IMG/VR virus record: IMGVR_UViG_3300017613_000561
Span: 1 to 64,000 of that record
DNA length: 64,000 nucleotides
Reading direction: 5' to 3' (one strand)
From: a virus
Shown: positions 1-64,000 of the stretch, piece by piece
How positions within the stretch are numbered: the stretch's first letter is position 1
How the letters are laid out: the number at the start of each line of letters is the position of its first letter
Translations under genes and position numbers: made by a program
The notes under the pieces: generated by a model
Seen by the model: the letters and a program-made list of their open reading frames with translations, nothing else
The model's database searches: none
Told to the model about the DNA's origin: nothing

Positions 1-17
1 CAGGGTGGTGATTACTA

Positions 18-1541
18 ATGAGAGGGGGTGGGCCTAAGGGGTTGTCCCAGCCCAGAAGAAATTTAGGTTCTCCAACTACCATGGTGGAGAAGCCTGATGA
101 TGAGCACTCTTATGGTATGTGTCGGTTTGAGTACACTGCAGGTGATCAGTACTCCAAGAATGCTGGCTTTGACCCTTTTTATGAATATGTTTACCAGAGT
201 GCCCATAATGTTGGAGACGCAGGTTGGATAATAGATCTGGGGACAGAAGAACAGCTGGGTTGGGTATCTGTAGCCTCAGATCCTGTAGGGGACAATGGGG
301 TATATGAAGAGCTGTTTCTATGGTGGTCCCACGATAAGGTGCGGTGGTATAAGCAGCCTGGGAACCATAACCACCACAGGCATTACAGTACTGCTGGTGG
401 GCCGCATAACAACATTTACATGTACTGCCACATCCAGCAGCCAGTACAGAAGGCCAGATACTGGAAGATAACCTTCCCTGATTTCGACTCAGACTATGAT
501 GATGACTACATTCACACCACCAAGTTAACGGTGGGCCTAGTCCGTAACGATAATGTTTTGGTGGACGTGTTTCGGGAGCAGGCAGAACAGTTGTACCCTA
601 GCAGCTTTGACTATTATCACACCCCTCGTCAGATGCATGTAGGGCAGTGCTTTAACTGTGGTTGGCCCCCAGAGTTTATCTGGAACAACATGATGGCAGA
701 TGAAGGGTCCCATACGTCCAGGGAAGGGGCTAAGTACTGGACTGCTCTGGTGGATATGAAGGTACAGAGGGCTAGTAATGACTACTGGGATAAGCAAGAG
801 ATCACCCAGCTGCTAAAGAACGGGTTTACGATCCAGGAGGCGTTCACAGGCCCTGATACTGGGGACACCTATACTATCAATGGGAAGTACTATGGGGGTG
901 GCCCTACGTACCTGTATGATTATCGTATGTGGTGCTGGAGGACTGAGCGGAGCAATAATATTCATGTTGGGCAGCAGTACCTGTTAGAGTCTGTTAAGAC
1001 ATGGCACTCACTGGGGGACGTACCTGATTTCGCCATAGTAACCTCGTCAGGGGAGCAGGCGGGGTGGCAGATAGTACATAAGGATCTACCGGCTGCTATC
1101 TTACGGATGAGTTATAGCGCCAACTCTGAACAAAGTACCTTGGTCGCAGAGGATCTGGGGTTTGATGAGGAGTATGTATATCACTATCCCACGTTGCTAA
1201 ATAGGCATATGCTGTTGGCTAGGAACAGTACCGGAAGACAGCACTTTGGGAGCTATACCGGTAATGGGTCAGCCTCAGGACCGTCTATAACGGCTCCTGG
1301 GTTCCAGCCTGATGTCATAATGATATTCAAGCCTGAGGCCGCTAATGATAATGACATGTACATGTGGGACCGAGATTTTGAGGCTACTACTGGAGCCTGT
1401 TGGAAGGGGGCTAATCAGTACCATGTAGAGTCGCCCCCATCCTTAGCCTTTGCTGCCTCGGGGTTTACCATCTCCGATGCTGGGGATGAAATCAATGAAT
1501 CTGGGATCATATTTTATTACGCAGTATGGAAGATGGATTGA
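18..1541 (+). CDS. virion/tail-associated protein
   Basis: 507 aa; N-terminal discoidin-like segment (WIIDLG...ARYWKI); C-terminal GSYTGNG..GFQPDVIMI motif common in phage tail-fibre tips. Confidence 0.6.
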   Translation: MRGGGPKGLSQPRRNLGSPTTMVEKPDDEHSYGMCRFEYTAGDQYSKNAGFDPFYEYVYQSAHNVGDAGWIIDLGTEEQLGWVSVASDPVGDNGVYEELFLWWSHDKVRWYKQPGNHNHHRHYSTAGGPHNNIYMYCHIQQPVQKARYWKITFPDFDSDYDDDYIHTTKLTVGLVRNDNVLVDVFREQAEQLYPSSFDYYHTPRQMHVGQCFNCGWPPEFIWNNMMADEGSHTSREGAKYWTALVDMKVQRASNDYWDKQEITQLLKNGFTIQEAFTGPDTGDTYTINGKYYGGGPTYLYDYRMWCWRTERSNNIHVGQQYLLESVKTWHSLGDVPDFAIVTSSGEQAGWQIVHKDLPAAILRMSYSANSEQSTLVAEDLGFDEEYVYHYPTLLNRHMLLARNSTGRQHFGSYTGNGSASGPSITAPGFQPDVIMIFKPEAANDNDMYMWDRDFEATTGACWKGANQYHVESPPSLAFAASGFTISDAGDEINESGIIFYYAVWKMD

Positions 1542-1544
1542 GTT

Positions 1545-2018
1545 ATGTATGGACCGTCAGGATTTGTTAGGGGGTTGCCCGTAAAGAGGGAGTATAATTC
1601 TATGCATAGGAGTGGCCCCCATCTGTATTGGCGGGTTAGGTTTCTGAGTACAGAGTTGTCGGCCTTTGATGACGATCTGGACCCTCAGAAAGAAGCAGCC
1701 TTGAGGAACGTATATTTCTATGATGGTGCAGGGAACGAGATATCAGATGAGGCAGAGATCAATTTCAGCCTTACCTGGACAGAGAATGAAGCCAAGGACT
1801 TTGGGGTAGGAGAGGACCGTATTTATTGGGCCAAGTTCCCCCGGCCGGTGTATGTGCCTTCCTATGCAGTGTATGGTAGGTACTTTAGAAATAATTGGGT
1901 GCTGGAGTTCTCGAATGATAACCGGGTGTGGATTGTGGCACACAAGGCGTACTGCCAGGATATTATAGATGCAGGTGATTATGATACCTACGTGACGCAC
2001 ACATACGAGGTGGTTTAG
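1545..2018 (+). CDS. discoidin/F5-8-like tail-associated protein
   Basis: YWRVRF...WVLEFSNDNRVW pattern; located in structural module. Confidence 0.5.
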   Translation: MYGPSGFVRGLPVKREYNSMHRSGPHLYWRVRFLSTELSAFDDDLDPQKEAALRNVYFYDGAGNEISDEAEINFSLTWTENEAKDFGVGEDRIYWAKFPRPVYVPSYAVYGRYFRNNWVLEFSNDNRVWIVAHKAYCQDIIDAGDYDTYVTHTYEVV

Positions 2019-3622
2019 TGGCTACACAGTTATTCAGAAATAATGTAATTACTGCTTTATCAGCTGACTTGAGTACGGGCGGGACCACGGTTAATCTGGC
2101 TCCAGGGGGCGGAGACCTGTTCCCTTCTCCTAGTGCAGGTCAGTATTTCTTAGCTACTATACATACAGTCACCTATGACCAGTGGGAAGTTATCAAGGTA
2201 ACCTCCACGTCTGGGGATACGTTTACCAATGTTGAGAGGGGGTATGAAGGTACGCAGTACAGCTGGCAGATAGACCATTATGTGTCCATGAATGTGACGA
2301 AGGACACACTTGACAGGATTAGGGACAACACTCAGGTAGCAAGAACCAAGTCGGATAATGCTGTGGTACAGGTGGATTCGATAATTAGTTTGGCGGTCAG
2401 TATGGCTGATCTTGCAGTCACCTATACTAGTGAACCGGGAAGCACCTACGTTCCAGATGTTTCTGATAGCAATGTGCACCATATAGTCCTGGAAGAAAAT
2501 ATCACCATGGACTTGCCAGTTTGGGATCTGACCGGGAATAGGCAGGCTCTGTACCTGTATGTGAGGTCTAACAACTACACAGCATCGTGGGATTCAGGTT
2601 ATACCTGGATAGGAAGTGCGCCCACCTTTACGGGGGATAATACCTATGTTGTGGAGGTGTTCACCATAGATGCTGGTGGTAAGAGTTACGCTAAGCTGGT
2701 GGAGACCTTATCGGTGCACTCGGGTGCACCACCGGTAGCGTTCTACGGGTATGCTTTTGGTCTTGATGAGAACAATCAAGGTATAGACAAGATAAATCTG
2801 CTGACCCACACCCTGACCAATAAGTACCTTACAGATGAGTTTTACGACAGTGCTGGAGATGCTTTAGATTTTGGTTTGATGGGGACAGGCGTAGTAACTA
2901 ATAGATCTACTGCTCTGTACATCTTTGCAGGAAGGTATTGGGATAGTTCCTGGTACTACACAAGATCAGTGACCAAGTTTTTACTGGCTACTGAGGTGAT
3001 GTCCTACCTGTCCAGCATTGTTGATGACCAGTACTATATGAGTGCCAGCGGAGCCCATGACCAATCGACAGGAGATATGTACCTGAACTCAGGCACTGAC
3101 AGTACCAGCCTGGAGTTCCATAAGTTAAGCGCATCGGAGTCCCTGTCCATTGAGTCTAATGCCCAGAACTTTGACCACCCCAGAAACTCCCTGATGTCTG
3201 ACGATGGGACCAAGTGTTACATTGTTGGAGGCTTCACCAACCCTACCAAGTGGGACAAGTTTGTATTTGCCACCGGAGTGTTTACGGATGTGGCCGCAGT
3301 TGGGGCGAACATTTACTCGGCCCTAGCGGTAGGTAACGATAACTCTGGAACAAAGGCGTGGTACTGGGGATTCAACTCTGATCATCGGATATTTACGTTT
3401 GCCACGGATGTAGAAGCTGCGGCTTCAGGGCAGGATGATATTGGGTCAATCACCAGTGATGGTAAGGGTGGGTTTAACGACACACAGGTATACTGTGCAT
3501 TAGCAATACCTTTTGGTGGTAGGCTTTGGAATTACAACACTGATACCATGTCAACGGAAACAGGGTTGAACGCTACGGATCACGGAACAGTAGGATACGG
3601 AACAGATTATGCCCACACTTAA
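2018..3622 (+). CDS. tail fibre/tail-associated protein
   Basis: GTG start; N-terminal FRNNVITAL...EVIKVT...VERGYEGT tail-anchor motif; beta-rich propeller-like C-terminus. Confidence 0.65.
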   Translation: MATQLFRNNVITALSADLSTGGTTVNLAPGGGDLFPSPSAGQYFLATIHTVTYDQWEVIKVTSTSGDTFTNVERGYEGTQYSWQIDHYVSMNVTKDTLDRIRDNTQVARTKSDNAVVQVDSIISLAVSMADLAVTYTSEPGSTYVPDVSDSNVHHIVLEENITMDLPVWDLTGNRQALYLYVRSNNYTASWDSGYTWIGSAPTFTGDNTYVVEVFTIDAGGKSYAKLVETLSVHSGAPPVAFYGYAFGLDENNQGIDKINLLTHTLTNKYLTDEFYDSAGDALDFGLMGTGVVTNRSTALYIFAGRYWDSSWYYTRSVTKFLLATEVMSYLSSIVDDQYYMSASGAHDQSTGDMYLNSGTDSTSLEFHKLSASESLSIESNAQNFDHPRNSLMSDDGTKCYIVGGFTNPTKWDKFVFATGVFTDVAAVGANIYSALAVGNDNSGTKAWYWGFNSDHRIFTFATDVEAAASGQDDIGSITSDGKGGFNDTQVYCALAIPFGGRLWNYNTDTMSTETGLNATDHGTVGYGTDYAHT

Positions 3623-4331
3623 GAAAGAACAGCTAGATAAGTACCTGGATGCCTGTGCTCAGCCACAGTCCAACTATGCCATTGAGCATCTGATTGATGG
3701 AGCCCAGCTGACCCCTGAGAGGCGGTTCCGGCAGGCGGTGATAGAACTGAACTCTGCGGAGAACGCACTTAGGAGCTTGGAGCAGGACTTTGCAGAGGCC
3801 AACTTGGATCTGGAGGCCACAGAACACAAGGCCAGATTAATTGGGTATGCAGCATGGCTGTCCACAGCATTCAAAATGGTGGATTTGGCTATCAGGCATC
3901 AACAGAATGCACTTAAGTTCAAAAGAATAAAGGTAGAGCGGCTGTCCAGGTCTTTGTTGGGTCGTCAACGAGAAATGGAAGCGCACTTGAAAGCCCTAGT
4001 AAAATACCAGGAAGAACTGGGGTTTACAGAAGATACTCCTGCCGAGGCAATATATGAGAGGTTGCAAGCAGCTGAGGGGAGGCACTATGCTACTAAGCTA
4101 TCCTTGGATGCAGCGGCACAGATAGTAGCTGCCCGGGGTGGGCCACATATGGGGGTGTTACTGGCTATGCAGCAGTTGCCACCGGAGGATATAGGTAGAG
4201 TGACTGGGTTGGTGGAGAAATTACTTAAGGCCCTGAGTAATAATGAACATGTTCCTGGTCTGCATGACCGGGAGGACTTTTTTAAATTGTTGGCGGGTGA
4301 CACCGCTAAACTGGAAAACAAAGACTCTTAG
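3609..4331 (+). CDS. coiled-coil protein, possible tail-fibre chaperone
   Basis: helical/coiled-coil composition; overlaps end of the fibre gene. Confidence 0.45.
   Translation: MPTLKKEQLDKYLDACAQPQSNYAIEHLIDGAQLTPERRFRQAVIELNSAENALRSLEQDFAEANLDLEATEHKARLIGYAAWLSTAFKMVDLAIRHQQNALKFKRIKVERLSRSLLGRQREMEAHLKALVKYQEELGFTEDTPAEAIYERLQAAEGRHYATKLSLDAAAQIVAARGGPHMGVLLAMQQLPPEDIGRVTGLVEKLLKALSNNEHVPGLHDREDFFKLLAGDTAKLENKDS
3909..3920. repeat. palindrome family, variant GCACTTAAGTTC
   Basis: 1 mismatch; T/A flanks. Confidence 0.6.
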
Positions 4332-4353
4332 AGTCCTACCGTGAGGCAATGCC

Positions 4354-4815
4354 ATGGCAACAACAACTTGTGATTTTGATTATTACGAAAACTTCTATAA
4401 GCACCAAGGCGCAGGCCACATAGAGCTAGATGCAGGCTCTTTCGGTATGCTCTTATGCACATCCACCTATACCCCGGATTTGGATGCCGATGAGTTTGTT
4501 GATGATCTTACCAACGAAGTTACAGGCAACGGGTACGCTAGAAAAATTCTTACAGGTGTTACGTACACAGAGGTTGGACCCAACGGTAAATATAAATTTG
4601 ATTCGGTAGATCCAGTATGGACCGCATCAGGAGGGTCGATTACCGCGCACTATTGGGTACTCTATTATGAAACTCCGGGTTCAGACGCTACTAGACATCT
4701 TATTGCTGTTGGCCTTCTTGATGTTACTGCTGGGGGAACTGATGTGGTAACCGCTGATGGGGAAACCCTCACCTTCCAGGTCAATGCAGATGGGCACTTC
4801 ACCGTAGGCGGTTAA
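4354..4815 (+). CDS. virion structural protein (tail-associated)
   Basis: EVTGNGYARK..L, FDSVDPVWTASGGSI pattern typical of small phage tail proteins; GAGG RBS. Confidence 0.65.
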   Translation: MATTTCDFDYYENFYKHQGAGHIELDAGSFGMLLCTSTYTPDLDADEFVDDLTNEVTGNGYARKILTGVTYTEVGPNGKYKFDSVDPVWTASGGSITAHYWVLYYETPGSDATRHLIAVGLLDVTAGGTDVVTADGETLTFQVNADGHFTVGG

Positions 4816-4816
4816 T

Positions 4817-5470
4817 ATGGCTACTGAAGCTAATTTTGTTAATACTACGACCAACTCTACTACCAGCATAGCGGCTACCACTGTAGTTGTGGTTGCAGCA
4901 TCATCTCCGTTTAATTCCCCCATAGATCCGAGTGGGGATACGGCTACGTTGATATTGCTGGATGATCCAGATACTCCGACTAAGTTAGAGATCATTACCT
5001 ATACCGGTAGGACAGGGGCAGGCCCGTACACGCTTACGGGAGTAACGAAAGGCGTGGATGGTACTTCGGATCAATCTTGGGCATCAGGTAGTCATGTTAT
5101 TCAAACTCCTACTGCTGCTTTAATTGCGTCATTGTATAAGAATGGGGGAGTACTTACTTCTTACGGGGAGACAGAAGTAGCTAAAGGTTCTGTATCAGGA
5201 GCACAGACGTTTAACACCGCTAATGGCAACATGTTTTCCCTTACCGCTACGGGAGCTATTACCCTTACCTTTACCAATGCCTTCGACACTACGGGGTTCA
5301 CTGTAATTGTTACGAACGCGGGAACGAATCTTACCTTCCCTGCATCCGTAGAGTGGGCGGGAGGTACAGCACCTACCCTGACGACTACGGGGGTGGATAT
5401 ACTTTCGTTTATAACCAATGATGGAGGCACTACTTGGTATGGATTCTTGGGGGGGGCTGACTTCTCATGA
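4817..5470 (+). CDS. tail fibre-related protein
   Basis: EIITYTG...GVTKGVDGT anchor and FPASVEWAGGTAPTLT..GVDILSF C-terminal motif. Confidence 0.65.
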   Translation: MATEANFVNTTTNSTTSIAATTVVVVAASSPFNSPIDPSGDTATLILLDDPDTPTKLEIITYTGRTGAGPYTLTGVTKGVDGTSDQSWASGSHVIQTPTAALIASLYKNGGVLTSYGETEVAKGSVSGAQTFNTANGNMFSLTATGAITLTFTNAFDTTGFTVIVTNAGTNLTFPASVEWAGGTAPTLTTTGVDILSFITNDGGTTWYGFLGGADFS

Positions 5471-8400
5471 TGTACCGTTTGGTTGTTATTGCAGCATCTA
5501 ATATTGGCGGGGGCGAGCCACCAGGACCATCATCTGAGTATTATTATGATTTGGTTATATCCGACCTTCCTGCTGGTTATTGGAGGTTGGGGGAGGGGGC
5601 CACACAAATACGTCCAGCTCTTATATGGTTAAGGGGTGATGCTACTACATACCATAATTATGATTTTACGTTCCTCACATCATATAATGATAGCGGGGAT
5701 GATTATGTAAAGAATAATAACGGATCGACTAATCTCATAACTCTCGATACAGCAGTAACTACTAGTGAATACACGTTTGAGTTCTGGATTCAATCTAAAA
5801 GTATATCCAGTAATGAGGTACTTCTCGGTATATTAAATACCGCTGAAACTGTAGTCGTAGCATTCCAGTTCTATAGTGGAAACCTCTATTTTTATAATGA
5901 AAGTGGATCTTATGTCAATGTAGATACGTTAGCTAATTTAGGTTTTGTAAATAACACATGGACTCATGTAGCTGCTGTAAGAACCTCCACAGACCTTGAT
6001 TTATATATTAATGGTACGCACGAACATAATACAACGGTATCCGGCACATACCAGATTGCGAAGCTTAGAACACAACACACCGCTGCTGCAACAGATTGCT
6101 GGTTCACCGATATTAAAATATCAGAAGAGGCTGTATATACGGATGATTTCACTCCTCCAACTAGAAACTCTACTACTAGATTTAGTACGGCAGAGGATAC
6201 CACCACTCACGCTATAGACCAGATAAACACTTTTGATGGTAACTATGTTAATACACCTACTCTTGGTGCTGCTGGGGTTTTAGTAGGGGATTCGGATACT
6301 GCAGTTACTTTTGATGACGCTTCTGATGAATATATAGGCATGGGGGATGTATTAGATTTTGATAATGATGACCCTCTTTCAATAGAGTGTTGGTTTAAGA
6401 CCTCTGTAAGTTCTACTCAGATGTCCCTAATAAGCAAGAATACCCATAATTCTCCATACAACGGGTACGATATATATCAGCACGGTACTAGCAATAAAAT
6501 ATACTTTACTTTGGCAGAAACCACCCCAGGAAACCATATAGGGGTATATACAGACAACACTTACAATGATGGCAATTGGCATCACTTAGTAGTTACGTAT
6601 GACGGTTCTACAAATGCGAGTGGCGTAACTATATATGTTGATGGAGCATCTGTATCTACAACTACCGACTCAGATGATCTGGGGGGTACTACCGTAAATA
6701 CCTACTCGTTTAATATCGCTAGTAGAAATGACGGGCAGTACACTTTCGATGGTTCTATGGATGAAGTAGCTGTTTATACCCATGTGCTTACTCCTGCTCA
6801 AGTAAAAGATCATTATATTGCAGGTAAATATGAAGTACAGGAGTACGCCTACTATGTATTATTATCAGACCCTGTTGCATATTGGAGGTTAGGAGAATCT
6901 GCTGGAACAAATGCTAAAGATCTTCTAGGTAATTACAATGGTACGTATACAAACACCCCCACACTAGGCGCTACAGGTGCCTTAATTGATGATTTGGATA
7001 CTGCAGTAACTTTTGATGACGCTTCTTCGGAATACGTCACCATGGGTGATGTTTTAGATTTTGATAAAGATGATCCTTTCTCTTTAGAGTGCTGGTTTAA
7101 AACCTCTACTAGCGGTAGTTACCAGATGCTGGTGACAAAACAAAATAATACAACAACATTAGGTTACGCTATATATCAACATAGTAGTAATGAATTAGAA
7201 TTTGTTTTAGGGAACGCCGTAGCGAATTATATTGTTGTAGATACTGATACTACTTATAACGATAATAATTGGCATCACTGTGTAGCTACTTATGATGGCT
7301 CTGAAGATGCTGGTGGGGTCACGATCTACGTTGATGGTGTTGCTGTAGCTACGACTACTGTTGCAAATAATTTAACGGGTACTACATTAAGCAGTCATCC
7401 ACTTTTAATTGGGGCTAGACAAAGTACATCCTATCCGTGGGATGGCTCCATAGATGAAGTCGCAGTTTATGATTATGCTTTACCTGCAACACAATCCTGG
7501 AAACATTTTTATTTCGGTAAACATGGATTTTTATTTAACCTATATGAAGATGTTATAAAAGCAGATACCCCATTAGCTTATTGGAGGTTGGGGGAGAGTA
7601 GTGGGACTGTTGCTGTAGATAGTATAGGTCCCTATCCTGGCACTTACACAGGCACTATCATAGTAAATAATGCAGGTGCTCTTGCTAATGACGTAGATAC
7701 TGCGGCAGATTTTGGTGCAGCAGCAGGCCACATAGATATGGGAGATGTTTTAGACTTTGCTTCTAGTGATCGTTTCAGTTTAGAGGCATGGTTTAAAACA
7801 AGTAGTAGTAGTAGCCAAGGTATTATAGGTAAATTTGATACTAAAGGTTATTTGATACAAATATCTTCTGGTACGATATATCAGTATATAAGAGTTACTA
7901 CCACTACTAATGAAATACGTAAAGTTTCTGTTAAAACCTTTAATGATGGCAATTGGCATCATTGTGTAGTTACGTATGACGGTAGTTCGGATGCTTCTGG
8001 TTTACTTCTATATGTAGATGGGCATGTTGCAGAATGCACTGCTACTTATGATACTTTGACAGGGGATATGAGTAACAGTACGGATCTTAATGTAGGTGCT
8101 TTTAATGCAGGATCTAAGTTCAGAGGCTTGTTGGATGAGGTTGCAATTTATGGTTATACCCTAGACGCATCACAGGTATATCACCATTATCTAGTGGGTA
8201 GTGAGGGGCGTGTACCTACAACCTACGATGCTGTTATTAAGTCAGATCTCCCGGTAGCGTATTGGAGGTTGGGGGAAACCACTGGAACTGTGGCATTTGA
8301 CCAGACGGGTACCTATAACGGTACATACACTAATACCCCGACACTGGCAGCAGGAGGAGCCCTTTTTGAAGATGCCAGCACTTCGGTAGTCTTTGACGAG

Positions 8401-11400
8401 GCTTCTGATGAATATATCACCATGGGTGATGTTCTTGATTTTGAAAGAACAGATTCTTTTTCTATAGCATGTTGGTTTAAAACATCAACTACTGGCACAA
8501 CTCAGATGTTGATTAGTAAAAATCTTAGTAGTGGCACGTACAGGGGTTATGCTATATATCAATCTAGTACTGATGATACTTTGTATTTTAAACTTAGGAG
8601 TGATAATACAGGTGCTAACCAACTAGATATAAAAACGGATAATACGTATAACGATGGCGAGTGGCATCATTGTGTGCTTACCTATGATGGTAGTTCGGAT
8701 GCTAAGGGCGCATATTTTTATATTGATGGTGTTCTTGTAGATACTACTATAGGAGATAACGGACTATCTACTACTACGATTAACAGTATAAATTTTCAAA
8801 TTGGGGCACGTAACGGCACTAACTTTCCTTGGGATGGCTCCATTGATGAAGTAGCTGTTTTTGATTATGCGCTTACCCACGAGAAGATTAAAAAGCACTA
8901 CAGCGTTGGTGTTACAGGTTACTTTGGGTATGCATATCAAACAATGTCATCAATACCTAGTGTGTATTGGAGGTTGGGGGATTACCCAGACGTTTCTACT
9001 ATCGCCCGAGATGAGATAAGAACTTTTGACGGGACCTACGGAGGGGTAAACACTTTGGGGGTGCCTGCATTAATATCGGGAGAAAGCGATAAGGCTGTAA
9101 CTTTTGGCGATGCTACAGGGGATTATATATCTGTAAGTACGGGAAATGAAATAGTTAAGACAGACCAACCATTTACTATAAGTTTTTGGTTTTCTTTAAA
9201 CACTTATACTGGCACTAAGTTTATAGCATTAGTACAAGTGGAATCAGATGCAACAGAACCTTATTTGATATTTCTCAGCAACGGGTATCCTGGGTATGCC
9301 GAGATATGTCTGGGGGCCACGGCGAATTGGGCTAAAGGGGATGCTGACCCAGATAGTTCTTTCGTAATTGATACCCTTTACCATATGGTTGTTACTTATA
9401 ACGGCCAAGGTAGTACTACTTTAGGTAATTATGCTCTATATGTAGACGGGGAAGAGATAACGATAACCACCACAAGTGCCTATGGGTCAGTAACTAACCA
9501 AACTATTCTTGCTGATGATGCAGCTAACGCTAACTATATAGATTGCGATGCAACAATAGATGAATTTGTTGTGCTTAGTAAGGAACTAACTGCTTACGAA
9601 GTTAGAAGTCAGTACCTGTTAGGTAAGTACGGTACCCTAAATTATGAACAGACTATTTTAGATTTAAGCCCAGAAGCATACTGGAGAATGGACGAAGCAT
9701 CAGGAGGTCTGTCTGATTCTGTAAACAGCTATGATCTTACCGCCAACGGTACTCCTGTTTATGAAGAAACTGGCTTGCTCTTTAATGACGTAAATAAAGC
9801 TATAACTTTTGATGGTAGCACAGAGTATTTTGAAGCTACAGCTACACCGCCTCTAGGCGCAGATGATGTAAGTGTTTATTCTATAACTTTTTGGATAGAA
9901 ATAGATGTACTCCCTGCAGCAGCAGCTATTATCTATGACCAACGCAGGGATAGCAACGGGGATTCCAATGTTGGTTTCCAGTTAAGAAGTACAGGTGTTT
10001 TTCGATCAGATAAATACCCGCCTTCAGGTTCAGAGTTAGATTCAAATCATGTAGCTACTACAGGAAGACTTTACTTTGTTGTTTATGTAGAAGATGGGTC
10101 AAGTAGAAAAATATATATCAACGGTCAATTAGATAATTCTGATTCTTCTGCAGAAACTTTTACAGGGTCTGATACAGACATGTTTGGTATAGGTGCCAAT
10201 GTTTCTTCCGGCCTGTATAAAGTAGAAGGCACTATAGATGAAATGGCTGTATTTACTTCGGCCCTCACCGCAACAGAAATTAAACATGCATACCTACTTG
10301 GTAAATACAGTAATGCTGGGTATGCGTATGAGATATTAAATATAGATCCTGTTGCATACTGGAGGTTAGGAGAATCTTCAGGGACGGCAGCTAGAGATGA
10401 GACACTCAAACATGACGGTACCTACACGAACACCCCTACTTTAGGGGCTTCAGGAACTTTGGTTGGGGACTTAGATACTGCCGTATCTTTTGATAATAGT
10501 TCTAACGAGTATGTAAGTATTGCAGACCATGTAGATTTAGATGGATTCTCTGCTTTCACTATAATGGCTGTGGTTAAACCGGACAGTGTGACAGGCTCAT
10601 TCGGTATTGTAGGTAAAGGTTCTACGTCAGCATGGGAACTACAATTATACAACTCAGATTTTTATTTCAATATTAACGAGGGTGGTGGTAATTCGATTGC
10701 TGCAGGACTTACGGTAGTTATAGGAACTACTTATTTTATTGTAGGTACTTATGACGGTTCTGATATGTACCTTTATGTTGATGCTATGGAAGAGAACACT
10801 AAATCTTTGACAGGTTCCGTTAATGCTAATGCACAGGCATTAGAGATCGGAAGAATAAGGCAAGACAACACCAAGGATTTTGATGGTGTGATTGATGAAG
10901 TTGCTTTGTTTGATTATGCTGTATCTGCTTCTGTGATTAGAGAGTTACATTGGCAAGGTAAATATAATAATTCTGGTTATGGATATACTATTTATCGAAA
11001 GCGTCCTGCAGTATATCTAAGGTTAGGGGAATCTGCAGGGACCGTTGCACATGATGTAATGGGGAACCAAAACGGTACCTACAACGGTACAGTTACTTTA
11101 GGGGCCACAGGTTTAGTATTTGGGGATTCAGATACAGCTTTAACTACTAACGGTACTGCTACTAATTATTTGTCTACTGGGTATCATGTAGATACTGATA
11201 ATGATTTTAGTATTGTTATGAGTGTAAATCTGGCTTCTGTTGCTGCCGCCACTTCATTCTTTTCTCAAGGGAGTACTAATGATTTCTTGATGTGGATGGA
11301 TGCTGCCGGTGCTACTAGATTCCTGGCTAATAATGCTACCAAGATTACCTGCGCTACTTTTTCTGCAAGCACCACGTATCATATTATGATGGTTAGATCT

Positions 11401-11607
11401 TCAGGCGTCATATCTATATATTATGATAATAAACTTCAGGGTAGTTGGGAGGGAGACCCAGGAGCAATAAATAATATACAATTCGGTAATCGTAGTTCTG
11501 TAGGGGATGGTGGCATTAACGGAACCATAGATGATATAGCAATATTCAATAGGGCTTTGACTAGCATAGAAAGATTAGAGCTGTATAAACTAGTATCAGG
11601 TTCTTAG
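5467..11607 (+). CDS. large LamG/concanavalin A-like repeat protein (putative adhesin/receptor-binding protein)
   Basis: 2046 aa; eight tandem units starting PxxYWRLGE, with WHHxVxTYDG and GxIDEVAVY motifs, plus one nested LamG domain. Confidence 0.85.
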   Translation: MMYRLVVIAASNIGGGEPPGPSSEYYYDLVISDLPAGYWRLGEGATQIRPALIWLRGDATTYHNYDFTFLTSYNDSGDDYVKNNNGSTNLITLDTAVTTSEYTFEFWIQSKSISSNEVLLGILNTAETVVVAFQFYSGNLYFYNESGSYVNVDTLANLGFVNNTWTHVAAVRTSTDLDLYINGTHEHNTTVSGTYQIAKLRTQHTAAATDCWFTDIKISEEAVYTDDFTPPTRNSTTRFSTAEDTTTHAIDQINTFDGNYVNTPTLGAAGVLVGDSDTAVTFDDASDEYIGMGDVLDFDNDDPLSIECWFKTSVSSTQMSLISKNTHNSPYNGYDIYQHGTSNKIYFTLAETTPGNHIGVYTDNTYNDGNWHHLVVTYDGSTNASGVTIYVDGASVSTTTDSDDLGGTTVNTYSFNIASRNDGQYTFDGSMDEVAVYTHVLTPAQVKDHYIAGKYEVQEYAYYVLLSDPVAYWRLGESAGTNAKDLLGNYNGTYTNTPTLGATGALIDDLDTAVTFDDASSEYVTMGDVLDFDKDDPFSLECWFKTSTSGSYQMLVTKQNNTTTLGYAIYQHSSNELEFVLGNAVANYIVVDTDTTYNDNNWHHCVATYDGSEDAGGVTIYVDGVAVATTTVANNLTGTTLSSHPLLIGARQSTSYPWDGSIDEVAVYDYALPATQSWKHFYFGKHGFLFNLYEDVIKADTPLAYWRLGESSGTVAVDSIGPYPGTYTGTIIVNNAGALANDVDTAADFGAAAGHIDMGDVLDFASSDRFSLEAWFKTSSSSSQGIIGKFDTKGYLIQISSGTIYQYIRVTTTTNEIRKVSVKTFNDGNWHHCVVTYDGSSDASGLLLYVDGHVAECTATYDTLTGDMSNSTDLNVGAFNAGSKFRGLLDEVAIYGYTLDASQVYHHYLVGSEGRVPTTYDAVIKSDLPVAYWRLGETTGTVAFDQTGTYNGTYTNTPTLAAGGALFEDASTSVVFDEASDEYITMGDVLDFERTDSFSIACWFKTSTTGTTQMLISKNLSSGTYRGYAIYQSSTDDTLYFKLRSDNTGANQLDIKTDNTYNDGEWHHCVLTYDGSSDAKGAYFYIDGVLVDTTIGDNGLSTTTINSINFQIGARNGTNFPWDGSIDEVAVFDYALTHEKIKKHYSVGVTGYFGYAYQTMSSIPSVYWRLGDYPDVSTIARDEIRTFDGTYGGVNTLGVPALISGESDKAVTFGDATGDYISVSTGNEIVKTDQPFTISFWFSLNTYTGTKFIALVQVESDATEPYLIFLSNGYPGYAEICLGATANWAKGDADPDSSFVIDTLYHMVVTYNGQGSTTLGNYALYVDGEEITITTTSAYGSVTNQTILADDAANANYIDCDATIDEFVVLSKELTAYEVRSQYLLGKYGTLNYEQTILDLSPEAYWRMDEASGGLSDSVNSYDLTANGTPVYEETGLLFNDVNKAITFDGSTEYFEATATPPLGADDVSVYSITFWIEIDVLPAAAAIIYDQRRDSNGDSNVGFQLRSTGVFRSDKYPPSGSELDSNHVATTGRLYFVVYVEDGSSRKIYINGQLDNSDSSAETFTGSDTDMFGIGANVSSGLYKVEGTIDEMAVFTSALTATEIKHAYLLGKYSNAGYAYEILNIDPVAYWRLGESSGTAARDETLKHDGTYTNTPTLGASGTLVGDLDTAVSFDNSSNEYVSIADHVDLDGFSAFTIMAVVKPDSVTGSFGIVGKGSTSAWELQLYNSDFYFNINEGGGNSIAAGLTVVIGTTYFIVGTYDGSDMYLYVDAMEENTKSLTGSVNANAQALEIGRIRQDNTKDFDGVIDEVALFDYAVSASVIRELHWQGKYNNSGYGYTIYRKRPAVYLRLGESAGTVAHDVMGNQNGTYNGTVTLGATGLVFGDSDTALTTNGTATNYLSTGYHVDTDNDFSIVMSVNLASVAAATSFFSQGSTNDFLMWMDAAGATRFLANNATKITCATFSASTTYHIMMVRSSGVISIYYDNKLQGSWEGDPGAINNIQFGNRSSVGDGGINGTIDDIAIFNRALTSIERLELYKLVSGS

Positions 11608-11626
11608 TATTTAGAGGTAGGCACTA

Positions 11627-14600
11627 ATGTCTTTCCGTTCTTTTGGGTTATCACCGTATGGACTGCCCAAAGGAGTGCAGGGAACTGCTACCGACCACTC
11701 AGGGCAGAAAGCCCCCCGTCCGTATGGTCTATCCCCTTACGGGTTAGCCAAAAACCCCATATCTATCGTTACTGGTAACATTGCCACAGGCGTTGCTGGG
11801 CACTTCTCGTTTACAGGTAAGGCTTCTGAGGTATCCACCCCAACCACTGCCCAAGGCGTAGCAGGTCATCTTGCCTTAACAGGCAACGCTTCAGAAGCAG
11901 GTATACCTAATATAGCAGCAGGGGTGGCAGGGCATCTTACGCTTACAGGTAAAGTAGCTACTGCCAAAATAGACAACATTGCATTAGGTGTTGCAGGACA
12001 TCTTGACTTTACCGGCAATGCTTCAAAAACCACAGGGTCAAATACTGTTGAAGGTGTCGCAGGGCATTTAACTCTCACAGGAAAAGCAGCACAAGTCAAT
12101 ACACCTACCACCAGTTTAGGTGTAGCTGGGCATCTGTCTTTAACGGGGAAAGATGCTACCGCTAAGACTATTCCTTACCACTGGGCGCAGGGGGTTGCTG
12201 GGCATTTATCCTTAACTGGGAAAACTGCTACTGCCAAGATAGACAATATTGCTCAAGGTGTATCTGGGCATTTGAGTCTCACCGGTAATGCTTCGATAAC
12301 CACCCAGAAAGATACTGCTCTGGGTGTAGCAGGCCACCTGCCGTTCCTTAAGAAGTTCGGTAAGGTAGATAACGGGATCACGGTAACTACGGAGATTAAA
12401 GAAGGTCCGATAGATTATACCGATGATGTACTGGTAGACATCACCCCTGTAGTTTCTGAGTATGTAACCACCGGGATACCTATAGGTTATAACGTAACCG
12501 GCATATATGGTGCGGGTAGCTCCGGGATCAACGGTACGACATTAAACACTGGTCCTATAAACCAGCCTGGAGTTAATTACCCAGGACCGGACATTCAGGC
12601 CAATCTGAACTTTAGCTGGTCTCAGGGAGCAGTTCTGGTTGGGGGTATGACCTTTAAGTACGTCCTGATGGACGATGCTGAATATGGTCATGGAGAGCTG
12701 AACCATAAGTATGGGCAGGGCACACCAGAACCGGTGGTGTATAGTTCTGATCTGAATATGGTGTGGGAGCTTGATGCATATGTAGCCACTGCTCAGATTA
12801 ATGAGTTAAATTTCAGATTAGCCCATACTGGTGTTGACTATTACGCAGATTGTTTAAGTGAGATAAATGCTTTAAGGGTAGCAGAGGATCTGCCCCCGTT
12901 ATTACGCTACTCAAATGTTTCAGGTATCCCAGGATCAGATATTGCTTGGGATATGTCACATCAAATGGCTAAGCACAGTATTTTTGCCACAGAGAGCCCA
13001 TCCTTTGATGAAGGCTTTAGGACCCTGGAGGATTACAGTAACATGGTACCAGAAGGGGTGTGGAAGATAGGTGCTCTGGCAGCAGTTTGGGCTATGGATT
13101 CCATACCAACCCCAGCAGATTTAGTTGCATGGTTTGCAGCACAGCCTACATCATTGGAATATATGCTGGATGACTACAAGGAAGATAACAGCCCAGACCC
13201 CAGCAATAAATACGAACATTTTTGGATAGGCATTGAGTATAATTGGGAAAACGCTAGTCTGGATGGACCTACAGGCAATCCGGCTGGTACCAAGTATGCC
13301 TACATCACCTTTATATTTGGCGGAGTACTACAGGCGGGAGCAGACGGTATGCAAGAGATATCCTTAAACAACAAATACCAGATGGCGGCATACTCTGTAA
13401 GCACTCTGAGTAATAAGTATGAGCAGGATGCTTATACGGAGGTTCTGGTACAACATGATTCACCGTATGGGCTCAGGGTGGCAAATCAACATGAGGCTCC
13501 TTTTGGCTCTAGGGCTACCCAGCAGCATGTTGCTCCTATCACTTACAGGGTAGCAAGGCAGTTGGATGCCCCTTACGGGGAAATGGTACGTGTGATTACC
13601 CAGCATGACTCTAAATATGCTATCCAGCAGTACAACTTTGTAACCACAGACCATGCGGCCCTTTGGAGTATAGGTAATGTAGTGGTTCAGCACAACGCCC
13701 CTTATGTGGGACTAGGCCGAGTGCAAGTGCAGCACTTAAGTGCATACACTGCCACAGATACGGTAGTGAAGCAGCATGATGCTCCATATAGGATAGATGA
13801 CTTTAATAGGGTGCTTTCGGACCTGACCAGTATTTGGAGCATGATGTCGGATACTGATTATGCTGCAGCTCCGATCAGAAAGCTTATCCATAATGGGGTG
13901 GAGATAGAAATAGACTCCCTCACACTGTCCAGTTCTGAGAGCGGTGTAGCGTGGGAGTTTGAAGCTGCCCTTGTGGATGTAAAGGACTACAAGACTATTA
14001 CCAGAAGGGACACCATCATAGTGCAGCTGGCTGCAGACCAGTACACCATGGTTGTGGAGAGTAAGGAGTTGAATAGATCAGATCCAGCAGAAGTAACCAT
14101 GAGGCTGCGTGGAGCCAGTCCTATTGTTCTGAAGGCCCCACCGCATGCACAGACGATAACCAAATCGTACACCTCCATTATGTCTGCCAAGGCCATTGTG
14201 GAGGATCTCCTTGGTGAATCAGTAACGTGGGGCATTGTAGACTGGTTTATTCCTGCATATCGCATGGCGGTGTCCAACGGGTCGGCAATTACGGCTGCCC
14301 AGCGGGTTGTAGAGGCCGTAGGTGGTGTTATTGAGTCGAACTTGAACGGAACGATCAATATACGGCCGAAGTACCCTGTGACGGTTCCAGACTTCAGTAC
14401 TGCTACCCCTGACATGGTTTTGACGGACATAGATGACAATTTGTCAGTATCTGAAGGATTCCATATGGTAGAGAGTTATAATGTCTACCGGGTGAAGGAT
14501 GGGGACTCTGTATACCAGGATAAGCTGGAGCATGTTCCTGATCCAGATAACAAGTTTGCTCCCTGTACTATCAGGTGTTACCCGACCCCATGGAGGACGA

Positions 14601-14920
14601 ATGTAACCCTGAAGCATACCTGGGATTCTCGTATATCTCTGGCCTACGTTGGTGAAGTTACTCGGGTAGTGGAAGAAGAGCTGGTAGAATTCGTAGCAGG
14701 TGTTGGTAATTTGAAGTACCCTGCTACAAGTATCACGCTGGTAGATTGGGAGTCTTTGGCATTGACCGGGCTGACTTTCGACCCGTACACCAGCAAGGTG
14801 ACCACAAGTAACCCAGAGGATTATGGTTTGGCTAAGATAACGTACCAGACGAAATCTATAGATTACACAGCCACTCAGCCTGCAGACACTGATGCTCAGT
14901 TTGTGTTGGAGGATGCATAA
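11627..14920 (+). CDS. mosaic tail protein (GVAGHL repeats, CAP-like segment, QHxAPY repeats, hub/baseplate-like C-terminus)
   Basis: 1097 aa; internal repeats visible in translation; GAGG RBS. Confidence 0.6.
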   Translation: MSFRSFGLSPYGLPKGVQGTATDHSGQKAPRPYGLSPYGLAKNPISIVTGNIATGVAGHFSFTGKASEVSTPTTAQGVAGHLALTGNASEAGIPNIAAGVAGHLTLTGKVATAKIDNIALGVAGHLDFTGNASKTTGSNTVEGVAGHLTLTGKAAQVNTPTTSLGVAGHLSLTGKDATAKTIPYHWAQGVAGHLSLTGKTATAKIDNIAQGVSGHLSLTGNASITTQKDTALGVAGHLPFLKKFGKVDNGITVTTEIKEGPIDYTDDVLVDITPVVSEYVTTGIPIGYNVTGIYGAGSSGINGTTLNTGPINQPGVNYPGPDIQANLNFSWSQGAVLVGGMTFKYVLMDDAEYGHGELNHKYGQGTPEPVVYSSDLNMVWELDAYVATAQINELNFRLAHTGVDYYADCLSEINALRVAEDLPPLLRYSNVSGIPGSDIAWDMSHQMAKHSIFATESPSFDEGFRTLEDYSNMVPEGVWKIGALAAVWAMDSIPTPADLVAWFAAQPTSLEYMLDDYKEDNSPDPSNKYEHFWIGIEYNWENASLDGPTGNPAGTKYAYITFIFGGVLQAGADGMQEISLNNKYQMAAYSVSTLSNKYEQDAYTEVLVQHDSPYGLRVANQHEAPFGSRATQQHVAPITYRVARQLDAPYGEMVRVITQHDSKYAIQQYNFVTTDHAALWSIGNVVVQHNAPYVGLGRVQVQHLSAYTATDTVVKQHDAPYRIDDFNRVLSDLTSIWSMMSDTDYAAAPIRKLIHNGVEIEIDSLTLSSSESGVAWEFEAALVDVKDYKTITRRDTIIVQLAADQYTMVVESKELNRSDPAEVTMRLRGASPIVLKAPPHAQTITKSYTSIMSAKAIVEDLLGESVTWGIVDWFIPAYRMAVSNGSAITAAQRVVEAVGGVIESNLNGTINIRPKYPVTVPDFSTATPDMVLTDIDDNLSVSEGFHMVESYNVYRVKDGDSVYQDKLEHVPDPDNKFAPCTIRCYPTPWRTNVTLKHTWDSRISLAYVGEVTRVVEEELVEFVAGVGNLKYPATSITLVDWESLALTGLTFDPYTSKVTTSNPEDYGLAKITYQTKSIDYTATQPADTDAQFVLEDA
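11780..12350 (+). repeat. nine ~22-aa coding repeats (A.GVAGHL.LTG.A)
   Basis: directly visible in translation of 11627..14920; boundaries approximate. Confidence 0.85.
13732..13743. repeat. palindrome GCACTTAAGTGC
   Basis: exact copy inside CDS. Confidence 0.9.
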
Positions 14921-15435
14921 TGGCCGCTGTAACCACAAGTCTAGTAGTCTCCCTGACCTCTGATTCTGTAGCAGATGCTTCTATCTATAAGGCGGAGTTT
15001 GATAGTCGTACTGCCGGTGAAGGTGGGCTGAACAATGGAGATACCAGCTTTTCTCCGGGAGATAACCTTGGATTCCTGCTGTACAGGAGTTCTAACATCA
15101 ACGATGCGGCTACCATCATAACCCCATCCCTTGGGAGTATTATCAGCTTAAACAACGGCTCAAGGGCTATCACTGAGTTCATAAAGTTCACTAATACCAA
15201 GGAAGTGGCCCCCCAGTATCCCATTGCCGGAAACTTCACGTATACCTGGATGGGGAATAATCTAGGGGCGGTATCTCAGGTTAATGACAGGAAACTGACC
15301 ATTCCGGCTGACGGTGTAGGTGTAGCAAAGATCACGTACACCACGACTTTTAAGCAGTACAAGCTGACGAATACCAAGATACCGGGAGAGGATGAATATG
15401 ATGTTCTGATATACATCGCTGGGGAGACAGTATGA
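14920..15435 (+). CDS. tail/baseplate-associated protein
   Basis: translationally coupled, beta-rich, structural module. Confidence 0.5.
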   Translation: MAAVTTSLVVSLTSDSVADASIYKAEFDSRTAGEGGLNNGDTSFSPGDNLGFLLYRSSNINDAATIITPSLGSIISLNNGSRAITEFIKFTNTKEVAPQYPIAGNFTYTWMGNNLGAVSQVNDRKLTIPADGVGVAKITYTTTFKQYKLTNTKIPGEDEYDVLIYIAGETV

Positions 15436-15740
15436 TAGACGTTATGGTAGCCAGATTACCTGCAGATAAGCAGGGGCAGGATATCCAGGACTCGTTGATT
15501 ACTTCCATCCCGGCAGCTCTGGCTAGGGGCCAGATGGAGATAGACGACCATTCAGACCTCCAACCCCTCCAGGTATCCATCCTTTACAGGTCAGGACTGA
15601 AACCGGGTATTTTGGTAAATGTACACGATGCTATTCAAGGTGCGTCTTGGCCTGGGAAAGTAGAGGGAGTAAGATTTAGTACCAGCGGAACTATGCTACT
15701 GGCAGTTTTGGATATTGTGAAGCCCGGGGATGTAAATTGA
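15432..15740 (+). CDS. tail/baseplate-associated protein
   Basis: ATGA overlap; GGGGAG RBS. Confidence 0.5.
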   Translation: MIDVMVARLPADKQGQDIQDSLITSIPAALARGQMEIDDHSDLQPLQVSILYRSGLKPGILVNVHDAIQGASWPGKVEGVRFSTSGTMLLAVLDIVKPGDVN

Positions 15741-15961
15741 GCGAACTATCTGATTTGTTGAAGGTTTTAAGCTCACCAACCCCAAAGTCAGGTGTTGTTG
15801 TGCTGGTAGCGGAGAACACGGTTACAGTTAGTACCAGTGCAGGCCCCAAGGTTATAAGGAACACAGGGGCTTATCAACGTGGGGACACTTTGATGTTGCG
15901 CGGGGATGAGATACTTGGTAAGACAGCTTCAGTAGCAAGTTTACCTGTATATTACGTTTAG
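15737..15961 (+). CDS. small OB-fold-like baseplate-associated protein
   Basis: TTG start overlapping upstream stop; GVVV...YQRGDTLML pattern. Confidence 0.45.
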   Translation: MSELSDLLKVLSSPTPKSGVVVLVAENTVTVSTSAGPKVIRNTGAYQRGDTLMLRGDEILGKTASVASLPVYYV

Positions 15962-15983
15962 TTATTTTACTTAGGGGTGGTCA

Positions 15984-16301
15984 ATGGTACCCATCACTTT
16001 ATATCAATGGAAGCAGTTTATTGAAGGAGGCTATCGCTCACATCGCCAAGATTATATCCAACAGAATCGTATAGATGGTGATTTATCTATTCGTGAGTAT
16101 AAGTCAATCCAAGGTGATATGGTAGTTGCTCAAATGATCACAAATGAGGTTACTGGGGAGCAAACATTTGAAGCTCTTCAAGATTTAGTAGATCAGACTT
16201 CGTGGATCTATATTCCCACGGATGAAGAATACGAAGAGTGGTCTGAACAGGGGTTATTCATCCCGGATGAGATAGCTAAGAGGGAGACTCCACCAACATG
16301 A
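15984..16301 (+). CDS. hypothetical protein
   Basis: ORF with AGGGGT RBS. Confidence 0.5.
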   Translation: MVPITLYQWKQFIEGGYRSHRQDYIQQNRIDGDLSIREYKSIQGDMVVAQMITNEVTGEQTFEALQDLVDQTSWIYIPTDEEYEEWSEQGLFIPDEIAKRETPPT

Positions 16302-17431
16302 GTTTTACTATCCCTGCTGCTGTTCATCTGATGCAAACCGACTGGGACGTTGACGCTCGTGCCCGTGGAGCTTTTACTGAAGGGACATTCAATACTCGCA
16401 ACACTAAAACCAACGGCTCCCTCCCTTTGACAGGTTCTGCCGCTACTGGCTTTGTTAATACTACGACTAATGGGTTTCGAGGCGTATATTGGGAGTTCTT
16501 GGCATCTGGCGGATACGATGTGTCTACTGATACCAAGGTTTGTATATTCACGTTCCAGTTTAATGCGCCTAACAGATTGGAGATGGAGACAGCGGCCAAC
16601 AATGGTATTGTGGTCCGGTTAGGTAGTGGTTCTGCGTCACCCCCCACTAACTACAGAACTTTCCAAGTTGGTGGGCAGGATGTGGCCATGGGCAAGGCCA
16701 GGGAGTTTCCGAATCACCTTGTCATAGACATGAACAACACAACGCAAGAAGCAACCGTTGGGACCTACGACAACACGGATGTTGAGTGTTTAGGTATAGG
16801 CACCACTTCATATACAACCATGGGCGGTACCACGACCCAGATATTTCTACAGCGCATGTTCGTGTTTGATACGACCAAGAACGCTACCAACATCCCCCGG
16901 TTCACTGGGGCAGGTAGTGATTGGGACGATGTCATCACAGCATTAGGAACCGCGTATAATACCAAAATTACTCACGGGTGGTTGTTACGGGAAGGGAATG
17001 TCTTTTCCCTAGCTTGCCCCATTGAGATTGGTGATAATTCAACGGCCACCACGTTTAATGATAATGGTGCTTCAGTATTCTGGCAGGACTCAGACGATCC
17101 CGCTGATCCTAGAGTACGTTTAACGGATCAAGCCTTTCGGGTATATTTAAACCTAAGAAACAACGTGGCTGACACTGCGACATTCAGTGGGTCTTATGAT
17201 GCGGGTAATAGTTATCCGCCATGGGATTTTGACCAAGACGATAATGCGGTGGTTACTTTTAATGGTGCAACTTTCAAACGAACAGGTCAATTTGATGTGG
17301 GGTCTAGCATCACTGGCACTGCTACGTTTGACGATTGTGGGGTGGTTTATTGTAATGATAACTCAGTCGATTTGGATGGTAGTACATTCAAGAATCCGCA
17401 TGGCGATCACTTATTGAGGTTAGCCGCATGA
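16298..17431 (+). CDS. virion protein, paralog of 17428..19083
   Basis: shares NGSLPL, YDVSxDTK, NAPNR, DPRVR blocks with the next gene. Confidence 0.6.
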   Translation: MSFTIPAAVHLMQTDWDVDARARGAFTEGTFNTRNTKTNGSLPLTGSAATGFVNTTTNGFRGVYWEFLASGGYDVSTDTKVCIFTFQFNAPNRLEMETAANNGIVVRLGSGSASPPTNYRTFQVGGQDVAMGKAREFPNHLVIDMNNTTQEATVGTYDNTDVECLGIGTTSYTTMGGTTTQIFLQRMFVFDTTKNATNIPRFTGAGSDWDDVITALGTAYNTKITHGWLLREGNVFSLACPIEIGDNSTATTFNDNGASVFWQDSDDPADPRVRLTDQAFRVYLNLRNNVADTATFSGSYDAGNSYPPWDFDQDDNAVVTFNGATFKRTGQFDVGSSITGTATFDDCGVVYCNDNSVDLDGSTFKNPHGDHLLRLAA

Positions 17432-19083
17432 CTTTCGCGCTCCCTACAGTTAAAGACGCTTGCGCCATAACTCGTGGTGCCACGGACCCTAAGTGGTTGG
17501 CAGATATCAATTCTCCAACCAATACTGGTGTGAAAGCAAACGGCAGTCTGCCCTTGGCGGATAGTGCAACCGAGTTTGATAACAATTTGGCTGGTTCAAC
17601 CAAGGGGTATGCCAAAGAGTTTGAGAACGGGCAATCCCCTGCTTATGATGTGTCAAGTGATACTAAGTTAATGCTATGGCACACTCAATGTAATGCACCA
17701 AACAGAATACAGATTGATTCGGTAAGTAATGGCGGATTAATACTTCGCCTTTATTCCGGGACAGGATCACCACCAACTGTGTACCGGGATTTTTATGTGG
17801 GGGGTAATGACACTCCCTATGCCGCTTCTATCTCTGGGCAATACCCGTTGGTCTTGGACCTGAACGATGCCACGCATGACGCATCCAACGGCAGCTTTGA
17901 TAATACGAATGTCACCAGTATTGGTATCATGACCACCCGGTTTAATTTGGCTGGGACTTCCACCAATTGGAATTACCAAGGCAAGCTGTACATTATTGAT
18001 ACAACCAAGGCGTCTTCTAACACACCGACATTCAGTGGGTCAGGAGCCAAGGCCCTAGATGCTGTTACTGCTATTCAGGGATCGGACTATACAGATAAGT
18101 ATGGAAACTGGGTTAGAAAGATCGGGGCGGTTATCTTCATTGATATGCCGTTCCGTATTGGTAATAACTCATCCATTACAACTTTCGATGACGAAGGCAA
18201 TACTATCATCAGCCCGAAAGCTAATGACGGTGCAGATCCGAGAGTACGAGTTACAACCCAAGCCTTTCGAACTTATTTGAACCTGAGGAATAACGCTTCG
18301 GACACTGCTGATTTCAGCGGTACTTGGATCTGGCAGGTTCGATCACCCTTTGATTGGGATCAGGATGATAGTGCAGTAGTGACCTTCACAAACCCTACGT
18401 TTAAAGGTATGGGCGAGTTCACTTTAGGGTCTAGCATTACAGGTCCAGCAGTTTTTGATGATGTAGATTCAGTGGTTTTTGCTGATACTGGTGTTGATAT
18501 AGATGGGTCTACATTTAGAAACCAAAATGGCACATATGCCTTAAAGATGACGGTGGGAGCTATGGATATAGCAGATATGAGATTTGAGTCGTATGCCGGT
18601 AAACATGCGATTCTGATTGATACAGCGGGTACATATGAGTTTGATAATGTATATTTTGATCAATCTGGAACGAATGATGTTGAAACAACTCATGCAACGG
18701 GTACGGTGACTATTAATGTAGTTAACGGTGGGACTGTACCTACAGTTACTGAAACAGGAGCTGGGTCAGTTGTTATTAATAATAACAAATCATTAACAAT
18801 CAATGTACAGGATGAATCAAAAGTAGCTATTCAGAACGCTCAATGTTCTATCCGTCTACTAGACAGTCCATATACTCAGTTAATGAATGAAGATTCGACA
18901 GCTCTGGGAGTAGCCACGGAACTTTATAATTATGGAGGTGCACCTGTTGATATTGTGTGGAAGGTGAGGAAGTCGGAAGATACGGATAATCCTCGTTATT
19001 TTGCACAGTCTGGGACAGGACAAATTGCTGCTTCAGGGTTTGAAATAACAGTAACTTTGAAAGAGAATCAGTTTATCCAATAG
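17428..19083 (+). CDS. virion protein with beta-helix-like C-terminus
   Basis: paralog of the previous gene plus ~175-aa extension. Confidence 0.6.
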   Translation: MTFALPTVKDACAITRGATDPKWLADINSPTNTGVKANGSLPLADSATEFDNNLAGSTKGYAKEFENGQSPAYDVSSDTKLMLWHTQCNAPNRIQIDSVSNGGLILRLYSGTGSPPTVYRDFYVGGNDTPYAASISGQYPLVLDLNDATHDASNGSFDNTNVTSIGIMTTRFNLAGTSTNWNYQGKLYIIDTTKASSNTPTFSGSGAKALDAVTAIQGSDYTDKYGNWVRKIGAVIFIDMPFRIGNNSSITTFDDEGNTIISPKANDGADPRVRVTTQAFRTYLNLRNNASDTADFSGTWIWQVRSPFDWDQDDSAVVTFTNPTFKGMGEFTLGSSITGPAVFDDVDSVVFADTGVDIDGSTFRNQNGTYALKMTVGAMDIADMRFESYAGKHAILIDTAGTYEFDNVYFDQSGTNDVETTHATGTVTINVVNGGTVPTVTETGAGSVVINNNKSLTINVQDESKVAIQNAQCSIRLLDSPYTQLMNEDSTALGVATELYNYGGAPVDIVWKVRKSEDTDNPRYFAQSGTGQIAASGFEITVTLKENQFIQ

Positions 19084-19095
19084 GAGAAGAGTAAA

Positions 19096-21600
19096 ATGTC
19101 AGATACAGTATTAAGTGGTGATTTCACAGTTTACTATTTTGATGAAAATCGCCGTAAACAAATTCGCTGGACCGGCACTACCGCCAAAACTGATGTCGAA
19201 AAGATGATCGATGTCTATGATGCGACAGAAGATCTGATGACGTTGCCTACCCAGCAGGATGATGGTTTGATCTTCTCTGCTGAAACCCCCGGGGAATACA
19301 CCATCGGTAAAATTGATGCAGGGGAAATTGACCCTTGGTTCATTGATCTGAAAACCATGGAGCATATCGTAGGAGACTACGCAAACTTTACGGGTTGTGC
19401 TCTTAAGACCTCTGGGTGGAAACGAGACCTTCCTGGTGATGGTACTGGTAACACCGGCATTGTTGTAGTCCCGGTTACTGCTGCTTCCAATAACATCCTG
19501 GTCGGTGACATTGGCAGTGACATTGTTCACGCAGACGGTGATGACGGTACTCTCTTGGATATTACATTCACTGGCGGAGCTACAGATTATCTCTGGATTC
19601 GTCCAGACACCAATGCACTGGCAGACGACTTCAATAGTTCTTCTGGAGATCTGACTTGTAACGCTCGTACTGCTCCCCAGACTGCTGCAGCCGTATCTGG
19701 TGAAATGGTGTGGGGTAACGCATATTCTCAGGGTGCTTTGCAGACAGACACCCACGTATTCGTTTTCCAGGACGGTACTCGTGTTACCAGTTCAGACGAA
19801 ACTGATCAGGATTTCTGGCCTGATGGTCATATGGATCGGGCGATACCCATCACGGATTTCACTACCGCTGATTTCCCTATCATTGATAGCGGTTACCTGA
19901 CAGTAAAGGCTAACCAGTATGGTTCAAAACATACTTACGCTATTATCCGAATGAACACCACTTCGGGCGGTAACGTGTCTGCTGGTCTTTCTTCTGGTAA
20001 CGACATCAACAACACCACTGGTTACAAGTCTGTAACTTTTGACGGCAGTAACTACGCTGCTGGTTGGACTGTAGGTGATGAGATGACAGGAGACACTTCT
20101 GGGGCCAGAGGCATTATTACCCAGATCGATTCTCCTGGATCGACTCAGGTTGTTCATTACTATCTAGTAGGTGACCCAATCATCGACTTTGATAGTGGTG
20201 GTGAGGATGTATCCAATGATGATGATACGGGTACTGGTGCCACCACTGTAGCCGCTCCTGCAGCACAGGGTCCAGCTCTTACCACTTGGTATGATGGTAA
20301 TACCTTACCTACCTATAGTTTTGGTAATACTCAGGTGGATATCAGTGGTGACGGTACTGATGAAGAGTATGGTATTACTATTACCATGGCGGGTGCTTCT
20401 CTTGCCCAGATGCATGAAAGTAACAAGTACACCCACATGCGTAGCAGTACTACCGATCAGGATGGTCTGGATGGTCAGGAGTGGATCGGTCTTGATTACG
20501 CTATTAACTACGCCACTATTACAGGTACAGTTCCTGAAGGAAACGTAGTGACTGGTGCTACTTCAGGGGCCACAGGTACTGTCGTAGCTAACCCTGGAGG
20601 CTCCAGTAACACTGCTCTACTACGTAATAGCCGTGGTACTTTCATCGATGGTGAGAGAATTTACGAGACCGATGGTGTTAATGAGTTTGATGCTTCCGGC
20701 CTGACCGTAGAGGTTATCGTACCAGTAGCGGAAAGCTCATTCGGTACACTAGCAGGTGTAAACTTCTTCGGTTCTCGTGGGGTAGTTCTCTCTGGCTATA
20801 AAGCAGGTGAAGCTAACCTGTTCTCATTGATTGACGCTACTGGTGCTACACGCCAGAGACCTACATTGATCACCATGGAGATCCTGAACTGTAAGCAGTA
20901 TGACTGGATCAGTTGTTTCCGTCTGGAAGGTGCTGGTCTTGGTACAGATAAGGATGAGTACTCAGCTACTGGTGGGGAATCTATAGGTGGTGCCACTCTT
21001 ACCGTAGATGGTGCCATTGCTGCAGATGTACCAGATAAGGATAATGGCGGCTCTGTTGCGCTTGTAGATGTGAGCGACAACAACAAAGAGTATGTCATGC
21101 GATTCACATCTTACGTTCCTGCAACTGGTGTGGTTACCTTGGCTAATATTGTAGCTACCGCTGAGGCAGGTACTGGCGTAAGCACTATTGTAGATACTGG
21201 AGTTTTCGCTAACGCTAAGGTTGGTGATATCGTTATAAATAACGGTAACGGCCATGATGGAATATCGTATGTGTCTGAGGTTACAGATAACGATACTATC
21301 CAGATTGACCCTCCAATCACTGGGCAGACCACTGGGGATAGCATTGAGTTGAATGCTGTACCCATATCTGTAGATACCGCAGATCAGGTTTACTTCCCTA
21401 TCGTTTTTGAGTATCAGGAAACTGATGGGTCTGCGTCTGCTTCCATGGAGTATGTAGCAGATATCTTCGCTAGGGTGCGGGCCAGGAACACCTCTGATGC
21501 TGCAACCAAGATCAAAGGGTACACCTCGGACGTAACTATCGGTACTGGTGGCGGTACGGCTGCTGTCACACGTATTGAGAACACTGTGTATGGAAGCTAA
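19096..21600 (+). CDS. large virion structural protein
   Basis: 834 aa, G/T/D-rich; repeated GDxxTGxTSGAxG motifs; AGGAG RBS. Confidence 0.6.
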   Translation: MSDTVLSGDFTVYYFDENRRKQIRWTGTTAKTDVEKMIDVYDATEDLMTLPTQQDDGLIFSAETPGEYTIGKIDAGEIDPWFIDLKTMEHIVGDYANFTGCALKTSGWKRDLPGDGTGNTGIVVVPVTAASNNILVGDIGSDIVHADGDDGTLLDITFTGGATDYLWIRPDTNALADDFNSSSGDLTCNARTAPQTAAAVSGEMVWGNAYSQGALQTDTHVFVFQDGTRVTSSDETDQDFWPDGHMDRAIPITDFTTADFPIIDSGYLTVKANQYGSKHTYAIIRMNTTSGGNVSAGLSSGNDINNTTGYKSVTFDGSNYAAGWTVGDEMTGDTSGARGIITQIDSPGSTQVVHYYLVGDPIIDFDSGGEDVSNDDDTGTGATTVAAPAAQGPALTTWYDGNTLPTYSFGNTQVDISGDGTDEEYGITITMAGASLAQMHESNKYTHMRSSTTDQDGLDGQEWIGLDYAINYATITGTVPEGNVVTGATSGATGTVVANPGGSSNTALLRNSRGTFIDGERIYETDGVNEFDASGLTVEVIVPVAESSFGTLAGVNFFGSRGVVLSGYKAGEANLFSLIDATGATRQRPTLITMEILNCKQYDWISCFRLEGAGLGTDKDEYSATGGESIGGATLTVDGAIAADVPDKDNGGSVALVDVSDNNKEYVMRFTSYVPATGVVTLANIVATAEAGTGVSTIVDTGVFANAKVGDIVINNGNGHDGISYVSEVTDNDTIQIDPPITGQTTGDSIELNAVPISVDTADQVYFPIVFEYQETDGSASASMEYVADIFARVRARNTSDAATKIKGYTSDVTIGTGGGTAAVTRIENTVYGS

Positions 21601-21964
21601 CACTCCTTTGGTGTTTATCAAGGGCATGGATAAGGTGCTCAAAAAAGACCTCCAGAAGCATAAGGATTTGCTTCAGAGGGCTAAGGGTAGCCTTATCTCT
21701 TTCCGTGAAGCCGTGTCTCACCAAGTCAAGAAGAAAAAGTATTACAAATCTCTTCTTGGCGGTGGTAAGTATAACGATGTGGCTATGAAGAAATCTATGA
21801 ATATGATAGCCATAGATATTCGTCATATGAGTGATAAGGTGAAACTTGCGGAAGAAGAGATAGAACACCATACCCTGATCGTGGATACCCTTACCGGACA
21901 GTTGGAGGAGTACTACGAGAACAAGTTAAAACGGGAGGACTACTTAGATGCCACTAAGCACTGA
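21590..21964 (+). CDS. hypothetical coiled-coil protein
   Basis: ORF overlapping both neighbours. Confidence 0.5.
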   Translation: MEANTPLVFIKGMDKVLKKDLQKHKDLLQRAKGSLISFREAVSHQVKKKKYYKSLLGGGKYNDVAMKKSMNMIAIDIRHMSDKVKLAEEEIEHHTLIVDTLTGQLEEYYENKLKREDYLDATKH

Positions 21965-22559
21965 TTGGGGTAATAAGATTTTGCAGGTAACCAGCCCGAC
22001 CACGGAAGTATCGGGCCAGGACTTGCACGATTTTATTGAAGATCAGATGGCATCCCCTGAAGGTGCTTTGTACGAGGATATACTAAAACCCGAAGGTAAA
22101 ATCGAAGACCCTACAAACCCCGGTATTTTCTCCCAGATTATTTTAGTACTTGACTCTGCATGGCAGATTCAGTTCTGGCAGGGGTCAGGCTATACAAAAG
22201 TTTTCGGGGCCAAAATTGTAGGTGGAGTTAATGACCAGCCCCTTAAAGCAACAGGTGCAGCCGGAGACATCTCTGTTCTTGAGAGCCCCGTGGACGGTGT
22301 TACTGTAGCAGTAGGTTCAGGGTTGGATGCAAACCAGGATACCAAGCTCACCAGAGTACATGACCTACTGGATAACATTGAAGGTACGTATGACCATCAG
22401 GAGGTTATGCGGATATTGTTAGCTGCTATGGCTGGTAAGCTGTCTGGGGCTGATACCGGGAATATTAAGGTTAGGGATGTAGCGGATCTCAAAGACCGTA
22501 TCACCATGACTACAAGTGAAGACGGCAACAGGCTTACGGTGGTGCTAGATGTTTCCTAA
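21948..22559 (+). CDS. virion-associated protein
   Basis: C-terminal MRILLAAMAGKLSG...KDRI...DGNR motif common in phage tail modules. Confidence 0.55.
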   Translation: MPLSTDWGNKILQVTSPTTEVSGQDLHDFIEDQMASPEGALYEDILKPEGKIEDPTNPGIFSQIILVLDSAWQIQFWQGSGYTKVFGAKIVGGVNDQPLKATGAAGDISVLESPVDGVTVAVGSGLDANQDTKLTRVHDLLDNIEGTYDHQEVMRILLAAMAGKLSGADTGNIKVRDVADLKDRITMTTSEDGNRLTVVLDVS

Positions 22560-22695
22560 GCGCATGTTCCCAGTAAGGATGTTTGCTCCAAGAATGTTCC
22601 CTCCGGTGGTTGGTGTCTTAGTGGAGTACTGGCATGATGTTGTTAAGTTTACCTTACGGGTAACCCGCGCTATACACTTTAAGTTGGAGCGGTAG
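22549..22695 (+). CDS. 48-aa protein with (MFPxR)x4 N-terminus; not in ORF track
   Basis: MFPKRMFPVRMFAPRMFPP...; fills the gap between coupled genes. Confidence 0.55.
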   Translation: MFPKRMFPVRMFAPRMFPPVVGVLVEYWHDVVKFTLRVTRAIHFKLER

Positions 22696-23004
22696 ATGCC
22701 TGATGAAGAAGTCAATTTTAGGCTAAGGGTAAACAAGTCTGTAGCTACTTCCGCAAGGATGCGTAAAGTCGTTGACCACACAGGTAAGATAACTCGTTTG
22801 GTTCCCAACTATTTAGGGGTAAAGAGGTCAAATACTACTATCCTTAAAGTGACTAGAGCGTATACAATGCTGGGTAGGGTGGTTAGGACTATGGAGGGTA
22901 CCATGGTATTAGTCAGGGCCATAAACGCATCCTTAGGGGTGACCAGAGCCTGCAACATTAGGGCGAATGTAGCCAGAACTAGAATGAAGGATGTGGAGAT
23001 CTAG
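22696..23004 (+). CDS. basic repetitive hypothetical protein
   Basis: R/V/T-rich with ~10-aa periodicity. Confidence 0.5.
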   Translation: MPDEEVNFRLRVNKSVATSARMRKVVDHTGKITRLVPNYLGVKRSNTTILKVTRAYTMLGRVVRTMEGTMVLVRAINASLGVTRACNIRANVARTRMKDVEI

Positions 23005-23005
23005 C

Positions 23006-23353
23006 ATGTCTAATTGTCCAAAAGAAGTTCGCAAAGGTGACATAGGGACCAAGTTTATTATTGAGTTCGTGGAATGGAATGAAACCACTGAACTGGATGA
23101 GCCTGTGCCGCTGGCAGGCGGGACGATCACCTTTTATTTTCTGAAAGTAGTGGCAGATACCGTTGTTAATATGTCTGCTACTATCCTGAATAACCCCGGT
23201 ACCGATGGAAAGGCTGTGTACACCACAGTTGCAGATGACCTTGATGAACTGGGTAAATGGCAGCTTCAGGGTAAGCTTGTAAACGGTGATGGTGAGTGGG
23301 GATCTGAAATAGCAGAGTTTGAAGTATTTGACAATCTTTGGAGCACACCATAA
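23006..23353 (+). CDS. BppU-like baseplate/Ig-fold protein
   Basis: GDIGTKF...GTDGKAVY...DLDELGKWQLQ pattern. Confidence 0.55.
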   Translation: MSNCPKEVRKGDIGTKFIIEFVEWNETTELDEPVPLAGGTITFYFLKVVADTVVNMSATILNNPGTDGKAVYTTVADDLDELGKWQLQGKLVNGDGEWGSEIAEFEVFDNLWSTP

Positions 23354-23760
23354 TGGCACCATTACATATTACTGGAATAGATGGCTCCTCCGTTTCTGAG
23401 GGCATTAAGCATTGGGTGCACTTTGATCTCGTAGAGGCCTTACAATGGTTCCCAACTCTAATAATCGGCCAAGTAAGGAGCAAGACTATGGGTGGTGACG
23501 TGGAAAGTAGTATAAAGCTTCCTGCAACTGTGCTGATCGGTTTGATCCTAGCTATCATTGCTGGTAACTGGGTGATTTTTATGCTGTACATGGACAGTAA
23601 GTGGGACGGGGTAAACAACAACATCCAGTATGTGCAGCAGGCGGTTTCTGACAAGTTTACATCTGTGGATAACGCAGTTACTCGTAACGGGGTAACCATT
23701 CTCAGTCTGCAAAATAGGGTAAGGAATGTAGAGTTAGAACAGGCTAAGAAAACACCATGA
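23353..23760 (+). CDS. single-TM membrane protein upstream of endolysin (holin/antiholin-like)
   Basis: hydrophobic VLIGLILAIIAGNWVIFML followed by coiled coil; alternative start 23488 with AAGGAG. Confidence 0.5.
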   Translation: MAPLHITGIDGSSVSEGIKHWVHFDLVEALQWFPTLIIGQVRSKTMGGDVESSIKLPATVLIGLILAIIAGNWVIFMLYMDSKWDGVNNNIQYVQQAVSDKFTSVDNAVTRNGVTILSLQNRVRNVELEQAKKTP

Positions 23761-24308
23761 GAAACATTAACACGATCATCATTCACTGTTCGGCTACCAA
23801 GCCCAGTCAGGATATTGGGGTAACACAGATACGCAAGTGGCATAAGCGTAAAGGGTGGTCGGACGTTGGTTACCACATTGTAATCCGGCGTGATGGTACC
23901 CTGGAGCTTGGTAGACCACTGAACAAAATTGGAGCCCACTGTAAAGGGCAAAACAGATACAGTATTGGTATCTGCCTCATTGGTGGCCTTGATAAACGGG
24001 GTAGGGCGGTAAACAATTTTACCAAGAAGCAGTTCGCTACCCTGGATAAGATTGTAGACCAGTATGCCAAGACGTTTAACATCAGGCCCAAGGATATAAA
24101 GGGCCACAGGGACTTTTCCCCGGATCTGGACGGGGACGGTATTATCTCCAAGGAGGAGTGGCTTAAGGTATGCCCCTGCTTTGAGGTTAAGGATTGGATT
24201 GCCGGGAAGGATCTGGTTACTGAGCGGCCGGTGAATGTTCTGTCAGAGCAGAAGCCAAGGCCCAAACCAAAACGGACACCACCAGAAAATGATATGTTTT
24301 CGCTATGA
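23757..24308 (+). CDS. endolysin, N-acetylmuramoyl-L-alanine amidase (T7 lysozyme family)
   Basis: IIIHCSAT, GYHIVI, AHCKGQN, SIGICLIGG, GHRD, KVCPCF zinc-amidase motifs. Confidence 0.93.
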   Translation: MRNINTIIIHCSATKPSQDIGVTQIRKWHKRKGWSDVGYHIVIRRDGTLELGRPLNKIGAHCKGQNRYSIGICLIGGLDKRGRAVNNFTKKQFATLDKIVDQYAKTFNIRPKDIKGHRDFSPDLDGDGIISKEEWLKVCPCFEVKDWIAGKDLVTERPVNVLSEQKPRPKPKRTPPENDMFSL

Positions 24309-24553
24309 ACGAAGAGACTCCAGTACCTTTTGAAAAGTTTTGGTTGGTGCTGGATAGGAGCCATATAATCCGCAGGATGTCTCTGGTCGCTGCTTGGGTA
24401 CTGACCTTCAAGACCTACTACTTCTGTTTCAAGGTAGGAGAAGCGGCCAACTGGGATGCCACTACCATAGGGGCCTGCTTCGCCATACTCACCCCGGTAT
24501 CTGGTCTCATGGGCATGATGGTGAAGTTCTACAACGAAGGGAGAAAACTGTGA
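24305..24553 (+). CDS. putative holin
   Basis: 82 aa with two hydrophobic segments, directly after endolysin. Confidence 0.6.
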   Translation: MNEETPVPFEKFWLVLDRSHIIRRMSLVAAWVLTFKTYYFCFKVGEAANWDATTIGACFAILTPVSGLMGMMVKFYNEGRKL

Positions 24554-24942
24554 TAGGCATGCGGTTTCTGCTTTACGGGTTAGCAGCTCTGGCTATAGTG
24601 ACCACTATAACGGGCGGTTACTATTACGTTCAGACCCTTCAGGATAACTTGGTGGAGGCGCAGGAGGCCAATGCCAAATACCAGATATCCATCCAGCTGA
24701 AAGAACAGGAACTGACCAGCCTCACCACCCAGTTAGAGGTAGCCAAAAAAGCCAGGGATGAAGCGGAGCTGTCCTTTGCCTTGGCTAGGGAGTCTGCTGC
24801 AAAATTGGATAAGGTGTTTGGCAACCATGATTTTGGGAGACTGCTACATGATAAACCGGGCCTTATTAATAATCGTATGCGTGATGGCACTGCTAAGTTG
24901 TTCCACGATCTCGAATCCGCAAGTAACAGTAAAGCCCAGTGA
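24550..24942 (+). CDS. i-spanin (Rz-like)
   Basis: N-terminal TM followed by coiled coil; start GTG 24550 or ATG 24559. Confidence 0.75.
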   Translation: MIGMRFLLYGLAALAIVTTITGGYYYVQTLQDNLVEAQEANAKYQISIQLKEQELTSLTTQLEVAKKARDEAELSFALARESAAKLDKVFGNHDFGRLLHDKPGLINNRMRDGTAKLFHDLESASNSKAQ

Positions 24943-25189
24943 CACCATACGGTTAGTCTGTAATGGAGCCCCCATTGCAGATCCCATACACATGCTTACT
25001 GTGGTGCCTATATCCGTGGAGGATAAGAGTGGGCAGGTTTGGGTGGGCCTCACACCAAAGCATTATGAAAATCTAAGTAAAAATATGGCTGCTGTCCTTA
25101 AACATTTGAAACAGAAGAATGCTGTTATTGATTATTACGGGGACTGCATCAATGAATATCTGGAAGAACAAAAAACAGGTGACGGATGA
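24848..25189 (+). CDS. o-spanin (Rz1-like lipoprotein)
   Basis: signal peptide with lipobox LLSC; overlaps the i-spanin 3' end. Confidence 0.75.
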   Translation: MINRALLIIVCVMALLSCSTISNPQVTVKPSDTIRLVCNGAPIADPIHMLTVVPISVEDKSGQVWVGLTPKHYENLSKNMAAVLKHLKQKNAVIDYYGDCINEYLEEQKTGDG

Positions 25190-25545
25190 ATACAGAGGCG
25201 ATCAAGAGTTTACTGACTCCAAAGGTGCTAGGGTACGCAGGTTCTGTTATTGCAGCAGTCGTACCAGCCGTTTATTGGTTCGTCTCAAACGTAGCTTGGG
25301 CAGAGGACGTTCAAAGAACAACGGCCCAAATCGCTATTGATGCCCAGGACAGTCTGGTGGACTTTCGGCTGGAGCAGCTAAGGTACCGTATTCAGGATAT
25401 CTATCGGTGGAGAAAGATAGACCCCAAGATGTATCAGCAGGAACAAATGGCTGAATCTTTGAATGAGTTGCGTGAAGAACGAAAGGTTCTACGGGTAAGA
25501 AAGGATAGGTTGAAAGATGAGGCCCGACAGTTAATGACTAAGTAG
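25186..25545 (+). CDS. membrane-anchored hypothetical protein
   Basis: N-terminal hydrophobic helix plus coiled coil. Confidence 0.5.
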   Translation: MNTEAIKSLLTPKVLGYAGSVIAAVVPAVYWFVSNVAWAEDVQRTTAQIAIDAQDSLVDFRLEQLRYRIQDIYRWRKIDPKMYQQEQMAESLNELREERKVLRVRKDRLKDEARQLMTK

Positions 25546-25562
25546 TGCCTATTTAGTCTTAT

Positions 25563-25574
25563 GCACTTAAGTGC
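25563..25574. repeat. palindrome GCACTTAAGTGC
   Basis: exact copy after lysis module. Confidence 0.9.
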
Positions 25575-25934
25575 CGAACTAAGTATTCTATTGACCTATA
25601 TCAATACTTAGTCCGAAGCCTTTTAAAGATTTATAAAGTTTGACAAACGTATTCTGTCCTCGCTCTGTTCGGGGAAGTACTTACAGGGATACACAGCACT
25701 CTATAAAGACCCACATAGAATATAAAAGGTCTTTTTAAACGCTTCTAACGGGACTTAGAAGACCCACCCTTATACTCATATTCCCTTTTTAAATTTGTGT
25801 TCTAACGCCATATCCTGTCCAACACGATACAAGATATCTTTTTGACCCTACCTACCCCCTTACTATAGAATCTTAAGAAGACACACAAGCTTAAAACAGG
25901 TCTAACGGATTCCCGACTCTTTCCTTGTATTTAT

Positions 25935-25963
25935 TTGACAAACGCTATTCCATTTGTTAGGAT
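25935..25963 (+). promoter_or_regulatory. sigma70-type promoter (TTTGACAAAC family)
   Basis: TTGACA-17-TAGGAT with extended -10 TG. Confidence 0.75.
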
Positions 25964-25994
25964 AAGAACATAAAAATTAATCGAGGATCACGCA

Positions 25995-27197
25995 ATGTCC
26001 ATGGTTGAACTGGCTCTGACTGCAGAGCTGCCACTTATAGCGGTGCACACTAGAGACACCATTAATATGCAGGACATCCTGCAACATTTTGTTGGTGGTG
26101 AGGGCACCATAGGGATCACAGAAAAACATCCTGGCAAGTCGTTGAAGGCCCCAGAGTACAAATACATTCTGATGGGCGGGGTGGAGATAGAGGTAGAAAA
26201 GTATTACCACTGGGCAGTTAAGCATGATGTTGTACTGATATTTGTGAATCTGCCCAAGGATGAAGAACATCCGTTGATCTTTGATGCTGGCGTGGTTCCG
26301 ACCCCTAAGGTCTTGGTGGTGAGAATGCTGTCGTCCCTCCTGAATGATGATGACATCAAAAAGATAATGCCCACTTTAGGCGGGCTCACTCTAAAGGATA
26401 TCGGGGAGGTGTGCCGGTTGGCTATGACCATGATGGGGGATCTGTCCCCACGGTCTGTCATGGAGATCCGTAGATTGTACGCCACCAAGTTGCCGGGGAT
26501 AGAGCAGGTGGATCTGTACTCTTCATTCTATATACCAGATAACTCGCTTAAAACGTGGTCCAAGAAGAACAGCAAATTCTTTCTGAATAGTCCAGACCCC
26601 AGACTAACCCCCAGAGGGTTGCTGGCTGGAGGACCCCCAGGAACAGGCAAGACAGAAGCAGCCAAATACTTAGCCAGAGAGTGGAATGTACCGCTGTATC
26701 GTCTGGACATAGCCAGTATGATGAACAAGTGGTTGGGGGAAGCAGAAGGCAATTTAAAGAATGCATTGGCTCAGATAGAACAGGAGGCCCCCTGCGTACT
26801 TCTGATAGACGAGGTGGAGAAGTTGTTCCAGCAGGGAGACTCGGATAGCGGGGCAACCTCCAGGATGCTGTCTCAGCTGCTATGGTGGCTGCAGGCCCAC
26901 AGGAAGCAGATCCTGTCTTTGATGACCACCAATAATATTGATGTGCTCCCTCCAGAGTTGTACCGTCCTGGGAGGGTGGATGAAACCATTACATTTCATG
27001 GTGTGGCGAAAAAGAACGTCCCGATGTTTATGGAGCGGATATTGTTCTCCCTGGAAGACAATGCGGATCTTATTGTATCCATGGATAAAGCTATGTCTGT
27101 GGTGGGCATGTATCTTGACGGCAAGAAGAAGTTGCACTTTCCACAGTCAGACCTAGTACAATTGGCTTACGACATAATCAAGACTCAGAATCAATAG
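25995..27197 (+). CDS. AAA+ ATPase (Ycf46/SpoVK-like)
   Basis: Walker A GPPGTGKT, Walker B LLIDEVEK, SRH PPELYRPGRVD. Confidence 0.88.
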   Translation: MSMVELALTAELPLIAVHTRDTINMQDILQHFVGGEGTIGITEKHPGKSLKAPEYKYILMGGVEIEVEKYYHWAVKHDVVLIFVNLPKDEEHPLIFDAGVVPTPKVLVVRMLSSLLNDDDIKKIMPTLGGLTLKDIGEVCRLAMTMMGDLSPRSVMEIRRLYATKLPGIEQVDLYSSFYIPDNSLKTWSKKNSKFFLNSPDPRLTPRGLLAGGPPGTGKTEAAKYLAREWNVPLYRLDIASMMNKWLGEAEGNLKNALAQIEQEAPCVLLIDEVEKLFQQGDSDSGATSRMLSQLLWWLQAHRKQILSLMTTNNIDVLPPELYRPGRVDETITFHGVAKKNVPMFMERILFSLEDNADLIVSMDKAMSVVGMYLDGKKKLHFPQSDLVQLAYDIIKTQNQ

Positions 27198-27205
27198 GAG
27201 GAGTC

Positions 27206-27625
27206 ATGTTTGAAATAAGGAAGTCAGGATCTCCCTGTCTTAAGCAGGTATCTGCCGAAGTGCCTTTGAACACCAATGTTCAGTCCCTGATTGATACCAT
27301 GTGGTTGGTGATGGACTACAACAAAGGATTGGGCCTTGCCGCTAACCAGATTGGGGAGATGGTAAGGGTGATCGTAATCTCTGCAAGCGGGTTCAGGCAG
27401 GCATTTATCAACCCGGTAATCACCAGAAAGTATGGAGGGCAAAAGAACGTGCGGGAAGGATGCCTATCTTTTCCAGGCCTGGAGGTCAGAACCTCACGAT
27501 ATAAAAGGATCTACCTGGAGGGCTATGATGAAAACTGGCAACCGATCAAACGTAAGTTGGGGGGCATGGCAGCAGTTTGTGCCCAGCATGAAGTAGAGCA
27601 TTTAGATGGAAAAACTATTATTTGA
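27206..27625 (+). CDS. def: peptide deformylase
   Basis: GLGLAANQIG, EGCLS and QHEVEHLDG motifs. Confidence 0.95.
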   Translation: MFEIRKSGSPCLKQVSAEVPLNTNVQSLIDTMWLVMDYNKGLGLAANQIGEMVRVIVISASGFRQAFINPVITRKYGGQKNVREGCLSFPGLEVRTSRYKRIYLEGYDENWQPIKRKLGGMAAVCAQHEVEHLDGKTII

Positions 27626-27650
27626 CAAACGTAGCTAACAAAGATACAGT
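27622..27650 (+). promoter_or_regulatory. sigma70-type promoter (TTTGACAAAC family)
   Basis: TTGACA-17-TACAGT. Confidence 0.7.
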
Positions 27651-27690
27651 ATAGATTCAGCTAACTAACATTCCTAATGGAGGGAAGAAG

Positions 27691-28305
27691 ATGATCGAAA
27701 ACGCTGAAATGATTAATGGTACTGGTGGCAAACCAGAGTATGTTGTTATCCAAGCAGCCAATAGTATGGCGTTGGGCCTAAAGCCTGTGTGGGAGCGTGA
27801 TTCTCCTATGACTCTGTCTGTAGGGCTCCGCATTCGTGCAGTAATGCATGAGCTGGATGATTCCCCCAAAGCAGCGGAGGATGGTAAGGATTCCAACGTG
27901 TTGAACCTGAACCCAAAGGTCGGTACTACTATTGCCGGTGTTGGGGGTAAGGCCCAGAGTGTGTACCCCAACATTACGTTTACCAAGGTGAAGCACAACT
28001 ATGCTTCGGTATTTATTGGCACCGTAGTTCCTTTGTCTGCTGTTGAAGGGCCTAAGGCTCTGTGGGCATTGTTGGAAGAAGGGCACTTCTTTGACAAGGT
28101 AACAGAGAATGCAAACCCCATGCTTTTTGGTGAGGACTGCCCTGAACTCCGGTACCCCAAGGAGGACATCCTGGCCCACTGGAAGGAGACCATCACTGAA
28201 AAGTATCAGGATATGTGCAAAGAACTGGGTGTATCTGATGCTGAGGAGGAGAAGGAAGCAGATGTCCTGGAGTTTCCTATCCCTGGCAAGGATAATGTGC
28301 ATTAA
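27691..28305 (+). CDS. hypothetical protein
   Basis: GGAGG RBS; own promoter and downstream hairpin. Confidence 0.6.
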   Translation: MIENAEMINGTGGKPEYVVIQAANSMALGLKPVWERDSPMTLSVGLRIRAVMHELDDSPKAAEDGKDSNVLNLNPKVGTTIAGVGGKAQSVYPNITFTKVKHNYASVFIGTVVPLSAVEGPKALWALLEEGHFFDKVTENANPMLFGEDCPELRYPKEDILAHWKETITEKYQDMCKELGVSDAEEEKEADVLEFPIPGKDNVH

Positions 28306-28324
28306 ACAGTTAGATAGGTAGTTC

Positions 28325-28355
28325 AAGGGTCTGCGGGGAAACCTGCAGGCCCCTT
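28325..28355 (+). terminator. GC-rich hairpin, probable terminator
   Basis: aagggtctgcggg-gaaa-cctgcaggcccctt; weak U-tract. Confidence 0.5.
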
Positions 28356-28373
28356 AGTGTAGGGATCAAAAAA

Positions 28374-29339
28374 ATGTCTGTAACCCACGTAAAGGCGGCG
28401 TATGCCGCTGTTGGTCTGTCGTCCACTCAAAAGTCAGTACTGTGCTGTTTGGCACACCACGCAGATAAAGCGGGAAAGTGCTGGCCTTCATTCAGGTATA
28501 TCCAGAAAAGCACCGGTCTTAGTCGAAGCACTGTAGCCAGAGGTATTTTGAAGCTAAAAAACTGGGGCTTTATAACCACTACGCCCCGATCCGGGAAGTG
28601 GGGCGGTCAAGTTTCCAGTCTGTACACCGTGCACATAAGTGCAGGACATGTCACAGAAGATAGAAATTCCAAAGTCACTGTGACACCCACCCCATGTCAA
28701 CATGACACCCCCCCCGTGTCACCACGACACCCCCATATATTATATAAATATAATATATTGAATAATAATGGGAACAGTAACAGTGAAGCGGGGAAAACCC
28801 CGCAGAAGAAGGAGCAGATTATGAAGATACCCCAAGGACAAAAGGCAAAGGATATAATCACCTCTTGGGCAGGCAAAGGCCCGAAGCACGATTACGTTCC
28901 GCCTTCGGTAGGGAACAAGTTACAGAAGGTGTGGCACAGTTCTATAGAAGAATACACGCACCCATGGACACAGGAGACCCTTGGAAAGGCCACGCACTTT
29001 GGAAAGACACTAGGGTTTGAGAAGGCCAAGGCTGTTATGGAATATGTTTTGGTGCATTGGTTGGATTATTGCCAGAGGGTCAAGTCAGATGTAGGGCTGT
29101 ATAAGGCCCCTGTAAAGCCTAGCGTTGGATTCCTGCTTAAGCATGCTGAGGTAGCGGTGAACATGTTTGAAGGCAGCACAGGGCTTAACAGCCCCTCAGA
29201 AAAGGGGCCGCAACCAGATGTAATGCATGCTGACGGCACCAAAACGACTATTCCAAAGCCTAAGGCTGGGCTGGCAGGTTCTCTTGGGGGCACGATACCC
29301 ACGGTTAAGACCGCGCACTTAAGTGCAGATGAGGAGTAA
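28374..29339 (+). CDS. replication initiator with N-terminal HTH
   Basis: LCCLAHHAD...CWPS...TGLSRSTV HTH; contains iterons and AT-rich tract; upstream of loader and helicase. Confidence 0.8.
   Translation: MSVTHVKAAYAAVGLSSTQKSVLCCLAHHADKAGKCWPSFRYIQKSTGLSRSTVARGILKLKNWGFITTTPRSGKWGGQVSSLYTVHISAGHVTEDRNSKVTVTPTPCQHDTPPVSPRHPHILYKYNILNNNGNSNSEAGKTPQKKEQIMKIPQGQKAKDIITSWAGKGPKHDYVPPSVGNKLQKVWHSSIEEYTHPWTQETLGKATHFGKTLGFEKAKAVMEYVLVHWLDYCQRVKSDVGLYKAPVKPSVGFLLKHAEVAVNMFEGSTGLNSPSEKGPQPDVMHADGTKTTIPKPKAGLAGSLGGTIPTVKTAHLSADEE
28631..28642. repeat. palindrome family, variant GCACATAAGTGC
   Basis: 1 mismatch; next to origin iterons. Confidence 0.65.
28674..28769. other. putative replication origin: three iterons plus AT-rich unwinding element
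   Basis: GTCA-N3-YGACACCC units at 28674, 28696, 28718 (22-bp period), then an almost pure A/T run at 28735-28769. Confidence 0.7.
29315..29326. repeat. palindrome GCACTTAAGTGC
   Basis: exact copy at 3' end of initiator gene. Confidence 0.9.
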
Positions 29340-29342
29340 ATT

Positions 29343-29594
29343 ATGGATCAGGAACACTCACAGATGGCTTTGCAAGCAGTATCCCACGCTGCTGAAATGG
29401 CTAGCTATGCCATACAGAATGCAGCGGCTTCTTATGACAGGTATTCGGTATTGATGCGCCCAAAATTGTATATTGACGGAGATCAATGGTGCGCCTTGTA
29501 CGGAGACAATATACAGGATGGAGTCGCTGGCTTTGGGACCAGCCCCGCTAAGGCACTGGAAAACTTTGACAAAAATTTTATTGCTGCCCTATAG
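29343..29594 (+). CDS. small phage protein
   Basis: DGDQWCALYGDNIQDGVAGFG.SP motif; GAGGAG RBS. Confidence 0.6.
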   Translation: MDQEHSQMALQAVSHAAEMASYAIQNAAASYDRYSVLMRPKLYIDGDQWCALYGDNIQDGVAGFGTSPAKALENFDKNFIAAL

Positions 29595-29658
29595 CCCAAG
29601 GATAGCTAAGGAAGATATGACCGACTACAATGACGGTAAGGAGAATGAGGGTGAAACC

Positions 29659-30276
29659 ATGATGGCACAATCTGTACTCACAGCAGAAGATCGGAAGGCG
29701 ATAGCTTTCCACCAAAAGAAGTACGCCAAGTATTATAAGCCGGGGATACTCCAGGTAGACCACCACCTAAGGCTTGTTGAGAGCATTACACAGTACGCTC
29801 GGCAGGCCAGTATTCCTGAGTATTTCATTTATCAGACCAAGCTGAGTGATTATTGCGGGGAGCATGAGATCAACTATGTTCGCAGGCTCCAGTTTTGGCC
29901 CGATGAAGGAATCGCGGGAATGGTGTATGTCGGTAGTGTACCGGGAATGGAAGACCGGATGATGGCTATTGGCGGGGCAGTTACCAGAAACATGATCGGA
30001 GCCAAGATGTTGACTCTACAGGAGTTGATTGTTCTGTTGAAGAACGATGATCCACCAGAAGAGACTGTGGTATTGATCCCGAACTTCTTCTTGGACGAGG
30101 GTTCCGGCGGGGGCATTCCGGGTTGGCAGATAGCTATGATCGTAGGGTGGTTGATGTCCAGGTTTTCGGGGGACAAGCAGACCATTCTTCATGTTTCCAA
30201 CATGGCGGCATGTGCAGCCAAGTATGGAAAAGTGCTGACAAATCATATATCTACGCATTACGTAGTCACTGAATAA
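29659..30276 (+). CDS. degenerate DnaC/IstB-like helicase loader
   Basis: between initiator and DnaB; DnaC-like layout without an intact Walker A; start uncertain (29617 possible). Confidence 0.5.
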   Translation: MMAQSVLTAEDRKAIAFHQKKYAKYYKPGILQVDHHLRLVESITQYARQASIPEYFIYQTKLSDYCGEHEINYVRRLQFWPDEGIAGMVYVGSVPGMEDRMMAIGGAVTRNMIGAKMLTLQELIVLLKNDDPPEETVVLIPNFFLDEGSGGGIPGWQIAMIVGWLMSRFSGDKQTILHVSNMAACAAKYGKVLTNHISTHYVVTE

Positions 30277-30292
30277 CAATAAGGGGATCGTT

Positions 30293-31567
30293 ATGCCAGT
30301 AAGTCCTGGACGAGCATTGGTGTCTTCCATTCTTAAGGGGGATATCAACCAGTTGCACCATTTAGGTATCAAAGAAGAGTTTTTACAGGAGGATGAAAAA
30401 GACGCACTGAATTATTTAACAGAACACGTTTACAAGTTTGGGGTAATTCCAAACCTGGAGACTCTCCAGGAGCATGTGGATACCTTTGTGCCGGTGGTGG
30501 TGTCTGAGCCTGCGGAGTATTACATTGACCAGCTGAAGAACCGATATTTTTATCGGACCATGAACACGGCTATGAAGCAGGCGCGGGCAGAGATGCAGGT
30601 GCTTAATCCTACGGACAACATGTTGGCCCCGATGGATCTGTTATCGGAGGCCATGCTTGCACTTAAGTTCATTGAGCATGAACGGGATCTGTTCGATTTT
30701 CGGGATGCCTATAGTGTAATCAAGGCAGCCTATGTGGAAGCCTCTAAGGGTGGGCATGAGAACAGCATCACACTGGGGTGGGATACGATAGATGTCATGT
30801 CAGGGGGGCTGGTGCCGGGAGACGTGGTGTCTTACATAGGCAGGCCTGGGTTGGGTAAGACCTGGAGCATACTGCACTCCATGCACCACGCATGGTGGAA
30901 CGAAGGCAAGACAGCTTTGCTGCTATCCATGGAGATGATCCCCAAGATCATTATGCAGCGCATGACAGCCATGCATACCCATACCGGTCTCACTGCCTTG
31001 AAATCTGCTGAGCTGACGACCAAGACCAAGAACAAGGTGTTCAATGAGATGAAGGCCATTAAGGGACATGACAAGCCCTGTTGGATAGTGGATGGGAATC
31101 TGACAGCTACAGTGGATGATCTGAAAATTTTATGTGCCCAGCTTAAGCCCGATGTTGTGTTTGTGGATGGGGCGTATATGTTGAGCCCTTCAATCGGTTA
31201 TCACAGTAAGTGGGATAAGGTGACCAATACGGTGGAGGAGATAAAGAGAGACATAGCCACCAACCTCGGAACCGTAAGTGTGCTGTCTTATCAGTTCAAC
31301 CGGGAGGCGGCTAAGAAGGCCAAGAAAGCAGCTGACGATATAGGGCTGGAGGACATTGGTTTGTCGGATGCTATAGGGCAGATAAGTACATTGGTGTTGG
31401 CCCTGCTGGATAATGAGTCCATTCAGACTGAGGTCAAAAGAAAGATGACGATTATGAAGGGCAGGAATGGTGAGCGCGGGGAGTTTTTCATGAACTGGTG
31501 TTTCAAGACCATGGACTTTTCAGAGATCCTGCCGGAGGATATGCAGTCTAATCTGTCGTTCCTGTAA
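30293..31567 (+). CDS. dnaB: DnaB-like replicative helicase
   Basis: GRPGLGKT, LSMEM, VFVDGAY, QFNR, KGRNGE motifs. Confidence 0.9.
   Translation: MPVSPGRALVSSILKGDINQLHHLGIKEEFLQEDEKDALNYLTEHVYKFGVIPNLETLQEHVDTFVPVVVSEPAEYYIDQLKNRYFYRTMNTAMKQARAEMQVLNPTDNMLAPMDLLSEAMLALKFIEHERDLFDFRDAYSVIKAAYVEASKGGHENSITLGWDTIDVMSGGLVPGDVVSYIGRPGLGKTWSILHSMHHAWWNEGKTALLLSMEMIPKIIMQRMTAMHTHTGLTALKSAELTTKTKNKVFNEMKAIKGHDKPCWIVDGNLTATVDDLKILCAQLKPDVVFVDGAYMLSPSIGYHSKWDKVTNTVEEIKRDIATNLGTVSVLSYQFNREAAKKAKKAADDIGLEDIGLSDAIGQISTLVLALLDNESIQTEVKRKMTIMKGRNGERGEFFMNWCFKTMDFSEILPEDMQSNLSFL
30659..30670. repeat. palindrome family, variant GCACTTAAGTTC
   Basis: 1 mismatch; inside dnaB. Confidence 0.6.
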
Positions 31568-31570
31568 TGT

Positions 31571-31620
31571 ACCCCATTGGACTCCAATAGACTCCAATGA
31601 ACCCCAATAGACTCCAATGA
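31571..31620. repeat. 5 x 10-bp tandem repeat
   Basis: accccattgg/actccaatag/actccaatga/accccaatag/actccaatga. Confidence 0.9.
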
Positions 31621-31632
31621 GCAGCAAAAAGG

Positions 31633-31660
31633 TGGACAGTTGTGGTTAGTTGTGTATACT
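31633..31660 (+). promoter_or_regulatory. sigma70-type promoter of putative sRNA
   Basis: TGGACA-16-TATACT with extended -10 TG. Confidence 0.55.
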
Positions 31661-31665
31661 TGTAG

Positions 31666-31746
31666 CTAGGTGTTGATCTTCCCTCCTGTTTTAAAAAAAC
31701 AGCACCTTAAGGCTTCTGGAGCTGATCCCCTCCAGAGGCCTTTTTT
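31666..31746 (+). ncRNA. putative ~80-nt sRNA with two C-rich anti-SD-like loops
   Basis: promoter, 8-bp stem-loop, 13-bp terminator stem plus U-tract; no ORF. Confidence 0.55.
31709..31746 (+). terminator. Rho-independent terminator
   Basis: aaggcttctggag-ctgatccc-ctccagaggcc followed by T6. Confidence 0.85.
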
Positions 31747-31760
31747 CATGTAAATAATAT

Positions 31761-31788
31761 TTGACAAACGTAGTACATTTGCTATAGT
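31761..31788 (+). promoter_or_regulatory. sigma70-type promoter (TTTGACAAAC family)
   Basis: TTGACA-16-TATAGT with extended -10 TG. Confidence 0.75.
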
Positions 31789-31833
31789 TATTGTAAGTTA
31801 CATATTTATTCCATCACAAGCTAGGAGCAGACG

Positions 31834-31968
31834 ATGCCTAACATGATTCTGACAATCCCAAATGACAAGATTGGTGATGTTATTGCCCAATTAGTAATGA
31901 AGGGCCTGACATTTACAGCCACGACCAATGAAGATACCACCACTATTGAATTGACCGGTGGTTACTAG
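31834..31968 (+). CDS. 44-aa hypothetical protein; not in ORF track
   Basis: AAGCTAGGAGC RBS; MPNMILTIPNDKIG...ELTGGY. Confidence 0.6.
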   Translation: MPNMILTIPNDKIGDVIAQLVMKGLTFTATTNEDTTTIELTGGY

Positions 31969-31987
31969 GATCAAAAGCTAGGAGCAG

Positions 31988-32686
31988 ATGATGACTACAC
32001 ATAACGCACAATTAGTTGAAGAGTTTGTAACGATGATCCCTTCGATGCCTGGAAAGAATCAGGGCTTTGCAAAGTCCATGGCAGACCAGTTCAAGAAGAA
32101 GGGCTCACTGTCTGAAAAGCAGTGGTATTGGGTAGAGAAGCTGTTGAGAGAAGTGATCTCTCCGCCTGCCCCACCAGAGGCCGTACAGGTTGGAAAATTC
32201 TCCAAGGTGTACGAGTTGATGCACAAGGCCAAAGAAAATCTGAAATGGCCTAAGATGCGCCTGCAGATTGCAGACCCCAGTTACACCCCGTTGTTTGAAG
32301 ACTCAGAGCCTGAGTACCTGCCGGTAGTGTTTGGTATGAGTGGCAAGAACTCCAAGCGTCCTGGTACCATCCATATGACAGATGGTGGACCCTTTGGCGA
32401 CAACAGGTTTTTTGGTTGGATCGGTGAAGATGGTAGTTGGACCCAACCACAGAACATGGATGACAAGGTAGCTGCTGGCCTACGGAGCCTGCTACACGCT
32501 TTAGCAGAAGATCCTATGAAGACCCTCAGCGAGTATGGTTCCATCACTGGAAACTGCAGCTGCTGCGGATCAGGCCTTACCTCTGACAATTCAGTAGCCA
32601 TGGGGATCGGCCCGGTATGTGCCAAAAATTACGGTCTACATGAGCAGTGGAAGAAAGCTGCCAAGACCATGGGCCTGAAAGTTTAG
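31988..32686 (+). CDS. DUF6011-like Zn-ribbon protein
   Basis: C-terminal CSCCGSGLT...SVAMGIGPVCA motif. Confidence 0.7.
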   Translation: MMTTHNAQLVEEFVTMIPSMPGKNQGFAKSMADQFKKKGSLSEKQWYWVEKLLREVISPPAPPEAVQVGKFSKVYELMHKAKENLKWPKMRLQIADPSYTPLFEDSEPEYLPVVFGMSGKNSKRPGTIHMTDGGPFGDNRFFGWIGEDGSWTQPQNMDDKVAAGLRSLLHALAEDPMKTLSEYGSITGNCSCCGSGLTSDNSVAMGIGPVCAKNYGLHEQWKKAAKTMGLKV

Positions 32687-32691
32687 TTATT

Positions 32692-32703
32692 GCACTTGAG
32701 TGC
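32692..32703. repeat. palindrome family, variant GCACTTGAGTGC
   Basis: intergenic; T/A flanks. Confidence 0.8.
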
Positions 32704-32713
32704 AGGAGGGGAT

Positions 32714-32917
32714 ATGAATGCTTGGAGGAGTAGGTCAACGGGGCAATGGTTGACGGTGGATCAGACCAGGACCCATGTTAAAACGCAGGACTCTTATCGT
32801 ATGGTGGATGATATACATCAGGCTTATGTGGGGCGTATTCCGAACAGGGTTATGTCTGCCTACAATTTGATACCGGTGCTGGTGACTGTCACCCGCGCTG
32901 TTAAAATCATGGATTAA
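32714..32917 (+). CDS. hypothetical protein
   Basis: AGGAGG RBS. Confidence 0.5.
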   Translation: MNAWRSRSTGQWLTVDQTRTHVKTQDSYRMVDDIHQAYVGRIPNRVMSAYNLIPVLVTVTRAVKIMD

Positions 32918-32932
32918 TCCCAGGAGAAAGAA

Positions 32933-33412
32933 ATGGCTGTAACGATTATTAAGAAAGAAACCACAGAGCAGAAGAATGTTACTCACTCTGTAAAAGATGC
33001 GCTTATGCATGACCTGCAGGCAATGGTTCCAGACCTAGTGTTTGCACTGGATAAGGTGGCGCTGTCCAAGGCTAATCTGAAGGTTCTGAATGCGAATCTG
33101 AAGAAGTTGGAGACCCCATTCCAGGAGCATGTAGCTGCGCTTGATATGGAACCAGAACAGACTCTGGTAGTTGATAGCGATGAAACAAGTAGCTCTATTG
33201 AAGTGGGCAAGATACCCAAGAAGCGCACTGTAGAAGACAACGTAGCCATCTTTAAACTGCTGAACGGTATCCAACCAGACTTAGCTTTTGAATTGATGGC
33301 GTTCAAGCTTACTGATTTGGACAAGTATTTGAACCCGAATCAGCTGGAGCTGGTATTGAATACCACGTATGTAGGTAAGCGTCCATTGAAGGCCCTGGAT
33401 AAGAATGGATAA
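32933..33412 (+). CDS. hypothetical protein
   Basis: AGGAG RBS; coupled to primase. Confidence 0.55.
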   Translation: MAVTIIKKETTEQKNVTHSVKDALMHDLQAMVPDLVFALDKVALSKANLKVLNANLKKLETPFQEHVAALDMEPEQTLVVDSDETSSSIEVGKIPKKRTVEDNVAIFKLLNGIQPDLAFELMAFKLTDLDKYLNPNQLELVLNTTYVGKRPLKALDKNG

Positions 33413-34346
33413 ACAAAAGATCCAGCTGTTGTTGGGGGCGTTGGGGATAAAGGGGAGTCGGGTAGGTGACTGGATGCAAGCCAGCTGCCCGTTTGCCCCG
33501 TTCCGGCACAACAATGGGACAGATAATCATCCCAGCTGGGCCGTAAGTATTGCCGAGAACGGGGAAAGCCACCATGCCTGTTACAGCTGCCGGTCTCATG
33601 GGTCTATGTTTGAGTTGGTTATGGACCTTCGCAGGCTGTACAAGAAAAACGAAGTCCCGGCCGATGCAGATTGGAAGGCGGCGGTGGAGTTGTCTTTGGA
33701 AGACGGGGAGGATGCCTTAGTTGATGACTTTGATGATATGGAGACCAAGAAACCCACCCTTACCCTATTCCCAGAAGTATGGGTAAAAAGCTTCCTACCC
33801 GGCCACATGCATCCGTATCTGAAAGAACGTGGGATTCCACAGGGTATAGCACATGAATTGGAGTTTAGGTATGACTCTGATAAGCAGAGGATCTGTCTGC
33901 CGTCCAGGGACAGGTGCGGCCGGTTGGTTGGGTTTTACGGTAGGGATGTAACTGGGCTGTCTGACTTAAGGTATCTGACGTACAAGTACCAAGGGGGTTG
34001 GAACCCTCACCATTGGATTGGGGAAGACAAGGTGTCCTGGGACGACCCTGTGATTCTGACAGAAGGACCTATGGACTATGCCCGTGGGTATCTGACCACC
34101 AAGCAGATGTTGGCTTCAAACACCTCAGCTGTGACGTACAAGAAACTTGATAGGCTGAAAGATGCCCCTATGCTGATCACCATGTACGATCTGGGTACCG
34201 GTGGAGACAATGCCAGAAAGGAAATTACCAAGTGGTCCATGAAAAACAAGGTGCCGCTGCTGAACCTGATTCCAGACACTGTGTACGGGGATTTGGGGGC
34301 GACCCCGCCAGAAAGATTCGCTGAGATGTTGGACTTAAATATTTGA
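33405..34346 (+). CDS. DNA primase (Zn finger plus TOPRIM)
   Basis: CPF...H...CYSC zinc finger, YLKERGI, ILTEGPMD, YDLGTGG. Confidence 0.88.
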   Translation: MDKQKIQLLLGALGIKGSRVGDWMQASCPFAPFRHNNGTDNHPSWAVSIAENGESHHACYSCRSHGSMFELVMDLRRLYKKNEVPADADWKAAVELSLEDGEDALVDDFDDMETKKPTLTLFPEVWVKSFLPGHMHPYLKERGIPQGIAHELEFRYDSDKQRICLPSRDRCGRLVGFYGRDVTGLSDLRYLTYKYQGGWNPHHWIGEDKVSWDDPVILTEGPMDYARGYLTTKQMLASNTSAVTYKKLDRLKDAPMLITMYDLGTGGDNARKEITKWSMKNKVPLLNLIPDTVYGDLGATPPERFAEMLDLNI

Positions 34347-34371
34347 CAAACGTCTATACATTTGTTAAAGT
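34343..34371 (+). promoter_or_regulatory. sigma70-type promoter (TTTGACAAAC family)
   Basis: TTGACA-17-TAAAGT with extended -10 TG. Confidence 0.7.
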
Positions 34372-34416
34372 ATTAATGTCCAGATGGACAAATAATGTAT
34401 TCTCTAGGAGATACCA

Positions 34417-35130
34417 ATGGCTGTAAACAAGACGAAAAAAGATAAACCCTCATGGATGAAAACTGGCAAGTCTGCCAAAGATACGATGCACAAGGAAGAC
34501 GCAGCAGAACAGAAGCGGAAAGAAGAGCAGGGCAAGTTGTGGCGGTTCTGGATGCCAGAAGGCAATCAGACTTCAATCACTTTTCTTGATGGGCATTTGG
34601 ACGATGATGGTGTCCTGGATATGCTCATGTACTACGAGCACCAAGTCTTCATGAATGGCCGGTGGACCAACTGGTTTGTGTGCACTGCGGAAGAAGAGCC
34701 CTGTCCTATTTGTGAGGGAGGCAATAATCGTTCTCTGGTAGGGGCGTTGACTGTAATCGACCATACGGAATTTACCACGAATAGTGGTGAGCATAAGAAG
34801 GACGTGCGTAGATTGTTTGTTCCTAAGCGTCAGACCATTAAGCAGTTGCAGATGATTGCTGCCAAACGTGGAGGGCTGGCAGGGGCCACCTTTGATGTGA
34901 TGCGTACCGGGGATAAGTCTCCTGGGTGCGGTAGCGTTTTTGATTTCACGGAGAAGAGAAGCTTTGCTGAACTCAAAAAGCTGTACCCTGAGGCCAAAGA
35001 CGGTATCGCAAACTATGGGGAGGAGATCACGTACATGCCTGCCGATAAGTTGCGGGAACTGGGCTTTGGCTCTACTCCTGTTGGTGGTGAAGAAGCCAGT
35101 GATTCAGCCTCTTATGACGAGGATTTGTAA
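34417..35130 (+). CDS. single-stranded DNA-binding protein (gp32-like)
   Basis: H...C...CPIC zinc motif, acidic C-terminal tail, replication context. Confidence 0.7.
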   Translation: MAVNKTKKDKPSWMKTGKSAKDTMHKEDAAEQKRKEEQGKLWRFWMPEGNQTSITFLDGHLDDDGVLDMLMYYEHQVFMNGRWTNWFVCTAEEEPCPICEGGNNRSLVGALTVIDHTEFTTNSGEHKKDVRRLFVPKRQTIKQLQMIAAKRGGLAGATFDVMRTGDKSPGCGSVFDFTEKRSFAELKKLYPEAKDGIANYGEEITYMPADKLRELGFGSTPVGGEEASDSASYDEDL

Positions 35131-35139
35131 GGCCTAACC

Positions 35140-35165
35140 GTGTGCCCCCTGTTATGGGGGCGCAC
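35140..35165 (+). terminator. hairpin after SSB gene
   Basis: gtgtgccccc-tgttat-gggggcgcac; overlaps a palindrome site. Confidence 0.5.
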
Positions 35166-35173
35166 TTAAGTGC
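35162..35173. repeat. palindrome GCACTTAAGTGC
   Basis: exact intergenic copy. Confidence 0.9.
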
Positions 35174-35184
35174 AAGGGATCAGA

Positions 35185-36498
35185 ATGCTGCGAAAATATA
35201 ATGAAATTCCTGTTATGACTCATGCAGGTGCAGTGTATGAGTACAATGAGCAACTGGCAAAGAAGTTTACAGTGTTGTCCACTTATGATGATGAAGTGGA
35301 ACTGTTTAAGATACATAAGACAGTTGGTGGCAAATCCTGGATTTGGTTACCTAGAGCCTGCTGCCCTTTGGGAGAAGATCGTAGGAATCTTGGTACGATA
35401 GTTGATTTTAAACTACATTTCAAACCCAGGAATAAGGAGCAAGCCAGGGTAGTAGCAGAAGCTTCGGATCTTTTGGCAGCAGAAGAAAGTTTTATAATCA
35501 GAGCACCAACCGGTTTTGGTAAGACGGCTATAACCATGCCTTTGATTGCTGCTGTGAGCCGTAAGACTCTGATAGTGGTTACTAAGGAAGATGTGAAGGT
35601 TCAGTGGAGAAGGGCTCTGAAACAGTTTTTGGGACTGTCTGACAATGATATTGGGTACATCCAAGGTGATGTGTGTAGTGTTGCTGGTAAAAAGGTTGTT
35701 ATCGCTATGATTCAATCTGTTTGTAAGCCTGGACGATATCCCAAAGGAACCTTTGATGCTTTTGGGCTTGTGATTCCAGATGAAGTACATAGGTTGGGAG
35801 CAGATAAATTTAGTCAGGTAGCATGGCAAGTACCGGCGCTGTTACGGTTGGGGTTGTCTGCTACCCCCAAGCGGCAAGATGGTAAGGATATAGTATTCAG
35901 GAGTCACATTGGTCCTGTGCGGGTAAAGACAGACTTGGTGCCTATGGTACCAAAGGTAATAGTGGTTAAGAGTAATTGGAAGCCACCTTATAAGATAAAG
36001 ATTTCAGCTGGTAGGACCATGCATGTAAATAAGATGCTGGCACGGTGTAGGGACAGAAACAATATGATGGCTAATTTTATCCAGCAGGCTTATGAGAAGG
36101 GGCGTAACATCGTTTTCTTTTCAGATCTGCGGGACGGGCATTTGTTACCTATGCAAGATCTGTTATTAATGCGAGGGATACCCGGTAAGGATATTGGGTT
36201 TTATGTGGGGGGATTAACGGAGCACCAGCAGGACGTAGCTAAGGCTAAAAGAGTAGTGTTGACGACTTATAAGATGTGTTCGGAGGCAACCGATGCTCCA
36301 TGGTGGGACACAGGTGTTTTTGGAACACCTAAGTCAGACGTAACACAGATTGTAGGGCGGGTTATCAGGGAATACCCAGATAAGCCAACCCCGATCATAT
36401 TTGATGTGGAGGATGTATCACTTCCACTGTTTAAGGCCTACGCTAAAAAACGATTAGGTTTCTATCATAAGCTGGGAGCTGAGGTTGTCTTTCGCTAG
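35185..36498 (+). CDS. superfamily 2 DNA helicase
   Basis: APTGFGKT, DEVH, LSATP, QIVGRVIR motifs. Confidence 0.9.
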   Translation: MLRKYNEIPVMTHAGAVYEYNEQLAKKFTVLSTYDDEVELFKIHKTVGGKSWIWLPRACCPLGEDRRNLGTIVDFKLHFKPRNKEQARVVAEASDLLAAEESFIIRAPTGFGKTAITMPLIAAVSRKTLIVVTKEDVKVQWRRALKQFLGLSDNDIGYIQGDVCSVAGKKVVIAMIQSVCKPGRYPKGTFDAFGLVIPDEVHRLGADKFSQVAWQVPALLRLGLSATPKRQDGKDIVFRSHIGPVRVKTDLVPMVPKVIVVKSNWKPPYKIKISAGRTMHVNKMLARCRDRNNMMANFIQQAYEKGRNIVFFSDLRDGHLLPMQDLLLMRGIPGKDIGFYVGGLTEHQQDVAKAKRVVLTTYKMCSEATDAPWWDTGVFGTPKSDVTQIVGRVIREYPDKPTPIIFDVEDVSLPLFKAYAKKRLGFYHKLGAEVVFR

Positions 36499-36507
36499 GA
36501 GTAATTT

Positions 36508-36963
36508 ATGGGTAGAAAGAAACAATACGATGACGGTCTTACGCCATATCAGAGATGGTATGCCAGGAACAAAAAGGCACATAACAAAAAGCGTAGGGAT
36601 AAGTATCAGGAAGATACTGACTATCGTGAAAAGAAGATTCAGGAGGCCAGGGACTACCGTAGTAGTGTTCGTATGCCAGAACACCATCTACAGATACAGA
36701 CGGAAGAGGGTGTTCGGTTTGTTTATCAGATACAGGTGGCGGCTGATTGGGCTGAATGTACGGTAGAGGAATTAGACTACTGGAGGAAGAAAGGGTTGTT
36801 GGGGGCTCCTCTGTATTACGGTAAGGAAAAGGTGTATTTGAAGAGGCATATGCTGGTCATACATAGACTGGTTGCTTTGTTAAGTCAGGGGTCTATGGAT
36901 AAAGAATCTAGGACTAAATGGAAGTCTTACCTTTCAGAGGTGTGGGATGCCCGTGCCAGATAA
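36508..36963 (+). CDS. MerR-like HTH DNA-binding protein
   Basis: YQIQVAADWAECTVEELDYWRKKGLL. Confidence 0.55.
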   Translation: MGRKKQYDDGLTPYQRWYARNKKAHNKKRRDKYQEDTDYREKKIQEARDYRSSVRMPEHHLQIQTEEGVRFVYQIQVAADWAECTVEELDYWRKKGLLGAPLYYGKEKVYLKRHMLVIHRLVALLSQGSMDKESRTKWKSYLSEVWDARAR

Positions 36964-37261
36964 TATAACCATCCAGGTAGGGAAGGCCACCATTAGTAAG
37001 GTTTTTAAATCAGGAGGGCAAGTCGTGTCTGAAACAGAAAGTAATGAAGAGGTAGGTGAATCTCAATTGTACAATCAGCCTACGTGTAATGTTGGTGTGT
37101 CTGTTGGAGTCACCAAGAACACGGGTAACTTCAATAGCCTTAAGATCCAGGTGTCGTTGCATATGCCTTGTTACGTGGAGGAGATAGATCCGGTATATGA
37201 GTACACCAAGGAGTGGGTTGATAACAAGATGGATGCCATTGTAGCCGAGATAGAGGAGTAA
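36947..37261 (+). CDS. hypothetical protein
   Basis: VGVTKNTGNFNSLKI motif; coupled to recA. Confidence 0.55.
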   Translation: MPVPDNITIQVGKATISKVFKSGGQVVSETESNEEVGESQLYNQPTCNVGVSVGVTKNTGNFNSLKIQVSLHMPCYVEEIDPVYEYTKEWVDNKMDAIVAEIEE

Positions 37262-37263
37262 CC

Positions 37264-38331
37264 ATGTCTAAAGCTGCTGACGTAGCCTCAGAGCTACAAA
37301 AAAAGTTGGGTGAGACCGTTGTCACCACTGGTGAGTATTTGGTGGATGTAGAACGCATACCTACAGGGGTGTTCCCTTTTGACTTATCTTGTGGGGGTGG
37401 TTTTCCAAGGGGTAAGGTTTCCATAGTTTATGGCCCTGAATCGTCAGGTAAGACCAACTTGTTTTTGTTGTCCATTGCTTTGGAACAGAAGTTGAACCCA
37501 CACATGGAAAACGTGTTTGTGGATGTGGAGAACAGCTTTGATCCCTCCTGGGCCAAGAAGATGGGGGTGGATGTAGACAAGTTGCTGGTGTTGCATCCAG
37601 ATCATGCAGAGCAGGCTGTTGATATGGTGGATGCCATGTTGCAGGCTGAGGATGTGTCGTTGATAGTGGTGGATTCACTGGCAGCAATGATCCCGCTTAA
37701 TGAGCAGGATAGTACGGCTGCAAAGGCGCAGGTTGGTGGGGCCAGTGCGTTGATAGGAAAGTTGATCCGTAAGGGTGTAAGTCAGCAGTCTAAAGAGAAG
37801 CGCAAGGGACATTACCCTACACTGCTATTGGTGAATCAGATCCGTATGAAGATCGGGGTCATGTTTGGTAGCCCTGAGACCATGCCTGGAGGTAACGCTA
37901 TAAAGTTTGCCTCAGGCCTTACTGCCAGGATATACGGTAAGAATGAGATGTTGGAGAGCATATCTAAGACCATGCCTGTATTGAAGGAGACTCAGGTTGT
38001 TATCCAGAAATGGAAGGTGCCTATTGTAGCGGTGAACAGTAAGTACAAGATGTGCATGATTCCACACAATGGAATGGTGCCTGGAGATGTGAGAGATAGG
38101 GGGACAGTGGAGACGTACCTCAGGGATATGGGTCAGATCGTAAAGCAGGGGGCCAAGTGGTTTTTCTTTGGCACGGAGTATAAGACCCTGACGGCTGGGT
38201 TGGATGCCCTGTACGCAGATGAAGAGGCCCTGACCTACGCTAAGCAGATGATTATAGATGGTATGGTTAGCAAGATTCATGGATTACCCACGGAGTTTGA
38301 TGATGTGGAAGAGAAAAACAACAAAAAATAA
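37264..38331 (+). CDS. recA: RecA/UvsX-like recombinase
   Basis: GPESSGKT, IVVDSLAA, NQIRMKIGVMFGSPETMPGGNAIKF. Confidence 0.93.
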   Translation: MSKAADVASELQKKLGETVVTTGEYLVDVERIPTGVFPFDLSCGGGFPRGKVSIVYGPESSGKTNLFLLSIALEQKLNPHMENVFVDVENSFDPSWAKKMGVDVDKLLVLHPDHAEQAVDMVDAMLQAEDVSLIVVDSLAAMIPLNEQDSTAAKAQVGGASALIGKLIRKGVSQQSKEKRKGHYPTLLLVNQIRMKIGVMFGSPETMPGGNAIKFASGLTARIYGKNEMLESISKTMPVLKETQVVIQKWKVPIVAVNSKYKMCMIPHNGMVPGDVRDRGTVETYLRDMGQIVKQGAKWFFFGTEYKTLTAGLDALYADEEALTYAKQMIIDGMVSKIHGLPTEFDDVEEKNNKK

Positions 38332-38710
38332 GAACCCCTTTGTCCCCGGCAATGATTCGGACCATGGTGGGAACTCAGAGGTACGGGTTGCGGAAAGTTT
38401 AGGTGCAGAGACGACTATGGCTAGTGGTGCAATGCCGGGGGATAAAGGTGATTTTGACTTGGAGGCCGGGGAGCATTATTCCTTTAAAGGTGAGTGTAAA
38501 GCCACCAGGAATGAAAGCATGTCCCTTAAGTTGTCTTGGCTACATAAGATAAGATTGGAGGCCTTGGAAGTTAATAAACTACCTTGCCTTACAGTGTCGT
38601 TTGTAACCCCAACTGGGGAGGCGAAAGACAATGGAGATTGGGTGCTCGTACCGGCTAGAGTATTCAAAGAAGTGTTTACTAATAATGGAGATAATGATGA
38701 CTGCGATTAA
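38300..38710 (+). CDS. PD-(D/E)xK nuclease, Holliday-junction-resolvase-like
   Basis: E...SGA...KGD...ECK motif. Confidence 0.65.
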   Translation: MMWKRKTTKNKNPFVPGNDSDHGGNSEVRVAESLGAETTMASGAMPGDKGDFDLEAGEHYSFKGECKATRNESMSLKLSWLHKIRLEALEVNKLPCLTVSFVTPTGEAKDNGDWVLVPARVFKEVFTNNGDNDDCD

Positions 38711-38990
38711 AAAGCTACAGGTGTACCAGACCTCTGATGGGTCTGTTTATGAAGATGAGAACGAGGCTCTACGACATCAGGCCATGTTGGACTCAGGGGC
38801 TAGGGTGGACGATTACCTGAACGGGTTGAAGATCAGTGAGCAGGCCAAGGCTAGACGCAAGACCACCATTCTGGAGTGGGTTGCCTATGAAGCCGGGTTG
38901 CCTGTGGATGTTGGGGAAGAGGATACGCCTAAGAAAGAGTCCCCGGGTGCTGCCAAGAAAGAGGATGCTAAAAAGAAAGCTGCTGAGTAA
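38694..38990 (+). CDS. hypothetical protein
   Basis: YQTSDGSVYEDENEA motif. Confidence 0.55.
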   Translation: MMTAIKKLQVYQTSDGSVYEDENEALRHQAMLDSGARVDDYLNGLKISEQAKARRKTTILEWVAYEAGLPVDVGEEDTPKKESPGAAKKEDAKKKAAE

Positions 38991-39928
38991 TGAAATTTGC
39001 TAAGAAGCTGTCGGAGCATATGCCCAAGGAAGGGCTTAAGCTCCATATACATCGGTTGCTGGCTGGGTGGGACAAGCCTAGACCAGTAACGCATATTCAT
39101 GCCAGTGATTTGACCAAGATGGATAAGAACACGGAGTATTGTCCCCGGGAGTTTGCACTTCTCCAACTCACAGGGTACAAGGCCAAGGACAGGTTCATAG
39201 GTACCAGTTTACAATACACTTTTGATATGGGCAGGCTATTAGAGCACCAGATGCAAAATGTGTATGCCAAAGATATAGCCATAGGTGAATGGTTATGTTT
39301 CCACTGCAGTAAGAAGACTTCTTTTGGGAGCCATCCCGGTACTTGTACGGTGTGTAACCGTAAGGATTGGAACTATATTGAGCCCAGATTTATGTCCCAA
39401 TATTGTGGTGCGAGTGGCGGTATAGATTTGTTGGTAAAACTAAAGGGGGAGAAAAAGTTACGGTTGGTAGAAGTGAAGAGCATAGACAAGGATATGTATA
39501 AGCAGTTGGTAGCTCCATTAGCTGAACATACGCTAAGAACCAATCTGTACCTGCGGCTGGTAGAGGAGAGTAACTCCCCGTTCAAAGATATGGTGAACAC
39601 CAAGGAAGGAATGGTGTTTTACATGTGTAAAGGTTTTGGGACTCAAGATAATAGTCTGACTGATTTTGCTGTAACAGATGCTGGGTTCAGCCCGTTTAAG
39701 GAGTTCTTTGTTGGGCGCAATGATTCGGACACAGATGCGTTGGTAGAGCTGTCCCGGCAGTTGTTTGCCTGGAGAAATAAAGCGGCCGGTGTACCGCCCC
39801 CGATATGCTCCCATGGTATGTGTCCCCGGGCTAAAAAGTGCAAGGTAGCTAAGGTGTGTTGGTCTGGAGAATATCCTCCAGGGGCCAAAATATATCTGGA
39901 GGATAAAAATGAAAGTACTGGGGCTTGA
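38990..39928 (+). CDS. PD-(D/E)xK exonuclease (Cas4/AddB-like, Cys-rich)
   Basis: HASD...CPR, G..D...EVKS, C-terminal C..C..C cluster. Confidence 0.7.
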   Translation: MKFAKKLSEHMPKEGLKLHIHRLLAGWDKPRPVTHIHASDLTKMDKNTEYCPREFALLQLTGYKAKDRFIGTSLQYTFDMGRLLEHQMQNVYAKDIAIGEWLCFHCSKKTSFGSHPGTCTVCNRKDWNYIEPRFMSQYCGASGGIDLLVKLKGEKKLRLVEVKSIDKDMYKQLVAPLAEHTLRTNLYLRLVEESNSPFKDMVNTKEGMVFYMCKGFGTQDNSLTDFAVTDAGFSPFKEFFVGRNDSDTDALVELSRQLFAWRNKAAGVPPPICSHGMCPRAKKCKVAKVCWSGEYPPGAKIYLEDKNESTGA

Positions 39929-40460
39929 TACCTCCACCAAAACTGGGGCAGTAGTTGTTGATTTCTTTGGGCATGATGGCCCTATAACAAATGGGTTTAA
40001 AATCTTGTTTGCTGAGGAGTTGGAGCATAAGAAGCTAAAGGATTTGGAACGCTGCGCTGCTTTAGCTGGGGATGTGATTGAGATTATGGAAACGCATACC
40101 CCTGATCTGGCTGTGATTGAAGGCTACGGGTATGGGAACGCAAATACGCTGGTTACCTTGGTGGAGATAGGTACTATCATCAGGTACTTTCTGAAACAGT
40201 ACCAGCTGCCCTATGTAGTGGTGGCCCCAACCACACTAAAGAAGTTTGTGACGGGTAAGGGTAATGCCACTAAAGATCAGATGATGCTGCAGGTTTACAA
40301 GCGTTGGAGGTACGAGGCAGACACCAACAATATTGCAGATGCAGTGGGCCTTGCTATGACAGGAGGTGCGTTGTATGGGCACTTAGACATGCCCAAGCAG
40401 AACATGGAGGCTTTAAAACCACTGCGTAGAGAACTACCTTCACTATCCCTCAGCACTTAA
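39909..40460 (+). CDS. ruvC: RuvC-like Holliday junction resolvase
   Basis: VLGLDTS, VIEG, PTTLKKFVTGKGNATK, NIADA. Confidence 0.88.
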   Translation: MKVLGLDTSTKTGAVVVDFFGHDGPITNGFKILFAEELEHKKLKDLERCAALAGDVIEIMETHTPDLAVIEGYGYGNANTLVTLVEIGTIIRYFLKQYQLPYVVVAPTTLKKFVTGKGNATKDQMMLQVYKRWRYEADTNNIADAVGLAMTGGALYGHLDMPKQNMEALKPLRRELPSLSLST

Positions 40461-40488
40461 GTGCAAAACTAATTAAGAACTTAAGTGC
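40453..40488. repeat. tandem pair GCACTTAAGTGC (40453) and GAACTTAAGTGC (40477)
   Basis: ACTTAAGTGCAAAACTA directly repeated with a 24-bp period. Confidence 0.9.
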
Positions 40489-40496
40489 AAAACTAT

Positions 40497-40525
40497 TTGA
40501 CAAACGCAGTTAGCTATGTCATAGT
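40497..40525 (+). promoter_or_regulatory. sigma70-type promoter (TTTGACAAAC family)
   Basis: TTGACA-17-CATAGT with extended -10 TG; preceded by two palindrome sites. Confidence 0.7.
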
Positions 40526-40571
40526 TAAGACACGGTTAACAACTTTTACACGTAACGTAAGTAAGGAGAAT

Positions 40572-41441
40572 ATGATGGCTGAGTCACCCACAATGAAAGT
40601 CCTGACTAAAGGACAGAAGGACGGGAATAAAGCAACTGCAAAGACCACCAAGGCCCCCGCTAAGAAGGCTGTGAAAACCACCAAGTCCAAGGTCAAGACC
40701 GGTGAGGTGGTGGGTAAAGATCTGATTCTGGACACAGTACAAGAGTTGGAGAACATGAACCAAGCGGCCACCCTTAAAGGTGTCAGGGCTTGTTTGGAAA
40801 CAGCTGGTTATAGTAATTTCCAGTTGGGTGGGCTATTGCAGCGCATCCAGGAAGAAGGCTGGTGGGATAACGGAGAGCATGAATCCTTCAAGGACTTTAT
40901 TCAGGCGGAGTATGGTTTGGGCCTGCGTAAAGCTGCTTACCTCATGGCGATATATACCGGGCTGGTTGAATCCGGTGTCAAGTGGGAGCAGGTTCAGGCT
41001 CTGGGTTGGACCAAGCTGCGTGAACTGGTCTCTATGCTGACTGTAGATAATGTTGATGAATGGGTGGAGAAGGCCAAGGAGATGACCACTCTGCAGTTGA
41101 TCGAATACATCAAGGCAGAGAAGGCACAGGGTAAGGGTGATAAAGATGCACCTACCAAGGAAGAGGCACAGAAGATCAAGACCAAGACCTTCAAGCTCCA
41201 TGCTGACCAGCTGGAGACCGTAGACACAGCACTTGAACGGGCTCGGGAAGAGGGTGAGACGGAGTATGACACGGTAGCACTTGATTACATCTGCATGCGG
41301 TACCTCAGTAATGATGCAGGTAAGGCCAAGACGACTAAGCCGCCTACTTTGGAGAAGCAGTTCAAAGAAGCCGGTGTTGATAAGGTGCTGGAAGCCTTTG
41401 AAGAGGCGTTTCCAGAGTGCAACATCACGGTAGCTATGTAA
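40572..41441 (+). CDS. putative DNA-binding protein (K/A/T-rich N-tail plus HTH-like core)
   Basis: KATAKTTKAPAKKAVKTTKSK; SFKDFIQAEYGLGLRKAAYLM resembles DUF3102/ParB-type HTH. Confidence 0.55.
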   Translation: MMAESPTMKVLTKGQKDGNKATAKTTKAPAKKAVKTTKSKVKTGEVVGKDLILDTVQELENMNQAATLKGVRACLETAGYSNFQLGGLLQRIQEEGWWDNGEHESFKDFIQAEYGLGLRKAAYLMAIYTGLVESGVKWEQVQALGWTKLRELVSMLTVDNVDEWVEKAKEMTTLQLIEYIKAEKAQGKGDKDAPTKEEAQKIKTKTFKLHADQLETVDTALERAREEGETEYDTVALDYICMRYLSNDAGKAKTTKPPTLEKQFKEAGVDKVLEAFEEAFPECNITVAM

Positions 41442-41449
41442 TTACCGGT

Positions 41450-41469
41450 GGGGGGCAAGAATGCCCCCC
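41450..41469 (+). terminator. hairpin terminator
   Basis: ggggggca-agaa-tgcccccc; no U-tract. Confidence 0.5.
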
Positions 41470-41491
41470 TATAGGATCAAGGAGAATAGAT

Positions 41492-41680
41492 ATGTTGTTT
41501 CTTAATCAGGTATATGTTCCAGGGATTCTGTATGAACACATCAGGGTTTTCCATATCGTAACAGGACTGCTGTTGACGGCGGTCACTGGTTGGTGGGCCT
41601 TCATTCTAGTTGTACAGGTGTTCTATGCTATTTGGGTTGCCTTTGAGAGGAATGATCTGCGTAAGGGCAGCACCATTTAG
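41492..41680 (+). CDS. small membrane protein
   Basis: AAGGAG RBS; hydrophobic. Confidence 0.5.
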   Translation: MLFLNQVYVPGILYEHIRVFHIVTGLLLTAVTGWWAFILVVQVFYAIWVAFERNDLRKGSTI

Positions 41681-41693
41681 TAAGGAGGGGATC

Positions 41694-42098
41694 GTGAAGG
41701 TTATATGTCCGTATTGCGATAATCCGGCAGAGCTGGTGGATGGAACAACGGTTTACCCACACAGGCCCGATCTAGGGCACTTGAAGTTTTGGAATTGTGC
41801 CCCTTGTAATGCCTACGTAGGAACACATAAGAATAGTCGTAGACATAAGCCATTAGGAAGATTAGCCAATGCAGAACTTAGAAACTGGAAAGGTTTTGCC
41901 CACGGTGCTTTCGATCCCTTATGGGAGACCATGGTAATACGGGATAACATTAAGGCAGTAAAGGCCAGAGGTAGAGCCTACAAGTGGTTGGCTGCACAAC
42001 TGGAGATAGATATTAAGGATTGTCATATTGGGATGTTTGATGTGGCTATGTGTAAAAGAGTGGTAGGTCTTTGTCATAGAACGCGGGTCATTATGTAA
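41694..42098 (+). CDS. DUF3268-like zinc-finger protein
   Basis: CPYC, CNAYVGTH, PLGRLAN, AHGAFDPLW, CHIGMFD. Confidence 0.8.
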   Translation: MKVICPYCDNPAELVDGTTVYPHRPDLGHLKFWNCAPCNAYVGTHKNSRRHKPLGRLANAELRNWKGFAHGAFDPLWETMVIRDNIKAVKARGRAYKWLAAQLEIDIKDCHIGMFDVAMCKRVVGLCHRTRVIM

Positions 42099-42119
42099 CG
42101 TAAATTATCAGGAGGGATC

Positions 42120-42296
42120 ATGCCATATTTCAGGGTAACGTGGGAGATGTATTTTGAAACAGACACACCACAGGAAGCAGCAGAGGAGGCTTTGAGGGTA
42201 CAGCGAGATCCAGCCTCAGAAGCTACCTGCTTTGTTGTAGTCAACATGGGTACTGGGGATCAGATGTATGTTGACATAGATATAGTAGATCCATAG
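42120..42296 (+). CDS. 58-aa hypothetical protein; not in ORF track
   Basis: AGGAGG RBS; MPYFRVTWEM... Confidence 0.55.
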   Translation: MPYFRVTWEMYFETDTPQEAAEEALRVQRDPASEATCFVVVNMGTGDQMYVDIDIVDP

Positions 42297-42306
42297 GGAG
42301 ATTATC

Positions 42307-42624
42307 ATGGGTAAGATTGCACAATTAGAAGAAAGCCTGACAATTGTCACTAATGAGTTGGAGAAGGCTAAGATTGAGTGTAGAGGTTTTGAACGCTCAG
42401 TAAAAGAACAGCAACGTATGCGGCAGGAGGCGGAGTCTGAGCTTACCTGCCTTAGGACACAGTTGGGTGACATACAGAAGGCTATCCAGTTAGTAACTGC
42501 CATAACGTATCCAGAAGCAGAACTGTACTCTGCGGAAGTATATATGCCTGCAGGTGGGCTAAAAGCTAAGGCAGAAGACGAGGAGCTGAGATTCCTTAGG
42601 TACATTTATAAGTTGTGCCGGTAA
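42307..42624 (+). CDS. coiled-coil hypothetical protein
   Basis: GGGAG RBS. Confidence 0.5.
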   Translation: MGKIAQLEESLTIVTNELEKAKIECRGFERSVKEQQRMRQEAESELTCLRTQLGDIQKAIQLVTAITYPEAELYSAEVYMPAGGLKAKAEDEELRFLRYIYKLCR

Positions 42625-42630
42625 TACTAT

Positions 42631-42659
42631 TTGACAAACGTCCCTCTAATTAGTACAGT
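42631..42659 (+). promoter_or_regulatory. sigma70-type promoter (TTTGACAAAC family)
   Basis: TTGACA-17-TACAGT. Confidence 0.7.
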
Positions 42660-42688
42660 ATTAGGACAATAACACCCTAGGAGGGCTT

Positions 42689-42871
42689 ATGCCTAACCAA
42701 CTTTTGCGTCTCCCCAGTGGCCATATTTTTATCCCGCTACATGATGATGAGCTAGATAAATACCACACCATTTATCATTTTAGTTACCGTGGTGCTGTAG
42801 GTTTGCTTGGAAAATTAGCCCCAACCAGCCTAAATGGGTGGGAAGTGGTAGCTGTATATATAGAGGAGTAG
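42689..42871 (+). CDS. hypothetical protein
   Basis: AGGAGG RBS behind promoter. Confidence 0.5.
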   Translation: MPNQLLRLPSGHIFIPLHDDELDKYHTIYHFSYRGAVGLLGKLAPTSLNGWEVVAVYIEE

Positions 42872-42885
42872 GAAGTTATTATTGT

Positions 42886-42914
42886 TTGACAAACGTACAA
42901 CTATACAGCATAGT
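42886..42914 (+). promoter_or_regulatory. sigma70-type promoter (TTTGACAAAC family)
   Basis: TTGACA-17-CATAGT. Confidence 0.7.
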
Positions 42915-42948
42915 ATAGTTAGGGTACACATAAAAGCTAGGAGCTAAA

Positions 42949-44109
42949 ATGAAGCAGCTAGTAATATCAATGACAGATCCAAGTAAGAAGTATGAGGTGG
43001 ACCTGGAGAAGGAAACCTGTAATTGTCCAGCCTATGCTAAGGGTAAGACTCGCCCCTGTAAGCATCTGGTTGAGCTGGGAGTTAAGCCAAAAAAGAAGAA
43101 GGTAGTCACCAGCTATGTGAAGTCAGCTATCCAGAAGGCCTACCGTAGGAATGATCAGCCATTGTTAATCTGGAGCTTTAACTGGCTCTGGAAGAATGAG
43201 CGTAACTGGATCTGGTGGAGATACATGGTGCTACCAGCAGAAGACCACTGGAAGGGTGTGGTGGAGATGGGCAGGGCTCATGATGAAGCTAAGATGGTCT
43301 ATAAGCATGATCCTGTGGGGGCCAAGCATTTATTGCTATGTGGGTTGTTGAACACGATGGCTCAGAAGAAGAGTCAGGATTCTAACGGGATTCGCCAGTT
43401 AGCTGATGTAGTCAGATCTACTAGCCAGGTTAAGACCCCGCACTTGATGGGGGCCATTATTAAGAAAGTAGATGTATCCCAGATGTTGTTCTTTGAGTTT
43501 TACCGCAGTATTTCTGACCCAGTAGCCGTTGATGCTAAGGGTCTGATATCCCCCATTGTTTGGGAGACTATCTGGCATAAGGTAGCTGAACTGAAAGAGT
43601 CGGGTATTAGTCTGGGGAAGTACGTAGATCTGTGTGATGGGATCAAGGCTATGCAGTACCGCGCAGCCATGGGGGGAGGCCCAGGATACACCACTCTGTT
43701 TCTGGCAGTAATTGCCCTCCAACTCTACTACACAGAGCTGGGACGATCTATTACAGGGGAGCCTAGTGATGAGGTTCTGTCTTCTGGGGAATGGATTACC
43801 CCGCATGTAACCCCGCCGTGGTGCTGCTTGGATATGCATACAGGGCCTGGGAAGAGAGTGTTGGGCTACATCACCAAGATTGTCAGTAACACGCATATGG
43901 ATGGTGCCGAATGTAAGGCAGCAGTAGAAGAGATTTGGTTCATAAATGAAACCGCGCTGGTGAACGAAACCGATGAAGACAGTGTTTGGTGGAAGCTGGG
44001 ATGTAACGCCTATCTGATCCAGCACGGAGTAAAGCCAAAAGAGATGAAGAAACTTTGGGACGAGAAGTTGAGAGATATCGTCCGTAAGAAGATCATATTG
44101 TGGAGCTAG
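42949..44109 (+). CDS. SWIM zinc finger plus RarA/MgsA C-terminal-like domain protein
   Basis: CNCP...CKH SWIM; KSAIQKAYRR...WRYMVLPAED...LDMHT. Confidence 0.55.
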   Translation: MKQLVISMTDPSKKYEVDLEKETCNCPAYAKGKTRPCKHLVELGVKPKKKKVVTSYVKSAIQKAYRRNDQPLLIWSFNWLWKNERNWIWWRYMVLPAEDHWKGVVEMGRAHDEAKMVYKHDPVGAKHLLLCGLLNTMAQKKSQDSNGIRQLADVVRSTSQVKTPHLMGAIIKKVDVSQMLFFEFYRSISDPVAVDAKGLISPIVWETIWHKVAELKESGISLGKYVDLCDGIKAMQYRAAMGGGPGYTTLFLAVIALQLYYTELGRSITGEPSDEVLSSGEWITPHVTPPWCCLDMHTGPGKRVLGYITKIVSNTHMDGAECKAAVEEIWFINETALVNETDEDSVWWKLGCNAYLIQHGVKPKEMKKLWDEKLRDIVRKKIILWS

Positions 44110-44110
44110 T

Positions 44111-44122
44111 GCACTCAAGTGC
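44111..44122. repeat. palindrome family, variant GCACTCAAGTGC
   Basis: immediately after a stop codon. Confidence 0.8.
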
Positions 44123-44135
44123 AGAGGATCAGAAG

Positions 44136-44324
44136 ATGGATAGAAACGAGCTGATAGAACGCATAGTAGCGGTGATGGACGATTGGGACCGGGATACCTT
44201 ACTAGCGTGGGCCAAGACAGAGAGGCGGGAGGATCTTGATAGGTTGGAGGATGAAGACATCAGGAACATCGCTGACACTGTACTTGGGGACTGGGAGCAG
44301 GAAGAGTACGACAACGAGGGTTAG
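44136..44324 (+). CDS. acidic hypothetical protein
   Basis: GAGGA RBS. Confidence 0.5.
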   Translation: MDRNELIERIVAVMDDWDRDTLLAWAKTERREDLDRLEDEDIRNIADTVLGDWEQEEYDNEG

Positions 44325-44329
44325 AACCA

Positions 44330-44764
44330 ATGGAATTTCCGATAACAGTAGAAAGCATAAAGGTCATCAACAAGGCCTACGAGCCCAGTAATTTTATGGC
44401 GGGGGCTGAGGTGGGAGACTTTGTATCTATCAGACCCTGCGCGGAGGAGTATGAGAATAAGACTTTCCTGGGTATATACATAGGGGAGATAAGTGTTGGG
44501 ACCGCACACTTCTTTGAAGCATCGGATGATGAGTACCTTAAGGGGGTGTTGGAGCTAATGCATAACACCAACCCAGCTATCTTTGTACCCAACCTGAACA
44601 AGGTGATCTTTGGATGCGAGAGTTGGTGGGGTGTGATTAAGGATGAGTCCCACCTAAAGCAGATCACGGACGAGGACATAGAAAACGTCTGGTATGTAAA
44701 AGCCCTGAAAGCCATAGCAGAGACGCGGGAGAAAAAGGAGAACAGTAATGGCGATAAGCTTTGA
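44330..44764 (+). CDS. hypothetical phage protein
   Basis: VSIRPC...TFLGIYIG...NPAIFVP...GCESWWG motif. Confidence 0.6.
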   Translation: MEFPITVESIKVINKAYEPSNFMAGAEVGDFVSIRPCAEEYENKTFLGIYIGEISVGTAHFFEASDDEYLKGVLELMHNTNPAIFVPNLNKVIFGCESWWGVIKDESHLKQITDEDIENVWYVKALKAIAETREKKENSNGDKL

Positions 44765-44960
44765 GGTTTCTAAACACGTTGATGGGCAGTTATGTATACA
44801 GATGAAGTCCACATACCCAGATGATTGCTTCAAGATGGGGAGGGTATATGCAGACATTATCACTCTTGGTGGCGGCGAGATATCGGATATTGTTCAGGGT
44901 GATTGGGGACAGGGTAAGTTCATACGCATACCGCTTGCTGGTAAAGCCAAAGAAGATTAA
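44748..44960 (+). CDS. hypothetical protein
   Basis: AAGGAG RBS. Confidence 0.5.
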   Translation: MAISFEVSKHVDGQLCIQMKSTYPDDCFKMGRVYADIITLGGGEISDIVQGDWGQGKFIRIPLAGKAKED

Positions 44961-45147
44961 GACATACCATACTGACATAGGTAGACACCTAAGGTAGTTC
45001 CCTATAGTATGGCTATTGTCTTGAGACAAAGCTTGAGACAAAAAACCGGTACCAGCATTGAAAGGTGAAACCCCACCAGTATAGGGCCAAATCGGTGGGT
45101 TGGTGTTTTGGGATCGGGAGACTAATACTAATAACTGCGAGGGGTCT

Positions 45148-46293
45148 ATGAATATTGATTTGTGGGACAGAGTAGTACCGTACTTCAAGCCGTATGTAAC
45201 GCCAGAGATGGGGGAGGCAGTAGCTAAGACAGTAGCCAGTGGTTGGCTGACCACCGGTAAGAAGGTAAAGGAACTGGAAAGTGAGTTCCAGAAGATGTTT
45301 CCTTCCAAGCAGGTACTGATGACGAACTCAGCTACAGCCGCCTCCCTTATCGCATTTGACGCCCTAGATCTGAGATGGTCTGAAGTAATCACCACACCGT
45401 ACACGTTCAGCTCACCAGCTATGATGCTCCACCATTTGGGCGCTAAGCTTGTCATGGTTGACATTGATCCCAACACATTCAATATCGACCCCCACAAGGT
45501 ACTGGACGCTGTAAACCCTAATACGAAAGCCATACTGCTCACCCACTTCGGTGGACGGGCCTGTGACTTGACAAGTATTTATGAGATAGCCAGTCAGTGT
45601 AACCTCAAGGTGATAGAAGACTGTGCTCATGCATTGCCTGCACGGTACAAGGGCAGAACAGTGGGAGACATGGAGGCAGACGCTTCCTTTTTCAGCTTCT
45701 ATGCCAACAAGACCATGACCACGGGCGAGGGGGGCATGCTGCTTTTGAAGGATGGAGCTGTAGCTGAGCATGCACGTAAGTTGTTGCTGCATGGATTTTC
45801 CACAGATGCCTATGACCGGTACACGAACTCAGGTGCGTCCTGGTTCTATGATGTTGGAGTCGCCGGGTGGAAGGCCAATATGACAGATGTGGCTGCTACG
45901 CTGGGCTTGGAGCAGTTACGGTATTTGTACAGCATGTCAGATGATAGAACCCGAGTTGCAGAGATGTACACGTTGGCCCTGAAATCCTTGGAGTTGCACT
46001 GCCCGAGATTCACTTACGATTCAGCATGGCATGTATACCCGATCCTGGTGGATGCTGCCTACCGTGATGCCTTTATTGAGAGCATGAAGGAGAAAGGCGT
46101 TCACTGTTCAGTGCACTTCCGGCCGATAAACCAGCATTCCTTTTGGAAGGAAGTATTGCCTAGACACAGTACCCCAGTATCTGACAGTGTTGGAGCCCGA
46201 GTAGTGTCCCTGCCTATCTATCCGAACATGCCTATGGATAACGTGACGTATGTAGTACGGGCTGTAACCGCTACGTTGAAAGAATTTGTATGA
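45148..46293 (+). CDS. DegT/DnrJ/EryC1/StrS PLP-dependent sugar aminotransferase
   Basis: SGWLTTG, NSATAA, IEDCAHA, FSFYANKTMTTGEGG (PLP lysine), SLPIYP. Confidence 0.93.
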   Translation: MNIDLWDRVVPYFKPYVTPEMGEAVAKTVASGWLTTGKKVKELESEFQKMFPSKQVLMTNSATAASLIAFDALDLRWSEVITTPYTFSSPAMMLHHLGAKLVMVDIDPNTFNIDPHKVLDAVNPNTKAILLTHFGGRACDLTSIYEIASQCNLKVIEDCAHALPARYKGRTVGDMEADASFFSFYANKTMTTGEGGMLLLKDGAVAEHARKLLLHGFSTDAYDRYTNSGASWFYDVGVAGWKANMTDVAATLGLEQLRYLYSMSDDRTRVAEMYTLALKSLELHCPRFTYDSAWHVYPILVDAAYRDAFIESMKEKGVHCSVHFRPINQHSFWKEVLPRHSTPVSDSVGARVVSLPIYPNMPMDNVTYVVRAVTATLKEFV

Positions 46294-46913
46294 CTCCGCA
46301 AGAATACGTCAGCAAGGTCATAACTTTTTCAGATAGGGCCTCATGGGAGATGGAAGTGCTCAGTGTTTTAGACTGGGCCAATGTCTGTGGGGTCTATGCT
46401 TTGGACTATGGTAGTGGTTCTGGAAAGCTATGCTCTATCCTGAAGCGGCACTATGACTTTCAGTATGTTTGTGGTGTTGACATAAACACTGGGTTGTTGG
46501 CATATGCCAGGAAGACATACCCAGCCTTTACGTTTACGAACCCCATAGCCTTGCTTAGCAGCCCAATGACCTATGATATGGTGACCATGTTTCATGTGTT
46601 GGGGCGTGTACCTAATCCAATAACCACTTTGCAGATGATCAGGAATGTTTTGGTCGATAGGGGTAGGTTGTTGATAGTGATTCCCAATAAGGTGTATGAC
46701 ACCCTGATGGTACCGTACAATACGGTTACGGGTTATAAGGGTGATCCTACTATTTGTCACAGCTGGACACGAAGAGAAGCCATGAAGCTATTGCGAGCTT
46801 GTGGGTTTATTGACCTGGAGTACACCTATTTTGGTGAGCCAGTTAAGGGGTTTCCAGATATCCCCTGTCTTAGGTCACGCATAGCTATTCATGGGGTTGT
46901 GGATGAGCGTTGA
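46290..46913 (+). CDS. class I SAM-dependent methyltransferase
   Basis: LDYGSGSG motif I, GVDIN, YDMVTMFHVL, GRLLIVIPN. Confidence 0.88.
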   Translation: MTPQEYVSKVITFSDRASWEMEVLSVLDWANVCGVYALDYGSGSGKLCSILKRHYDFQYVCGVDINTGLLAYARKTYPAFTFTNPIALLSSPMTYDMVTMFHVLGRVPNPITTLQMIRNVLVDRGRLLIVIPNKVYDTLMVPYNTVTGYKGDPTICHSWTRREAMKLLRACGFIDLEYTYFGEPVKGFPDIPCLRSRIAIHGVVDER

Positions 46914-47931
46914 AGGTAAGGTAGTGTTAGTCACAGGGGCAGGTGGGTCTATAGGAACCCGTCTGGTTAATGAGCTGTTGAATAACCCTAAGCCAAAGAG
47001 CCTTATACTTGTAGACCTGTGTGAGTACAATTTGTATCAGGTACAGCGAGTAGTCGAAGAATCCGGCGTAGCACTTAAGTGCAAGTACCTGTTGGCAGAC
47101 ATCCGGCACCGACATCTGATGGACTGTGTGTTTAGAGCAGAGGCCCCAGATGTGGTGTTTCACGCGGCAGCTCTGAAGCATGTTCCAATGTTGGAGACTC
47201 CGCATAATACGTTGGAGGCCATACGTACAAATATCCTGGGGACTAAGAATGTGCTGGACATGTCTGTGAGGTATGGAGCAGAACAGTTCCTACTGATATC
47301 GACAGATAAGGCCGTGAACCCTGTGTCCATGATGGGGGCCACCAAGACCTTTGCTGAGGGCTATGTGCGGGAGGCAGCTACATCAGTCAGCCTGAATGTG
47401 TCCATAGTGCGCTTCGGTAATGTTCTTGGTAGTTCCGGGTCAGTAGTGCCTCTGTTTGCTCGTCAGGTTGCTGAGGGCGGGCCTGTAACCGTAACGCATC
47501 CAGATATCATTAGGTATTTCATGTCTATAGATGATGCTGTGCGTTTAGTAGTTGAATCCGCACACCTGACGATAGCTTCGCATAAGACCTCATGCACTTA
47601 CGTGCTGAACATGGGAGATCCTGTGAAGATAGATGACTTGGCTAAGAAAATGATCTGGGAGTCGGGTAAGGATATAGCCATAAAGTACATAGGGCTCAGA
47701 GCCGGTGAGAAGATGGAGGAGGAGCTGCATTATGCTAATGAGTTCCTGGTACCGACAAGTCGTAAGAATATCAATATAGTACGGCAGAGCGACCACCTTA
47801 GAAGGGGGTTTGTTCGCGTAGCCAATGAGCTTGTTACCTTGTGTGATGAACGTGAGTTGCCTGATGCCTTTGTTGCCATTAAAGAAAAAGTTCCGTATCA
47901 AGGAGATACGATATTATGCGAGAGTTTGTAG
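46903..47931 (+). CDS. UDP-HexNAc 4,6-dehydratase (PglF/WbpM/CapD catalytic domain, soluble)
   Basis: VTGAGGSIG, HAAALKHVP, STDKAVNP..MGATK, VRFGNVLGSSGSVVP, RYFM, GEKMEEEL. Confidence 0.93.
   Translation: MSVEGKVVLVTGAGGSIGTRLVNELLNNPKPKSLILVDLCEYNLYQVQRVVEESGVALKCKYLLADIRHRHLMDCVFRAEAPDVVFHAAALKHVPMLETPHNTLEAIRTNILGTKNVLDMSVRYGAEQFLLISTDKAVNPVSMMGATKTFAEGYVREAATSVSLNVSIVRFGNVLGSSGSVVPLFARQVAEGGPVTVTHPDIIRYFMSIDDAVRLVVESAHLTIASHKTSCTYVLNMGDPVKIDDLAKKMIWESGKDIAIKYIGLRAGEKMEEELHYANEFLVPTSRKNINIVRQSDHLRRGFVRVANELVTLCDERELPDAFVAIKEKVPYQGDTILCESL
47071..47082. repeat. palindrome GCACTTAAGTGC
   Basis: exact copy inside dehydratase CDS. Confidence 0.9.
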
Positions 47932-48587
47932 TAACACATCACCAGCCTAGTTTCCTGCCTTGGGTTGGGTATTGGAACAAGATGGCAGTATGTACGCATT
48001 GGTCTTATTTGGTTGGTGTGGGCTTTGCAAAGAGGGATTACCAGAATAGGGTCGCCCTTAATGGTAGTTGGCTTACCGTTCCTGTAAGAGCTGGATTGAA
48101 CGAAAAAATACAAGATGTTTGTATTGCCGGTAAGTACAAGCACAAGATTGCGACCACGATCAAGCAGAACCTCATGAACAAGAAGATGCCCTACGGTCAC
48201 AGGCTGGAAGAGCTGGTGCATATCTTGGAGACAATAGAGCCTAAGTACTTGTATGAGCTATGCATGTCCATGGACGCTATGATTGTCGCTAGTTTGGGAC
48301 TTGAGAAAACGTACAGTTTGAGTGGTGCAGGTAATGTAGCTGGGGACACAAAGACCAAGGGTTTGTCCAGACGGTTAGCCAGTGAGTTCCCCCCGAATGT
48401 TGACACGTACCTGTTGGGGGCAGGAACCTCCTCGTATTTCGTAAAGGAGGAGTTCCAGTACGACTGTAAGTTGATGGTCCAGAAGATTGCTGGTTGGGCG
48501 GAGAAGGACACAATTCTGAAAGTCCTGGCTACTGTTAACGACCCGTTGTCCTATGTGATGGAAGCTGCTACGTGGGAGGAGCTATGA
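47916..48587 (+). CDS. WbqC-like protein (putative aminoacyl/glycyl transferase)
   Basis: HQPSFLPWVGYWNK, QNR, WLTVPV, YLLGAG. Confidence 0.85.
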   Translation: MREFVVTHHQPSFLPWVGYWNKMAVCTHWSYLVGVGFAKRDYQNRVALNGSWLTVPVRAGLNEKIQDVCIAGKYKHKIATTIKQNLMNKKMPYGHRLEELVHILETIEPKYLYELCMSMDAMIVASLGLEKTYSLSGAGNVAGDTKTKGLSRRLASEFPPNVDTYLLGAGTSSYFVKEEFQYDCKLMVQKIAGWAEKDTILKVLATVNDPLSYVMEAATWEEL

Positions 48588-49252
48588 AGAGCATATTGGT
48601 AATAGCACCGCATCCTGATGATGCAGAGTATGGTGTTGGTGGATACATAGCTAAGTGTGCGGGCGTAGCTAATGTGACCATAGCTACCATGTATGCTGGA
48701 GATTATCCCACGTATACTACGCACGTATTGGGGGAGGACCGTAAGAGCGAATCCCTTCAGGCAGCTAAAGTGCTGCACACCAGGATAATACATCTTGATG
48801 TGTGCAAGGATAATGACTACATGAACTACCTGGGGGAGCTTTGTCTAGCTGTAGATATGATGCTGGACAAGATAAGACCCGATGTCCTGTTTATTCCACT
48901 GCCCTCGTATAACCAGGATCATCAGGCGGTATACACAGCATGTATGGCTGCTACAAGGCCGGTAAAGGAGATACTGCCTCAGAAGATATATGCCTACGAG
49001 TACCCTATGCAGAATTGGGGGGCTGGAGCGGAGCAGCATGCCATCATGGGACGGACGTACATTCCGTTGAGTAACCATGACATGGACAAGAAGTTAGAAG
49101 CCCTGAGGTGTTACAAGTCCCAGTTAAGAAAAGATGAAGTGAACTTAAGTGCACTGGGCGGAGTAACTGCCTTGGCTCGCCTAAGAGGAGCAGAGTGTAG
49201 ACAGGTGTACGCTGAGTTGGTGTACCTCATAAAGAACAAGACGGAGATCTGA
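48584..49252 (+). CDS. PIG-L/LmbE family N-deacetylase
   Basis: ILVIAPHPDDAEYG, R..E, NQDH, KLEALRCYKSQ. Confidence 0.9.
   Translation: MKSILVIAPHPDDAEYGVGGYIAKCAGVANVTIATMYAGDYPTYTTHVLGEDRKSESLQAAKVLHTRIIHLDVCKDNDYMNYLGELCLAVDMMLDKIRPDVLFIPLPSYNQDHQAVYTACMAATRPVKEILPQKIYAYEYPMQNWGAGAEQHAIMGRTYIPLSNHDMDKKLEALRCYKSQLRKDEVNLSALGGVTALARLRGAECRQVYAELVYLIKNKTEI
49141..49152. repeat. palindrome family, variant GAACTTAAGTGC
   Basis: 1 mismatch; inside PIG-L CDS. Confidence 0.6.
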
Positions 49253-50746
49253 ATGTCCACTAAGATTTTGATTGATTCGATATACTCAGCAAGGCCCAGT
49301 CACTGCGCCTCGGCCGTTAAGATGTGGCGGTTCGTAGATTACGTACTGAATACGCAAGGTAGAACGGATGTATTTTTTTATTGGCTAATCCCAGAATGGT
49401 TGGAGGAGGAAGACCTAGCCTTCTACCCGGAACACGACAACGTAGTTTACCTTCAGTTTCCGTATCACCGGGGAGACAGGACCCGAGCGTATCTGGCATT
49501 CCCGGCAGAGTTGGATAGGCTGTTGGCCTTCAATGGGGTGGCCTGGGATTTCGATATTGTAATGACGAACCGAACAACTCAAGTACCCTTGATGAAGATG
49601 GTGATGTCCAGTCCAAGAGAGCCAACGAAGACATGGATGAAGAACGTCTTCCTGTTTGAGGAAATGCCCCTCATGGCCTTTAAGTCCACAGTAGCCATAT
49701 CGAATGTGCCGGTAACGGAGCGCATGACCATAGCGGGGCATCTAGCCGCAGACAGGACCGCTATAACGATCTCTCACGAAAGGGATGGTCTGATATCGGG
49801 GGCCAAGAGATATGTGCCTCCGTCCTCGGTCATGGAGCTGAGGGACAAGATTAAGGTAACAAGCCCGTCTTTGCTGGAAGATTTTGAGGAGAAAGATAAG
49901 AAGTACCGGTTTACCAAGGGGGAAGAGAAGTTTTGCCTAGCCTTCGTAGGTAGGGTGTCTGCTACAGATCATATCAGGGAAGTGTATGACACCATGGTTA
50001 AGCATTGGATCACGAAGGGAGATGACCGTATCAAATTGATAGTCTCCACTGTAACCCCCGTGTATAAGATTGAGCCGCCTGAAATGGTGGAGTACATAAA
50101 CTTGCCCAGAGATGAATTTTGGGAGGCGCTGAAAACAGAGATGCACTGCATTATGTACTTGGCTGAGGAGGCTGGGTTTGGCATGTCCCTAATGGAGCCC
50201 CTGATGTTTGGGGTACCAGTAGTGTTGATCAGAGCCCCGTGGTCAGAGGCTTTGGTAGGCAAGGATTACCCGCTGTTCATAGACACGGAGTCAAAGGCCT
50301 ATGGGATGGTGAAGGCTATCCATGATGACTACGAGGAGTATTACCGGCAGTTTATCCAGTGGCAACATGATGTACTGCAGCCTATGTTTCAGGAAGGTGG
50401 GCAGTATTCGCAGTCATTCTATGACTATATGTACAAGGGCCTGTTGGAGTTTGAAGAGATGTTGCCTGCCAGATATGCAGCAGAGCAGGCCAGTAAGCAG
50501 AATAACAACATAGTCCAGGCACTGCTAGACGGAGACCCTGAAGAGTTTGTTTTGTTTGATCGTATACGGGAGCTGGGTAAGAAAGGAGATCTCAAGTCCT
50601 TGCAGTCCAAGACCCGAGAGGGGGACAGGGACCGTAGGGGCCTAGTATGGTCAACGCCATGGAACGATATACGGATAGCCCTGAAGACATTCTTTGGGTA
50701 TGAGGACGCCAGTGTAACTGTTGGACATTTGAGGAAGGTAAAATGA
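49253..50746 (+). CDS. GT-B fold (GT4-like) glycosyltransferase with C-terminal extension
   Basis: LAFVGR; EAGFGMSLMEPLMFGVPVV nucleotide-sugar binding motif. Confidence 0.75.
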   Translation: MSTKILIDSIYSARPSHCASAVKMWRFVDYVLNTQGRTDVFFYWLIPEWLEEEDLAFYPEHDNVVYLQFPYHRGDRTRAYLAFPAELDRLLAFNGVAWDFDIVMTNRTTQVPLMKMVMSSPREPTKTWMKNVFLFEEMPLMAFKSTVAISNVPVTERMTIAGHLAADRTAITISHERDGLISGAKRYVPPSSVMELRDKIKVTSPSLLEDFEEKDKKYRFTKGEEKFCLAFVGRVSATDHIREVYDTMVKHWITKGDDRIKLIVSTVTPVYKIEPPEMVEYINLPRDEFWEALKTEMHCIMYLAEEAGFGMSLMEPLMFGVPVVLIRAPWSEALVGKDYPLFIDTESKAYGMVKAIHDDYEEYYRQFIQWQHDVLQPMFQEGGQYSQSFYDYMYKGLLEFEEMLPARYAAEQASKQNNNIVQALLDGDPEEFVLFDRIRELGKKGDLKSLQSKTREGDRDRRGLVWSTPWNDIRIALKTFFGYEDASVTVGHLRKVK

Positions 50747-51582
50747 GCACTGCGTATGATAAGACCAAGAATCATGAACGTATCTGGTTGCCGATACACC
50801 AGTTGGAGCCTAACCCAGATAACCCGAACAAGATGAGCCCCCGGGCCTTTGACTTGTTGGTAGACAACATAGAAAGCAAGGGCATGACTGAGGACATTGA
50901 GGTGCGGCGTATTGGTAAGGACCAGTACCGCATCATTGGTGGTCATCATAGGTGGGGAGCCTGCGAGTACTTGGGCTGGAAGGAAGTACCCTGTATTGTA
51001 AATACTGACCCAGATATGACTGACGAAGTGGAGAATTTCCAGGTAGTCAGGATGAACATGATCCATGGTAAGTTGGACCCAACCAAGTTCATGGCTATGT
51101 ATCAGAAGGTGTCAGAAAAGTACTCTGATGAGATACTGGCTGAGTCCTTTGGTTTTGCTGACGAAGCGGAGTTTGCTAAGTTGATCAAGCAGACAGCCAA
51201 CACGCTTCCCCCAGAGTTGAAGTCAAAGTTTAAGGAGGCAGCTGCGGAGATAAAGACAGTAGAAGATTTAGCCACAGTGCTGAATGAATTGTTGTTCACG
51301 TATGGAAACACTGTAGCCTATGGATACATGATCTTTGATTTCAACGGTAAGGAGTCTGTGTGGGTCAGGATGAACCCCAAGGATAAGGTTGCTGCTATGA
51401 AAGTAGGAGACCTGTGTAGGGCTAACTCCAGGATGATGGACTCAGTAGTGTCTGCTCTGTTTCAGCTAACCCAGGAGGAGGGTGATTTGGGGGATTCAGT
51501 ACGAGCCCATTTGTTAGATGTAACCCACCCAGAAGAAATTGATTTGTCTGCTACATGGCCGACACAGGATCAGTTGAATTGA
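50743..51582 (+). CDS. ParB/Srx N-terminal domain protein
   Basis: LEPNPDNPN, IEVR, YRIIGGHHRW, RMNMIHG. Confidence 0.85.
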   Translation: MSTAYDKTKNHERIWLPIHQLEPNPDNPNKMSPRAFDLLVDNIESKGMTEDIEVRRIGKDQYRIIGGHHRWGACEYLGWKEVPCIVNTDPDMTDEVENFQVVRMNMIHGKLDPTKFMAMYQKVSEKYSDEILAESFGFADEAEFAKLIKQTANTLPPELKSKFKEAAAEIKTVEDLATVLNELLFTYGNTVAYGYMIFDFNGKESVWVRMNPKDKVAAMKVGDLCRANSRMMDSVVSALFQLTQEEGDLGDSVRAHLLDVTHPEEIDLSATWPTQDQLN

Positions 51583-52280
51583 AAGTAACGAAGGCCAATA
51601 AGTATGCTCCTATACGTAGCATGGGGGCAGATAAAGTAGACCGCATGGAGGTGATGCTGGTGCAAGGTATGTCTTGCCCCAAGGTAGCTAAGAAGATTCA
51701 AGACGAATGGAAACTACTGCAGGACATAAAGACAGGCACGTTGACCAAACAGATACTACGCTATAAGAAAGAAGTGCTGGATTCTAAGCTACATAGCAAG
51801 TTATTGATCAAGACAACGGAGGACAATAAAGATACGAAGGGTACAGATGTAAAGCAGTACAAGACTGTAATCAAAACGACCACCAAGCTTGATGTGATAG
51901 ACGCACTGGAGGATTTGATACTGCTGCAGAACCATAGGGTAGCTAAGGTGTTCACCATGGAGGAGAGTTTGCCTACGTTGATGGGCACTCTACGCTATGA
52001 ATTGAAAGAGCTGCGAGACATGATAAAGCAGTTATCAGACTTAAAATTTGACTTAGGACTGGTAAAAAGACAACCTAAGAAGATTGTTGGATCTATAGAC
52101 TTGCATTCACCAGAAGTTTTAGAGGATGAAGATGTACTTTCCAAGATGCTCGCAGATAAGGGGGCCATGGATGATGCAACCACGGAAGTGTTTGCAGCCT
52201 TAGAAGCTATGGTGAAAGAAGCCGGGGAGATTGAGGATGGAGAGTTTACTGACTGCGTACCCACTGACGGGGACAGTTGA
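51555..52280 (+). CDS. putative terminase small subunit
   Basis: N-terminal HTH-like segment, helical body, acidic tail; directly upstream of TerL; start uncertain. Confidence 0.55.
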   Translation: MADTGSVELKVTKANKYAPIRSMGADKVDRMEVMLVQGMSCPKVAKKIQDEWKLLQDIKTGTLTKQILRYKKEVLDSKLHSKLLIKTTEDNKDTKGTDVKQYKTVIKTTTKLDVIDALEDLILLQNHRVAKVFTMEESLPTLMGTLRYELKELRDMIKQLSDLKFDLGLVKRQPKKIVGSIDLHSPEVLEDEDVLSKMLADKGAMDDATTEVFAALEAMVKEAGEIEDGEFTDCVPTDGDS

Positions 52281-54183
52281 GCAGCAAAGATTTATATTTT
52301 ACGCCCGCAAATGTATAGCCCAGTTTTATGGTATGCGGGCTGAGAGGATCATAGATAAGGTCGAGGTTATCCAGGTGCTGGAGACCAAGATCAAGTTTTA
52401 TCTCAAAGTAGTAACCGACATCAAGAACAAGAGTTTCGCCTTTGCAGACTCCGAGCTTAAGAAGAAGGATATGTATGAGGTGCCCCCGGTGCCCATCCGG
52501 GATTTCCTGTTACGCCCGTTCTACCTGAACCTTGAAGGGCAGATATACCCCGAAGTAATGACTGCCATGGAAGACCTGAATGGTGGTGGGTATGTAGAGG
52601 CAGTACTGACCGGTGCTATTGGTACTGCCAAGACCACTATCGCAGTATGGACCATGGCGTATCAGTTGTACCTTCTGTCCTGCATGGAGAACCCCCAGAA
52701 GACCTTTGGACTGGAACGGGCCTCGGAGATTCTGCTGATATTCCAGTCGATAACCAAGGAGTTGGCTAAGGGGGTTGATTATGCTCGCTTCAAGGCCCTG
52801 CTGGAGAACAGCCCGTACTTCCAGAGGCACTTCGCCTACGATAAGAACATAGAGTCGGAGCTTAGATTTCCGAACCGTATCATTGTTAAGCCTGTGTCGG
52901 GATCAGACACTGCTGCCATTGGTCAGAACGTGATGGGCGGTATCATTGATGAGCTGAACTACATGGCTGTAGTGGAGAACTCCAAGGCCAGTGTGGATGG
53001 GGGGGAGTACGATCAGGCAATCGCGGTGTACAACTCCATAGCTCGTAGACGTAAGTCCAGGTTTATGCAGCAGGGGGCACTGCCAGGAATCCTGTGCCTT
53101 GTCTCGTCCAAGCGGTACCCGGGCCAGTTCACTGACCTTAAGCAGGAAGAGGCCAAGAATGATCCTACGATCTACGTGTATGACAAGCGAGTATGGGACA
53201 TTAAGCCAGATGCCTTTTCTAACGTGTGGTTCCAGGTGTTTGCAGGGGATGAGTCCAGGCACCCACGTATTATTGAAGAAGATGAGATTGTTGATGTCTC
53301 CGACAGGGATTTGATTATAGATATTCCTGAAGAGTACAGGATGGAGTTTGATCAGGATATCATCAATGCCCTGCGTGAAATCGCAGGTATGTCTACGCTG
53401 GCAAGACATCCGTTTATCATGAACACCGATTCCATTGCTGCCTGTATGACTAATGATCGTCCGATAGTGAACAAGCACTGGGTAGACTTCAGATTTGAAA
53501 AGCTGGGGATTTACCAAGGTAGGTTTGCGGATCTGAATCGTCCACGATGGGCTCATGTCGATCTGGGGCTCACAGCTGACTCGGCCGGTATATGCATAGG
53601 GTATGTCAAGGGGTTCAAGAAAGTAGACCGGGGAGACCACTACGAAGTACTGCCGGAGATAGTAGTAGATGCCTTGCTTGAAGTGAGGCCCCCTAAAGGT
53701 GGGGAGATCCAGTTCCATAAGATCAGAAGCCTGTTCTATAAGCTGATAAGTATGGGGTACCCGTTGAAGTGGGTGAGTTATGACAGCTATCAGTCTACGG
53801 ACTCCATGCAGATGCTGCGTAGTAAAGGTCTGGTGTCTGGGCATGTCTCCATGGACATCACCCGGGACCCGTATGAGATCACCAAGACAGCACTGTACGA
53901 TCACAGGTTGTCGATACCGTTTCATGCAAAGCTACGTAAAGAACTAGCCTCGCTTGAGGACGACCCCAAGACCGGAGATATAGATCACCCGCCCAACGGG
54001 TCTAAGGATGTGGCCGATGCCCTTGCAGGTGTAGTGTCGGGCCTCACAACCAGAAGAGAGATCTGGGTGCAGCACAAGATACCGACAGGGCAGATACCGA
54101 CTTGGCTGACGACACCCAAGAAGGACAATATGAAAGCAGCACACGCCAAGGATATAGGTGACGATATTTCCGAAGTGATGTAA
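52237..54183 (+). CDS. terL: terminase large subunit
   Basis: Walker A GAIGTAKTT, Walker B IIDE, nuclease HVDLG and DHPPNGSKDVADALAG. Confidence 0.88.
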   Translation: MESLLTAYPLTGTVEQQRFIFYARKCIAQFYGMRAERIIDKVEVIQVLETKIKFYLKVVTDIKNKSFAFADSELKKKDMYEVPPVPIRDFLLRPFYLNLEGQIYPEVMTAMEDLNGGGYVEAVLTGAIGTAKTTIAVWTMAYQLYLLSCMENPQKTFGLERASEILLIFQSITKELAKGVDYARFKALLENSPYFQRHFAYDKNIESELRFPNRIIVKPVSGSDTAAIGQNVMGGIIDELNYMAVVENSKASVDGGEYDQAIAVYNSIARRRKSRFMQQGALPGILCLVSSKRYPGQFTDLKQEEAKNDPTIYVYDKRVWDIKPDAFSNVWFQVFAGDESRHPRIIEEDEIVDVSDRDLIIDIPEEYRMEFDQDIINALREIAGMSTLARHPFIMNTDSIAACMTNDRPIVNKHWVDFRFEKLGIYQGRFADLNRPRWAHVDLGLTADSAGICIGYVKGFKKVDRGDHYEVLPEIVVDALLEVRPPKGGEIQFHKIRSLFYKLISMGYPLKWVSYDSYQSTDSMQMLRSKGLVSGHVSMDITRDPYEITKTALYDHRLSIPFHAKLRKELASLEDDPKTGDIDHPPNGSKDVADALAGVVSGLTTRREIWVQHKIPTGQIPTWLTTPKKDNMKAAHAKDIGDDISEVM

Positions 54184-54184
54184 T

Positions 54185-54196
54185 GCACTCAAGTGC
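54185..54196. repeat. palindrome family, variant GCACTCAAGTGC
   Basis: immediately after terL stop. Confidence 0.8.
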
Positions 54197-54393
54197 AGAG
54201 GTGGACCATGGGTTGGTACAGTGTAGATCTGATCATGATATGTGGTGGCATGTTGTCTGTGTACTATCTGAGAACAGCCCGTAAGGATATGTGGTACCCA
54301 GAAAGGATGCTGTATTCCTGCGGTATAGTGGTAGGCGTCATTGGGCTGATATCCTTGATAACCAGGGTGTCGATATATGTAAATAACATTTGA
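54193..54393 (+). CDS. small membrane protein
   Basis: two hydrophobic segments; start possibly 54208. Confidence 0.4.
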   Translation: MQRWTMGWYSVDLIMICGGMLSVYYLRTARKDMWYPERMLYSCGIVVGVIGLISLITRVSIYVNNI

Positions 54394-54418
54394 CAAACCT
54401 AGGCTATAGATATATAGT
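54390..54418 (+). promoter_or_regulatory. sigma70-type promoter (TTTGACAAAC family)
   Basis: TTGACA-17-TATAGT. Confidence 0.75.
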
Positions 54419-54462
54419 TAAGAAACATTTGAAGAAGGCCTCGTAACTAAAGTAAATATAGT

Positions 54463-54491
54463 TTGACAAACGCTCCTATCTAGGGTACGAT
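54463..54491 (+). promoter_or_regulatory. sigma70-type promoter (TTTGACAAAC family)
   Basis: TTGACA-17-TACGAT. Confidence 0.75.
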
Positions 54492-54531
54492 TAAGACAGT
54501 AATTAATCAACCCAAGCTAGGAGCGTTTTTT

Positions 54532-54759
54532 ATGGCTAGATACTATTGTTTCCGCAAGTTTGTAAGACCAGTGCACTATCCGGCTGGCACTAAGTTTCCA
54601 GTCCACAAGCCCCTCGGCCATATTGATGTAGCCAGTGGCTTGTCCCCTTCCAAGTTGAAAGCAGAGGCGGAGAAGGTCTTTGGCCCTTCTATTGTACTGG
54701 ACGATGAGGGTAATGAATGGCAGCTGACCATGGGATACACAGGTGAAGTCAATGATTAA
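54532..54759 (+). CDS. hypothetical early protein
   Basis: AAGCTAGGAGC RBS. Confidence 0.55.
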   Translation: MARYYCFRKFVRPVHYPAGTKFPVHKPLGHIDVASGLSPSKLKAEAEKVFGPSIVLDDEGNEWQLTMGYTGEVND

Positions 54760-55000
54760 AAAGAGATTGAAGAAAGTCAAGCTGACCAAGGCCGATAGCC
54801 CCCTGGATTATGTGATAGCCAACGACATTTATGCCCAGGACCTGGATGCATTGGTGCATGATGTAGCTACAAGGGAGGCCACAAGAACGAACAATCAGGG
54901 TGTTGTGTCTCAGCTCCGGTACCTACAGGGAAAGTTGGGACCGGGAGGGTTGAAGAAAGCCCTTAAAGAGATTCATGAGGGGAACACCACGGCGGTATGA
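54752..55000 (+). CDS. hypothetical early protein
   Basis: coupled ORF. Confidence 0.5.
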   Translation: MIKKRLKKVKLTKADSPLDYVIANDIYAQDLDALVHDVATREATRTNNQGVVSQLRYLQGKLGPGGLKKALKEIHEGNTTAV

Positions 55001-55013
55001 TTAGAAATAATAT

Positions 55014-55042
55014 TTGACAAACGCATCTAACTGTGTTACGAT
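55014..55042 (+). promoter_or_regulatory. sigma70-type promoter (TTTGACAAAC family)
   Basis: TTGACA-17-TACGAT with extended -10 TG. Confidence 0.75.
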
Positions 55043-55106
55043 AAGATAATACCAAAATAATTTTTTGGTAGATCGCTCTTTAACAACACGCATGGAGGTA
55101 AATGAT

Positions 55107-55433
55107 ATGACTACGTTTGTAGCTTTAGATATGAATGGTTGGGGCAAGGCTAGTAATCATCACGCTGCTGTATCTAACTTGTTAGTATCCAATAATCATG
55201 ATTTGCAAGGGAAGATCCTTACAGTCCTGGAATTGAAAACTGAGATGAACATGGTTAGTGTAACTGGTATGGGTACAGTGAATTATCCTGAGGGGACTTT
55301 GGTGGCAACACATACATACCCTATCACTAATAAGTTAGTGCGGGGTCTGCACAAAGTAGATGAGAAGCATGGGGATTATATTATTGCTCTGGAAGATGTA
55401 GTTGAGGGTATAATTGAAAAGACAACCGGATAG
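55107..55433 (+). CDS. hypothetical early protein
   Basis: GGAGG RBS. Confidence 0.55.
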   Translation: MTTFVALDMNGWGKASNHHAAVSNLLVSNNHDLQGKILTVLELKTEMNMVSVTGMGTVNYPEGTLVATHTYPITNKLVRGLHKVDEKHGDYIIALEDVVEGIIEKTTG

Positions 55434-55446
55434 TGTGTAGTACTTT

Positions 55447-55473
55447 GGCGGGGATCTCCCCCCGCCTTTTTTT
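55447..55473 (+). terminator. Rho-independent terminator
   Basis: ggcgggg-atctcc-ccccgcc followed by T7. Confidence 0.75.
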
Positions 55474-55483
55474 GGAGGAGGTT

Positions 55484-55678
55484 ATGGATTTAGCAACGAA
55501 AGTATTTTTAGTGAACCTGCTTTTGATCTTTGTGGTAGCAGGTATAGACCGGGTTGCTTTCAAAGGTACGTTGGAATATCTGCCCGGGTTCAGCCTTTTG
55601 CTGAACGGTTGGATTATGGCGACTATAGTAAGTATCCCGGTGTTGGCAGGATACCTTCTGATACAAGTATTGCCTTAG
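55484..55678 (+). CDS. small 2-TM membrane protein
   Basis: GGAGG RBS; hydrophobic. Confidence 0.55.
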   Translation: MDLATKVFLVNLLLIFVVAGIDRVAFKGTLEYLPGFSLLLNGWIMATIVSIPVLAGYLLIQVLP

Positions 55679-55686
55679 GAGGCAGC

Positions 55687-55845
55687 ATGATTGAGCAGAC
55701 AGTAGAAGAGGTAGCCGAAAGCATGAAGGAGGACCCTGAGGAGTGGGCCAAGTTATACCTGGAGTCTGTGGCGCTGACGAATAGGCTGTTGCAGCAGCTG
55801 GAAAGATACAGTGTGCAGGCTACCAAGGGCGTGACGATTAATTGA
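55687..55845 (+). CDS. hypothetical protein
   Basis: AGGAGG RBS. Confidence 0.5.
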   Translation: MIEQTVEEVAESMKEDPEEWAKLYLESVALTNRLLQQLERYSVQATKGVTIN

Positions 55846-55854
55846 AAATACCAT

Positions 55855-55883
55855 TTGACAAACCCCACCCATATTGGTATAGT
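55855..55883 (+). promoter_or_regulatory. sigma70-type promoter (TTTGACAAAC family)
   Basis: TTGACA-17-TATAGT with extended -10 TG. Confidence 0.75.
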
Positions 55884-55928
55884 TAAAGGGTAGGGTAAAT
55901 CCACCCTATGTAGCTAGGAGCAAAAAAT

Positions 55929-56129
55929 ATGACTAAACACACTACGGGAAATGGAGTAGCTGTTTTTGAAGCTCATTTGGAATATCTGGATGATCTCAGA
56001 GAGAGTGGTGAGATCAATATGTTTGGGGCAGTTCCATATTTGGAAGATAGGTTTAGGCTGTCCCCTGATGTAGCCAGAGATATCCTGGGATATTGGATGC
56101 AGACCTTCTCAAAGCGTCACCCGGGATAA
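55929..56129 (+). CDS. small phage protein
   Basis: YLDDLRESGEINMFGAVPYL motif. Confidence 0.65.
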   Translation: MTKHTTGNGVAVFEAHLEYLDDLRESGEINMFGAVPYLEDRFRLSPDVARDILGYWMQTFSKRHPG

Positions 56130-56191
56130 GGTAGGCTAAGTCACCCTGGACCTTGGAGGGGGTCCGGGGGTAGTAAGTATAGGAGCCTCCC

Positions 56192-56365
56192 ATGTATAAG
56201 CATAGCACTAGAGTAATCTTATCAGGTCCCTTCAGCGCAGGTAGGGTGTATGCCCCTAATGGAGACAACTGGCGAGCTGTATGTTCGGACGGGAATGTAC
56301 CGGCTGACGATGCCGTTTCACTGATCGGATCTGATAAGGTTATTTGGATGGTAGAAAGCACTTAA
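56192..56365 (+). CDS. 57-aa hypothetical protein; not in ORF track
   Basis: AGGAG RBS; stop codon lies inside a palindrome site. Confidence 0.45.
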   Translation: MYKHSTRVILSGPFSAGRVYAPNGDNWRAVCSDGNVPADDAVSLIGSDKVIWMVEST

Positions 56366-56369
56366 GTGC
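56358..56369. repeat. palindrome GCACTTAAGTGC
   Basis: exact copy; supplies a TAA stop. Confidence 0.9.
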
Positions 56370-56382
56370 GGAGGGTATTGTT

Positions 56383-56805
56383 GTGGATCAAGAGAACTCA
56401 GTAACATTGGATGTAGATGAGAATGGCGGGAAAATGAAGGTATTCATGTCAACTGAACAGTCGTTCCTTTTGCGGGACACTGTTGAGGCCCACCCAGAAA
56501 TAGTTACCAGTATGTGTTGTAAGGATGCGGTGGAGCACCTGGAAGAGCTTCTTGGCTTCCATGTAACAACCGGTAAGTTGCAGAGTGTGGTGAAATACTT
56601 GGAGTTGGAGTTCAAAACCAGTCCCCCTAAGAAGTACAAATCTGATAAGTCCATGGCCTTGGTGGTAGTTATGGCTAAGACCATACGCCAGATGTACATT
56701 GATCTGCATGGTGTGGTGCCGCCGCATCTGAACAAGATCATAGCCAGGGAATCAGTATCGAAGGTTGAAGCATCATTCAAGGAATGGATGACTTGCAACA
56801 AGTAA
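56383..56805 (+). CDS. hypothetical protein
   Basis: GGAGG RBS before GTG. Confidence 0.5.
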   Translation: MDQENSVTLDVDENGGKMKVFMSTEQSFLLRDTVEAHPEIVTSMCCKDAVEHLEELLGFHVTTGKLQSVVKYLELEFKTSPPKKYKSDKSMALVVVMAKTIRQMYIDLHGVVPPHLNKIIARESVSKVEASFKEWMTCNK

Positions 56806-56916
56806 CGGTAAGGTCCTGGGAGCCCCCTGAGGAACGCCCTAAGTACGCAGAAGGGTGGGCTTGCGTCCCTTCCCCCAGGACTTTACCCCTGGAACCACTG
56901 GTTATGAGGAAACATC

Positions 56917-57132
56917 ATGAAACCGCACGGATTTATTTGCAGCCCACGAATCTATGAGTTTGAAGGCTGGATATTTGAATATCATCAAACCAGCGTTTGG
57001 CCACTGAAAAAAGATATGGAACCAAGAGCAAGGGCGGGCCGCAAGTTCTACGAGATGCTGGGCCGGTTCCTTGAATTGGACGAGGATAAACGGAAGGAAT
57101 GCAGGATTGGCGGTGGGTGCGTTTCCTTTTAA
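56917..57132 (+). CDS. hypothetical protein (cassette-like)
   Basis: GAGG RBS; stop codon is part of the TAAC of the attC-like site. Confidence 0.55.
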   Translation: MKPHGFICSPRIYEFEGWIFEYHQTSVWPLKKDMEPRARAGRKFYEMLGRFLELDEDKRKECRIGGGCVSF

Positions 57133-57198
57133 CGTAAGAGGTAAGCCGTGATGACTTGGAATGATAATACTGCATCCGCCTTAATTTTCTTGTTATGT
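57127..57198 (+). other. attC-like imperfect inverted repeat
   Basis: TTTTAAC...TAAG...CTTA...GTTATGT, 72 bp. Confidence 0.55.
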
Positions 57199-57421
57199 GT
57201 TGGAGCTATTAATGCCACATTTATCATATGAGCAACTTAGGCGAATGCAAAACGAGCAGGAAATAAAGAGGTTGCGCTCTATTATTATTAACGGAGCTGC
57301 TCGACTGGCAACTATGCTACACGATGATCGCATCGAGGATGGATATGCAAATCAAATCATGGAAGATGTCGTGTTACGAATGCGGGATGATTTAGACACT
57401 GGCGCAAGAGGTAAGCAGTGA
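57197..57421 (+). CDS. hypothetical protein (cassette-like)
   Basis: ORF between attC-like elements; start possibly 57212. Confidence 0.5.
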   Translation: MLELLMPHLSYEQLRRMQNEQEIKRLRSIIINGAARLATMLHDDRIEDGYANQIMEDVVLRMRDDLDTGARGKQ

Positions 57422-57621
57422 TGACAATTGAATTTGGGTGGTGGATTTTGCCGCTGGCAGTAACAATAACGGCATTTGTAATTGCCTACAGAGCTAGTCC
57501 AGAGACACGGCCAAGTAACTATCTACCGGATGTAGTTAGCCCAATGATTGGCTTTGGCATGACGCTGGTTGCTGCTATTGTCTCGCTGGTTGCGTGGCTG
57601 GTATGGGCCTTAGCAACTTAA
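57418..57621 (+). CDS. small 2-TM membrane protein (cassette-like)
   Basis: FGWWILPLAVT...LVAWLVWAL; stop in TAAC of a half site. Confidence 0.55.
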   Translation: MMTIEFGWWILPLAVTITAFVIAYRASPETRPSNYLPDVVSPMIGFGMTLVAAIVSLVAWLVWALAT

Positions 57622-57884
57622 CGCAAGAAGTAAGCAGTGATGGATAAGAAAGAAAGTAAAGAAGGCTGTTAAGCATGTAGATCCCCCTAAGGGTTCAGGT
57701 TGGGGAACCACGTTTGATATGAAAGAGGCTATGGCTAAGGGGTATATCGGGGAGGTAGTCGTGATGCCCAGGAAAATAGTGAATGTCTACCGTACCTTAC
57801 GAGGACGAAAGACTATTGGTCCGGCGACCATGTTTTACTACGGGGAGATAGATGACTATCTCAGGGACAAGTTTCAGATAGTGA

Positions 57885-57896
57885 GCACTTAAGTGC
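57885..57896. repeat. palindrome GCACTTAAGTGC
   Basis: exact copy; supplies a TAA stop. Confidence 0.9.
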
Positions 57897-57906
57897 AGTG
57901 GGGATC

Positions 57907-58194
57907 ATGACTAAGTTAATGAAGATAATTGTAGCGGCCAAGGCGAACAAGCCAGCCATGGGGGAGGAGTGCAACCACTGTGGTTGGTGTTGTATGTCAG
58001 AGGTATGTTACTTGGGGCAGGAGGCTACCGGGTCAGAGACCATTCCCTGCGAACTCCTGGAGATGAAGGAAGGCAAGTATTACTGCTCTCTTGCAGACAC
58101 AGATGAGGCGAAGGAACGGCTTGGTATAGGTAAAGGTTGTTGCGCCAAGACCCAGGAAGAAGCCATGGCTGAGTTCTATGATTGCAGCGAATGA
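57907..58194 (+). CDS. Cys-rich CxxCxxCC (YkgJ-like) metal-binding protein
   Basis: CNHCGWCC...C...C...C. Confidence 0.55.
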   Translation: MTKLMKIIVAAKANKPAMGEECNHCGWCCMSEVCYLGQEATGSETIPCELLEMKEGKYYCSLADTDEAKERLGIGKGCCAKTQEEAMAEFYDCSE

Positions 58195-58203
58195 AAATAA
58201 CAT

Positions 58204-58231
58204 TTGACAAACCCAGTACATTTGCTATAGT
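58204..58231 (+). promoter_or_regulatory. sigma70-type promoter (TTTGACAAAC family)
   Basis: TTGACA-16-TATAGT; nearly identical to the copy at 31761. Confidence 0.75.
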
Positions 58232-58272
58232 TAAGTCATAGATTAATAAAACATCCAAGCTAGGAGCATAAG

Positions 58273-58482
58273 ATGGCTAAGCAGAATTGGTTCCCCACAT
58301 TGAACGAAGCCCTTGAGTCGGAAGATCTGATGGATTCCTGGGACTGCTACAACCCGCCCATCCATTATGGTGAGACCTGCGATTACAGACATGATGACGG
58401 CACTAAGTATGGTCGGCATGTTTCCATTTATCGAAATGAGCGCGGCATGTATGAGCGGCCTGTTCATTACAGCTGCAACTAG
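58273..58482 (+). CDS. small phage protein
   Basis: AAGCTAGGAGC RBS; SIYRNERGMYERPVHY. Confidence 0.6.
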   Translation: MAKQNWFPTLNEALESEDLMDSWDCYNPPIHYGETCDYRHDDGTKYGRHVSIYRNERGMYERPVHYSCN

Positions 58483-58491
58483 GAGAATATC

Positions 58492-58764
58492 ATGAGCCCA
58501 CAGAAGACAATGCACACCGCCTCTTTCATAGACCTGTTGGGTGTCTACTCGTCAGGTGCTACCAATGTAGATCTGGCCCAACGGCTTGTTTCCTTAGGGG
58601 ATGTCCCTAAATTGCTTGACTATCTTGGCACGGTTGCTGGGATCAGATCAGCAGAGGTGTACAAGCACTTTGGTTTGGACGTTGAGATGTCGGTGCTGAT
58701 AACCATACTGGGCCAGGAGAACTGGTGGAAGCGTCTTACAGGTGCAACTAGGGGTGGAGCATGA
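58492..58764 (+). CDS. hypothetical protein
   Basis: AGGAG RBS. Confidence 0.5.
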   Translation: MSPQKTMHTASFIDLLGVYSSGATNVDLAQRLVSLGDVPKLLDYLGTVAGIRSAEVYKHFGLDVEMSVLITILGQENWWKRLTGATRGGA

Positions 58765-58785
58765 AAGTTATGAGGAGAAGGTGTA

Positions 58786-58944
58786 ATGGAAGAAGAAGTT
58801 CAAAAGTTGATAGATATAGCTGGGTATTGGGCGGAACACCCGGACTACTCCGTAGACGACTGGCAGTATGAGGTTGCCAACGGGGACACCAGACAAGGTT
58901 ACTGGTGGTGGGTAGCGGCCCAGTTGGGCGTAATTGAACTGTAA
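58786..58944 (+). CDS. 52-aa small phage protein; not in ORF track
   Basis: HPDYSVDDWQYEVANGDTRQGYWWWV; GAGGAG RBS. Confidence 0.6.
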   Translation: MEEEVQKLIDIAGYWAEHPDYSVDDWQYEVANGDTRQGYWWWVAAQLGVIEL

Positions 58945-58959
58945 GCTAGGAGCGGGATC

Positions 58960-59289
58960 ATGTGTAAATTTAAGTTTGACAGAGAGACCAGAAGTGGGAC
59001 CTATGATATGGATCTCCAGGTTTCATGTCTGATTGATGATGAAGGTATGTATGAAGATGTACCTGCCAAGAATGTTGCAATCACATTAGAGTTTGACTTT
59101 GTGATCGGAAGGCCTGCCAAGACAGATGGACCACCTGAGAGGTGCTACCCTGCTGAGGACTTTGAGTTGACGATCACGGATGTTACGTGTGCAGAGACCA
59201 TGCATCAGGAATTGGCAGATGCCATGATTGAATCCCAGCGCGACAAGCTGGAGGAGTATCTGTCAGAAAAAGTACAGGAGAATTACTGA
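58960..59289 (+). CDS. acidic hypothetical protein
   Basis: GPPERCYPAE motif; AAGCTAGGAGC RBS. Confidence 0.55.
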   Translation: MCKFKFDRETRSGTYDMDLQVSCLIDDEGMYEDVPAKNVAITLEFDFVIGRPAKTDGPPERCYPAEDFELTITDVTCAETMHQELADAMIESQRDKLEEYLSEKVQENY

Positions 59290-59474
59290 TGGGCGTACCG
59301 ACAGAAAAGATCAGGAACAGGTTGGCAGACATAGAGTATGCCCTCAGGTACCTGGAGACCTCAGCCAACACGTATGTACTGACAGAGGAGCAGTTTGAGT
59401 ATATGGAGGCCTTGGGCAATCGTATACATGCAGTAGTGCGACAGGTACGGGCATCCAGGGGGGGCCATGATTAG
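59289..59474 (+). CDS. hypothetical protein
   Basis: coupled ORF. Confidence 0.45.
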   Translation: MGVPTEKIRNRLADIEYALRYLETSANTYVLTEEQFEYMEALGNRIHAVVRQVRASRGGHD

Positions 59475-59611
59475 GAACTGGGTAGCGTCCATCTACAGGG
59501 GTGGGTTCTCATACAGGAGACCCCTGAGGAACATGACATATGACTACGCCTGTAGTGTGATGCGGTGCTGCCCCCCTGGATACATCTGGATAATAGTACC
59601 GGAGGAAGAAG

Positions 59612-59818
59612 ATGAGCGAAGAAACCATAGAACTTGATTTGGAGTATGTGAACCAGACAGATGAGGCGTATCTGGTAAAAGACGCTGACGATAAAAAGCA
59701 TTGGTTGCCTAAGTCCGTGGTTGAGGTGGAGGATGCCATAAACATGGATCTGGACAAGGGAGAGGGCTACATGTTTCTGATGCCCGGGTGGTTGGCCTGG
59801 AAAGAAGGGTTGATATGA
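59612..59818 (+). CDS. small phage protein
   Basis: TDEAYLV...WLPKS...MPGWLAWKEGL motif. Confidence 0.6.
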   Translation: MSEETIELDLEYVNQTDEAYLVKDADDKKHWLPKSVVEVEDAINMDLDKGEGYMFLMPGWLAWKEGLI

Positions 59819-60024
59819 GCACTAAAGGTGACAGCCATCAGCTTGACGACTACACATCTTTTTTGATGCCCATAATGGTTAAGGAAGGACGCATGCATAT
59901 GTGGCACAGCATCTGTAGTATACATAGAAGCCATGTTGATACCTGCCCTGTATGCAAGACCGGATTCTGGGCCGAGATAGTGTACCCAGAAGAAAAAACA
60001 AGTGTTGGTGAACATGAACCCTGA
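59815..60024 (+). CDS. hypothetical Zn-finger-like protein
   Basis: CSIH...CPVC. Confidence 0.45.
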   Translation: MSTKGDSHQLDDYTSFLMPIMVKEGRMHMWHSICSIHRSHVDTCPVCKTGFWAEIVYPEEKTSVGEHEP

Positions 60025-60298
60025 AAAGTTACTGCGGGTCTGTGCCTCATGTGAATGGGTGTTTAAGACAGGCTCGGTGGAGTGCCCCATGTGTGGGTTC
60101 GGATCGTATGGTGCCCACTATGTATATGGGCGCAAGGCTTATAAGTATGCCCACACTCAGAAACCTTGGCGCGACAATAAGATGTTTAAATACAGCATGC
60201 ACTTAAGTGCAGAGATAAGGAGAGCGTTAGATGAGCAAAAAACGAAAGAAAGAACCGCCAGTGCAGGAGTACAAGGAGCGGTACATTTGTCGTTGTAA
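60014..60298 (+). CDS. Zn-ribbon hypothetical protein
   Basis: CASC...CPMC. Confidence 0.5.
   Translation: MNPEKLLRVCASCEWVFKTGSVECPMCGFGSYGAHYVYGRKAYKYAHTQKPWRDNKMFKYSMHLSAEIRRALDEQKTKERTASAGVQGAVHLSL
60199..60210. repeat. palindrome GCACTTAAGTGC
   Basis: exact copy inside CDS. Confidence 0.9.
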
Positions 60299-60455
60299 CA
60301 AGGTGTATCGGGTGAAGCTTAAGCCAACAGATTATTATGCGATCCACCATGGAAGTTTTACGTCAGTACAGGATGCCAAAGATTTTGTGGATGAGCGGCA
60401 ACGCCAGCTGTCCATGAGTAAGGCAGAGGCTAATCGGTTGAGGGTCATACAATGA
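60231..60455 (+). CDS. hypothetical protein (AP2-like)
   Basis: YRVKL...HGSFTSVQDA. Confidence 0.4.
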   Translation: MSKKRKKEPPVQEYKERYICRCNKVYRVKLKPTDYYAIHHGSFTSVQDAKDFVDERQRQLSMSKAEANRLRVIQ

Positions 60456-60820
60456 TTGAAGTAAAAGATAATGCCCAAGTTGTAAAGTTAACGGTCATGA
60501 TGACCAACCTGCAACGCAGGGTAAGTAATATAGAGAAGGTGTTGTCTCAGCCGGGACCAGGACCAAAGCTTGACCCGATACCCATGATTACGCCCCTGTC
60601 CAGCACCGCAGCCCTTATGAAGGAAGTCACCCTATACAAAGAGGCTCTGATTACCATACGTGGGCTAGGGAGTGTGTGTAAGGAGTTTGCTACCTGTAAG
60701 CATGAGCCCTGTAAGGACTCGGCAGCAGCTTGTCTAGTAGCTACAGAAGCTCTGGAGCAGGGGGAGCGGGTAGATCCTTTCATGTCTGATATATCCAATG
60801 TATTTATAGGAGGAGAGTGA
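60452..60820 (+). CDS. hypothetical protein
   Basis: coupled ORF. Confidence 0.5.
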   Translation: MIEVKDNAQVVKLTVMMTNLQRRVSNIEKVLSQPGPGPKLDPIPMITPLSSTAALMKEVTLYKEALITIRGLGSVCKEFATCKHEPCKDSAAACLVATEALEQGERVDPFMSDISNVFIGGE

Positions 60821-60821
60821 T

Positions 60822-61313
60822 ATGTCAACTAATGATGTGCCGGGGGCAAACCCCATACATAACGATGTTCTGGCTATGGGTTGCTGGGCGGAACATGATG
60901 ATGGTTCCTTGATATATGTTCAGTCTGCTGAGGGTGGGCGGATCGTATATCAAATGTTCGATCTGTCAGAAGATCCTATTGTTGAGTATAGAGATGCTAT
61001 GCCGGAGCAAGGCTTTAAGAAAACCTTTTCCTGGGATGCTTCTGATCCTGATTCTGAGAAATGGACTTGGCATGACAAGACTCCGTTTCCATGGGGTAGG
61101 GTTATTCAGCATGGAGCCAAAGACGGTGTGCACCATGCGTCTGCCCATGACCTGCTCAGTGCTGCTGCCCGGGTAGCCACTTCTCTTAAGACTAAGGGTC
61201 GTGAGTACAAGAAGGGGATAGACGATCACATGATGGACATTAAAGCCAAGGGACCAGTGAGGAATCGGATCATTGACAAGGTACAGAGCGCGATAGACAG
61301 AATGAGGGCTTAG
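60822..61313 (+). CDS. hypothetical protein
   Basis: AGGAGG RBS; 163 aa. Confidence 0.6.
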   Translation: MSTNDVPGANPIHNDVLAMGCWAEHDDGSLIYVQSAEGGRIVYQMFDLSEDPIVEYRDAMPEQGFKKTFSWDASDPDSEKWTWHDKTPFPWGRVIQHGAKDGVHHASAHDLLSAAARVATSLKTKGREYKKGIDDHMMDIKAKGPVRNRIIDKVQSAIDRMRA

Positions 61314-61314
61314 T

Positions 61315-61638
61315 ATGTCTGAGGTTATTGAACGGGAATGTGATAGGTATGCTGGTAGGGTGCGTACTGATATGCATTGTCATGATTGCAGTAAAGATTT
61401 TATTGGGGTGATTGACTTTGATGTTAATGGCAATCATGAATTGATCTGTCCTCATTGTGGTCATGTACATTGCAGGGTAGTTACTGATGGAAGAATAACC
61501 GGCGAGCGGTGGGATTCCAGGCACGGTAATAAAGAGATCTGCCGTACAGAAAGGATATGGACTCATAACACTGTTAGGGCTCAGACCAGTTCAGCTGCTC
61601 ATTTTCTTAGAGACCGTTGGCTAAATAGGAGTGATTGA
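61315..61638 (+). CDS. Zn-ribbon protein
   Basis: CHDC...CPHCGHVHCR. Confidence 0.6.
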   Translation: MSEVIERECDRYAGRVRTDMHCHDCSKDFIGVIDFDVNGNHELICPHCGHVHCRVVTDGRITGERWDSRHGNKEICRTERIWTHNTVRAQTSSAAHFLRDRWLNRSD

Positions 61639-62261
61639 TGGCAGCTTGGACTGATCAATATTTTACTGATACAGGTGGTACATCTACTTATGAAACTGTG
61701 TATGTAACCACTAGCAGTACTGGAACGGCAACAGCTTCGACTACATTTCCAGATACAGCTCCGGTTAGGGTGGTTAGAAGTGTTGAGTATCAGGAAGTAC
61801 CAGTAAAGGCTGGAAGGCGTAAGGTAGAGAGGGGGACTACTTTGGAACTGCCTGATGGATCTGTATTGCATGTAGACCACAGCGGTAACTTTGAGGTGTT
61901 GGGCCACAATGCCAAGATAACATACAAGGGCAATCAGATACGTGAATTTAATAAGTATATCAATGCCAGCGATCTGCTTGAAGCCTTCATTGATGATCTT
62001 GGGCAGGCTGGGGTAAAGCAGGGAGAAGTATTGGCAGTACCCATAGAGATGTTCATCAATTGGTTGATACATAAGGCAGCTGAACAGGATGGAGATCCGG
62101 TACCCAGAGGGGTGCCCTTGTTGGAGGCAGATGCCCATAAGAAGCAGCATCCAAGGTGTAAGTGTTGCGGCCGGTTCATAAAAAAAGTCCTGGCTAACGA
62201 TGGGATGATGTTTTGTAATGGCGAGCATTATCAGCAACAGTTAGCAAAGGTAGGTGCGTAA
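61635..62261 (+). CDS. hypothetical protein with C-terminal Zn-finger
   Basis: CKCC...FCNGEH. Confidence 0.55.
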   Translation: MMAAWTDQYFTDTGGTSTYETVYVTTSSTGTATASTTFPDTAPVRVVRSVEYQEVPVKAGRRKVERGTTLELPDGSVLHVDHSGNFEVLGHNAKITYKGNQIREFNKYINASDLLEAFIDDLGQAGVKQGEVLAVPIEMFINWLIHKAAEQDGDPVPRGVPLLEADAHKKQHPRCKCCGRFIKKVLANDGMMFCNGEHYQQQLAKVGA

Positions 62262-62629
62262 TGCGATGGGTACTGTTTATAGTATTGATGTCGGTTTCTT
62301 CATGGGCGTGGGCAGGGCATAAGCATACGGAAGATTGGTATGTACAAAAGTGGTGTCCTAAGAAGGGTGGAGTTATAGAGTATCGACTGCCTAATAGTAC
62401 AAGGGTAGATTGTCTTACAGAACATAATGCCATTGAGTTCGATTTTGTAAGAAAGTTTTATGAAGCTGTGGGGCAGTCTTTGTTCTATGCCATGTTTACC
62501 GGTAGGAGGGCCATGATTGCTTTGATAATAGAAGATGATGAAAAGGACCTGAAGTATTACCGCAGGGCTTGGGCCTTGATTGATCACTATGGTTTACCGA
62601 TAGATGTTTGGCCTGTACGTGAAGAATAA
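62261..62629 (+). CDS. signal-peptide protein with PD-(D/E)xK-like motifs
   Basis: AWA signal; E...RVDCL...AIEFD...EAVGQSLFY. Confidence 0.55.
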   Translation: MRWVLFIVLMSVSSWAWAGHKHTEDWYVQKWCPKKGGVIEYRLPNSTRVDCLTEHNAIEFDFVRKFYEAVGQSLFYAMFTGRRAMIALIIEDDEKDLKYYRRAWALIDHYGLPIDVWPVREE

Positions 62630-62650
62630 CATTAATAACGGGGTAGTAGT

Positions 62651-62836
62651 ATGTATAGCGCGAGGAGGCTAGAGCAGAACCGGGATAGGTTCTACAGATA
62701 TATAGAGCGGTTGTTGGATTTGGCTAGGGCAGGTGATCCAGAAGCACAAGAAAGATTGGGGCTACCGGTAGAGCTTAGGCACTATTCAGATTTGTATGTA
62801 CCAAATGGGAAGGTGGTAGATGATGCTGGAGAATAG
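62651..62836 (+). CDS. hypothetical protein
   Basis: ORF track. Confidence 0.45.
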   Translation: MYSARRLEQNRDRFYRYIERLLDLARAGDPEAQERLGLPVELRHYSDLYVPNGKVVDDAGE

Positions 62837-62885
62837 AATAGGAAGGTTTCCTGACATTATTTCAGGGAAATAATGTAAATACTAT

Positions 62886-62914
62886 TTGACAAACGTAGTT
62901 ACAATTGTTATAGT
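62886..62914 (+). promoter_or_regulatory. sigma70-type promoter (TTTGACAAAC family)
   Basis: TTGACA-17-TATAGT with extended -10 TG. Confidence 0.78.
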
Positions 62915-62958
62915 TATAGTAAGTTAAATATTTATCCAAGACCCATGAGGGGCACACC

Positions 62959-63129
62959 ATGTTAGAAATTATCTTAGCTGCAATTACCATCCTAGTGGCA
63001 CCTGTGGCGATTGCAGCCATTATACAGTTTGAGATGAATATGAGTGATGTGGTTTATTTGGACCCAGAAACAGATGTGGAGACTCGTAGCACTAGAGTCT
63101 TTGGTATTGAGTTGGAAGTTAAGCAATAG
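62959..63129 (+). CDS. small membrane protein; not in ORF track
   Basis: GAGGGG RBS; hydrophobic N-terminus. Confidence 0.5.
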   Translation: MLEIILAAITILVAPVAIAAIIQFEMNMSDVVYLDPETDVETRSTRVFGIELEVKQ

Positions 63130-63137
63130 GAGGCGGG

Positions 63138-63326
63138 ATGAGCAAGTTAGGATTGGTAGTTGTAATCATGTACGGAACCCTGCTTCTGTTGGGTTTGGGA
63201 GTTTTGATATTGGATCTTAGAGGTATGGGCGTAGTGTGTGGCCTATTAGGTGGCTGGGGTAGTACCATGCTAGTTACTTACCTGTACCTGCGGCGCTATT
63301 CAGTCAGGAGAAATCCGTATTTTTAA
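63138..63326 (+). CDS. small 2-TM membrane protein
   Basis: AGGAGG RBS. Confidence 0.5.
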   Translation: MSKLGLVVVIMYGTLLLLGLGVLILDLRGMGVVCGLLGGWGSTMLVTYLYLRRYSVRRNPYF

Positions 63327-63341
63327 TCCAGGAGGGGCAAG

Positions 63342-63770
63342 ATGGGATCAGCAAGTAACAAATCATATGTAACAGTAGAACAGCATATCTGCCCAGTCTG
63401 TGGGGTGGAGCATGACTCGGGAGCAATACTGATGGACCGTAGGATGCGAGATAGGTTTGAGCACACCACACTTACGGGCTATTCGCTGTGCGATGTACAT
63501 CAGAAGCAGAATGACGAAGGCTATGTATTCCTGATAGGCGCAATTCCTAAGGGTGTGCACAGTGACAGAAAGTCCAATTTCAAAGAAGATGATGTGACCC
63601 GCACCGGGGAGTTGGTGTCCATCAAAAGGCATGTTGCTGAGCAGCTGTTTAATTGTGAGGTAGCACCTATGATGTACGTTGAACCGGCAGCAGTTAAGAA
63701 GATTCAAGAAATCTGTACCGCACACGGCATAGATCCAAACCTGGAGGGTGATGATGGCAACGAAACGTAA
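63342..63770 (+). CDS. Zn-ribbon phage protein
   Basis: CPVCG...LCDVH...RTGE. Confidence 0.6.
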   Translation: MGSASNKSYVTVEQHICPVCGVEHDSGAILMDRRMRDRFEHTTLTGYSLCDVHQKQNDEGYVFLIGAIPKGVHSDRKSNFKEDDVTRTGELVSIKRHVAEQLFNCEVAPMMYVEPAAVKKIQEICTAHGIDPNLEGDDGNET

Positions 63771-64000
63771 GATCAGAAAACGCAGTAGGGTGAAAAAGAG
63801 GAAGGAGGCATGGCAGATAGCCTTCGATAAGGTGCTTGATGCTTTGTGGGAGAGAGATTATGAGATAGCCTACATAGCAGAGCAAGCTGGGGTAGCCCCC
63901 AGTACTCTACGTAACTGGATGATAGGTGCAACGTATGCTCCACGTCTGGTCACCATAGGTAAGGTGCTGCCGGTGCTTGGCCTGACCATCAGTGTTGAGT
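63751..64000 (+). CDS. XRE-family HTH regulator (3' truncated by window)
   Basis: IAEQAGVAPSTLRNWMIG...PRLVTIGKVL..LGL. Confidence 0.7.
   Translation, partial: MMATKRKIRKRSRVKKRKEAWQIAFDKVLDALWERDYEIAYIAEQAGVAPSTLRNWMIGATYAPRLVTIGKVLPVLGLTISVE

Follow-up and report, generated by a model that had tools for sequence, protein, structure and literature searches.

The stretch of DNA analysed here (the window) is the first 64,000 bases of a virus record that is 92,447 bp long, from a phage with all of its genes on one strand. Between and within these genes, which include those for replication proteins, RuvC and the putative terminase, a palindrome of 12-14 bp recurs (Table 1). The window contains GCACTTAAGTGC nine times exactly and nine times with one mismatch, where 0.17 would be expected from dinucleotide shuffles, and 18 sites with at most one mismatch were reached in 0 of 100 such shuffles. 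All 17 sites listed by a first-pass annotation were recovered with the coordinates and sequences given there, together with one further copy at 47594. Over the whole 92,447-bp genome, where well below one copy would be expected, there are 25, with 15 exact and 10 with one mismatch, but only 2 with two mismatches, and hence the motif is sharply defined.

Table 1. Copies of the palindrome in the window and the features discussed with them
Feature	Position	Strand	Match	Context
Site	3909..3920	.	one mismatch, GCACTTAAGTTC	within ORF 3609..4331
Site	13732..13743	.	exact	within 1097-aa ORF 11627..14920
Site	25563..25574	.	exact	450-bp gap 25546..25994; TTGACC box 16 nt downstream
Site	28631..28642	.	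one mismatch	within replication-initiator-like gene 28374..29339
Site	29315..29326	.	exact	final codons of 28374..29339; ATG 29343 17 nt on
Site	30659..30670	.	one mismatch	within DnaB-like helicase gene 30293..31567
Site	32692..32703	.	one mismatch	gap 3' of 31988..32686; start 32714 11 nt on
Site	35162..35173	.	exact	gap 3' of 34417..35130; ResIII helicase ATG 35185 12 nt on
Site	40453..40464	.	exact	TAA in palindrome is RuvC stop; distal member of sole doublet, centre at about -73.5 of 40572..41441 promoter
Site	40477..40488	.	one mismatch, GAACTTAAGTGC	proximal doublet member, centre at about -49.5; 14-mer ends 7 bp upstream of -35 box
Promoter of candidate reader gene	40497..40525	+		sigma-70-like TTGACA-17-CATAGT, TG before -10
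Candidate reader gene	40572..41441	+		phrog_17202, 289 aa
Site	44111..44122	.	one mismatch	adjoins stop of 42949..44109; ATG 44136 14 nt on
Site	47071..47082	.	exact	within ORF 46891..47931
Site	47594..47605	.	one mismatch, GCACTTACGTGC	within 46891..47931; missing from first-pass list
Site	49141..49152	.	one mismatch	within ORF 48572..49252
ParB_N-domain protein (rival reader)	50743..51582	+		upstream of putative small and large terminase genes
Site	54185..54196	.	one mismatch	one base past TerL stop (54183); ATG 54208 12 nt on
Site	56358..56369	.	exact	TAA is stop of 56192..56365; GTG 56383 14 nt on
Site	57885..57896	.	exact	TAA is stop of 57719..57892; ATG 57907 11 nt on
Site	60199..60210	.	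exact	ATG 60231 21 nt on

Selection and placement of the palindrome

The palindrome array is real and is selected at the DNA level. Its excess persists in synonymous-codon shuffles that preserve every protein sequence, a codon-aware null model named beforehand as a check, with 6 exact copies within called ORFs (null mean 0.20) and 8 with one mismatch (null mean 1.35). The flanking 3' A and 5' T that had been described are present at 18 and 13 of the 25 genome sites respectively, roughly in agreement with that description, and the inner six bases are as well conserved as the outer ones within any one genome. Sites are sparse over 1-25 kb, as had been noted, those at 3909 and 13732 being the only ones there, and their spacing in this genome is not significantly even (CV 0.80, P = 0.20). 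The annotated link with gene ends is likewise borne out, as a TAA within the palindrome forms the stop codon of RuvC (39909..40460), 56192..56365 and 57719..57892, and other sites come straight after the stops at 44109 and 54183. About a third of the sites lie deep in genes. A phage-specific promoter was considered and rejected, as the motif is palindromic although the genes all share one strand, and is positioned upstream of sigma-70-type boxes; an intrinsic terminator was also rejected, as no T tract follows the motif.

The same dyad in related phages

A dispersed (T)GCA-N6-TGC(A) dyad with a phage-specific centre was found in every relative examined, these being phages of Vibrio, Stenotrophomonas, Pseudomonas, Aeromonas, Rhizobium and Rhodobacter. 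By sequence comparison, the array is common to a broad clade of 80-110 kb phages from very different bacteria. TGCA-N6-TGCA is present in 48 copies in L338C, 38 in DLP5, 33 in V-YDF132, 30 in SM1, 28 in RcZahn, 18 each in TM16 and HJ05, and 9 in SIO-2 (~1.3 expected), with the excess of TGCA dyads confined to the 6-bp spacing, while VP-RY-9 has 14 copies of GCAATTAATTGC. Most of 61 IMG/VR loci carry the dyad, with 317 copies of TGCA-N6-TGCA against 15 expected. Sites are spaced more evenly than chance in V-YDF132, DLP5 and RcZahn. The centre is CA-biased in DLP5, TG-biased in HJ05 and unbiased in SM1 (11:10); a polar function was rejected, as the orientation bias of asymmetric centres is inconsistent among phages. 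A temperate lifestyle has been reported for the relatives DLP3 and DLP5 (PMC7326821), and no tyrosine integrase was found in this phage. A megablast of 8 kb against GenBank phages returned no near-identical phage, and a TerL-based scan of IMG/VR for such phages returned one fragment.

The copies are largely restricted to phage DNA. In a 3.0-Mb Helicobacteraceae metagenome-assembled genome (MAG) with the closest relative, 17 of the 18 copies are on an 88-kb phage contig, and in three more MAGs all copies are on the phage-like contig, the phage-host link being one of MAG binning throughout. A HIP1-like host repeat, which would be equally frequent in the host chromosome and which the first-pass annotation had named as a check on its reading, is thus not what these MAGs contain.

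All genes being on one strand, every site is transcribed, and the palindrome could in principle act as RNA, with a hairpin just 5' of the Shine-Dalgarno sequence that controls translation, processing or stability. For about 10 of the 25 sites a start codon follows at a distance of 11-21 nt (~0.4 expected by our arithmetic), and this placement recurs in DLP5, RcZahn and TM16; hairpins are predicted at -4.2 to -6.9 kcal/mol, and pairing is preserved where a C-G pair of this phage is A-U in V-YDF132. Yet the stems are of just 4-6 bp, and the sites that dominate in SIO-2 and RcZahn are hybrids with one pair fewer, the predicted hairpin of SIO-2 being at -2.6 kcal/mol. Half-sites vary independently (TGCACTTAATTGCA in SIO-2, TGCAATCAACTGCA in RcZahn), which is more easily reconciled with two protein subunits than with a hairpin. 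Many sites are preceded by a terminator and followed by a -35 box, which places them upstream of the transcription start of the following unit; the sites deep in genes also speak against a hairpin, short intergenic gaps would force any intergenic DNA site beside the Shine-Dalgarno sequence, and the motif covaries with a residue of a DNA-binding-like domain (see below). We consider an RNA element very unlikely.

A covalent event on the DNA, such as a site-specific nick, a target of modification or glycosylation, or a recombination or restriction-type site, seems to us extremely improbable. Its appeal is that this phage presumably has the amino-sugar pathway and glycosyltransferase of the first-pass annotation, and that GCA-N6-TGC is what we take to be the outer pattern of the type IIB restriction site AlfI. 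Motif-associated nicks are also known elsewhere, e.g. at WACTRTGAC in tf-like Pseudomonas phages (PMC11780129), but these known nick motifs are asymmetric, lie on one strand and come with strand breaks, whereas the motif here is palindromic. Bipartite restriction sites differ from this motif, with its equally conserved inner bases, and phages normally avoid restriction targets, whereas the motif is enriched. Furthermore, SIO-2 and VP-RY-9 keep the motif with only three ORFs between the candidate reader gene and TerL, an interval in which no sugar-pathway homologues were detected in either phage.

A candidate reader of the palindromes

Judged from sequence comparison, the best candidate for a protein that reads the palindromes is the product of 40572..41441, an assignment that we hold to be somewhat better than even. 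It belongs to phrog_17202, an unannotated protein family without a Pfam family. All ten clade genomes examined encode it, and it is among ~12 core genes present in 9 of 9 named relatives. In the AlphaFold model (mean pLDDT 79.5), a disordered basic N-terminal tail is followed by a helical domain (residues ~60-190) and a C-terminal helical domain. The first of these helical domains shows a moderate predicted resemblance to the DNA-binding domains of ParB and KorB: VIA-align gave Z 8.0 against ParB-parS (rmsd 3.7, 116 aligned), 7.5 against Spo0J, 6.9 against KorB-operator and 4.4-4.5 against SopB and P1 ParB, with most of those domains covered. For an all-helical domain these are moderate matches, Z values below ~8-13 may reflect a common arrangement, and the Rubisco factor Raf1 equals the ParB-type scores. 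Foldseek matches of the model to Noc and ParB were weak (E >= 0.24), and the ESM Atlas gave weak leads only, with one cluster named DUF1016/ParB HTH at 0.84. Neither the protein nor any of 39 homologues matched a Pfam family (E up to 1), and a family profile found no match among PDB sequences of solved structures. The ParB_N CTP-binding domain with its GERRxR motif is absent by the Pfam search, the N-terminus being the disordered basic tail. The protein is predicted to form a homodimer, the model reaching an ipSAE of 0.60 against 0.31 for the best control, on a scale whose mark 20 of 30 solved homodimers attained, as did 1 of 23 proteins with single-chain structures; the runs share at least 93% of their contacts, and partner pLDDT is at least 77.

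A residue of this protein covaries with a base of the motif. Of the 62 relatives in which C was not scored as dominant at motif position 5, 58 have Lys directly after the invariant GWTKL, whereas Arg is found there in this phage (codon 41019-41021) and in relatives L099, L110 and L068, all four of which have C at that position. Fisher's test gives p = 6.5e-6 for this column, which was spotted by eye before all columns were scanned, against 0.0066 for the next best column of the protein and only 1.6e-4 to 3e-3 for the best columns in six neighbouring core proteins. A quick tree requires four separate changes to Arg, but the events are few, with only two independent pairs on well-supported branches, and a sign test is powerless on them. 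In the closest relative (L121) Arg is likewise paired with C. The exceptions are a Lys-bearing phage with mostly C at position 5 (L079) and two remote Arg-bearing homologues, one with an A-type motif (L130) and one in which the motif was not seen (L129).

The motif also recurs upstream of the gene itself. In this phage (40477), DLP5 and RcZahn, the -35 box of the candidate reader gene is preceded by a site at 7-8 bp, and in V-YDF132 the corresponding box has a site ~9 bp upstream. Among 78 loci, 46 have a site 380-900 nt upstream of the sequence encoding the GWTK motif, where ~24% would be expected. Around 12 V-YDF132 promoters have a similarly close site, and most of the remaining sites in these phages are distant from promoters, a pattern of KorB type, in which operators are found both 4-10 bp upstream of promoters and far away. 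Whereas promoter-proximal sites are common in V-YDF132, the promoter of 40572..41441 is the only one with such a site in this phage, and a regulatory role may therefore differ among phages.

The first-pass annotation had named 50743..51582 beside 40572..41441 as a possible binding protein. As a reader it would be KorB-like, loading as a clamp at the palindromes and then spreading or sliding. It is a true ParB/Noc relative (phrog_26387; Pfam ParB_N 1e-11, 45 bits; phmmer to Noc 7e-11 across residues 7-142), the even spacing in relatives would suit its loading sites, and SM1 has two ParB_N genes directly 3' of its 40572..41441 homologue. The operators of KorB are likewise palindromic and similar in size, and they lie either 4-10 bp or a long way upstream of promoters (PMC11790492). 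However, neither a profile search nor tblastn found ParB_N in SIO-2 or VP-RY-9, both of which keep the motif, and this disfavours 50743..51582. Its homologue was found by tblastn in only 5 of 9 relatives, and in an alignment to Noc the CTP-binding GERRxR reads GHHRWG. A ParA partner was not found either: no PF13614 or PF01656 match to a ParA-type ATPase was obtained in the 92-kb genome, while controls matched in 14 of 14 genomes. We judge this reader to be improbable, and the absence of ParA from the search also takes away the proposed analogy to a classical parS partition system.

It is unlikely, in our estimate, that a different dimeric protein reads the sites, be it a conserved host factor or another phage protein, such as the MerR-like 36508..36963 or 36947..37261, which is a small core protein. 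Co-occurrence alone cannot separate the ~12 core genes or single out 40572..41441, and 36947..37261 is likewise universal in the clade and without an assigned function. The SM1 variant TGCAAACGCTTGCA presumably resembles operators of the LacI/PurR family. Against this, the MerR-like gene is found in only 4 of 9 relatives, and 36947..37261 has no column that follows the change in the motif in the way the residue beside GWTKL does. Within a genome the motif centre is uniform, yet it varies among phages whose hosts are related, which argues for a co-evolving, phage-encoded reader.

Proposed docking and regulation, and known systems

The first-pass annotation had proposed a binding-site array for a dimeric phage protein, as opposed to a host repeat or protein motif. 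That core is supported by the family-wide dyad with phage-specific centres, by the confinement of copies to phage contigs, and by a conserved candidate reader with a predicted dimer and residue-base covariation; the specific analogies that it drew are not established. On balance we lean towards a homodimer of the 40572..41441 protein, encoded by the phage itself, docking at the palindromes, as sequence and structural models suggest. A reader built from a basic disordered tail, a ParB/KorB-type helix-turn-helix without a CTPase domain and a C-terminal dimerisation domain would read one (T)GCAC half-site with each half of the dimer, the TGCA blocks lying one helical turn apart. At its own promoter it would bind the doublet, with the proximal copy ending 7 bp before the -35 box, and this probably serves autoregulation. 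The other ~23 sites would place it within genes or at the junctions between them, ten of these sites being squeezed between a stop codon and the following Shine-Dalgarno sequence. Its most plausible role there would be that of a regulator or roadblock acting across the genome, or of a nucleation point from which the phage chromosome is organised. Whether the downstream effect is regulation or organisation is the least certain part of this proposal.

The closest known system is that of KorB and its OB operators on the IncP plasmid RK2 (PMC11790492), in which one similar-sized palindrome is scattered over a mobile genome that is itself comparable in size, with some copies near promoters (4-10 bp for KorB, 7-8 bp upstream here) and others far away, and with a dimerising reader that has a ParB-type helix-turn-helix, both of which are predicted features here. 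Unlike KorB, the favoured reader has no ParB_N CTPase domain and cannot alone be a CTP-gated sliding clamp; a KorA-like partner was not identified, and the element is a tailed phage with ~25-48 sites, many of them within genes. In ParB-parS and Noc-NBS a ParB-type helix-turn-helix similarly reads palindromes of 14-16 bp, which for Noc are dispersed. The analogy to ParB that had been drawn does not extend to the favoured reader, which lacks the CTPase domain of these proteins, and here there is no ParA and no sign of a membrane-targeting or partition function.

Among phages, the cluster O mycobacteriophages (Corndog) have a 17-bp repeat, TGTTCGGNNNCCGAACA, in more than 30 dyad-symmetric copies genome-wide, for which binding of a dimeric protein was predicted by the authors and which was left unexplained in that 2015 paper (PMC4351075). 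Both arrays have copies between genes, near gene starts and inside genes, and a central asymmetry without strict orientation, and the phages that carry them lack an integrase and a parAB system. The phage lineages are not related, nor are the motifs, with a 7-3-7 arrangement in Corndog against 5-4-5 here, and no reader was proposed for Corndog, whereas a candidate with covariation support is named here. Cluster A stoperators, bound by L5 gp71 (PMC4351075), are similar in having many copies of a short site in intergenic gaps and operator copies at a promoter. The sites here are palindromic, and perfectly so in this phage, whereas a stoperator lacks symmetry and points in the direction of transcription. 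The protein that binds stoperators is a temperate phage's immunity repressor, and no integrase or repressor module was found here. Searches of the literature on the motif strings, and on palindromes or repeats of SIO-2 or DLP5, found no account of the array.

More tentatively, and with considerable doubt on our part, the reader may be a ParB fold that has lost its CTPase clamp and gained a histone-like basic tail, and that coats or folds the whole phage chromosome from evenly spaced palindromes. If so, it would be a phage nucleoid organiser that marks phage DNA as self, conserved over a large siphovirus clade of alpha- and gammaproteobacteria and probably Campylobacterota, with possible uses in transcription timing, shielding from host defences and preparation for packaging. 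Should the docking proposal hold, a large and widespread phage clade would have a plasmid-style, genome-wide DNA-docking network, phrog_17202 would gain a function, and the codon choice spent on spelling the palindrome within genes would be explained. It predicts that Lys or Arg following GWTKL sets A or C, respectively, at motif position 5. The clade has cultured phages of all six bacterial genera named above, which makes experiments easy.

Sequence specificity and placement of the palindrome

The palindrome of this phage, a dispersed 12-14 bp dyad with the 12-mer core GCACTTAAGTGC, occurs in the window as nine exact and nine one-mismatch copies, compared with 0.17 expected. A recount confirmed all of the site coordinates in the first-pass annotation, and recovered an additional one-mismatch variant at 47594 that it had missed. 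The source record is 92,447 bp long and rated complete, with the window covering its first 64 kb; across the whole genome there are 15 exact, 10 one-mismatch and only two two-mismatch copies, and since the count falls to background at two mismatches, the element is sharply specified. Within called ORFs, 6 exact and 8 one-mismatch copies are found against 0.20 and 1.35 in shuffles that permute synonymous codons while keeping each protein sequence, hence the motif is spelled by codon choice and its enrichment holds under a codon-aware null.

Ten of the 25 sites end 11-21 nt 5' of the next start codon, directly 5' of its Shine-Dalgarno sequence, where chance would place about 0.4 (our calculation: 134 genes x 11-nt window / 92 kb). 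Three upstream genes (RuvC, 56192..56365 and 57719..57892) take their stop codon from the central TAA of a palindrome. In larger gaps, -35-like boxes are closely preceded by five sites (25563, the doublet 40453/40477 and, outside the window, 79447/79519), and about nine sites are well within genes. A fair rival to a protein-binding DNA site is that the palindrome acts as an RNA hairpin beside the ribosome-binding site, as every site is transcribed. However, the stems would be just 4-6 bp (-2.6 to -6.9 kcal/mol), many sites are upstream of promoters, and with so little room between genes, a DNA site placed there has to abut a Shine-Dalgarno sequence. The dominant sites of two related phages, SIO-2 and RcZahn, also join two different half-sites with the loss of one pair, and independently varying half-sites are what two protein subunits would tolerate.

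The dyad in related phages

The protein encoded at 40572..41441, the favoured candidate for reading the palindromes, matches phrog_17202 and has homologues in 58 GenBank phage records, which include Vibrio phages SIO-2, VHS1 and V-YDF132, Stenotrophomonas phages DLP3 and DLP5, Rhodobacter phage RcZahn, Rhizobium phages, Pseudomonas phages SM1 and PaMx31, and Aeromonas phage HJ05. V-YDF132 shares synteny with this phage, and its genome holds TGCAATTAATTGCA in 25 exact copies; this is the same palindrome symmetrically changed at positions 5 and 10. The remaining relatives that were retrieved all show a dispersed (T)GCA-N6-TGC(A) dyad, its centre particular to each phage (dominant forms: TGCAATCAATTGCA in DLP5, TGCACTTAATTGCA in SIO-2, TGCAATCAA(C/T)TGCA in RcZahn, TGCAACATATTGCA in TM16, TGCAACAGGTTGCA in L338C, TGCAACCGGTTGCA in HJ05, TGCAAACGCTTGCA in SM1 and GCAATTAATTGC in VP-RY-9). 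Relative genomes hold 9-48 dyads against about 1.3 expected, with an excess only at 6-bp spacing, and around 61 IMG/VR homologues of the reader gene TGCA-N6-TGCA was counted 317 times against 15 expected, alongside TGACATTAATGTCA, TGAACTTAAGTTCA and GGCAA-type half-sites. The spacing between sites is more regular than chance would give in V-YDF132 (CV 0.40), DLP5 (0.52) and RcZahn (0.61); even spacing was not significant in this phage's own genome. About 12 of the V-YDF132 sites immediately precede early promoters, in many cases with a terminator on one side and the -35 box on the other. No published description of the array in this phage clade was found in the literature; the array occurs widely, carries no annotation and could be tested directly in cultured phages.

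The closest relative found (locus L121, WTBY01000015.1) is an 88,179-bp contig binned in a Helicobacteraceae MAG, with a reader homologue 58% identical to that of this phage. It carries the identical palindrome, and 17 of the 18 copies in the 3.0-Mb MAG sit on this contig; in three further MAGs all copies of the local variant are confined to the phage-like contig. Provided that MAG binning, the only link between phage and host, is right, the motif is thus not equally frequent in the host chromosome, the outcome that would have spoken for a host repeat. The binning of L121, and nothing else, also gives a hint that this lineage infects Campylobacterota.

One intragenic site is kept at the same position of a homologous gene (context ...LGSGxCN..CNDAAE...) in three distant relatives, its central bases following each phage's own variant. 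Separately, a 309-kb contig of a Hyphomicrobium MAG (G002 contig C4) has two TGCAATTAATTGCA clusters, which could represent two related phages, integrated or in tandem, or could result from a mis-join.

Candidate readers and residue-motif covariation

Two proteins had been put forward as binding the array, and it is the product of 40572..41441, one of about 12 core genes found in 9/9 relatives, that a dimer model and covariation favour. Its AlphaFold model (mean pLDDT 79.5) consists of a basic tail that is disordered and two helical domains, the second of them C-terminal. The top matches of an exhaustive structural search with residues about 60-190 include ParB-parS (Z 8.0), Spo0J (7.5), KorB-operator (6.9) and the DNA-binding domains of SopB and P1 ParB, scores that are moderate for a helical domain and equalled by Raf1; Foldseek lists Noc and ParB weakly. 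The protein has neither a ParB_N domain nor any Pfam match, and the modelled ParB-like fold is a lead rather than evidence of family membership. Modelled as a homodimer, it scored 0.60 against 0.31 for the best control (controls passed), a mark reached by 20/30 solved homodimers and 1/23 single chains, with at least 93% of contacts agreeing between runs and pLDDT of at least 77.

The rival product of 50743..51582, whose gene adjoins the terminase genes, is a true ParB/Noc relative, with a degenerate GHHRWG in place of the CTP-binding GERRWRA of ParB and Noc; judged by sequence, it may not bind CTP. This ParB_N type is undetectable in SIO-2 and VP-RY-9, both of which retain palindromes. Neither ParA nor a tyrosine integrase was found in this phage's genome. 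In SM1, two ParB_N-domain genes lie directly 3' of the homologue of the favoured reader, a gene order that suggests a functional link between the two types.

Motif position 5 is A (TGCAA) in most relatives and C (TGCAC) in this phage. In an alignment of 71 homologues of the favoured reader, Lys directly follows an invariant GWTKL in 58 of the 62 phages without C dominance at this position. Arg follows it in exactly four (this phage and loci L099, L110 and L068), all of which have C. This residue's column, spotted by eye ahead of the all-column scan, gives a Fisher p of 6.5e-6 against 0.0066 for the protein's next best, and the best columns of six neighbouring core proteins reach only 1.6e-4 to 3e-3. 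The Arg rows are scattered on a quick maximum-likelihood tree, requiring four changes, and L121 also pairs Arg with C. Only two independent pairs fall on well-supported branches, and therefore a sign test has no power. Exceptions are a Lys phage with mostly C (L079) and two remote homologues with Arg, both in bacterial chromosomes, one with an A-type motif (L130) and one with no visible motif (L129). A putative Arg contact with the G of the C:G pair would be chemically sensible.

Proposed operator network and promoter context

The nearest known systems are KorB with its OB operators on RK2 and the 17-bp dyad repeat of Cluster O mycobacteriophages, itself unexplained (PMC4351075), with a looser likeness to stoperators and Noc-NBS. 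The candidate reader lacks the CTPase feature that defines ParB and KorB, and ParA is also absent, so the array would be a KorB-type operator network in its working and not a member of that family. The array and its conservation are established; that the 40572..41441 product binds every palindrome as a homodimer is our inference and the reading we propose. The genome has one strong promoter family in about 20 copies (aaataacaTTTGACAAACg, then TAtAGTTA after about 12 nt), and among these palindromes occur only at the promoter of this gene, where the 14-mer of the proximal copy stops 7 bp short of the -35 box. The doublet here is positioned like the promoter-proximal operators of KorB, 4-10 bp upstream of promoters (PMC11790492), and would probably mediate autoregulation; of 78 loci, 46 have a site in the window 380-900 nt upstream of the codon for the reader's GWTK motif, where about 24% would be expected to have one. 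The remaining sites might serve as roadblocks, for regulation or for nucleation, the weakest step of the proposal; given the basic tail of the reader and the regular spacing seen in relatives, we favour a genome-organising component.

Features of the phage genome and its relatives (window positions unless stated)
Feature	Coordinates	Remarks
Promoter family aaataacaTTTGACAAACg	25639, 25934, 27621, 31760, 34342, 40496, 42630, 42885, 54389, 54462, 55013, 55854, 58203, 62885	More beyond 64 kb
Palindrome TAA as stop codon	40458-40460	RuvC
Palindrome TAA as stop codon	56363-56365, 57890-57892	Two small ORFs
aGCTAGGAGc context upstream of starts	31834-31988, 42949, 54532, 55929, 58273, 58960	
Peptide deformylase	27206-27625	Pfam 5e-37
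Protein with CsrA-like segment	68271-68645 (genome)	3e-7; outside window
Conserved intragenic site	65549 (DLP5), 97710 (RcZahn), 72121 (TM16)	
Two ParB_N-domain genes	44202-46666 (SM1)	NC_041877.1
TGCAATTAATTGCA clusters	113-170 kb, 229-264 kb (G002 contig C4)	

Relatives carry versions of the promoter family particular to them (e.g. TTTGACAAAAC in V-YDF132), and one strong promoter family combined with all genes lying on one strand, the + strand in this phage, raises the question of temporal control. Many genes also have in common an extended ribosome-binding context, aGCTAGGAGc, with AGCTAGGAGC occurring 7 times, and the phage encodes a peptide deformylase and a protein with a CsrA-like segment.

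Follow-up and report, generated by a model that had tools for sequence, protein, structure and literature searches.

Behind the dnaB-like gene of a metagenomic phage lies a short non-coding unit (positions 31633-31746, + strand), and the question that it raises is whether the end of the replication operon holds a terminator alone or also gives rise to a small RNA that pairs with translation start sites of the phage. The sequence comes from IMG/VR record IMGVR_UViG_3300017613_000561, a complete metagenomic phage genome of 92,447 bp; "the window" refers hereafter to its first 64 kb (64,000 nucleotides), and positions are those of the window unless given as genome positions. Genes were called with a simple script, yielding 141 genes, some of whose starts may be wrong, and the start region of a gene was defined as positions -25 to +5. 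All sizeable ORFs lie on the + strand.

Homology searches yielded a total of 359 DnaB homologues, the top one being 63% identical. The closest cultured relatives reach a DnaB identity of at most 36%, and the relatives with known hosts infect Proteobacteria. A blastn search of a phage collection using the phage DNA as a query returned no match, as did scans of IMG/VR using the single DnaB protein or a 20-nt exact pattern.

The replication operon and the unit at its end

The operon starts at a promoter near 27621 and comprises, in this order, gene 27691, the initiator gene, gene 29473 and dnaB. Its promoter belongs to a family with the extended -35 box TTTGACAAAC, which has 17 copies in the genome, all on the + strand. 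The features needed below are:

27691-28305, + strand: first gene of the replication operon, no function assigned
28374-29339, + strand: replication initiator (replication module)
30293-31567, + strand: dnaB-like replicative helicase, last gene of the operon (PHROG phrog_19, E-value 9e-50)
31580-31618: tandem array of 3.9 copies of the 10-bp unit GACTCCAATA (Tandem Repeats Finder score 57)
31633-31660, + strand: sigma-70-like promoter match TGGACA-16-TATACT, 10/12, outside the TTTGACAAAC family
31668-31707, + strand: hairpin 1, with an 8-bp stem (31668-31675/31700-31707) and a 24-nt loop carrying AUCUUCCCUCCU
31674-31688, + strand: anti-SD motif copy 1, UGAUCUUCCCUCCUG, predicted to be unpaired
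31709-31746, + strand: intrinsic terminator, with a 13-bp stem (31709-31742), the 8-nt loop CUGAUCCC and a U6 tail
31722-31735, + strand: anti-SD motif copy 2, CUGAUCCCCUCCAG, whose first 8 nt form the loop and the remainder part of the stem
31761-31788, + strand: next family promoter, TTGACA-16-TATAGT, 11/12, the 3' boundary of the unit
33405-34346: primase gene (replication module)
35170-36498: helicase gene (replication module)
37264-38331: RecA homologue (Pfam RecA, 1e-53)
41694-42098: DUF3268 zinc-finger protein (Pfam, 4e-33)

The second hairpin is almost certainly the Rho-independent terminator that closes the replication operon. Its stem contains 7 G-C pairs among 13 bp and is followed by T6 (loop at 31722-31729, T-run at 31741-31746), with an energy of -21.6 kcal/mol and a z-score of -4.3. 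With the dnaB stop 142 nt upstream and the next promoter 15 nt downstream, it is the sole strong intrinsic terminator on the + strand between 25 and 44 kb of the window and one of about three strong intergenic terminators genome-wide. Another strong terminator of the window, at 55442-55473, has the stem GGCGGGG/CCCCGCC, the loop AUCUCC and a T7 run, is directly followed by an SD and a start codon, and carries the string GAUCUCCCC, similar to motif 1.

The promoter call at 31633-31660 is a consensus match only. Its score equals that of the family promoters, and between 25 and 44 kb only the promoter at 31761 scores higher; eight other + strand sites reach at least 10/12 in this interval, seven of them with the TTGACA box of the family. 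Repeats of AGTTGTG(TA) with a spacing of 10-11 bp are found right after dnaB, in the window (31640-31656) as well as in several relatives (for instance L015, ~4285-4315, and L026, ~4267-4275). In the window, they overlap the -10 region and could form a binding site instead of, or besides, a promoter element. The GACTCCAATA array, located between the dnaB stop and the promoter-like site with an inverted CCATTGG in front of it, probably binds a protein; its unit was not found elsewhere in the genome and is absent from the closest relative. A different repeat, the 22-bp unit GACACCCCCCCCATGTCAACAC, is present in 2.4 tandem copies inside the initiator gene (28682-28734), the position of origin iterons in lambda-style origins.

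To describe the fold of the unit, we predicted the structure of the 87 nt starting at 31664, which form two hairpins (-30.6 kcal/mol, z-score -4.0, mostly due to the terminator). Hairpin 1 on its own has an MFE of -8.6 kcal/mol and a z-score of -1.8, and 8 of 200 shuffles fold equally well, making its significance marginal. In the predicted ensemble, motif 1 is unpaired with a probability of ~0.9 or higher across AUCUUCCCUC. Most of motif 2 (CUCC) is buried in the 13-bp terminator stem, leaving only the 8-nt loop free. The + strand is C-poor, and of the 12 CCCTCC sites that it carries in the genome, two are located in this 80-nt non-coding unit. The anatomy given in the preliminary description thus holds throughout, namely a promoter-like site of its own outside the family, a first stem enclosing a C-rich motif, and a terminator stem whose loop is followed by CTCC. 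Taken together, the promoter-like site, the predicted unpaired C/U-rich motif and the strong terminator support a unit laid out like a stand-alone or 3'-UTR-type small RNA.

Several other functions were considered for the unit and rejected. A small protein was discarded on the grounds that the + strand holds no ORF of at least 30 aa between 31568 and 31833 and that the short frames of the window and of its closest relative are dissimilar. A -1 frameshift site at A7-C falls away, as no ORF enters the region; an antiterminator built from motif 1 and the 5' arm of the terminator would have only 4 bp; and the minus strand has neither a U-run nor a promoter from which the unit could be transcribed in the other direction. 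For a CsrA sponge, the unit contains only one GGA, located in a stem, and the phage itself has a sub-threshold partial CsrA-like match (21.6 bits for a cut-off of 27), in a 114-aa ORF outside the window (genome 68523-68597).

Complementarity to start regions and its chance level

Exact complements of the two motifs and of the terminator loop had been reported in the start regions of three genes, together with shorter GGGATC matches before others. All of them are present, the three main sites being:

27679-27688, + strand: candidate target, SD region of 27691-28305; exact 10-nt complement of motif 1, -19.6 kcal/mol
41684-41693, + strand: candidate target, SD and spacer of 41694-42098; exact 10-nt complement of motif 2, -22.7 kcal/mol
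35176-35183, + strand: candidate target of the terminator loop, GGGAUCAG in the start region of the helicase gene; -13.9 kcal/mol for the loop alone

Neither GGAGGGAAGA (27679) nor GGAGGGGATC (41684) has a second copy on the + strand, and both directly precede a start codon. Pairing of motif 2 at 41684-41693 needs the terminator stem to be opened. GGGATCAG is located at 35176, where GGGAUCAG lies directly 3' of a GCACTTAAGTGC palindrome, and GGGATC at 28362, 30284, 42114, 57901 and 58954.

The two 10-mers are at chance level. Keeping CCCTCC fixed and drawing six random bases on each side, we obtained a match of at least 10 nt to some start region in 23% of 3000 trials, and with pyrimidine-rich flanks in 26% of trials. 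A 10-nt complement to start regions is reached by 13% of + strand segments, and the longest match of the window's element has a p-value of 0.40 when compared with dinucleotide shuffles. The caveat already attached to these sites, that any anti-SD-like sequence matches RBSs to some degree, is therefore borne out by the numbers, and taken by themselves the named targets have no evidential weight. One such chance match is a 12-nt perfect antisense to the start region of gene 42120, found inside recA at 37539, where it encodes FDPSW.

The aggregate complementarity, in contrast to the individual 10-mers, is beyond chance. The element is complementary over at least 8 nt to 13 start regions, for a mean of 2.45 among 83-nt segments of the + strand, only 0.16% of which reach 13 matched start regions. 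Compared with dinucleotide shuffles, the number of matched start regions has a p-value of 0.017-0.022; several statistics were tried, and this and the other p-values are optimistic. Motif 1 forms predicted duplexes of -17 to -21 kcal/mol with start regions of the GGAGGG type, for about -10 to -13 kcal/mol for the generic 16S tail on most of these regions, and the terminator loop alone reaches -10 to -14 kcal/mol with GGGAUC(AG) start regions. Running RNAduplex with the whole length of the element against all start regions gave energies indistinguishable from those of shuffles.

The strings matched by the element recur in the translation signals of the phage. GGGATC is found immediately 5' of a start codon at 41688, 42114 and 58954 in the window and at 69638 in the genome, and nine sites of the start-region type match the complement of the 16S tail, GGAGGTGATC, with at most one mismatch, from which we conclude that the phage uses extended SD sequences. 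The palindrome GCACT(T/C)AAGTGC has 15-19 copies in the phage (among them those at 29315, 32692, 35162, 40453, 44111, 54185, 56358, 57885 and 60199 of the window) and 17 in the relative with 63% DnaB identity (L110-L114), often directly 5' of an SD. In the phage, five or six copies have GGATCA(G) behind them, to which the terminator loop is complementary.

Both motifs had also been likened to the 3' end of 16S rRNA. This resemblance is real, since both copies read UGAUC and then CCCUCC and copy 2 matches the universal tail GAUCACCUCC at 9 of 10 positions, with one mismatch. It is absent in the closest relative, and similar strings arise by chance in coding DNA: the + strand has three sites with at most one mismatch from GAUCACCUCC, and the other two, one of them exact, lie in coding DNA.

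The unit in related phages

The closest relative is an 88-kb contig binned in a MAG (DnaB 63% identical), which has the same promoter family and the GCACTTAAGTGC palindrome. Two further close relatives, P0003 (58%) and P0004 (46%), are Logan assemblies only and were left out of the element comparison. Aligned with MAFFT, the sequences downstream of dnaB in the window and in the closest relative were unalignable outside the U-run and the next promoter. The relative nonetheless shares with the window the succession of TGT-TATACT, exactly 20 nt and CCCUC. The U-run then follows CCCUC after 62 nt (60 in the window), and both units end in a strong terminator. TGT-TATACT is an extended -10 box, and a consensus scan found no -35 box in the relative, so that an independent promoter is not clearly conserved. 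The counterpart of hairpin 1 folds no better than shuffles (z-score +0.2), the loop sequences are not conserved between the two, and the relative's element contains neither GAUC nor a second CCUCC.

The relative's own element is complementary to its own start regions. The 5' segment of this element, CAUGAGACCCUC, is antisense to gene 24014 over 12 nt without a mismatch, covering SD, spacer and AUG, and to three other start regions, which have GUCUCAUG in common, over 8-9 nt. A 12-mer antisense to a start region is held by only 0.5% of the + strand segments of this relative, and the element has a p-value of 0.025 against shuffles. Next to the C-rich core, both phages carry the complement of their own recurrent spacer module, which is GGGAUC-AUG for the window and GUCUC-AUG for the relative. 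In the orthologues of the named targets 27691 and 41694, only GAGGGU (6 nt) is kept.

To cover the clade more widely, we recovered 94 related loci through DnaB, yielding 69 distinct segments downstream of dnaB. Their recurrent layout consists of the dnaB stop, a short non-coding stretch, often a terminator, and then a TTGACAAA(C) promoter. Some relatives lack the element and have the promoter directly after dnaB. The 5-mers enriched in the 69 segments derive from the family promoter, the SD of the next gene and the T-run; anti-SD pentamers are not enriched there (CCTCC 6 times, for 6.6 expected). The TTGACAAA(C) promoter is strand-specific and conserved across phages of 80-120 kb (G002-G010, L011-L107) whose DnaB proteins are only 30-45% identical, and a reversed-pattern control gave almost no matches. 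In a distant relative (L012), a tRNA gene (4151-4224, 70.6 bits) lies ~1.2 kb downstream of dnaB.

For the closest relative and nine complete or long records, the longest exact match between the element and any start region was then compared with that of 1500 dinucleotide shuffles. Among the nine records, the results were:

G002: longest antisense match 12 nt, p = 0.009
G006: longest antisense match 12 nt, p = 0.013
G004: longest antisense match 11 nt, p = 0.047
Remaining six records: antisense match not significant

Counting the closest relative, 4 of 10 relatives have a p-value of at most 0.05, whereas of the 247 intergenic gaps taken from these genomes as controls only 6.5% do (about 0.003 by binomial arithmetic), and Fisher's combined p-value over the 10 relatives is 0.016. 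The same test on same-sense matches gave p = 0.91; the excess is thus confined to antisense matches, which span SDs and spacers. In G002, GGUUUUCUCC faces GGAGAAAACC-AUG of two genes, and a further segment, CUUCCCCUU, is antisense to AAGGGGAAG of another two from within a terminator loop of 13 nt; G004 has its 11-mer in a loop of about 20 nt, again that of a terminator, and both loops are unusually large. As no more than a lead, a gene of ~155 aa just 5' of the primase gene was matched in three relatives (Fisher 2e-4 over the 10, for a gene chosen post hoc), and in the window itself the match at the ~155-aa gene upstream of the primase gene spans only 6 nt.

Readings of the unit and its place among known RNAs

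We consider that the unit, besides terminating the operon, is probably also a base-pairing RNA acting on phage start sites, a reading supported by the match statistics and by the relatives, to which we give a probability of roughly 45%. An RNA of ~80 nt released at the operon terminator would act as a small base-pairing RNA, either transcribed from the TGGACA-16-TATACT promoter, with a start near 31668, or processed out of the operon mRNA at its 3' end, or both. Purine-rich start regions of the types GGAGGG(A) and GGGAUC-AUG, for instance those of 27691, 32714, 41694, 42120, 63342, 65728 and 71568, would be bound by the unpaired C/U-rich motif 1, UCUUCCCUCCUG, with help from the loop CUGAUCCC. 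By competing with the 30S subunit, such pairing would reduce translation. An RNA made where the replication operon ends would thereby link the translation of some of the phage genes to how strongly the replication module is expressed. The discrete RNA, its start, the pairing in vivo and the repressive effect are all things that we infer. The proposal of a trans-acting translational switch made in the preliminary description is consistent with the aggregate complementarity and with the orientation-specific antisense signal in relatives; the particular targets it named are at chance level and the loops on which it relied are not conserved.

The main rival of a base-pairing RNA is a reading of the unit as solely the 3' UTR and terminator of the dnaB operon, in which the C/U-rich strings come about simply because a G+C-rich hairpin lies on a G-skewed strand, the promoter-like match is weak or arises by accident, and no RNA acts in trans. 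We take this to be a serious contender that may well be correct, if with odds somewhat against it. What the clade shares downstream of dnaB is a terminator with the family promoter TTGACAAAC behind it; the 10-mers are at chance level, hairpin 1 is short of significance, the closest relative has no -35 box, 6 of 10 relatives show no antisense excess, and strings resembling the 16S tail or antisense to start regions also occur in coding DNA. What a terminator would leave unexplained is an aggregate complementarity in the top 0.16% of + strand segments, the retention of TATACT, 20 nt and CCCUC in a relative whose intergenic sequence is otherwise unalignable, an antisense-specific excess in 4 of 10 relatives against 6.5% of controls, and the large C/U-rich terminator loops of G002 and G004, which termination does not need.

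Two further readings were weighed. The unit could act at the DNA level, as an operator, a regulatory hub or a replication origin bound by phage proteins, with the inverted copies of start regions serving as half-sites and any transcript either activating the site or being incidental. The 10-bp CCAAT array at 31580-31618, the AGTTGTG repeats at 31640-31656 (also in L015 and L026), the CCAAT/ATTGG repeats after dnaB in the distant relatives L017, L024 and L025, the A7/T4 tract, the long palindrome and the position between dnaB and the primase gene would all suit such a site, and the antisense segment of G006 itself lies in a near-palindrome. We nevertheless regard it as improbable: the 22-bp repeat inside the initiator gene is a better origin candidate, as in lambda-type origins, the CCAAT array is absent in the closest relative, the matched strings span SD, spacer and AUG in a way that RNA pairing fits better, and a palindrome with a U-run is a textbook terminator. 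Least probable of all, and in our view a long shot, is that the unit mimics the 16S tail (GAUC-N-CCUCC, twice), either as a general decoy for the strong or extended SDs of host mRNAs or by titrating a factor that recognises the tail. The match of copy 2 to GAUCACCUCC at 9 of 10 positions, the UGAUC followed by CCCUCC in both copies and the nine extended-SD sites of the phage, which such a mimic would bind, speak for it, against the lack of both GAUC and a second CCUCC in the closest relative, the base-pairing of half of copy 2, and the two other + strand near-matches in coding DNA, which put the expectation at about one per genome by chance. The tail used in this comparison is the universal one.

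Returning to the base-pairing RNA, a wider claim can be formulated for the ~90-100-kb phages that carry the TTGACAAAC promoter, which we find doubtful at present. The 3' end of the dnaB operon would hold a positionally conserved riboregulator whose sequence drifts while its unpaired or loop segments stay antisense to the SD-spacer-AUG modules of the same phage, with several members including the ~155-aa gene among their targets. Seed and targets would co-evolve, and in the present phage convergence would have turned the seed into a near-copy of the 16S tail, competing with ribosomes for extended SDs.

We then compared the unit with known RNAs. Searching the whole window against Rfam 15, we found no family at the gathering score. 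The best Rfam match was αr15/AbcR (RF02345), below threshold with 13.8 bits for a gathering score of 40 (E-value 0.85-1.6). In E-value mode, it was the only Rfam alignment spanning exactly 31664-31746, and it places CCCUCC on the single-stranded CCCUC of the model. In the 10 related loci, no match to αr15/AbcR was found. The first hairpin of the αr15 model is missing in the unit, which is moreover borne by a phage, at the end of a replication operon, and whose candidate targets are phage genes and not those of ABC transporters.

C-rich unpaired motifs, often duplicated, that pair with G-rich SDs are known from RsaE/RoxS and from the hairpins of RNAIII in Firmicutes. The principle is the same as in the unit, which differs in having no Rfam match and only one truly unpaired motif, and the phage's relatives with known hosts infect Proteobacteria. 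Small RNAs of the DapZ, CpxQ and SroC types arise from 3' UTRs, share the terminator of the upstream mRNA, are produced from an internal or adjacent promoter or by processing, and have their seed upstream of the terminator. These are encoded by enterobacterial hosts and depend on Hfq and RNase E, whereas the unit is encoded by a phage.

AbcR1 uses two separate single-stranded anti-SD modules to address the translation initiation regions of many mRNAs (PMC4152367). Like the unit, AbcR1/αr15 of Rhizobiales is a small RNA ending in a Rho-independent terminator. Set against the two single-stranded modules of AbcR1, motif 1 of the unit is predicted to be single-stranded and motif 2 to be half loop and half stem. 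AbcR1 is, by analogy, the closest functional counterpart of the putative RNA, through its anti-SD modules with many targets. Among phage RNAs, c4 of P1/P7 and sar of P22 are ~70-80 nt long and have loops that pair around the RBS of a phage mRNA and block translation; OOP of lambda, 77 nt long, is located among the replication genes and has a promoter and a terminator of its own (PMC12197685). The phages of c4 and sar are temperate, and each of these two RNAs is dedicated to a single antirepressor mRNA, whereas the unit, located where a replication operon ends, has many candidate start regions; OOP is read from the opposite strand as a cis-antisense RNA of cII, whereas the unit is co-directional with all its neighbours and overlaps no gene. 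By analogy, the unit would work like AbcR1, c4, sar and OOP, yet it is a member of none of these families.

To our knowledge, few base-pairing RNAs are known from virulent-type or uncultured phages, and they mostly control one lysogeny gene. If the unit is only a terminator, the finding is an ordinary one. If the base-pairing reading is true, the relation between seed and targets would be conserved while the sequence is not, and such cases would be missed by sequence-based searches for RNA families; the test for antisense matches to start regions needs only a genome sequence and is applicable to other phage clades. By damping the translation of a number of phage genes, an RNA produced where the replication operon ends would then provide the phage with a simple timing or feedback device.

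Follow-up and report, generated by a model that had tools for sequence, protein, structure and literature searches.

A 12-bp palindrome recurs throughout the genome of this phage, and it is tentatively read here as a double-stranded DNA operator of a symmetric dimer, with the product of a 288-aa gene as its most likely reader, a reading held at slightly less than even confidence. In the window (the whole stretch of DNA analyzed, 64,000 nucleotides), 18 matches with at most one mismatch were found vs. 0.17 expected, a count reached in 0 of 100 shuffles. The whole record (92,447 bp) held 15 exact copies, and the reversed control none.

Distribution and symmetry of the palindrome

All modules of the genome were represented among the sites, with a strong excess in intergenic gaps beside gene starts. 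Most copies here were located in transcribed gaps, just upstream of Shine-Dalgarno sequences. Sites in the window away from the 288-aa gene were as follows (gene 52231-54183 had no Pfam match).

13732 to 13743, unstranded: exact palindrome within the long tail gene
25563 to 25574, unstranded: exact palindrome where the early region starts; TTGACC 16 bp on
29315 to 29326, unstranded: exact palindrome within the final codons of the HTH_36 initiator-like gene; next ATG 16 nt on
32692 to 32703, unstranded: centre variant GCACTTGAGTGC, stop codon on one side and next Shine-Dalgarno on the other
35162 to 35173, unstranded: exact palindrome immediately past a GC hairpin; helicase ATG 11 nt on
44111 to 44122, unstranded: centre variant GCACTCAAGTGC, stop codon on one side and next Shine-Dalgarno on the other
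47071 to 47082, unstranded: exact palindrome within a coding gene
54185 to 54196, unstranded: centre variant GCACTCAAGTGC, directly 3' of the stop of gene 52231-54183
56358 to 56369, unstranded: exact palindrome in a short intergenic space, Shine-Dalgarno downstream
57885 to 57896, unstranded: exact palindrome adjoining a TGA stop; next ATG 10 nt on
60199 to 60210, unstranded: exact palindrome in a short intergenic space; next ATG 20 nt on

The palindrome is one of a covarying family, mostly GCAAT-YR-ATTGC, which was enriched in most of the related phages that bear a homolog of the 288-aa gene. The arms varied symmetrically among relatives (GCAATTAATTGC, GACATTAATGTC, GAAATTAATTTC and GCAGA-YR-TCTGC), and the centre was almost always a pyrimidine-purine (YR) step (CA 90, TA 77, TG 57 and CG 7 vs. 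TT 2 and TC 2), with CA and TG both found on the same (coding) strand. A centre orientation bias was seen in some phages (CA 9 to 0 in L064; CCAC in 8/10 sites in L018). The symmetric arm changes and the YR centre, together with the fixed 9-bp gap to the -35 hexamer described below, suggest that a symmetric dimer reads the palindrome as double-stranded DNA. The GCACT variant occurred in other IMG/VR records as single copies only. A full-text literature query for the motifs returned no phage paper, and the motif is unmentioned in the DLP3 paper (PMC7326821). Two promoter readings of the motif were rejected on inspection: as a sigma-54 promoter it lacks the GG and its spacing is too short by one base, and as a -10-like element it contains no hexamer whose second base is A and whose sixth is T.

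Alternatively, the palindromes might need no dedicated DNA-binding protein and work as hairpins in RNA or in a single strand, for instance as signals for mRNA processing or stability or as parts of terminators. The majority of copies here do lie in transcribed gaps with a Shine-Dalgarno just downstream, and the one-orientation centre bias in L064 and L018 would fit, but the 12-mer allows only a 4-bp stem with a 4-nt loop, and the centre is confined to YR steps, with CA and TG both on one strand. Many copies, moreover, are fixed 9 bp upstream of a -35 hexamer, in DNA untranscribed from that promoter, and no Rfam family matched within 38000-44000. Hairpins were considered highly improbable.

A doubled site at the promoter of the 288-aa gene

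The region upstream of the 288-aa gene contained two copies of the palindrome next to a predicted promoter.

40453 to 40464, unstranded: palindrome site 1, GCACTTAAGTGC, exact; centre at about -73.5 from the predicted transcription start
40477 to 40488, unstranded: palindrome site 2, GAACTTAAGTGC, one mismatch; centre at about -49.5, 8 bp upstream of the -35 hexamer
40497 to 40525, + strand: predicted sigma-70-type promoter with TTGACAAAC extended -35, 17-bp spacer and TG-n-CATAGT extended -10
40563 to 40569, + strand: Shine-Dalgarno AAGGAGA
40575 to 41441, + strand: 288-aa candidate regulator gene (P0001; PHROG 17202; no Pfam match)
41450 to 41469, + strand: GC-rich hairpin past the stop codon, 8-bp stem, no U tract (-19.4 kcal/mol, z -2.8)

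The two sites are 24 bp apart (start to start), and both lie within a 17-nt direct repeat, ACTTAAGTGCAAAACTA. The initial annotation had placed this tandem pair, and the -35 box 8 bp beyond it at 40497, correctly. Its description of the pair as the only doubled site holds within the window, but a second pair lies outside (79447 and 79519, 72 bp apart), upstream of the prohead protease/capsid genes. The promoter elements (TTGACA at 40497-40502; TG-n-CATAGT at 40518-40525) gave 10/12 matches with the TG present. Seventeen TTGACAAAC promoters were counted in the genome, and that of the 288-aa gene, a strong promoter of its own with two sites, alone abutted palindromes, which supports the initial annotation. 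Candidate start ATGs for the gene were present at 40572 and 40575 (stop codon 41439-41441), and 40575 was preferred on account of its better Shine-Dalgarno spacing. As the hairpin past the stop codon has no U tract, it is at most plausible that transcription ends there and that the gene is monocistronic.

Phasing to promoters and linkage to the homolog in related phages

For sites within 60 bp upstream of TTGAC in relatives (80 cases), the gap was 9 bp in 31, 8 bp in 6 and 10 bp in 5; such promoter-proximal sites were numerous in L021, L014, L018, L059 and L074. Site pairs at 23-bp distance (10 bp in L013) recurred in L011, L013, L020 and L071. Sites exactly 9 bp upstream of -35 hexamers were also present in the cultured phages Summit and RcZahn, whose orthologs of the 288-aa protein are CPT_Summit_066 and RcZahn gp66. 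GCAAT-YR-ATTGC is common to both, with Summit from Stenotrophomonas (a gamma-proteobacterium) and RcZahn from Rhodobacter (an alpha-proteobacterium), which makes a reader encoded by the phage more likely than one supplied by the host. The same arrangement is shared by the cultured relatives Summit, DLP3/DLP5 and RcZahn.

A site was found at 12/24 homolog promoters, compared with 25/135 other TTGACA promoters. Across 42 distinct motif-rich relatives, a site lay within 160 bp upstream of the homolog in 28 vs. 7.4% of random windows, and the homolog promoter had no site at the other 14 loci. In low-density loci, 4/36 sites were at the homolog promoter vs. 0.25 expected (P ~1e-4). Shared ancestry confounds the association of the gene with the array. 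A gene-content association test over 10 kb on each side identified no gene that cleanly splits array-positive from array-negative loci, and none that does so better, which weakens the rival candidates. The homolog was present and the array absent in SIO-2 and SIO-2-like phages and in RHph_TM16 (TM16). The palindrome which the initial annotation expected at the equivalent promoter of other phages was there in 28/42 motif-rich relatives but lacking in about a third of those with an array. Its pairing of gene and motif across phages gains from the retention of that site even where few others occur, and loses from SIO-2 and RHph_TM16.

In an architectural role, the array would not control transcription but would serve chromosome architecture or segregation, in the manner of matS/parS/NBS or of the dispersed centromeres of N15. 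Whichever protein binds it would then bridge phage DNA, condense it, or keep a plasmid prophage tethered. The retention of exact copies within coding genes (13732 and 47071) and the coverage of all modules are consistent with this role, and the relatives DLP3 and DLP5 were reported as temperate, DLP5 having been recovered as a phagemid (PMC7326821). Sharp 9-bp phasing to -35 hexamers in many phages is, however, unexpected for a purely architectural site, the sites are strongly skewed to intergenic gaps beside gene starts, and the genome has no ParA-type Walker A motif. We regard this role as quite improbable. Given the fixed 9-bp gap across relatives, the genome-organization function proposed in the initial annotation was less well supported than transcription control, and its interpretation overall was supported in part.

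Predicted structure of the 288-aa protein

The protein matched the PHROG 17202 profile over its full length (E 3.8e-72, residues 16-287); this family has >4,000 clusters and its function is unassigned. The predicted structure (pLDDT 81.8) was divided as follows.

40575 to 40718, + strand: residues 1-48, conserved N-terminal peptide (SPTMKxLxKG type; modelled helix 5-11), then disordered K/A/T-rich linker
40719 to 41144, + strand: residues 49-190, predicted helical core with HTH, fold like ParB/Spo0J/KorB DNA-binding domains
41181 to 41324, + strand: residues 203-250, TFKLHxDQ strand then two helices, RHH-like, presumed dimerization and possible DNA-contact module

Fold matches to the core included ParB-parS (6s6h, Z 7.7 over 113 residues), Spo0J (1vz0, Z 7.0), KorB-operator (1r71, Z 6.6) and KorB (8qa8, Z 5.2), as well as P1 ParB, SopB and VirB; the best-scoring match was the non-DNA-binding Raf1 domain (Z 8.8, above ParB/KorB), and all scores were modest, in the range which the tool itself terms middling. 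The C-terminal module resembled RHH proteins (MazE9, Z 4.6, 43/43 residues, rmsd 2.1; also NikR, Arc, AmrZ, ArtA and SvtR), which made up about 15 of the matches listed for residues 2-56 of the C-terminal model, with Z <5 in all. These leads came from the exhaustive VIA search alone; neither the whole model nor the C-terminal one had a Foldseek match in the PDB. On these modest scores, the protein is modelled as a ParB/KorB-like helical HTH domain without a CTPase, followed by an RHH-like module. Invariant core residues were F82, G85, G86, R118, K119, Y122, Y127, G144, W145 and K147, with R118, K119 and K147 in the HTH region.

Sequence annotation gave no Pfam (protein at E up to 1; 36 homologs), NCBIfam or PDB match (phmmer and profile), and no significant sequence match was obtained for the C-terminal module. 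A search of the genome for HTH_ParB (PF17762) found nothing, and the sole match in a six-frame search for ParB_N (PF02195) was at 50788-51015, in a different gene. An hhalign comparison of the protein family with the phage's own ParBc family indicated no relation (probability 0.4%), and a protein atlas returned weak leads (DUF1016/ParB HTH and DUF3102 at 0.83). Identity as an SSB was rejected, with no fold match and a separate gp32-like gene annotated in RcZahn.

Both the K/A/T-rich tail and the HTH-like stretch quoted in the initial annotation were present in the translation, and the models agree with its HTH-like core and its possible dimerization C-terminus, the RHH being a dimer-forming kind of fold. 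Its 'histone tail' is indeed basic in this phage (net charge +10), but the charge is not conserved (median 0 across 75 homologs; zero or negative in 52/75) and the folded domains are acidic (pI 5.45 for the protein overall, 4.7 for the HTH core). KorB is also acidic. A helical domain followed by an RHH and C-terminal helices is a layout which recalls MatP, and would suit the architectural role. MatP is a dimer of that composition, and its matS sites are dispersed short palindromes with 5-bp arms; they organize a chromosome domain and are not promoter-phased. MatP was absent among the fold matches of the core and C-terminal models.

The recognition helix was near-identical among homologs despite different motifs (e.g. 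L014, L065 and the GCAAT group). At only 39% identity, this phage and L015 both have ACTTAAGT as the core and also share L117 and R149, which are unusual residues, yet L027 and L028 have GCACT half-sites without L117 and R149. Covariation of protein residues with motif variants gave no clear answer, owing to shared ancestry.

Other candidate readers of the palindrome

The palindromes may instead be operators of another factor, the 288-aa protein being just one regulated target with its own job elsewhere, for instance as an accessory of the adjacent RecA/Cas4-like/RuvC recombination module. Candidates for such a factor were the ParB/Noc-like protein (50743 to 51582), the HTH_36 initiator-like protein (28374 to 29339), the MerR-like protein (36508 to 36963) and a host protein. 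ParB and Noc proteins bind dispersed palindromes, and the 279-aa protein of this phage is genuinely related to ParB/Noc in sequence (ParB_N 1e-11; TIGR00180 over residues 11-173), its family profile matching Noc structures over positions 5-184 (E 1.6e-11). Its ParB_N domain was, however, missing in the complete, motif-rich relative G003, and a ParBc ortholog was missing in both G002 and G003. The core HTH_36 protein was found in 5/5 relative genomes tested, and its gene contains one exact and one near palindrome. The MerR-like protein was undetected in G001, the genome richest in sites, and the promoters of the rival candidate genes here have no palindromes. A role in recombination would fit the synteny of the 288-aa gene with RecA-like, exonuclease and RuvC-like genes in Summit, SIO-2, TM16 and RcZahn, and the retention of the homolog without the array in SIO-2 and TM16; against it, the SSB role in RcZahn is already annotated to the gp32-like protein gene. 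Taken together, another reader was judged a real possibility, although a doubtful one.

Proposed mechanism and comparison with known systems

The 288-aa protein has five predicted parts, namely an N-terminal peptide, a disordered linker, the HTH domain, the RHH-like module and a small C-terminal helical end, and the RHH-like module would make it a dimer. If it is the reader, operators near -49.5 and -73.5 at its own strong promoter would impose negative autoregulation. The other ~20 sites, mostly in minimal gaps within transcription units, in the order stop codon, palindrome and Shine-Dalgarno, may act differently: a dimer on such an intergenic site could be a gate or roadblock to read-through transcription, a symmetric analogue of mycobacteriophage stoperators.

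A close parallel is KorB/OB of RK2, a global repressor of the ParB-CTPase family, which likewise has palindromic operators dispersed over the replicon and a site upstream of -35 at its own promoter. KorB proximal operators, including that at PkorA, lie 4-10 bp upstream of -35 (PMC11790492), compared with 8 bp here and 9 bp in relatives. The modelled DNA-binding domain fold is also similar (1r71 and 8qa8, at the modest scores above). Unlike KorB, the 288-aa protein has no ParB_N/CTPase domain and hence no sliding-clamp mechanism, has no sequence-level similarity to ParB families, and has an RHH-like C-terminal module in place of the KorB CTD; no KorA-like and no ParA/IncC partner was identified here, and the operator measures 12 bp, compared with 16 bp for KorB.

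In the mycobacteriophage stoperator system, a single short site recurs >20 times in the phage genome, at promoters as well as within transcription units, where it occupies short intergenic spaces (PMC9283540). The placement of one site type at promoters and short intergenic spaces genome-wide was tested here and found to be the same as in the Cluster A L5 gp71-type system, and in both the site sequence varies between related phages. The L5-type repressor differs in being a monomer on an asymmetric 13-mer with orientation-dependent action, whereas the palindromic site here has a YR centre that occurs in either orientation, and neither sequence nor predicted fold relates the 288-aa protein to that repressor. 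The L5-type system is an immunity repressor, whereas lysogeny is not an established function of the system here.

The predicted HTH fold resembles ParB bound to parS (6s6h and 1vz0), and, as in ParB/Noc, a short N-terminal peptide precedes a flexible linker. Noc binds tens of dispersed palindromes. The 288-aa protein differs in having no CTPase domain, no ParA and no Pfam HTH_ParB/ParB_N match, and its putative sites are promoter-phased.

A broader reading, that PHROG 17202 is a CTPase-less ParB-fold HTH with an RHH dimerizer, acting as the master regulator throughout a widespread clade of siphophages of 80-110 kb and co-evolving with a 12-bp palindrome used both as a -50 operator at a set distance of 9 bp from the -35 hexamer and as an intra-operon gate placed after a stop codon and ahead of the next ribosome-binding site, was considered rather unlikely as a whole. 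If true, it would be an independently evolved, symmetric-dimer counterpart of the mycobacteriophage stoperator and KorB operator networks.

The 288-aa protein is at present the best candidate for the palindrome-reading factor. Were the pairing true, it would give a function to a family of >4,000 clusters whose only annotations are hypothetical or, in error, RNase E/G or SSB, and would explain a conserved genome-wide signature in a large phage clade which includes therapeutic-candidate Stenotrophomonas phages. The 9-bp phasing to -35 gives a directly testable model of contact between the protein and RNA polymerase. KorB and the L5 repressor each control a whole mobile genome via one dispersed operator, and the pairing would add to them a third way of doing so, distinct in structure from both.

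Paired palindromes and their genomic setting

The record is 92,447 bp long and complete according to CheckV, and the window covers its first 64 kb. On re-inspection, the paired palindromes at the promoter of the 288-aa gene were confirmed, and the coordinates and description in the initial annotation were correct. Its statement that this was the only doubled site holds within the window, but the full genome contains a second pair.

Palindromes and associated features
40453-40464: palindrome site 1, GCACTTAAGTGC
40477-40488: palindrome site 2, GAACTTAAGTGC
41450-41469: GC hairpin with 8-bp stem and no U tract, 3' of the 288-aa gene
78577: promoter TTGACATAC/TATAAT, in the gap 78565-79575
79010-79080: tRNA-Gln, in the same gap
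79447 and 79519: second palindrome pair (beyond the window), between tRNA-Gln and the prohead protease/capsid genes

A 17-nt direct repeat encloses each of the sites at 40453 and 40477, and 8 bp separate the end of the second from the TTGACA at 40497, which is followed by a 17-bp spacer and TG-n-CATAGT. AAGGAGA and ATG codons at 40572 and 40575 lie downstream, and the reading frame closes at 41441.

Palindromes with up to one mismatch numbered 18 in the window (0.17 expected), and exact copies 15 in the genome (reversed control, 0); this abundance is not due to chance. Deep intragenic exact copies were found only at 13732 and 47071. The usual context was a stop codon, 0-5 nt, the palindrome, 0-2 nt, a Shine-Dalgarno sequence and a start codon. 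The second pair lies in a non-coding gap of ~1 kb (78565-79575, beyond the window), 3' of the gene at 77254-78564, in which the promoter, tRNA-Gln, a T-rich terminator and the two palindromes follow in that order. The site at 79519 stands 9 bp ahead of CTTGCA, a -35-like hexamer, immediately upstream of the prohead protease gene. Transcription-unit ends in this phage seem to be marked by GC-rich hairpins that lack U tracts (35140-35173 and 41450-41469); the one at 35140 continues directly into a palindrome, the first GCAC of which is placed in the hairpin stem by folding.

The promoter at 40497 belongs to a family with the extended -35 element TTGACAAAC(G), present in 17 exact copies, 16 of which have a good -10, (T/C)A(T/C)(A/G)(G/A)T, 16-17 bp downstream. 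Copies were located at 25640, 25935, 27622, 31761, 34343, 40497, 42631, 42886, 54390, 54463, 55014, 55855, 58204 and 62886 in the window and at 65665, 69585 and 71504 beyond it, all in the 25-72-kb early/middle region. Palindromes abut none of these promoters except that at 40497; along the map, promoters and the remaining palindromes occur in alternation, a promoter being followed by one or two genes, then by a palindrome with Shine-Dalgarno and by further genes. The element also occurs in related phages, e.g., 15 copies of the core 10-mer in locus L059.

The palindrome family in relatives

The comparative set comprised 80 IMG/VR loci encoding a homolog of the 288-aa protein, and a 12-mer of the same design was enriched in most of them. 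GCAAT-YR-ATTGC was the most frequent form (maximum 28 copies per 20 kb); others were GACATTAATGTC, GAAATTAATTTC, GCAGA-YR-TCTGC, GAACTTAAGTKC and GCAA-N4-TTGC. Where phages differed, both arms were altered symmetrically. Central dinucleotides were CA (90), TA (77), TG (57) and CG (7) vs. TT (2) and TC (2), and single phages used both CA and TG centres on one strand. A strict YR centre, symmetric arms and use of both orientations are properties expected of a site read by a symmetric dimer on duplex DNA, and not of a 4-bp RNA hairpin. Centre orientation on the coding strand was skewed in L064 (CA 9 to 0) and in record G017 (about 15 to 3), L069 was also orientation-biased, and 8 of the 10 sites of L018 had a CCAC centre; these one-sided centres hint at a directional constraint despite the symmetric arms.

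TTGAC lay within 60 bp downstream of 80 of about 510 distinct sites, and the gap was 9 bp in 31 of the 80, 8 bp in 6 and 10 bp in 5. A 9-bp gap puts the palindrome centre near -50. Many sites of L021, L014, L018, L059 and L074 took this promoter-proximal position, often between a terminator hairpin and a -35/-10 pair. Deployment of the palindrome in the present genome differs from that in such promoter-phased relatives.

Association of the sites with the homolog gene

A site was found within 45 bp of the -35 in 12 of 24 homolog promoters, vs. 25 of 135 other TTGACA promoters. Sites lay within 160 bp upstream of the homolog in 28 of 42 distinct motif-rich loci (7.4% of random windows), and in the 20 site-poor or site-free loci 4 of 36 pattern matches fell in this 160-bp window (0.25 expected, P about 1e-4). 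Site pairs upstream of the homolog were 23 bp apart in L011, L020 and L071, and 10 bp apart and overlapping in L013. In the cultured phages Summit and RcZahn, GCAATTAATTGC stands exactly 9 bp upstream of the homolog's -35 hexamer. SIO-2 and RHph_TM16 encode the homolog and lack the array, which counts against protein-site pairing, as does a recognition helix that is nearly unchanged among phages with different motifs. Array and homolog occurred together in the near-complete genomes G000-G003, G005, G018, G019 and G020; the association was weak in G006, which has only four sites in 107 kb. The three homolog-free near-complete genomes had one chance site each. Clade membership confounds this co-occurrence.

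Other genes were considered as encoding the palindrome reader.

Genes of possible rival readers
36508-36963: MerR-like small HTH protein, between helicase and RecA-like genes (Pfam MerR_1, E 7e-4, below the curated cut-off)
50743-51582: ParB/Noc-like gene, with a glycosyltransferase gene on one side

By sequence (ParB_N 1e-11), the product of 50743..51582 is truly related to ParB/Noc proteins, and its family profile matches Noc structures across about 180 residues. The gene is, however, missing from some complete relatives that keep dense arrays: the ParB_N domain is entirely absent from complete, motif-rich G003, and G002 has only small unrelated ParB_N ORFs. A 650-aa product encoded beside this gene had no Pfam match. 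The MerR-like protein has syntenic counterparts in Summit and SIO-2, annotated there as 'HTH transcriptional regulator'. It was not detected in the genome with the most sites. A further candidate, an HTH_36 initiator-like protein, occurred in all 5 genomes tested.

Fold of the 288-aa protein

The 288-aa protein matched PHROG 17202, a family without assigned function, and sequence searches against Pfam, NCBIfam and PDB gave no match. Its family is large, with 4,177 clusters matched at E ≤ 1e-3 in a 50%-identity clustered library. An AlphaFold model (pLDDT 81.8) was divided as follows.

Parts of the model
Residues 5-11: short helix, inside a conserved N-terminal peptide
Up to residue 48: disordered stretch
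Residues 50-200: helical core
After the core: C-terminal part

In an exhaustive structural search of the model, the top core match was the Raf1 alpha domain (Z 8.8), and the core also matched parS-bound ParB (Z 7.7, 113 residues aligned), Spo0J (Z 7.0), operator-bound KorB (Z 6.6; second KorB structure, Z 5.2), and P1 ParB, SopB and VirB (Z about 4). Invariant R118-K119 start the second helix of the HTH and an invariant GWTK helix comes next, an arrangement that resembles the ParB HTH and its conserved GHAR helix. The protein was not assigned to the ParB family, since no ParB_N domain was found and profile comparison did not relate it to the ParB proteins encoded by the phage itself. The C-terminal module, modelled separately (pLDDT 84.9), matched many ribbon-helix-helix proteins in alignments of about the first 50 residues, all at Z < 5.

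Homologs P0011, P0019, P0027 and P0031 (about 350-420 aa) have an additional N-terminal insert (columns ~110-160 of homolog alignment A1) that includes a conserved segment of the pattern 'LTxKELDALVxEHEIxxPEGWxKMxxxEKRAWL', which looks like an HeH/Rho_N-type helix-extension-helix motif. GenBank homologs are annotated as 'putative ribonuclease E/G family protein' or 'putative single-stranded DNA binding protein' (MN988459, MN988558, PP534163; OL473897, OL622073, OL343755, OQ383211); our searches did not support these labels, which probably arise from the low-complexity linker.

Interpretation

The best reading, to which we give slightly less than an even chance, is a dimeric, sequence-specific, autoregulated putative DNA-binding protein. 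The initial annotation's interpretation thus finds partial support. The histone-like tail is incidental; its basic character is not conserved, and the folded regions of the protein are acidic. The comparative data fit transcription control better than the proposed genome organisation. In the literature searched, neither the domain architecture of the protein nor its site family was found. KorB has promoter-proximal operators 4-10 bp ahead of the -35 hexamer, at PkorA among other promoters (PMC11790492), and the gap between the phage sites and the -35 has this geometry. The sites also resemble mycobacteriophage operators and stoperators (PMC9283540) in lying at promoters and in short intergenic spaces, and from this resemblance the intergenic palindromes would serve as a gate or roadblock. 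The system would be a global regulator with dispersed operators, a design known from KorB and the L5 repressor, and the 288-aa protein may work like KorB.
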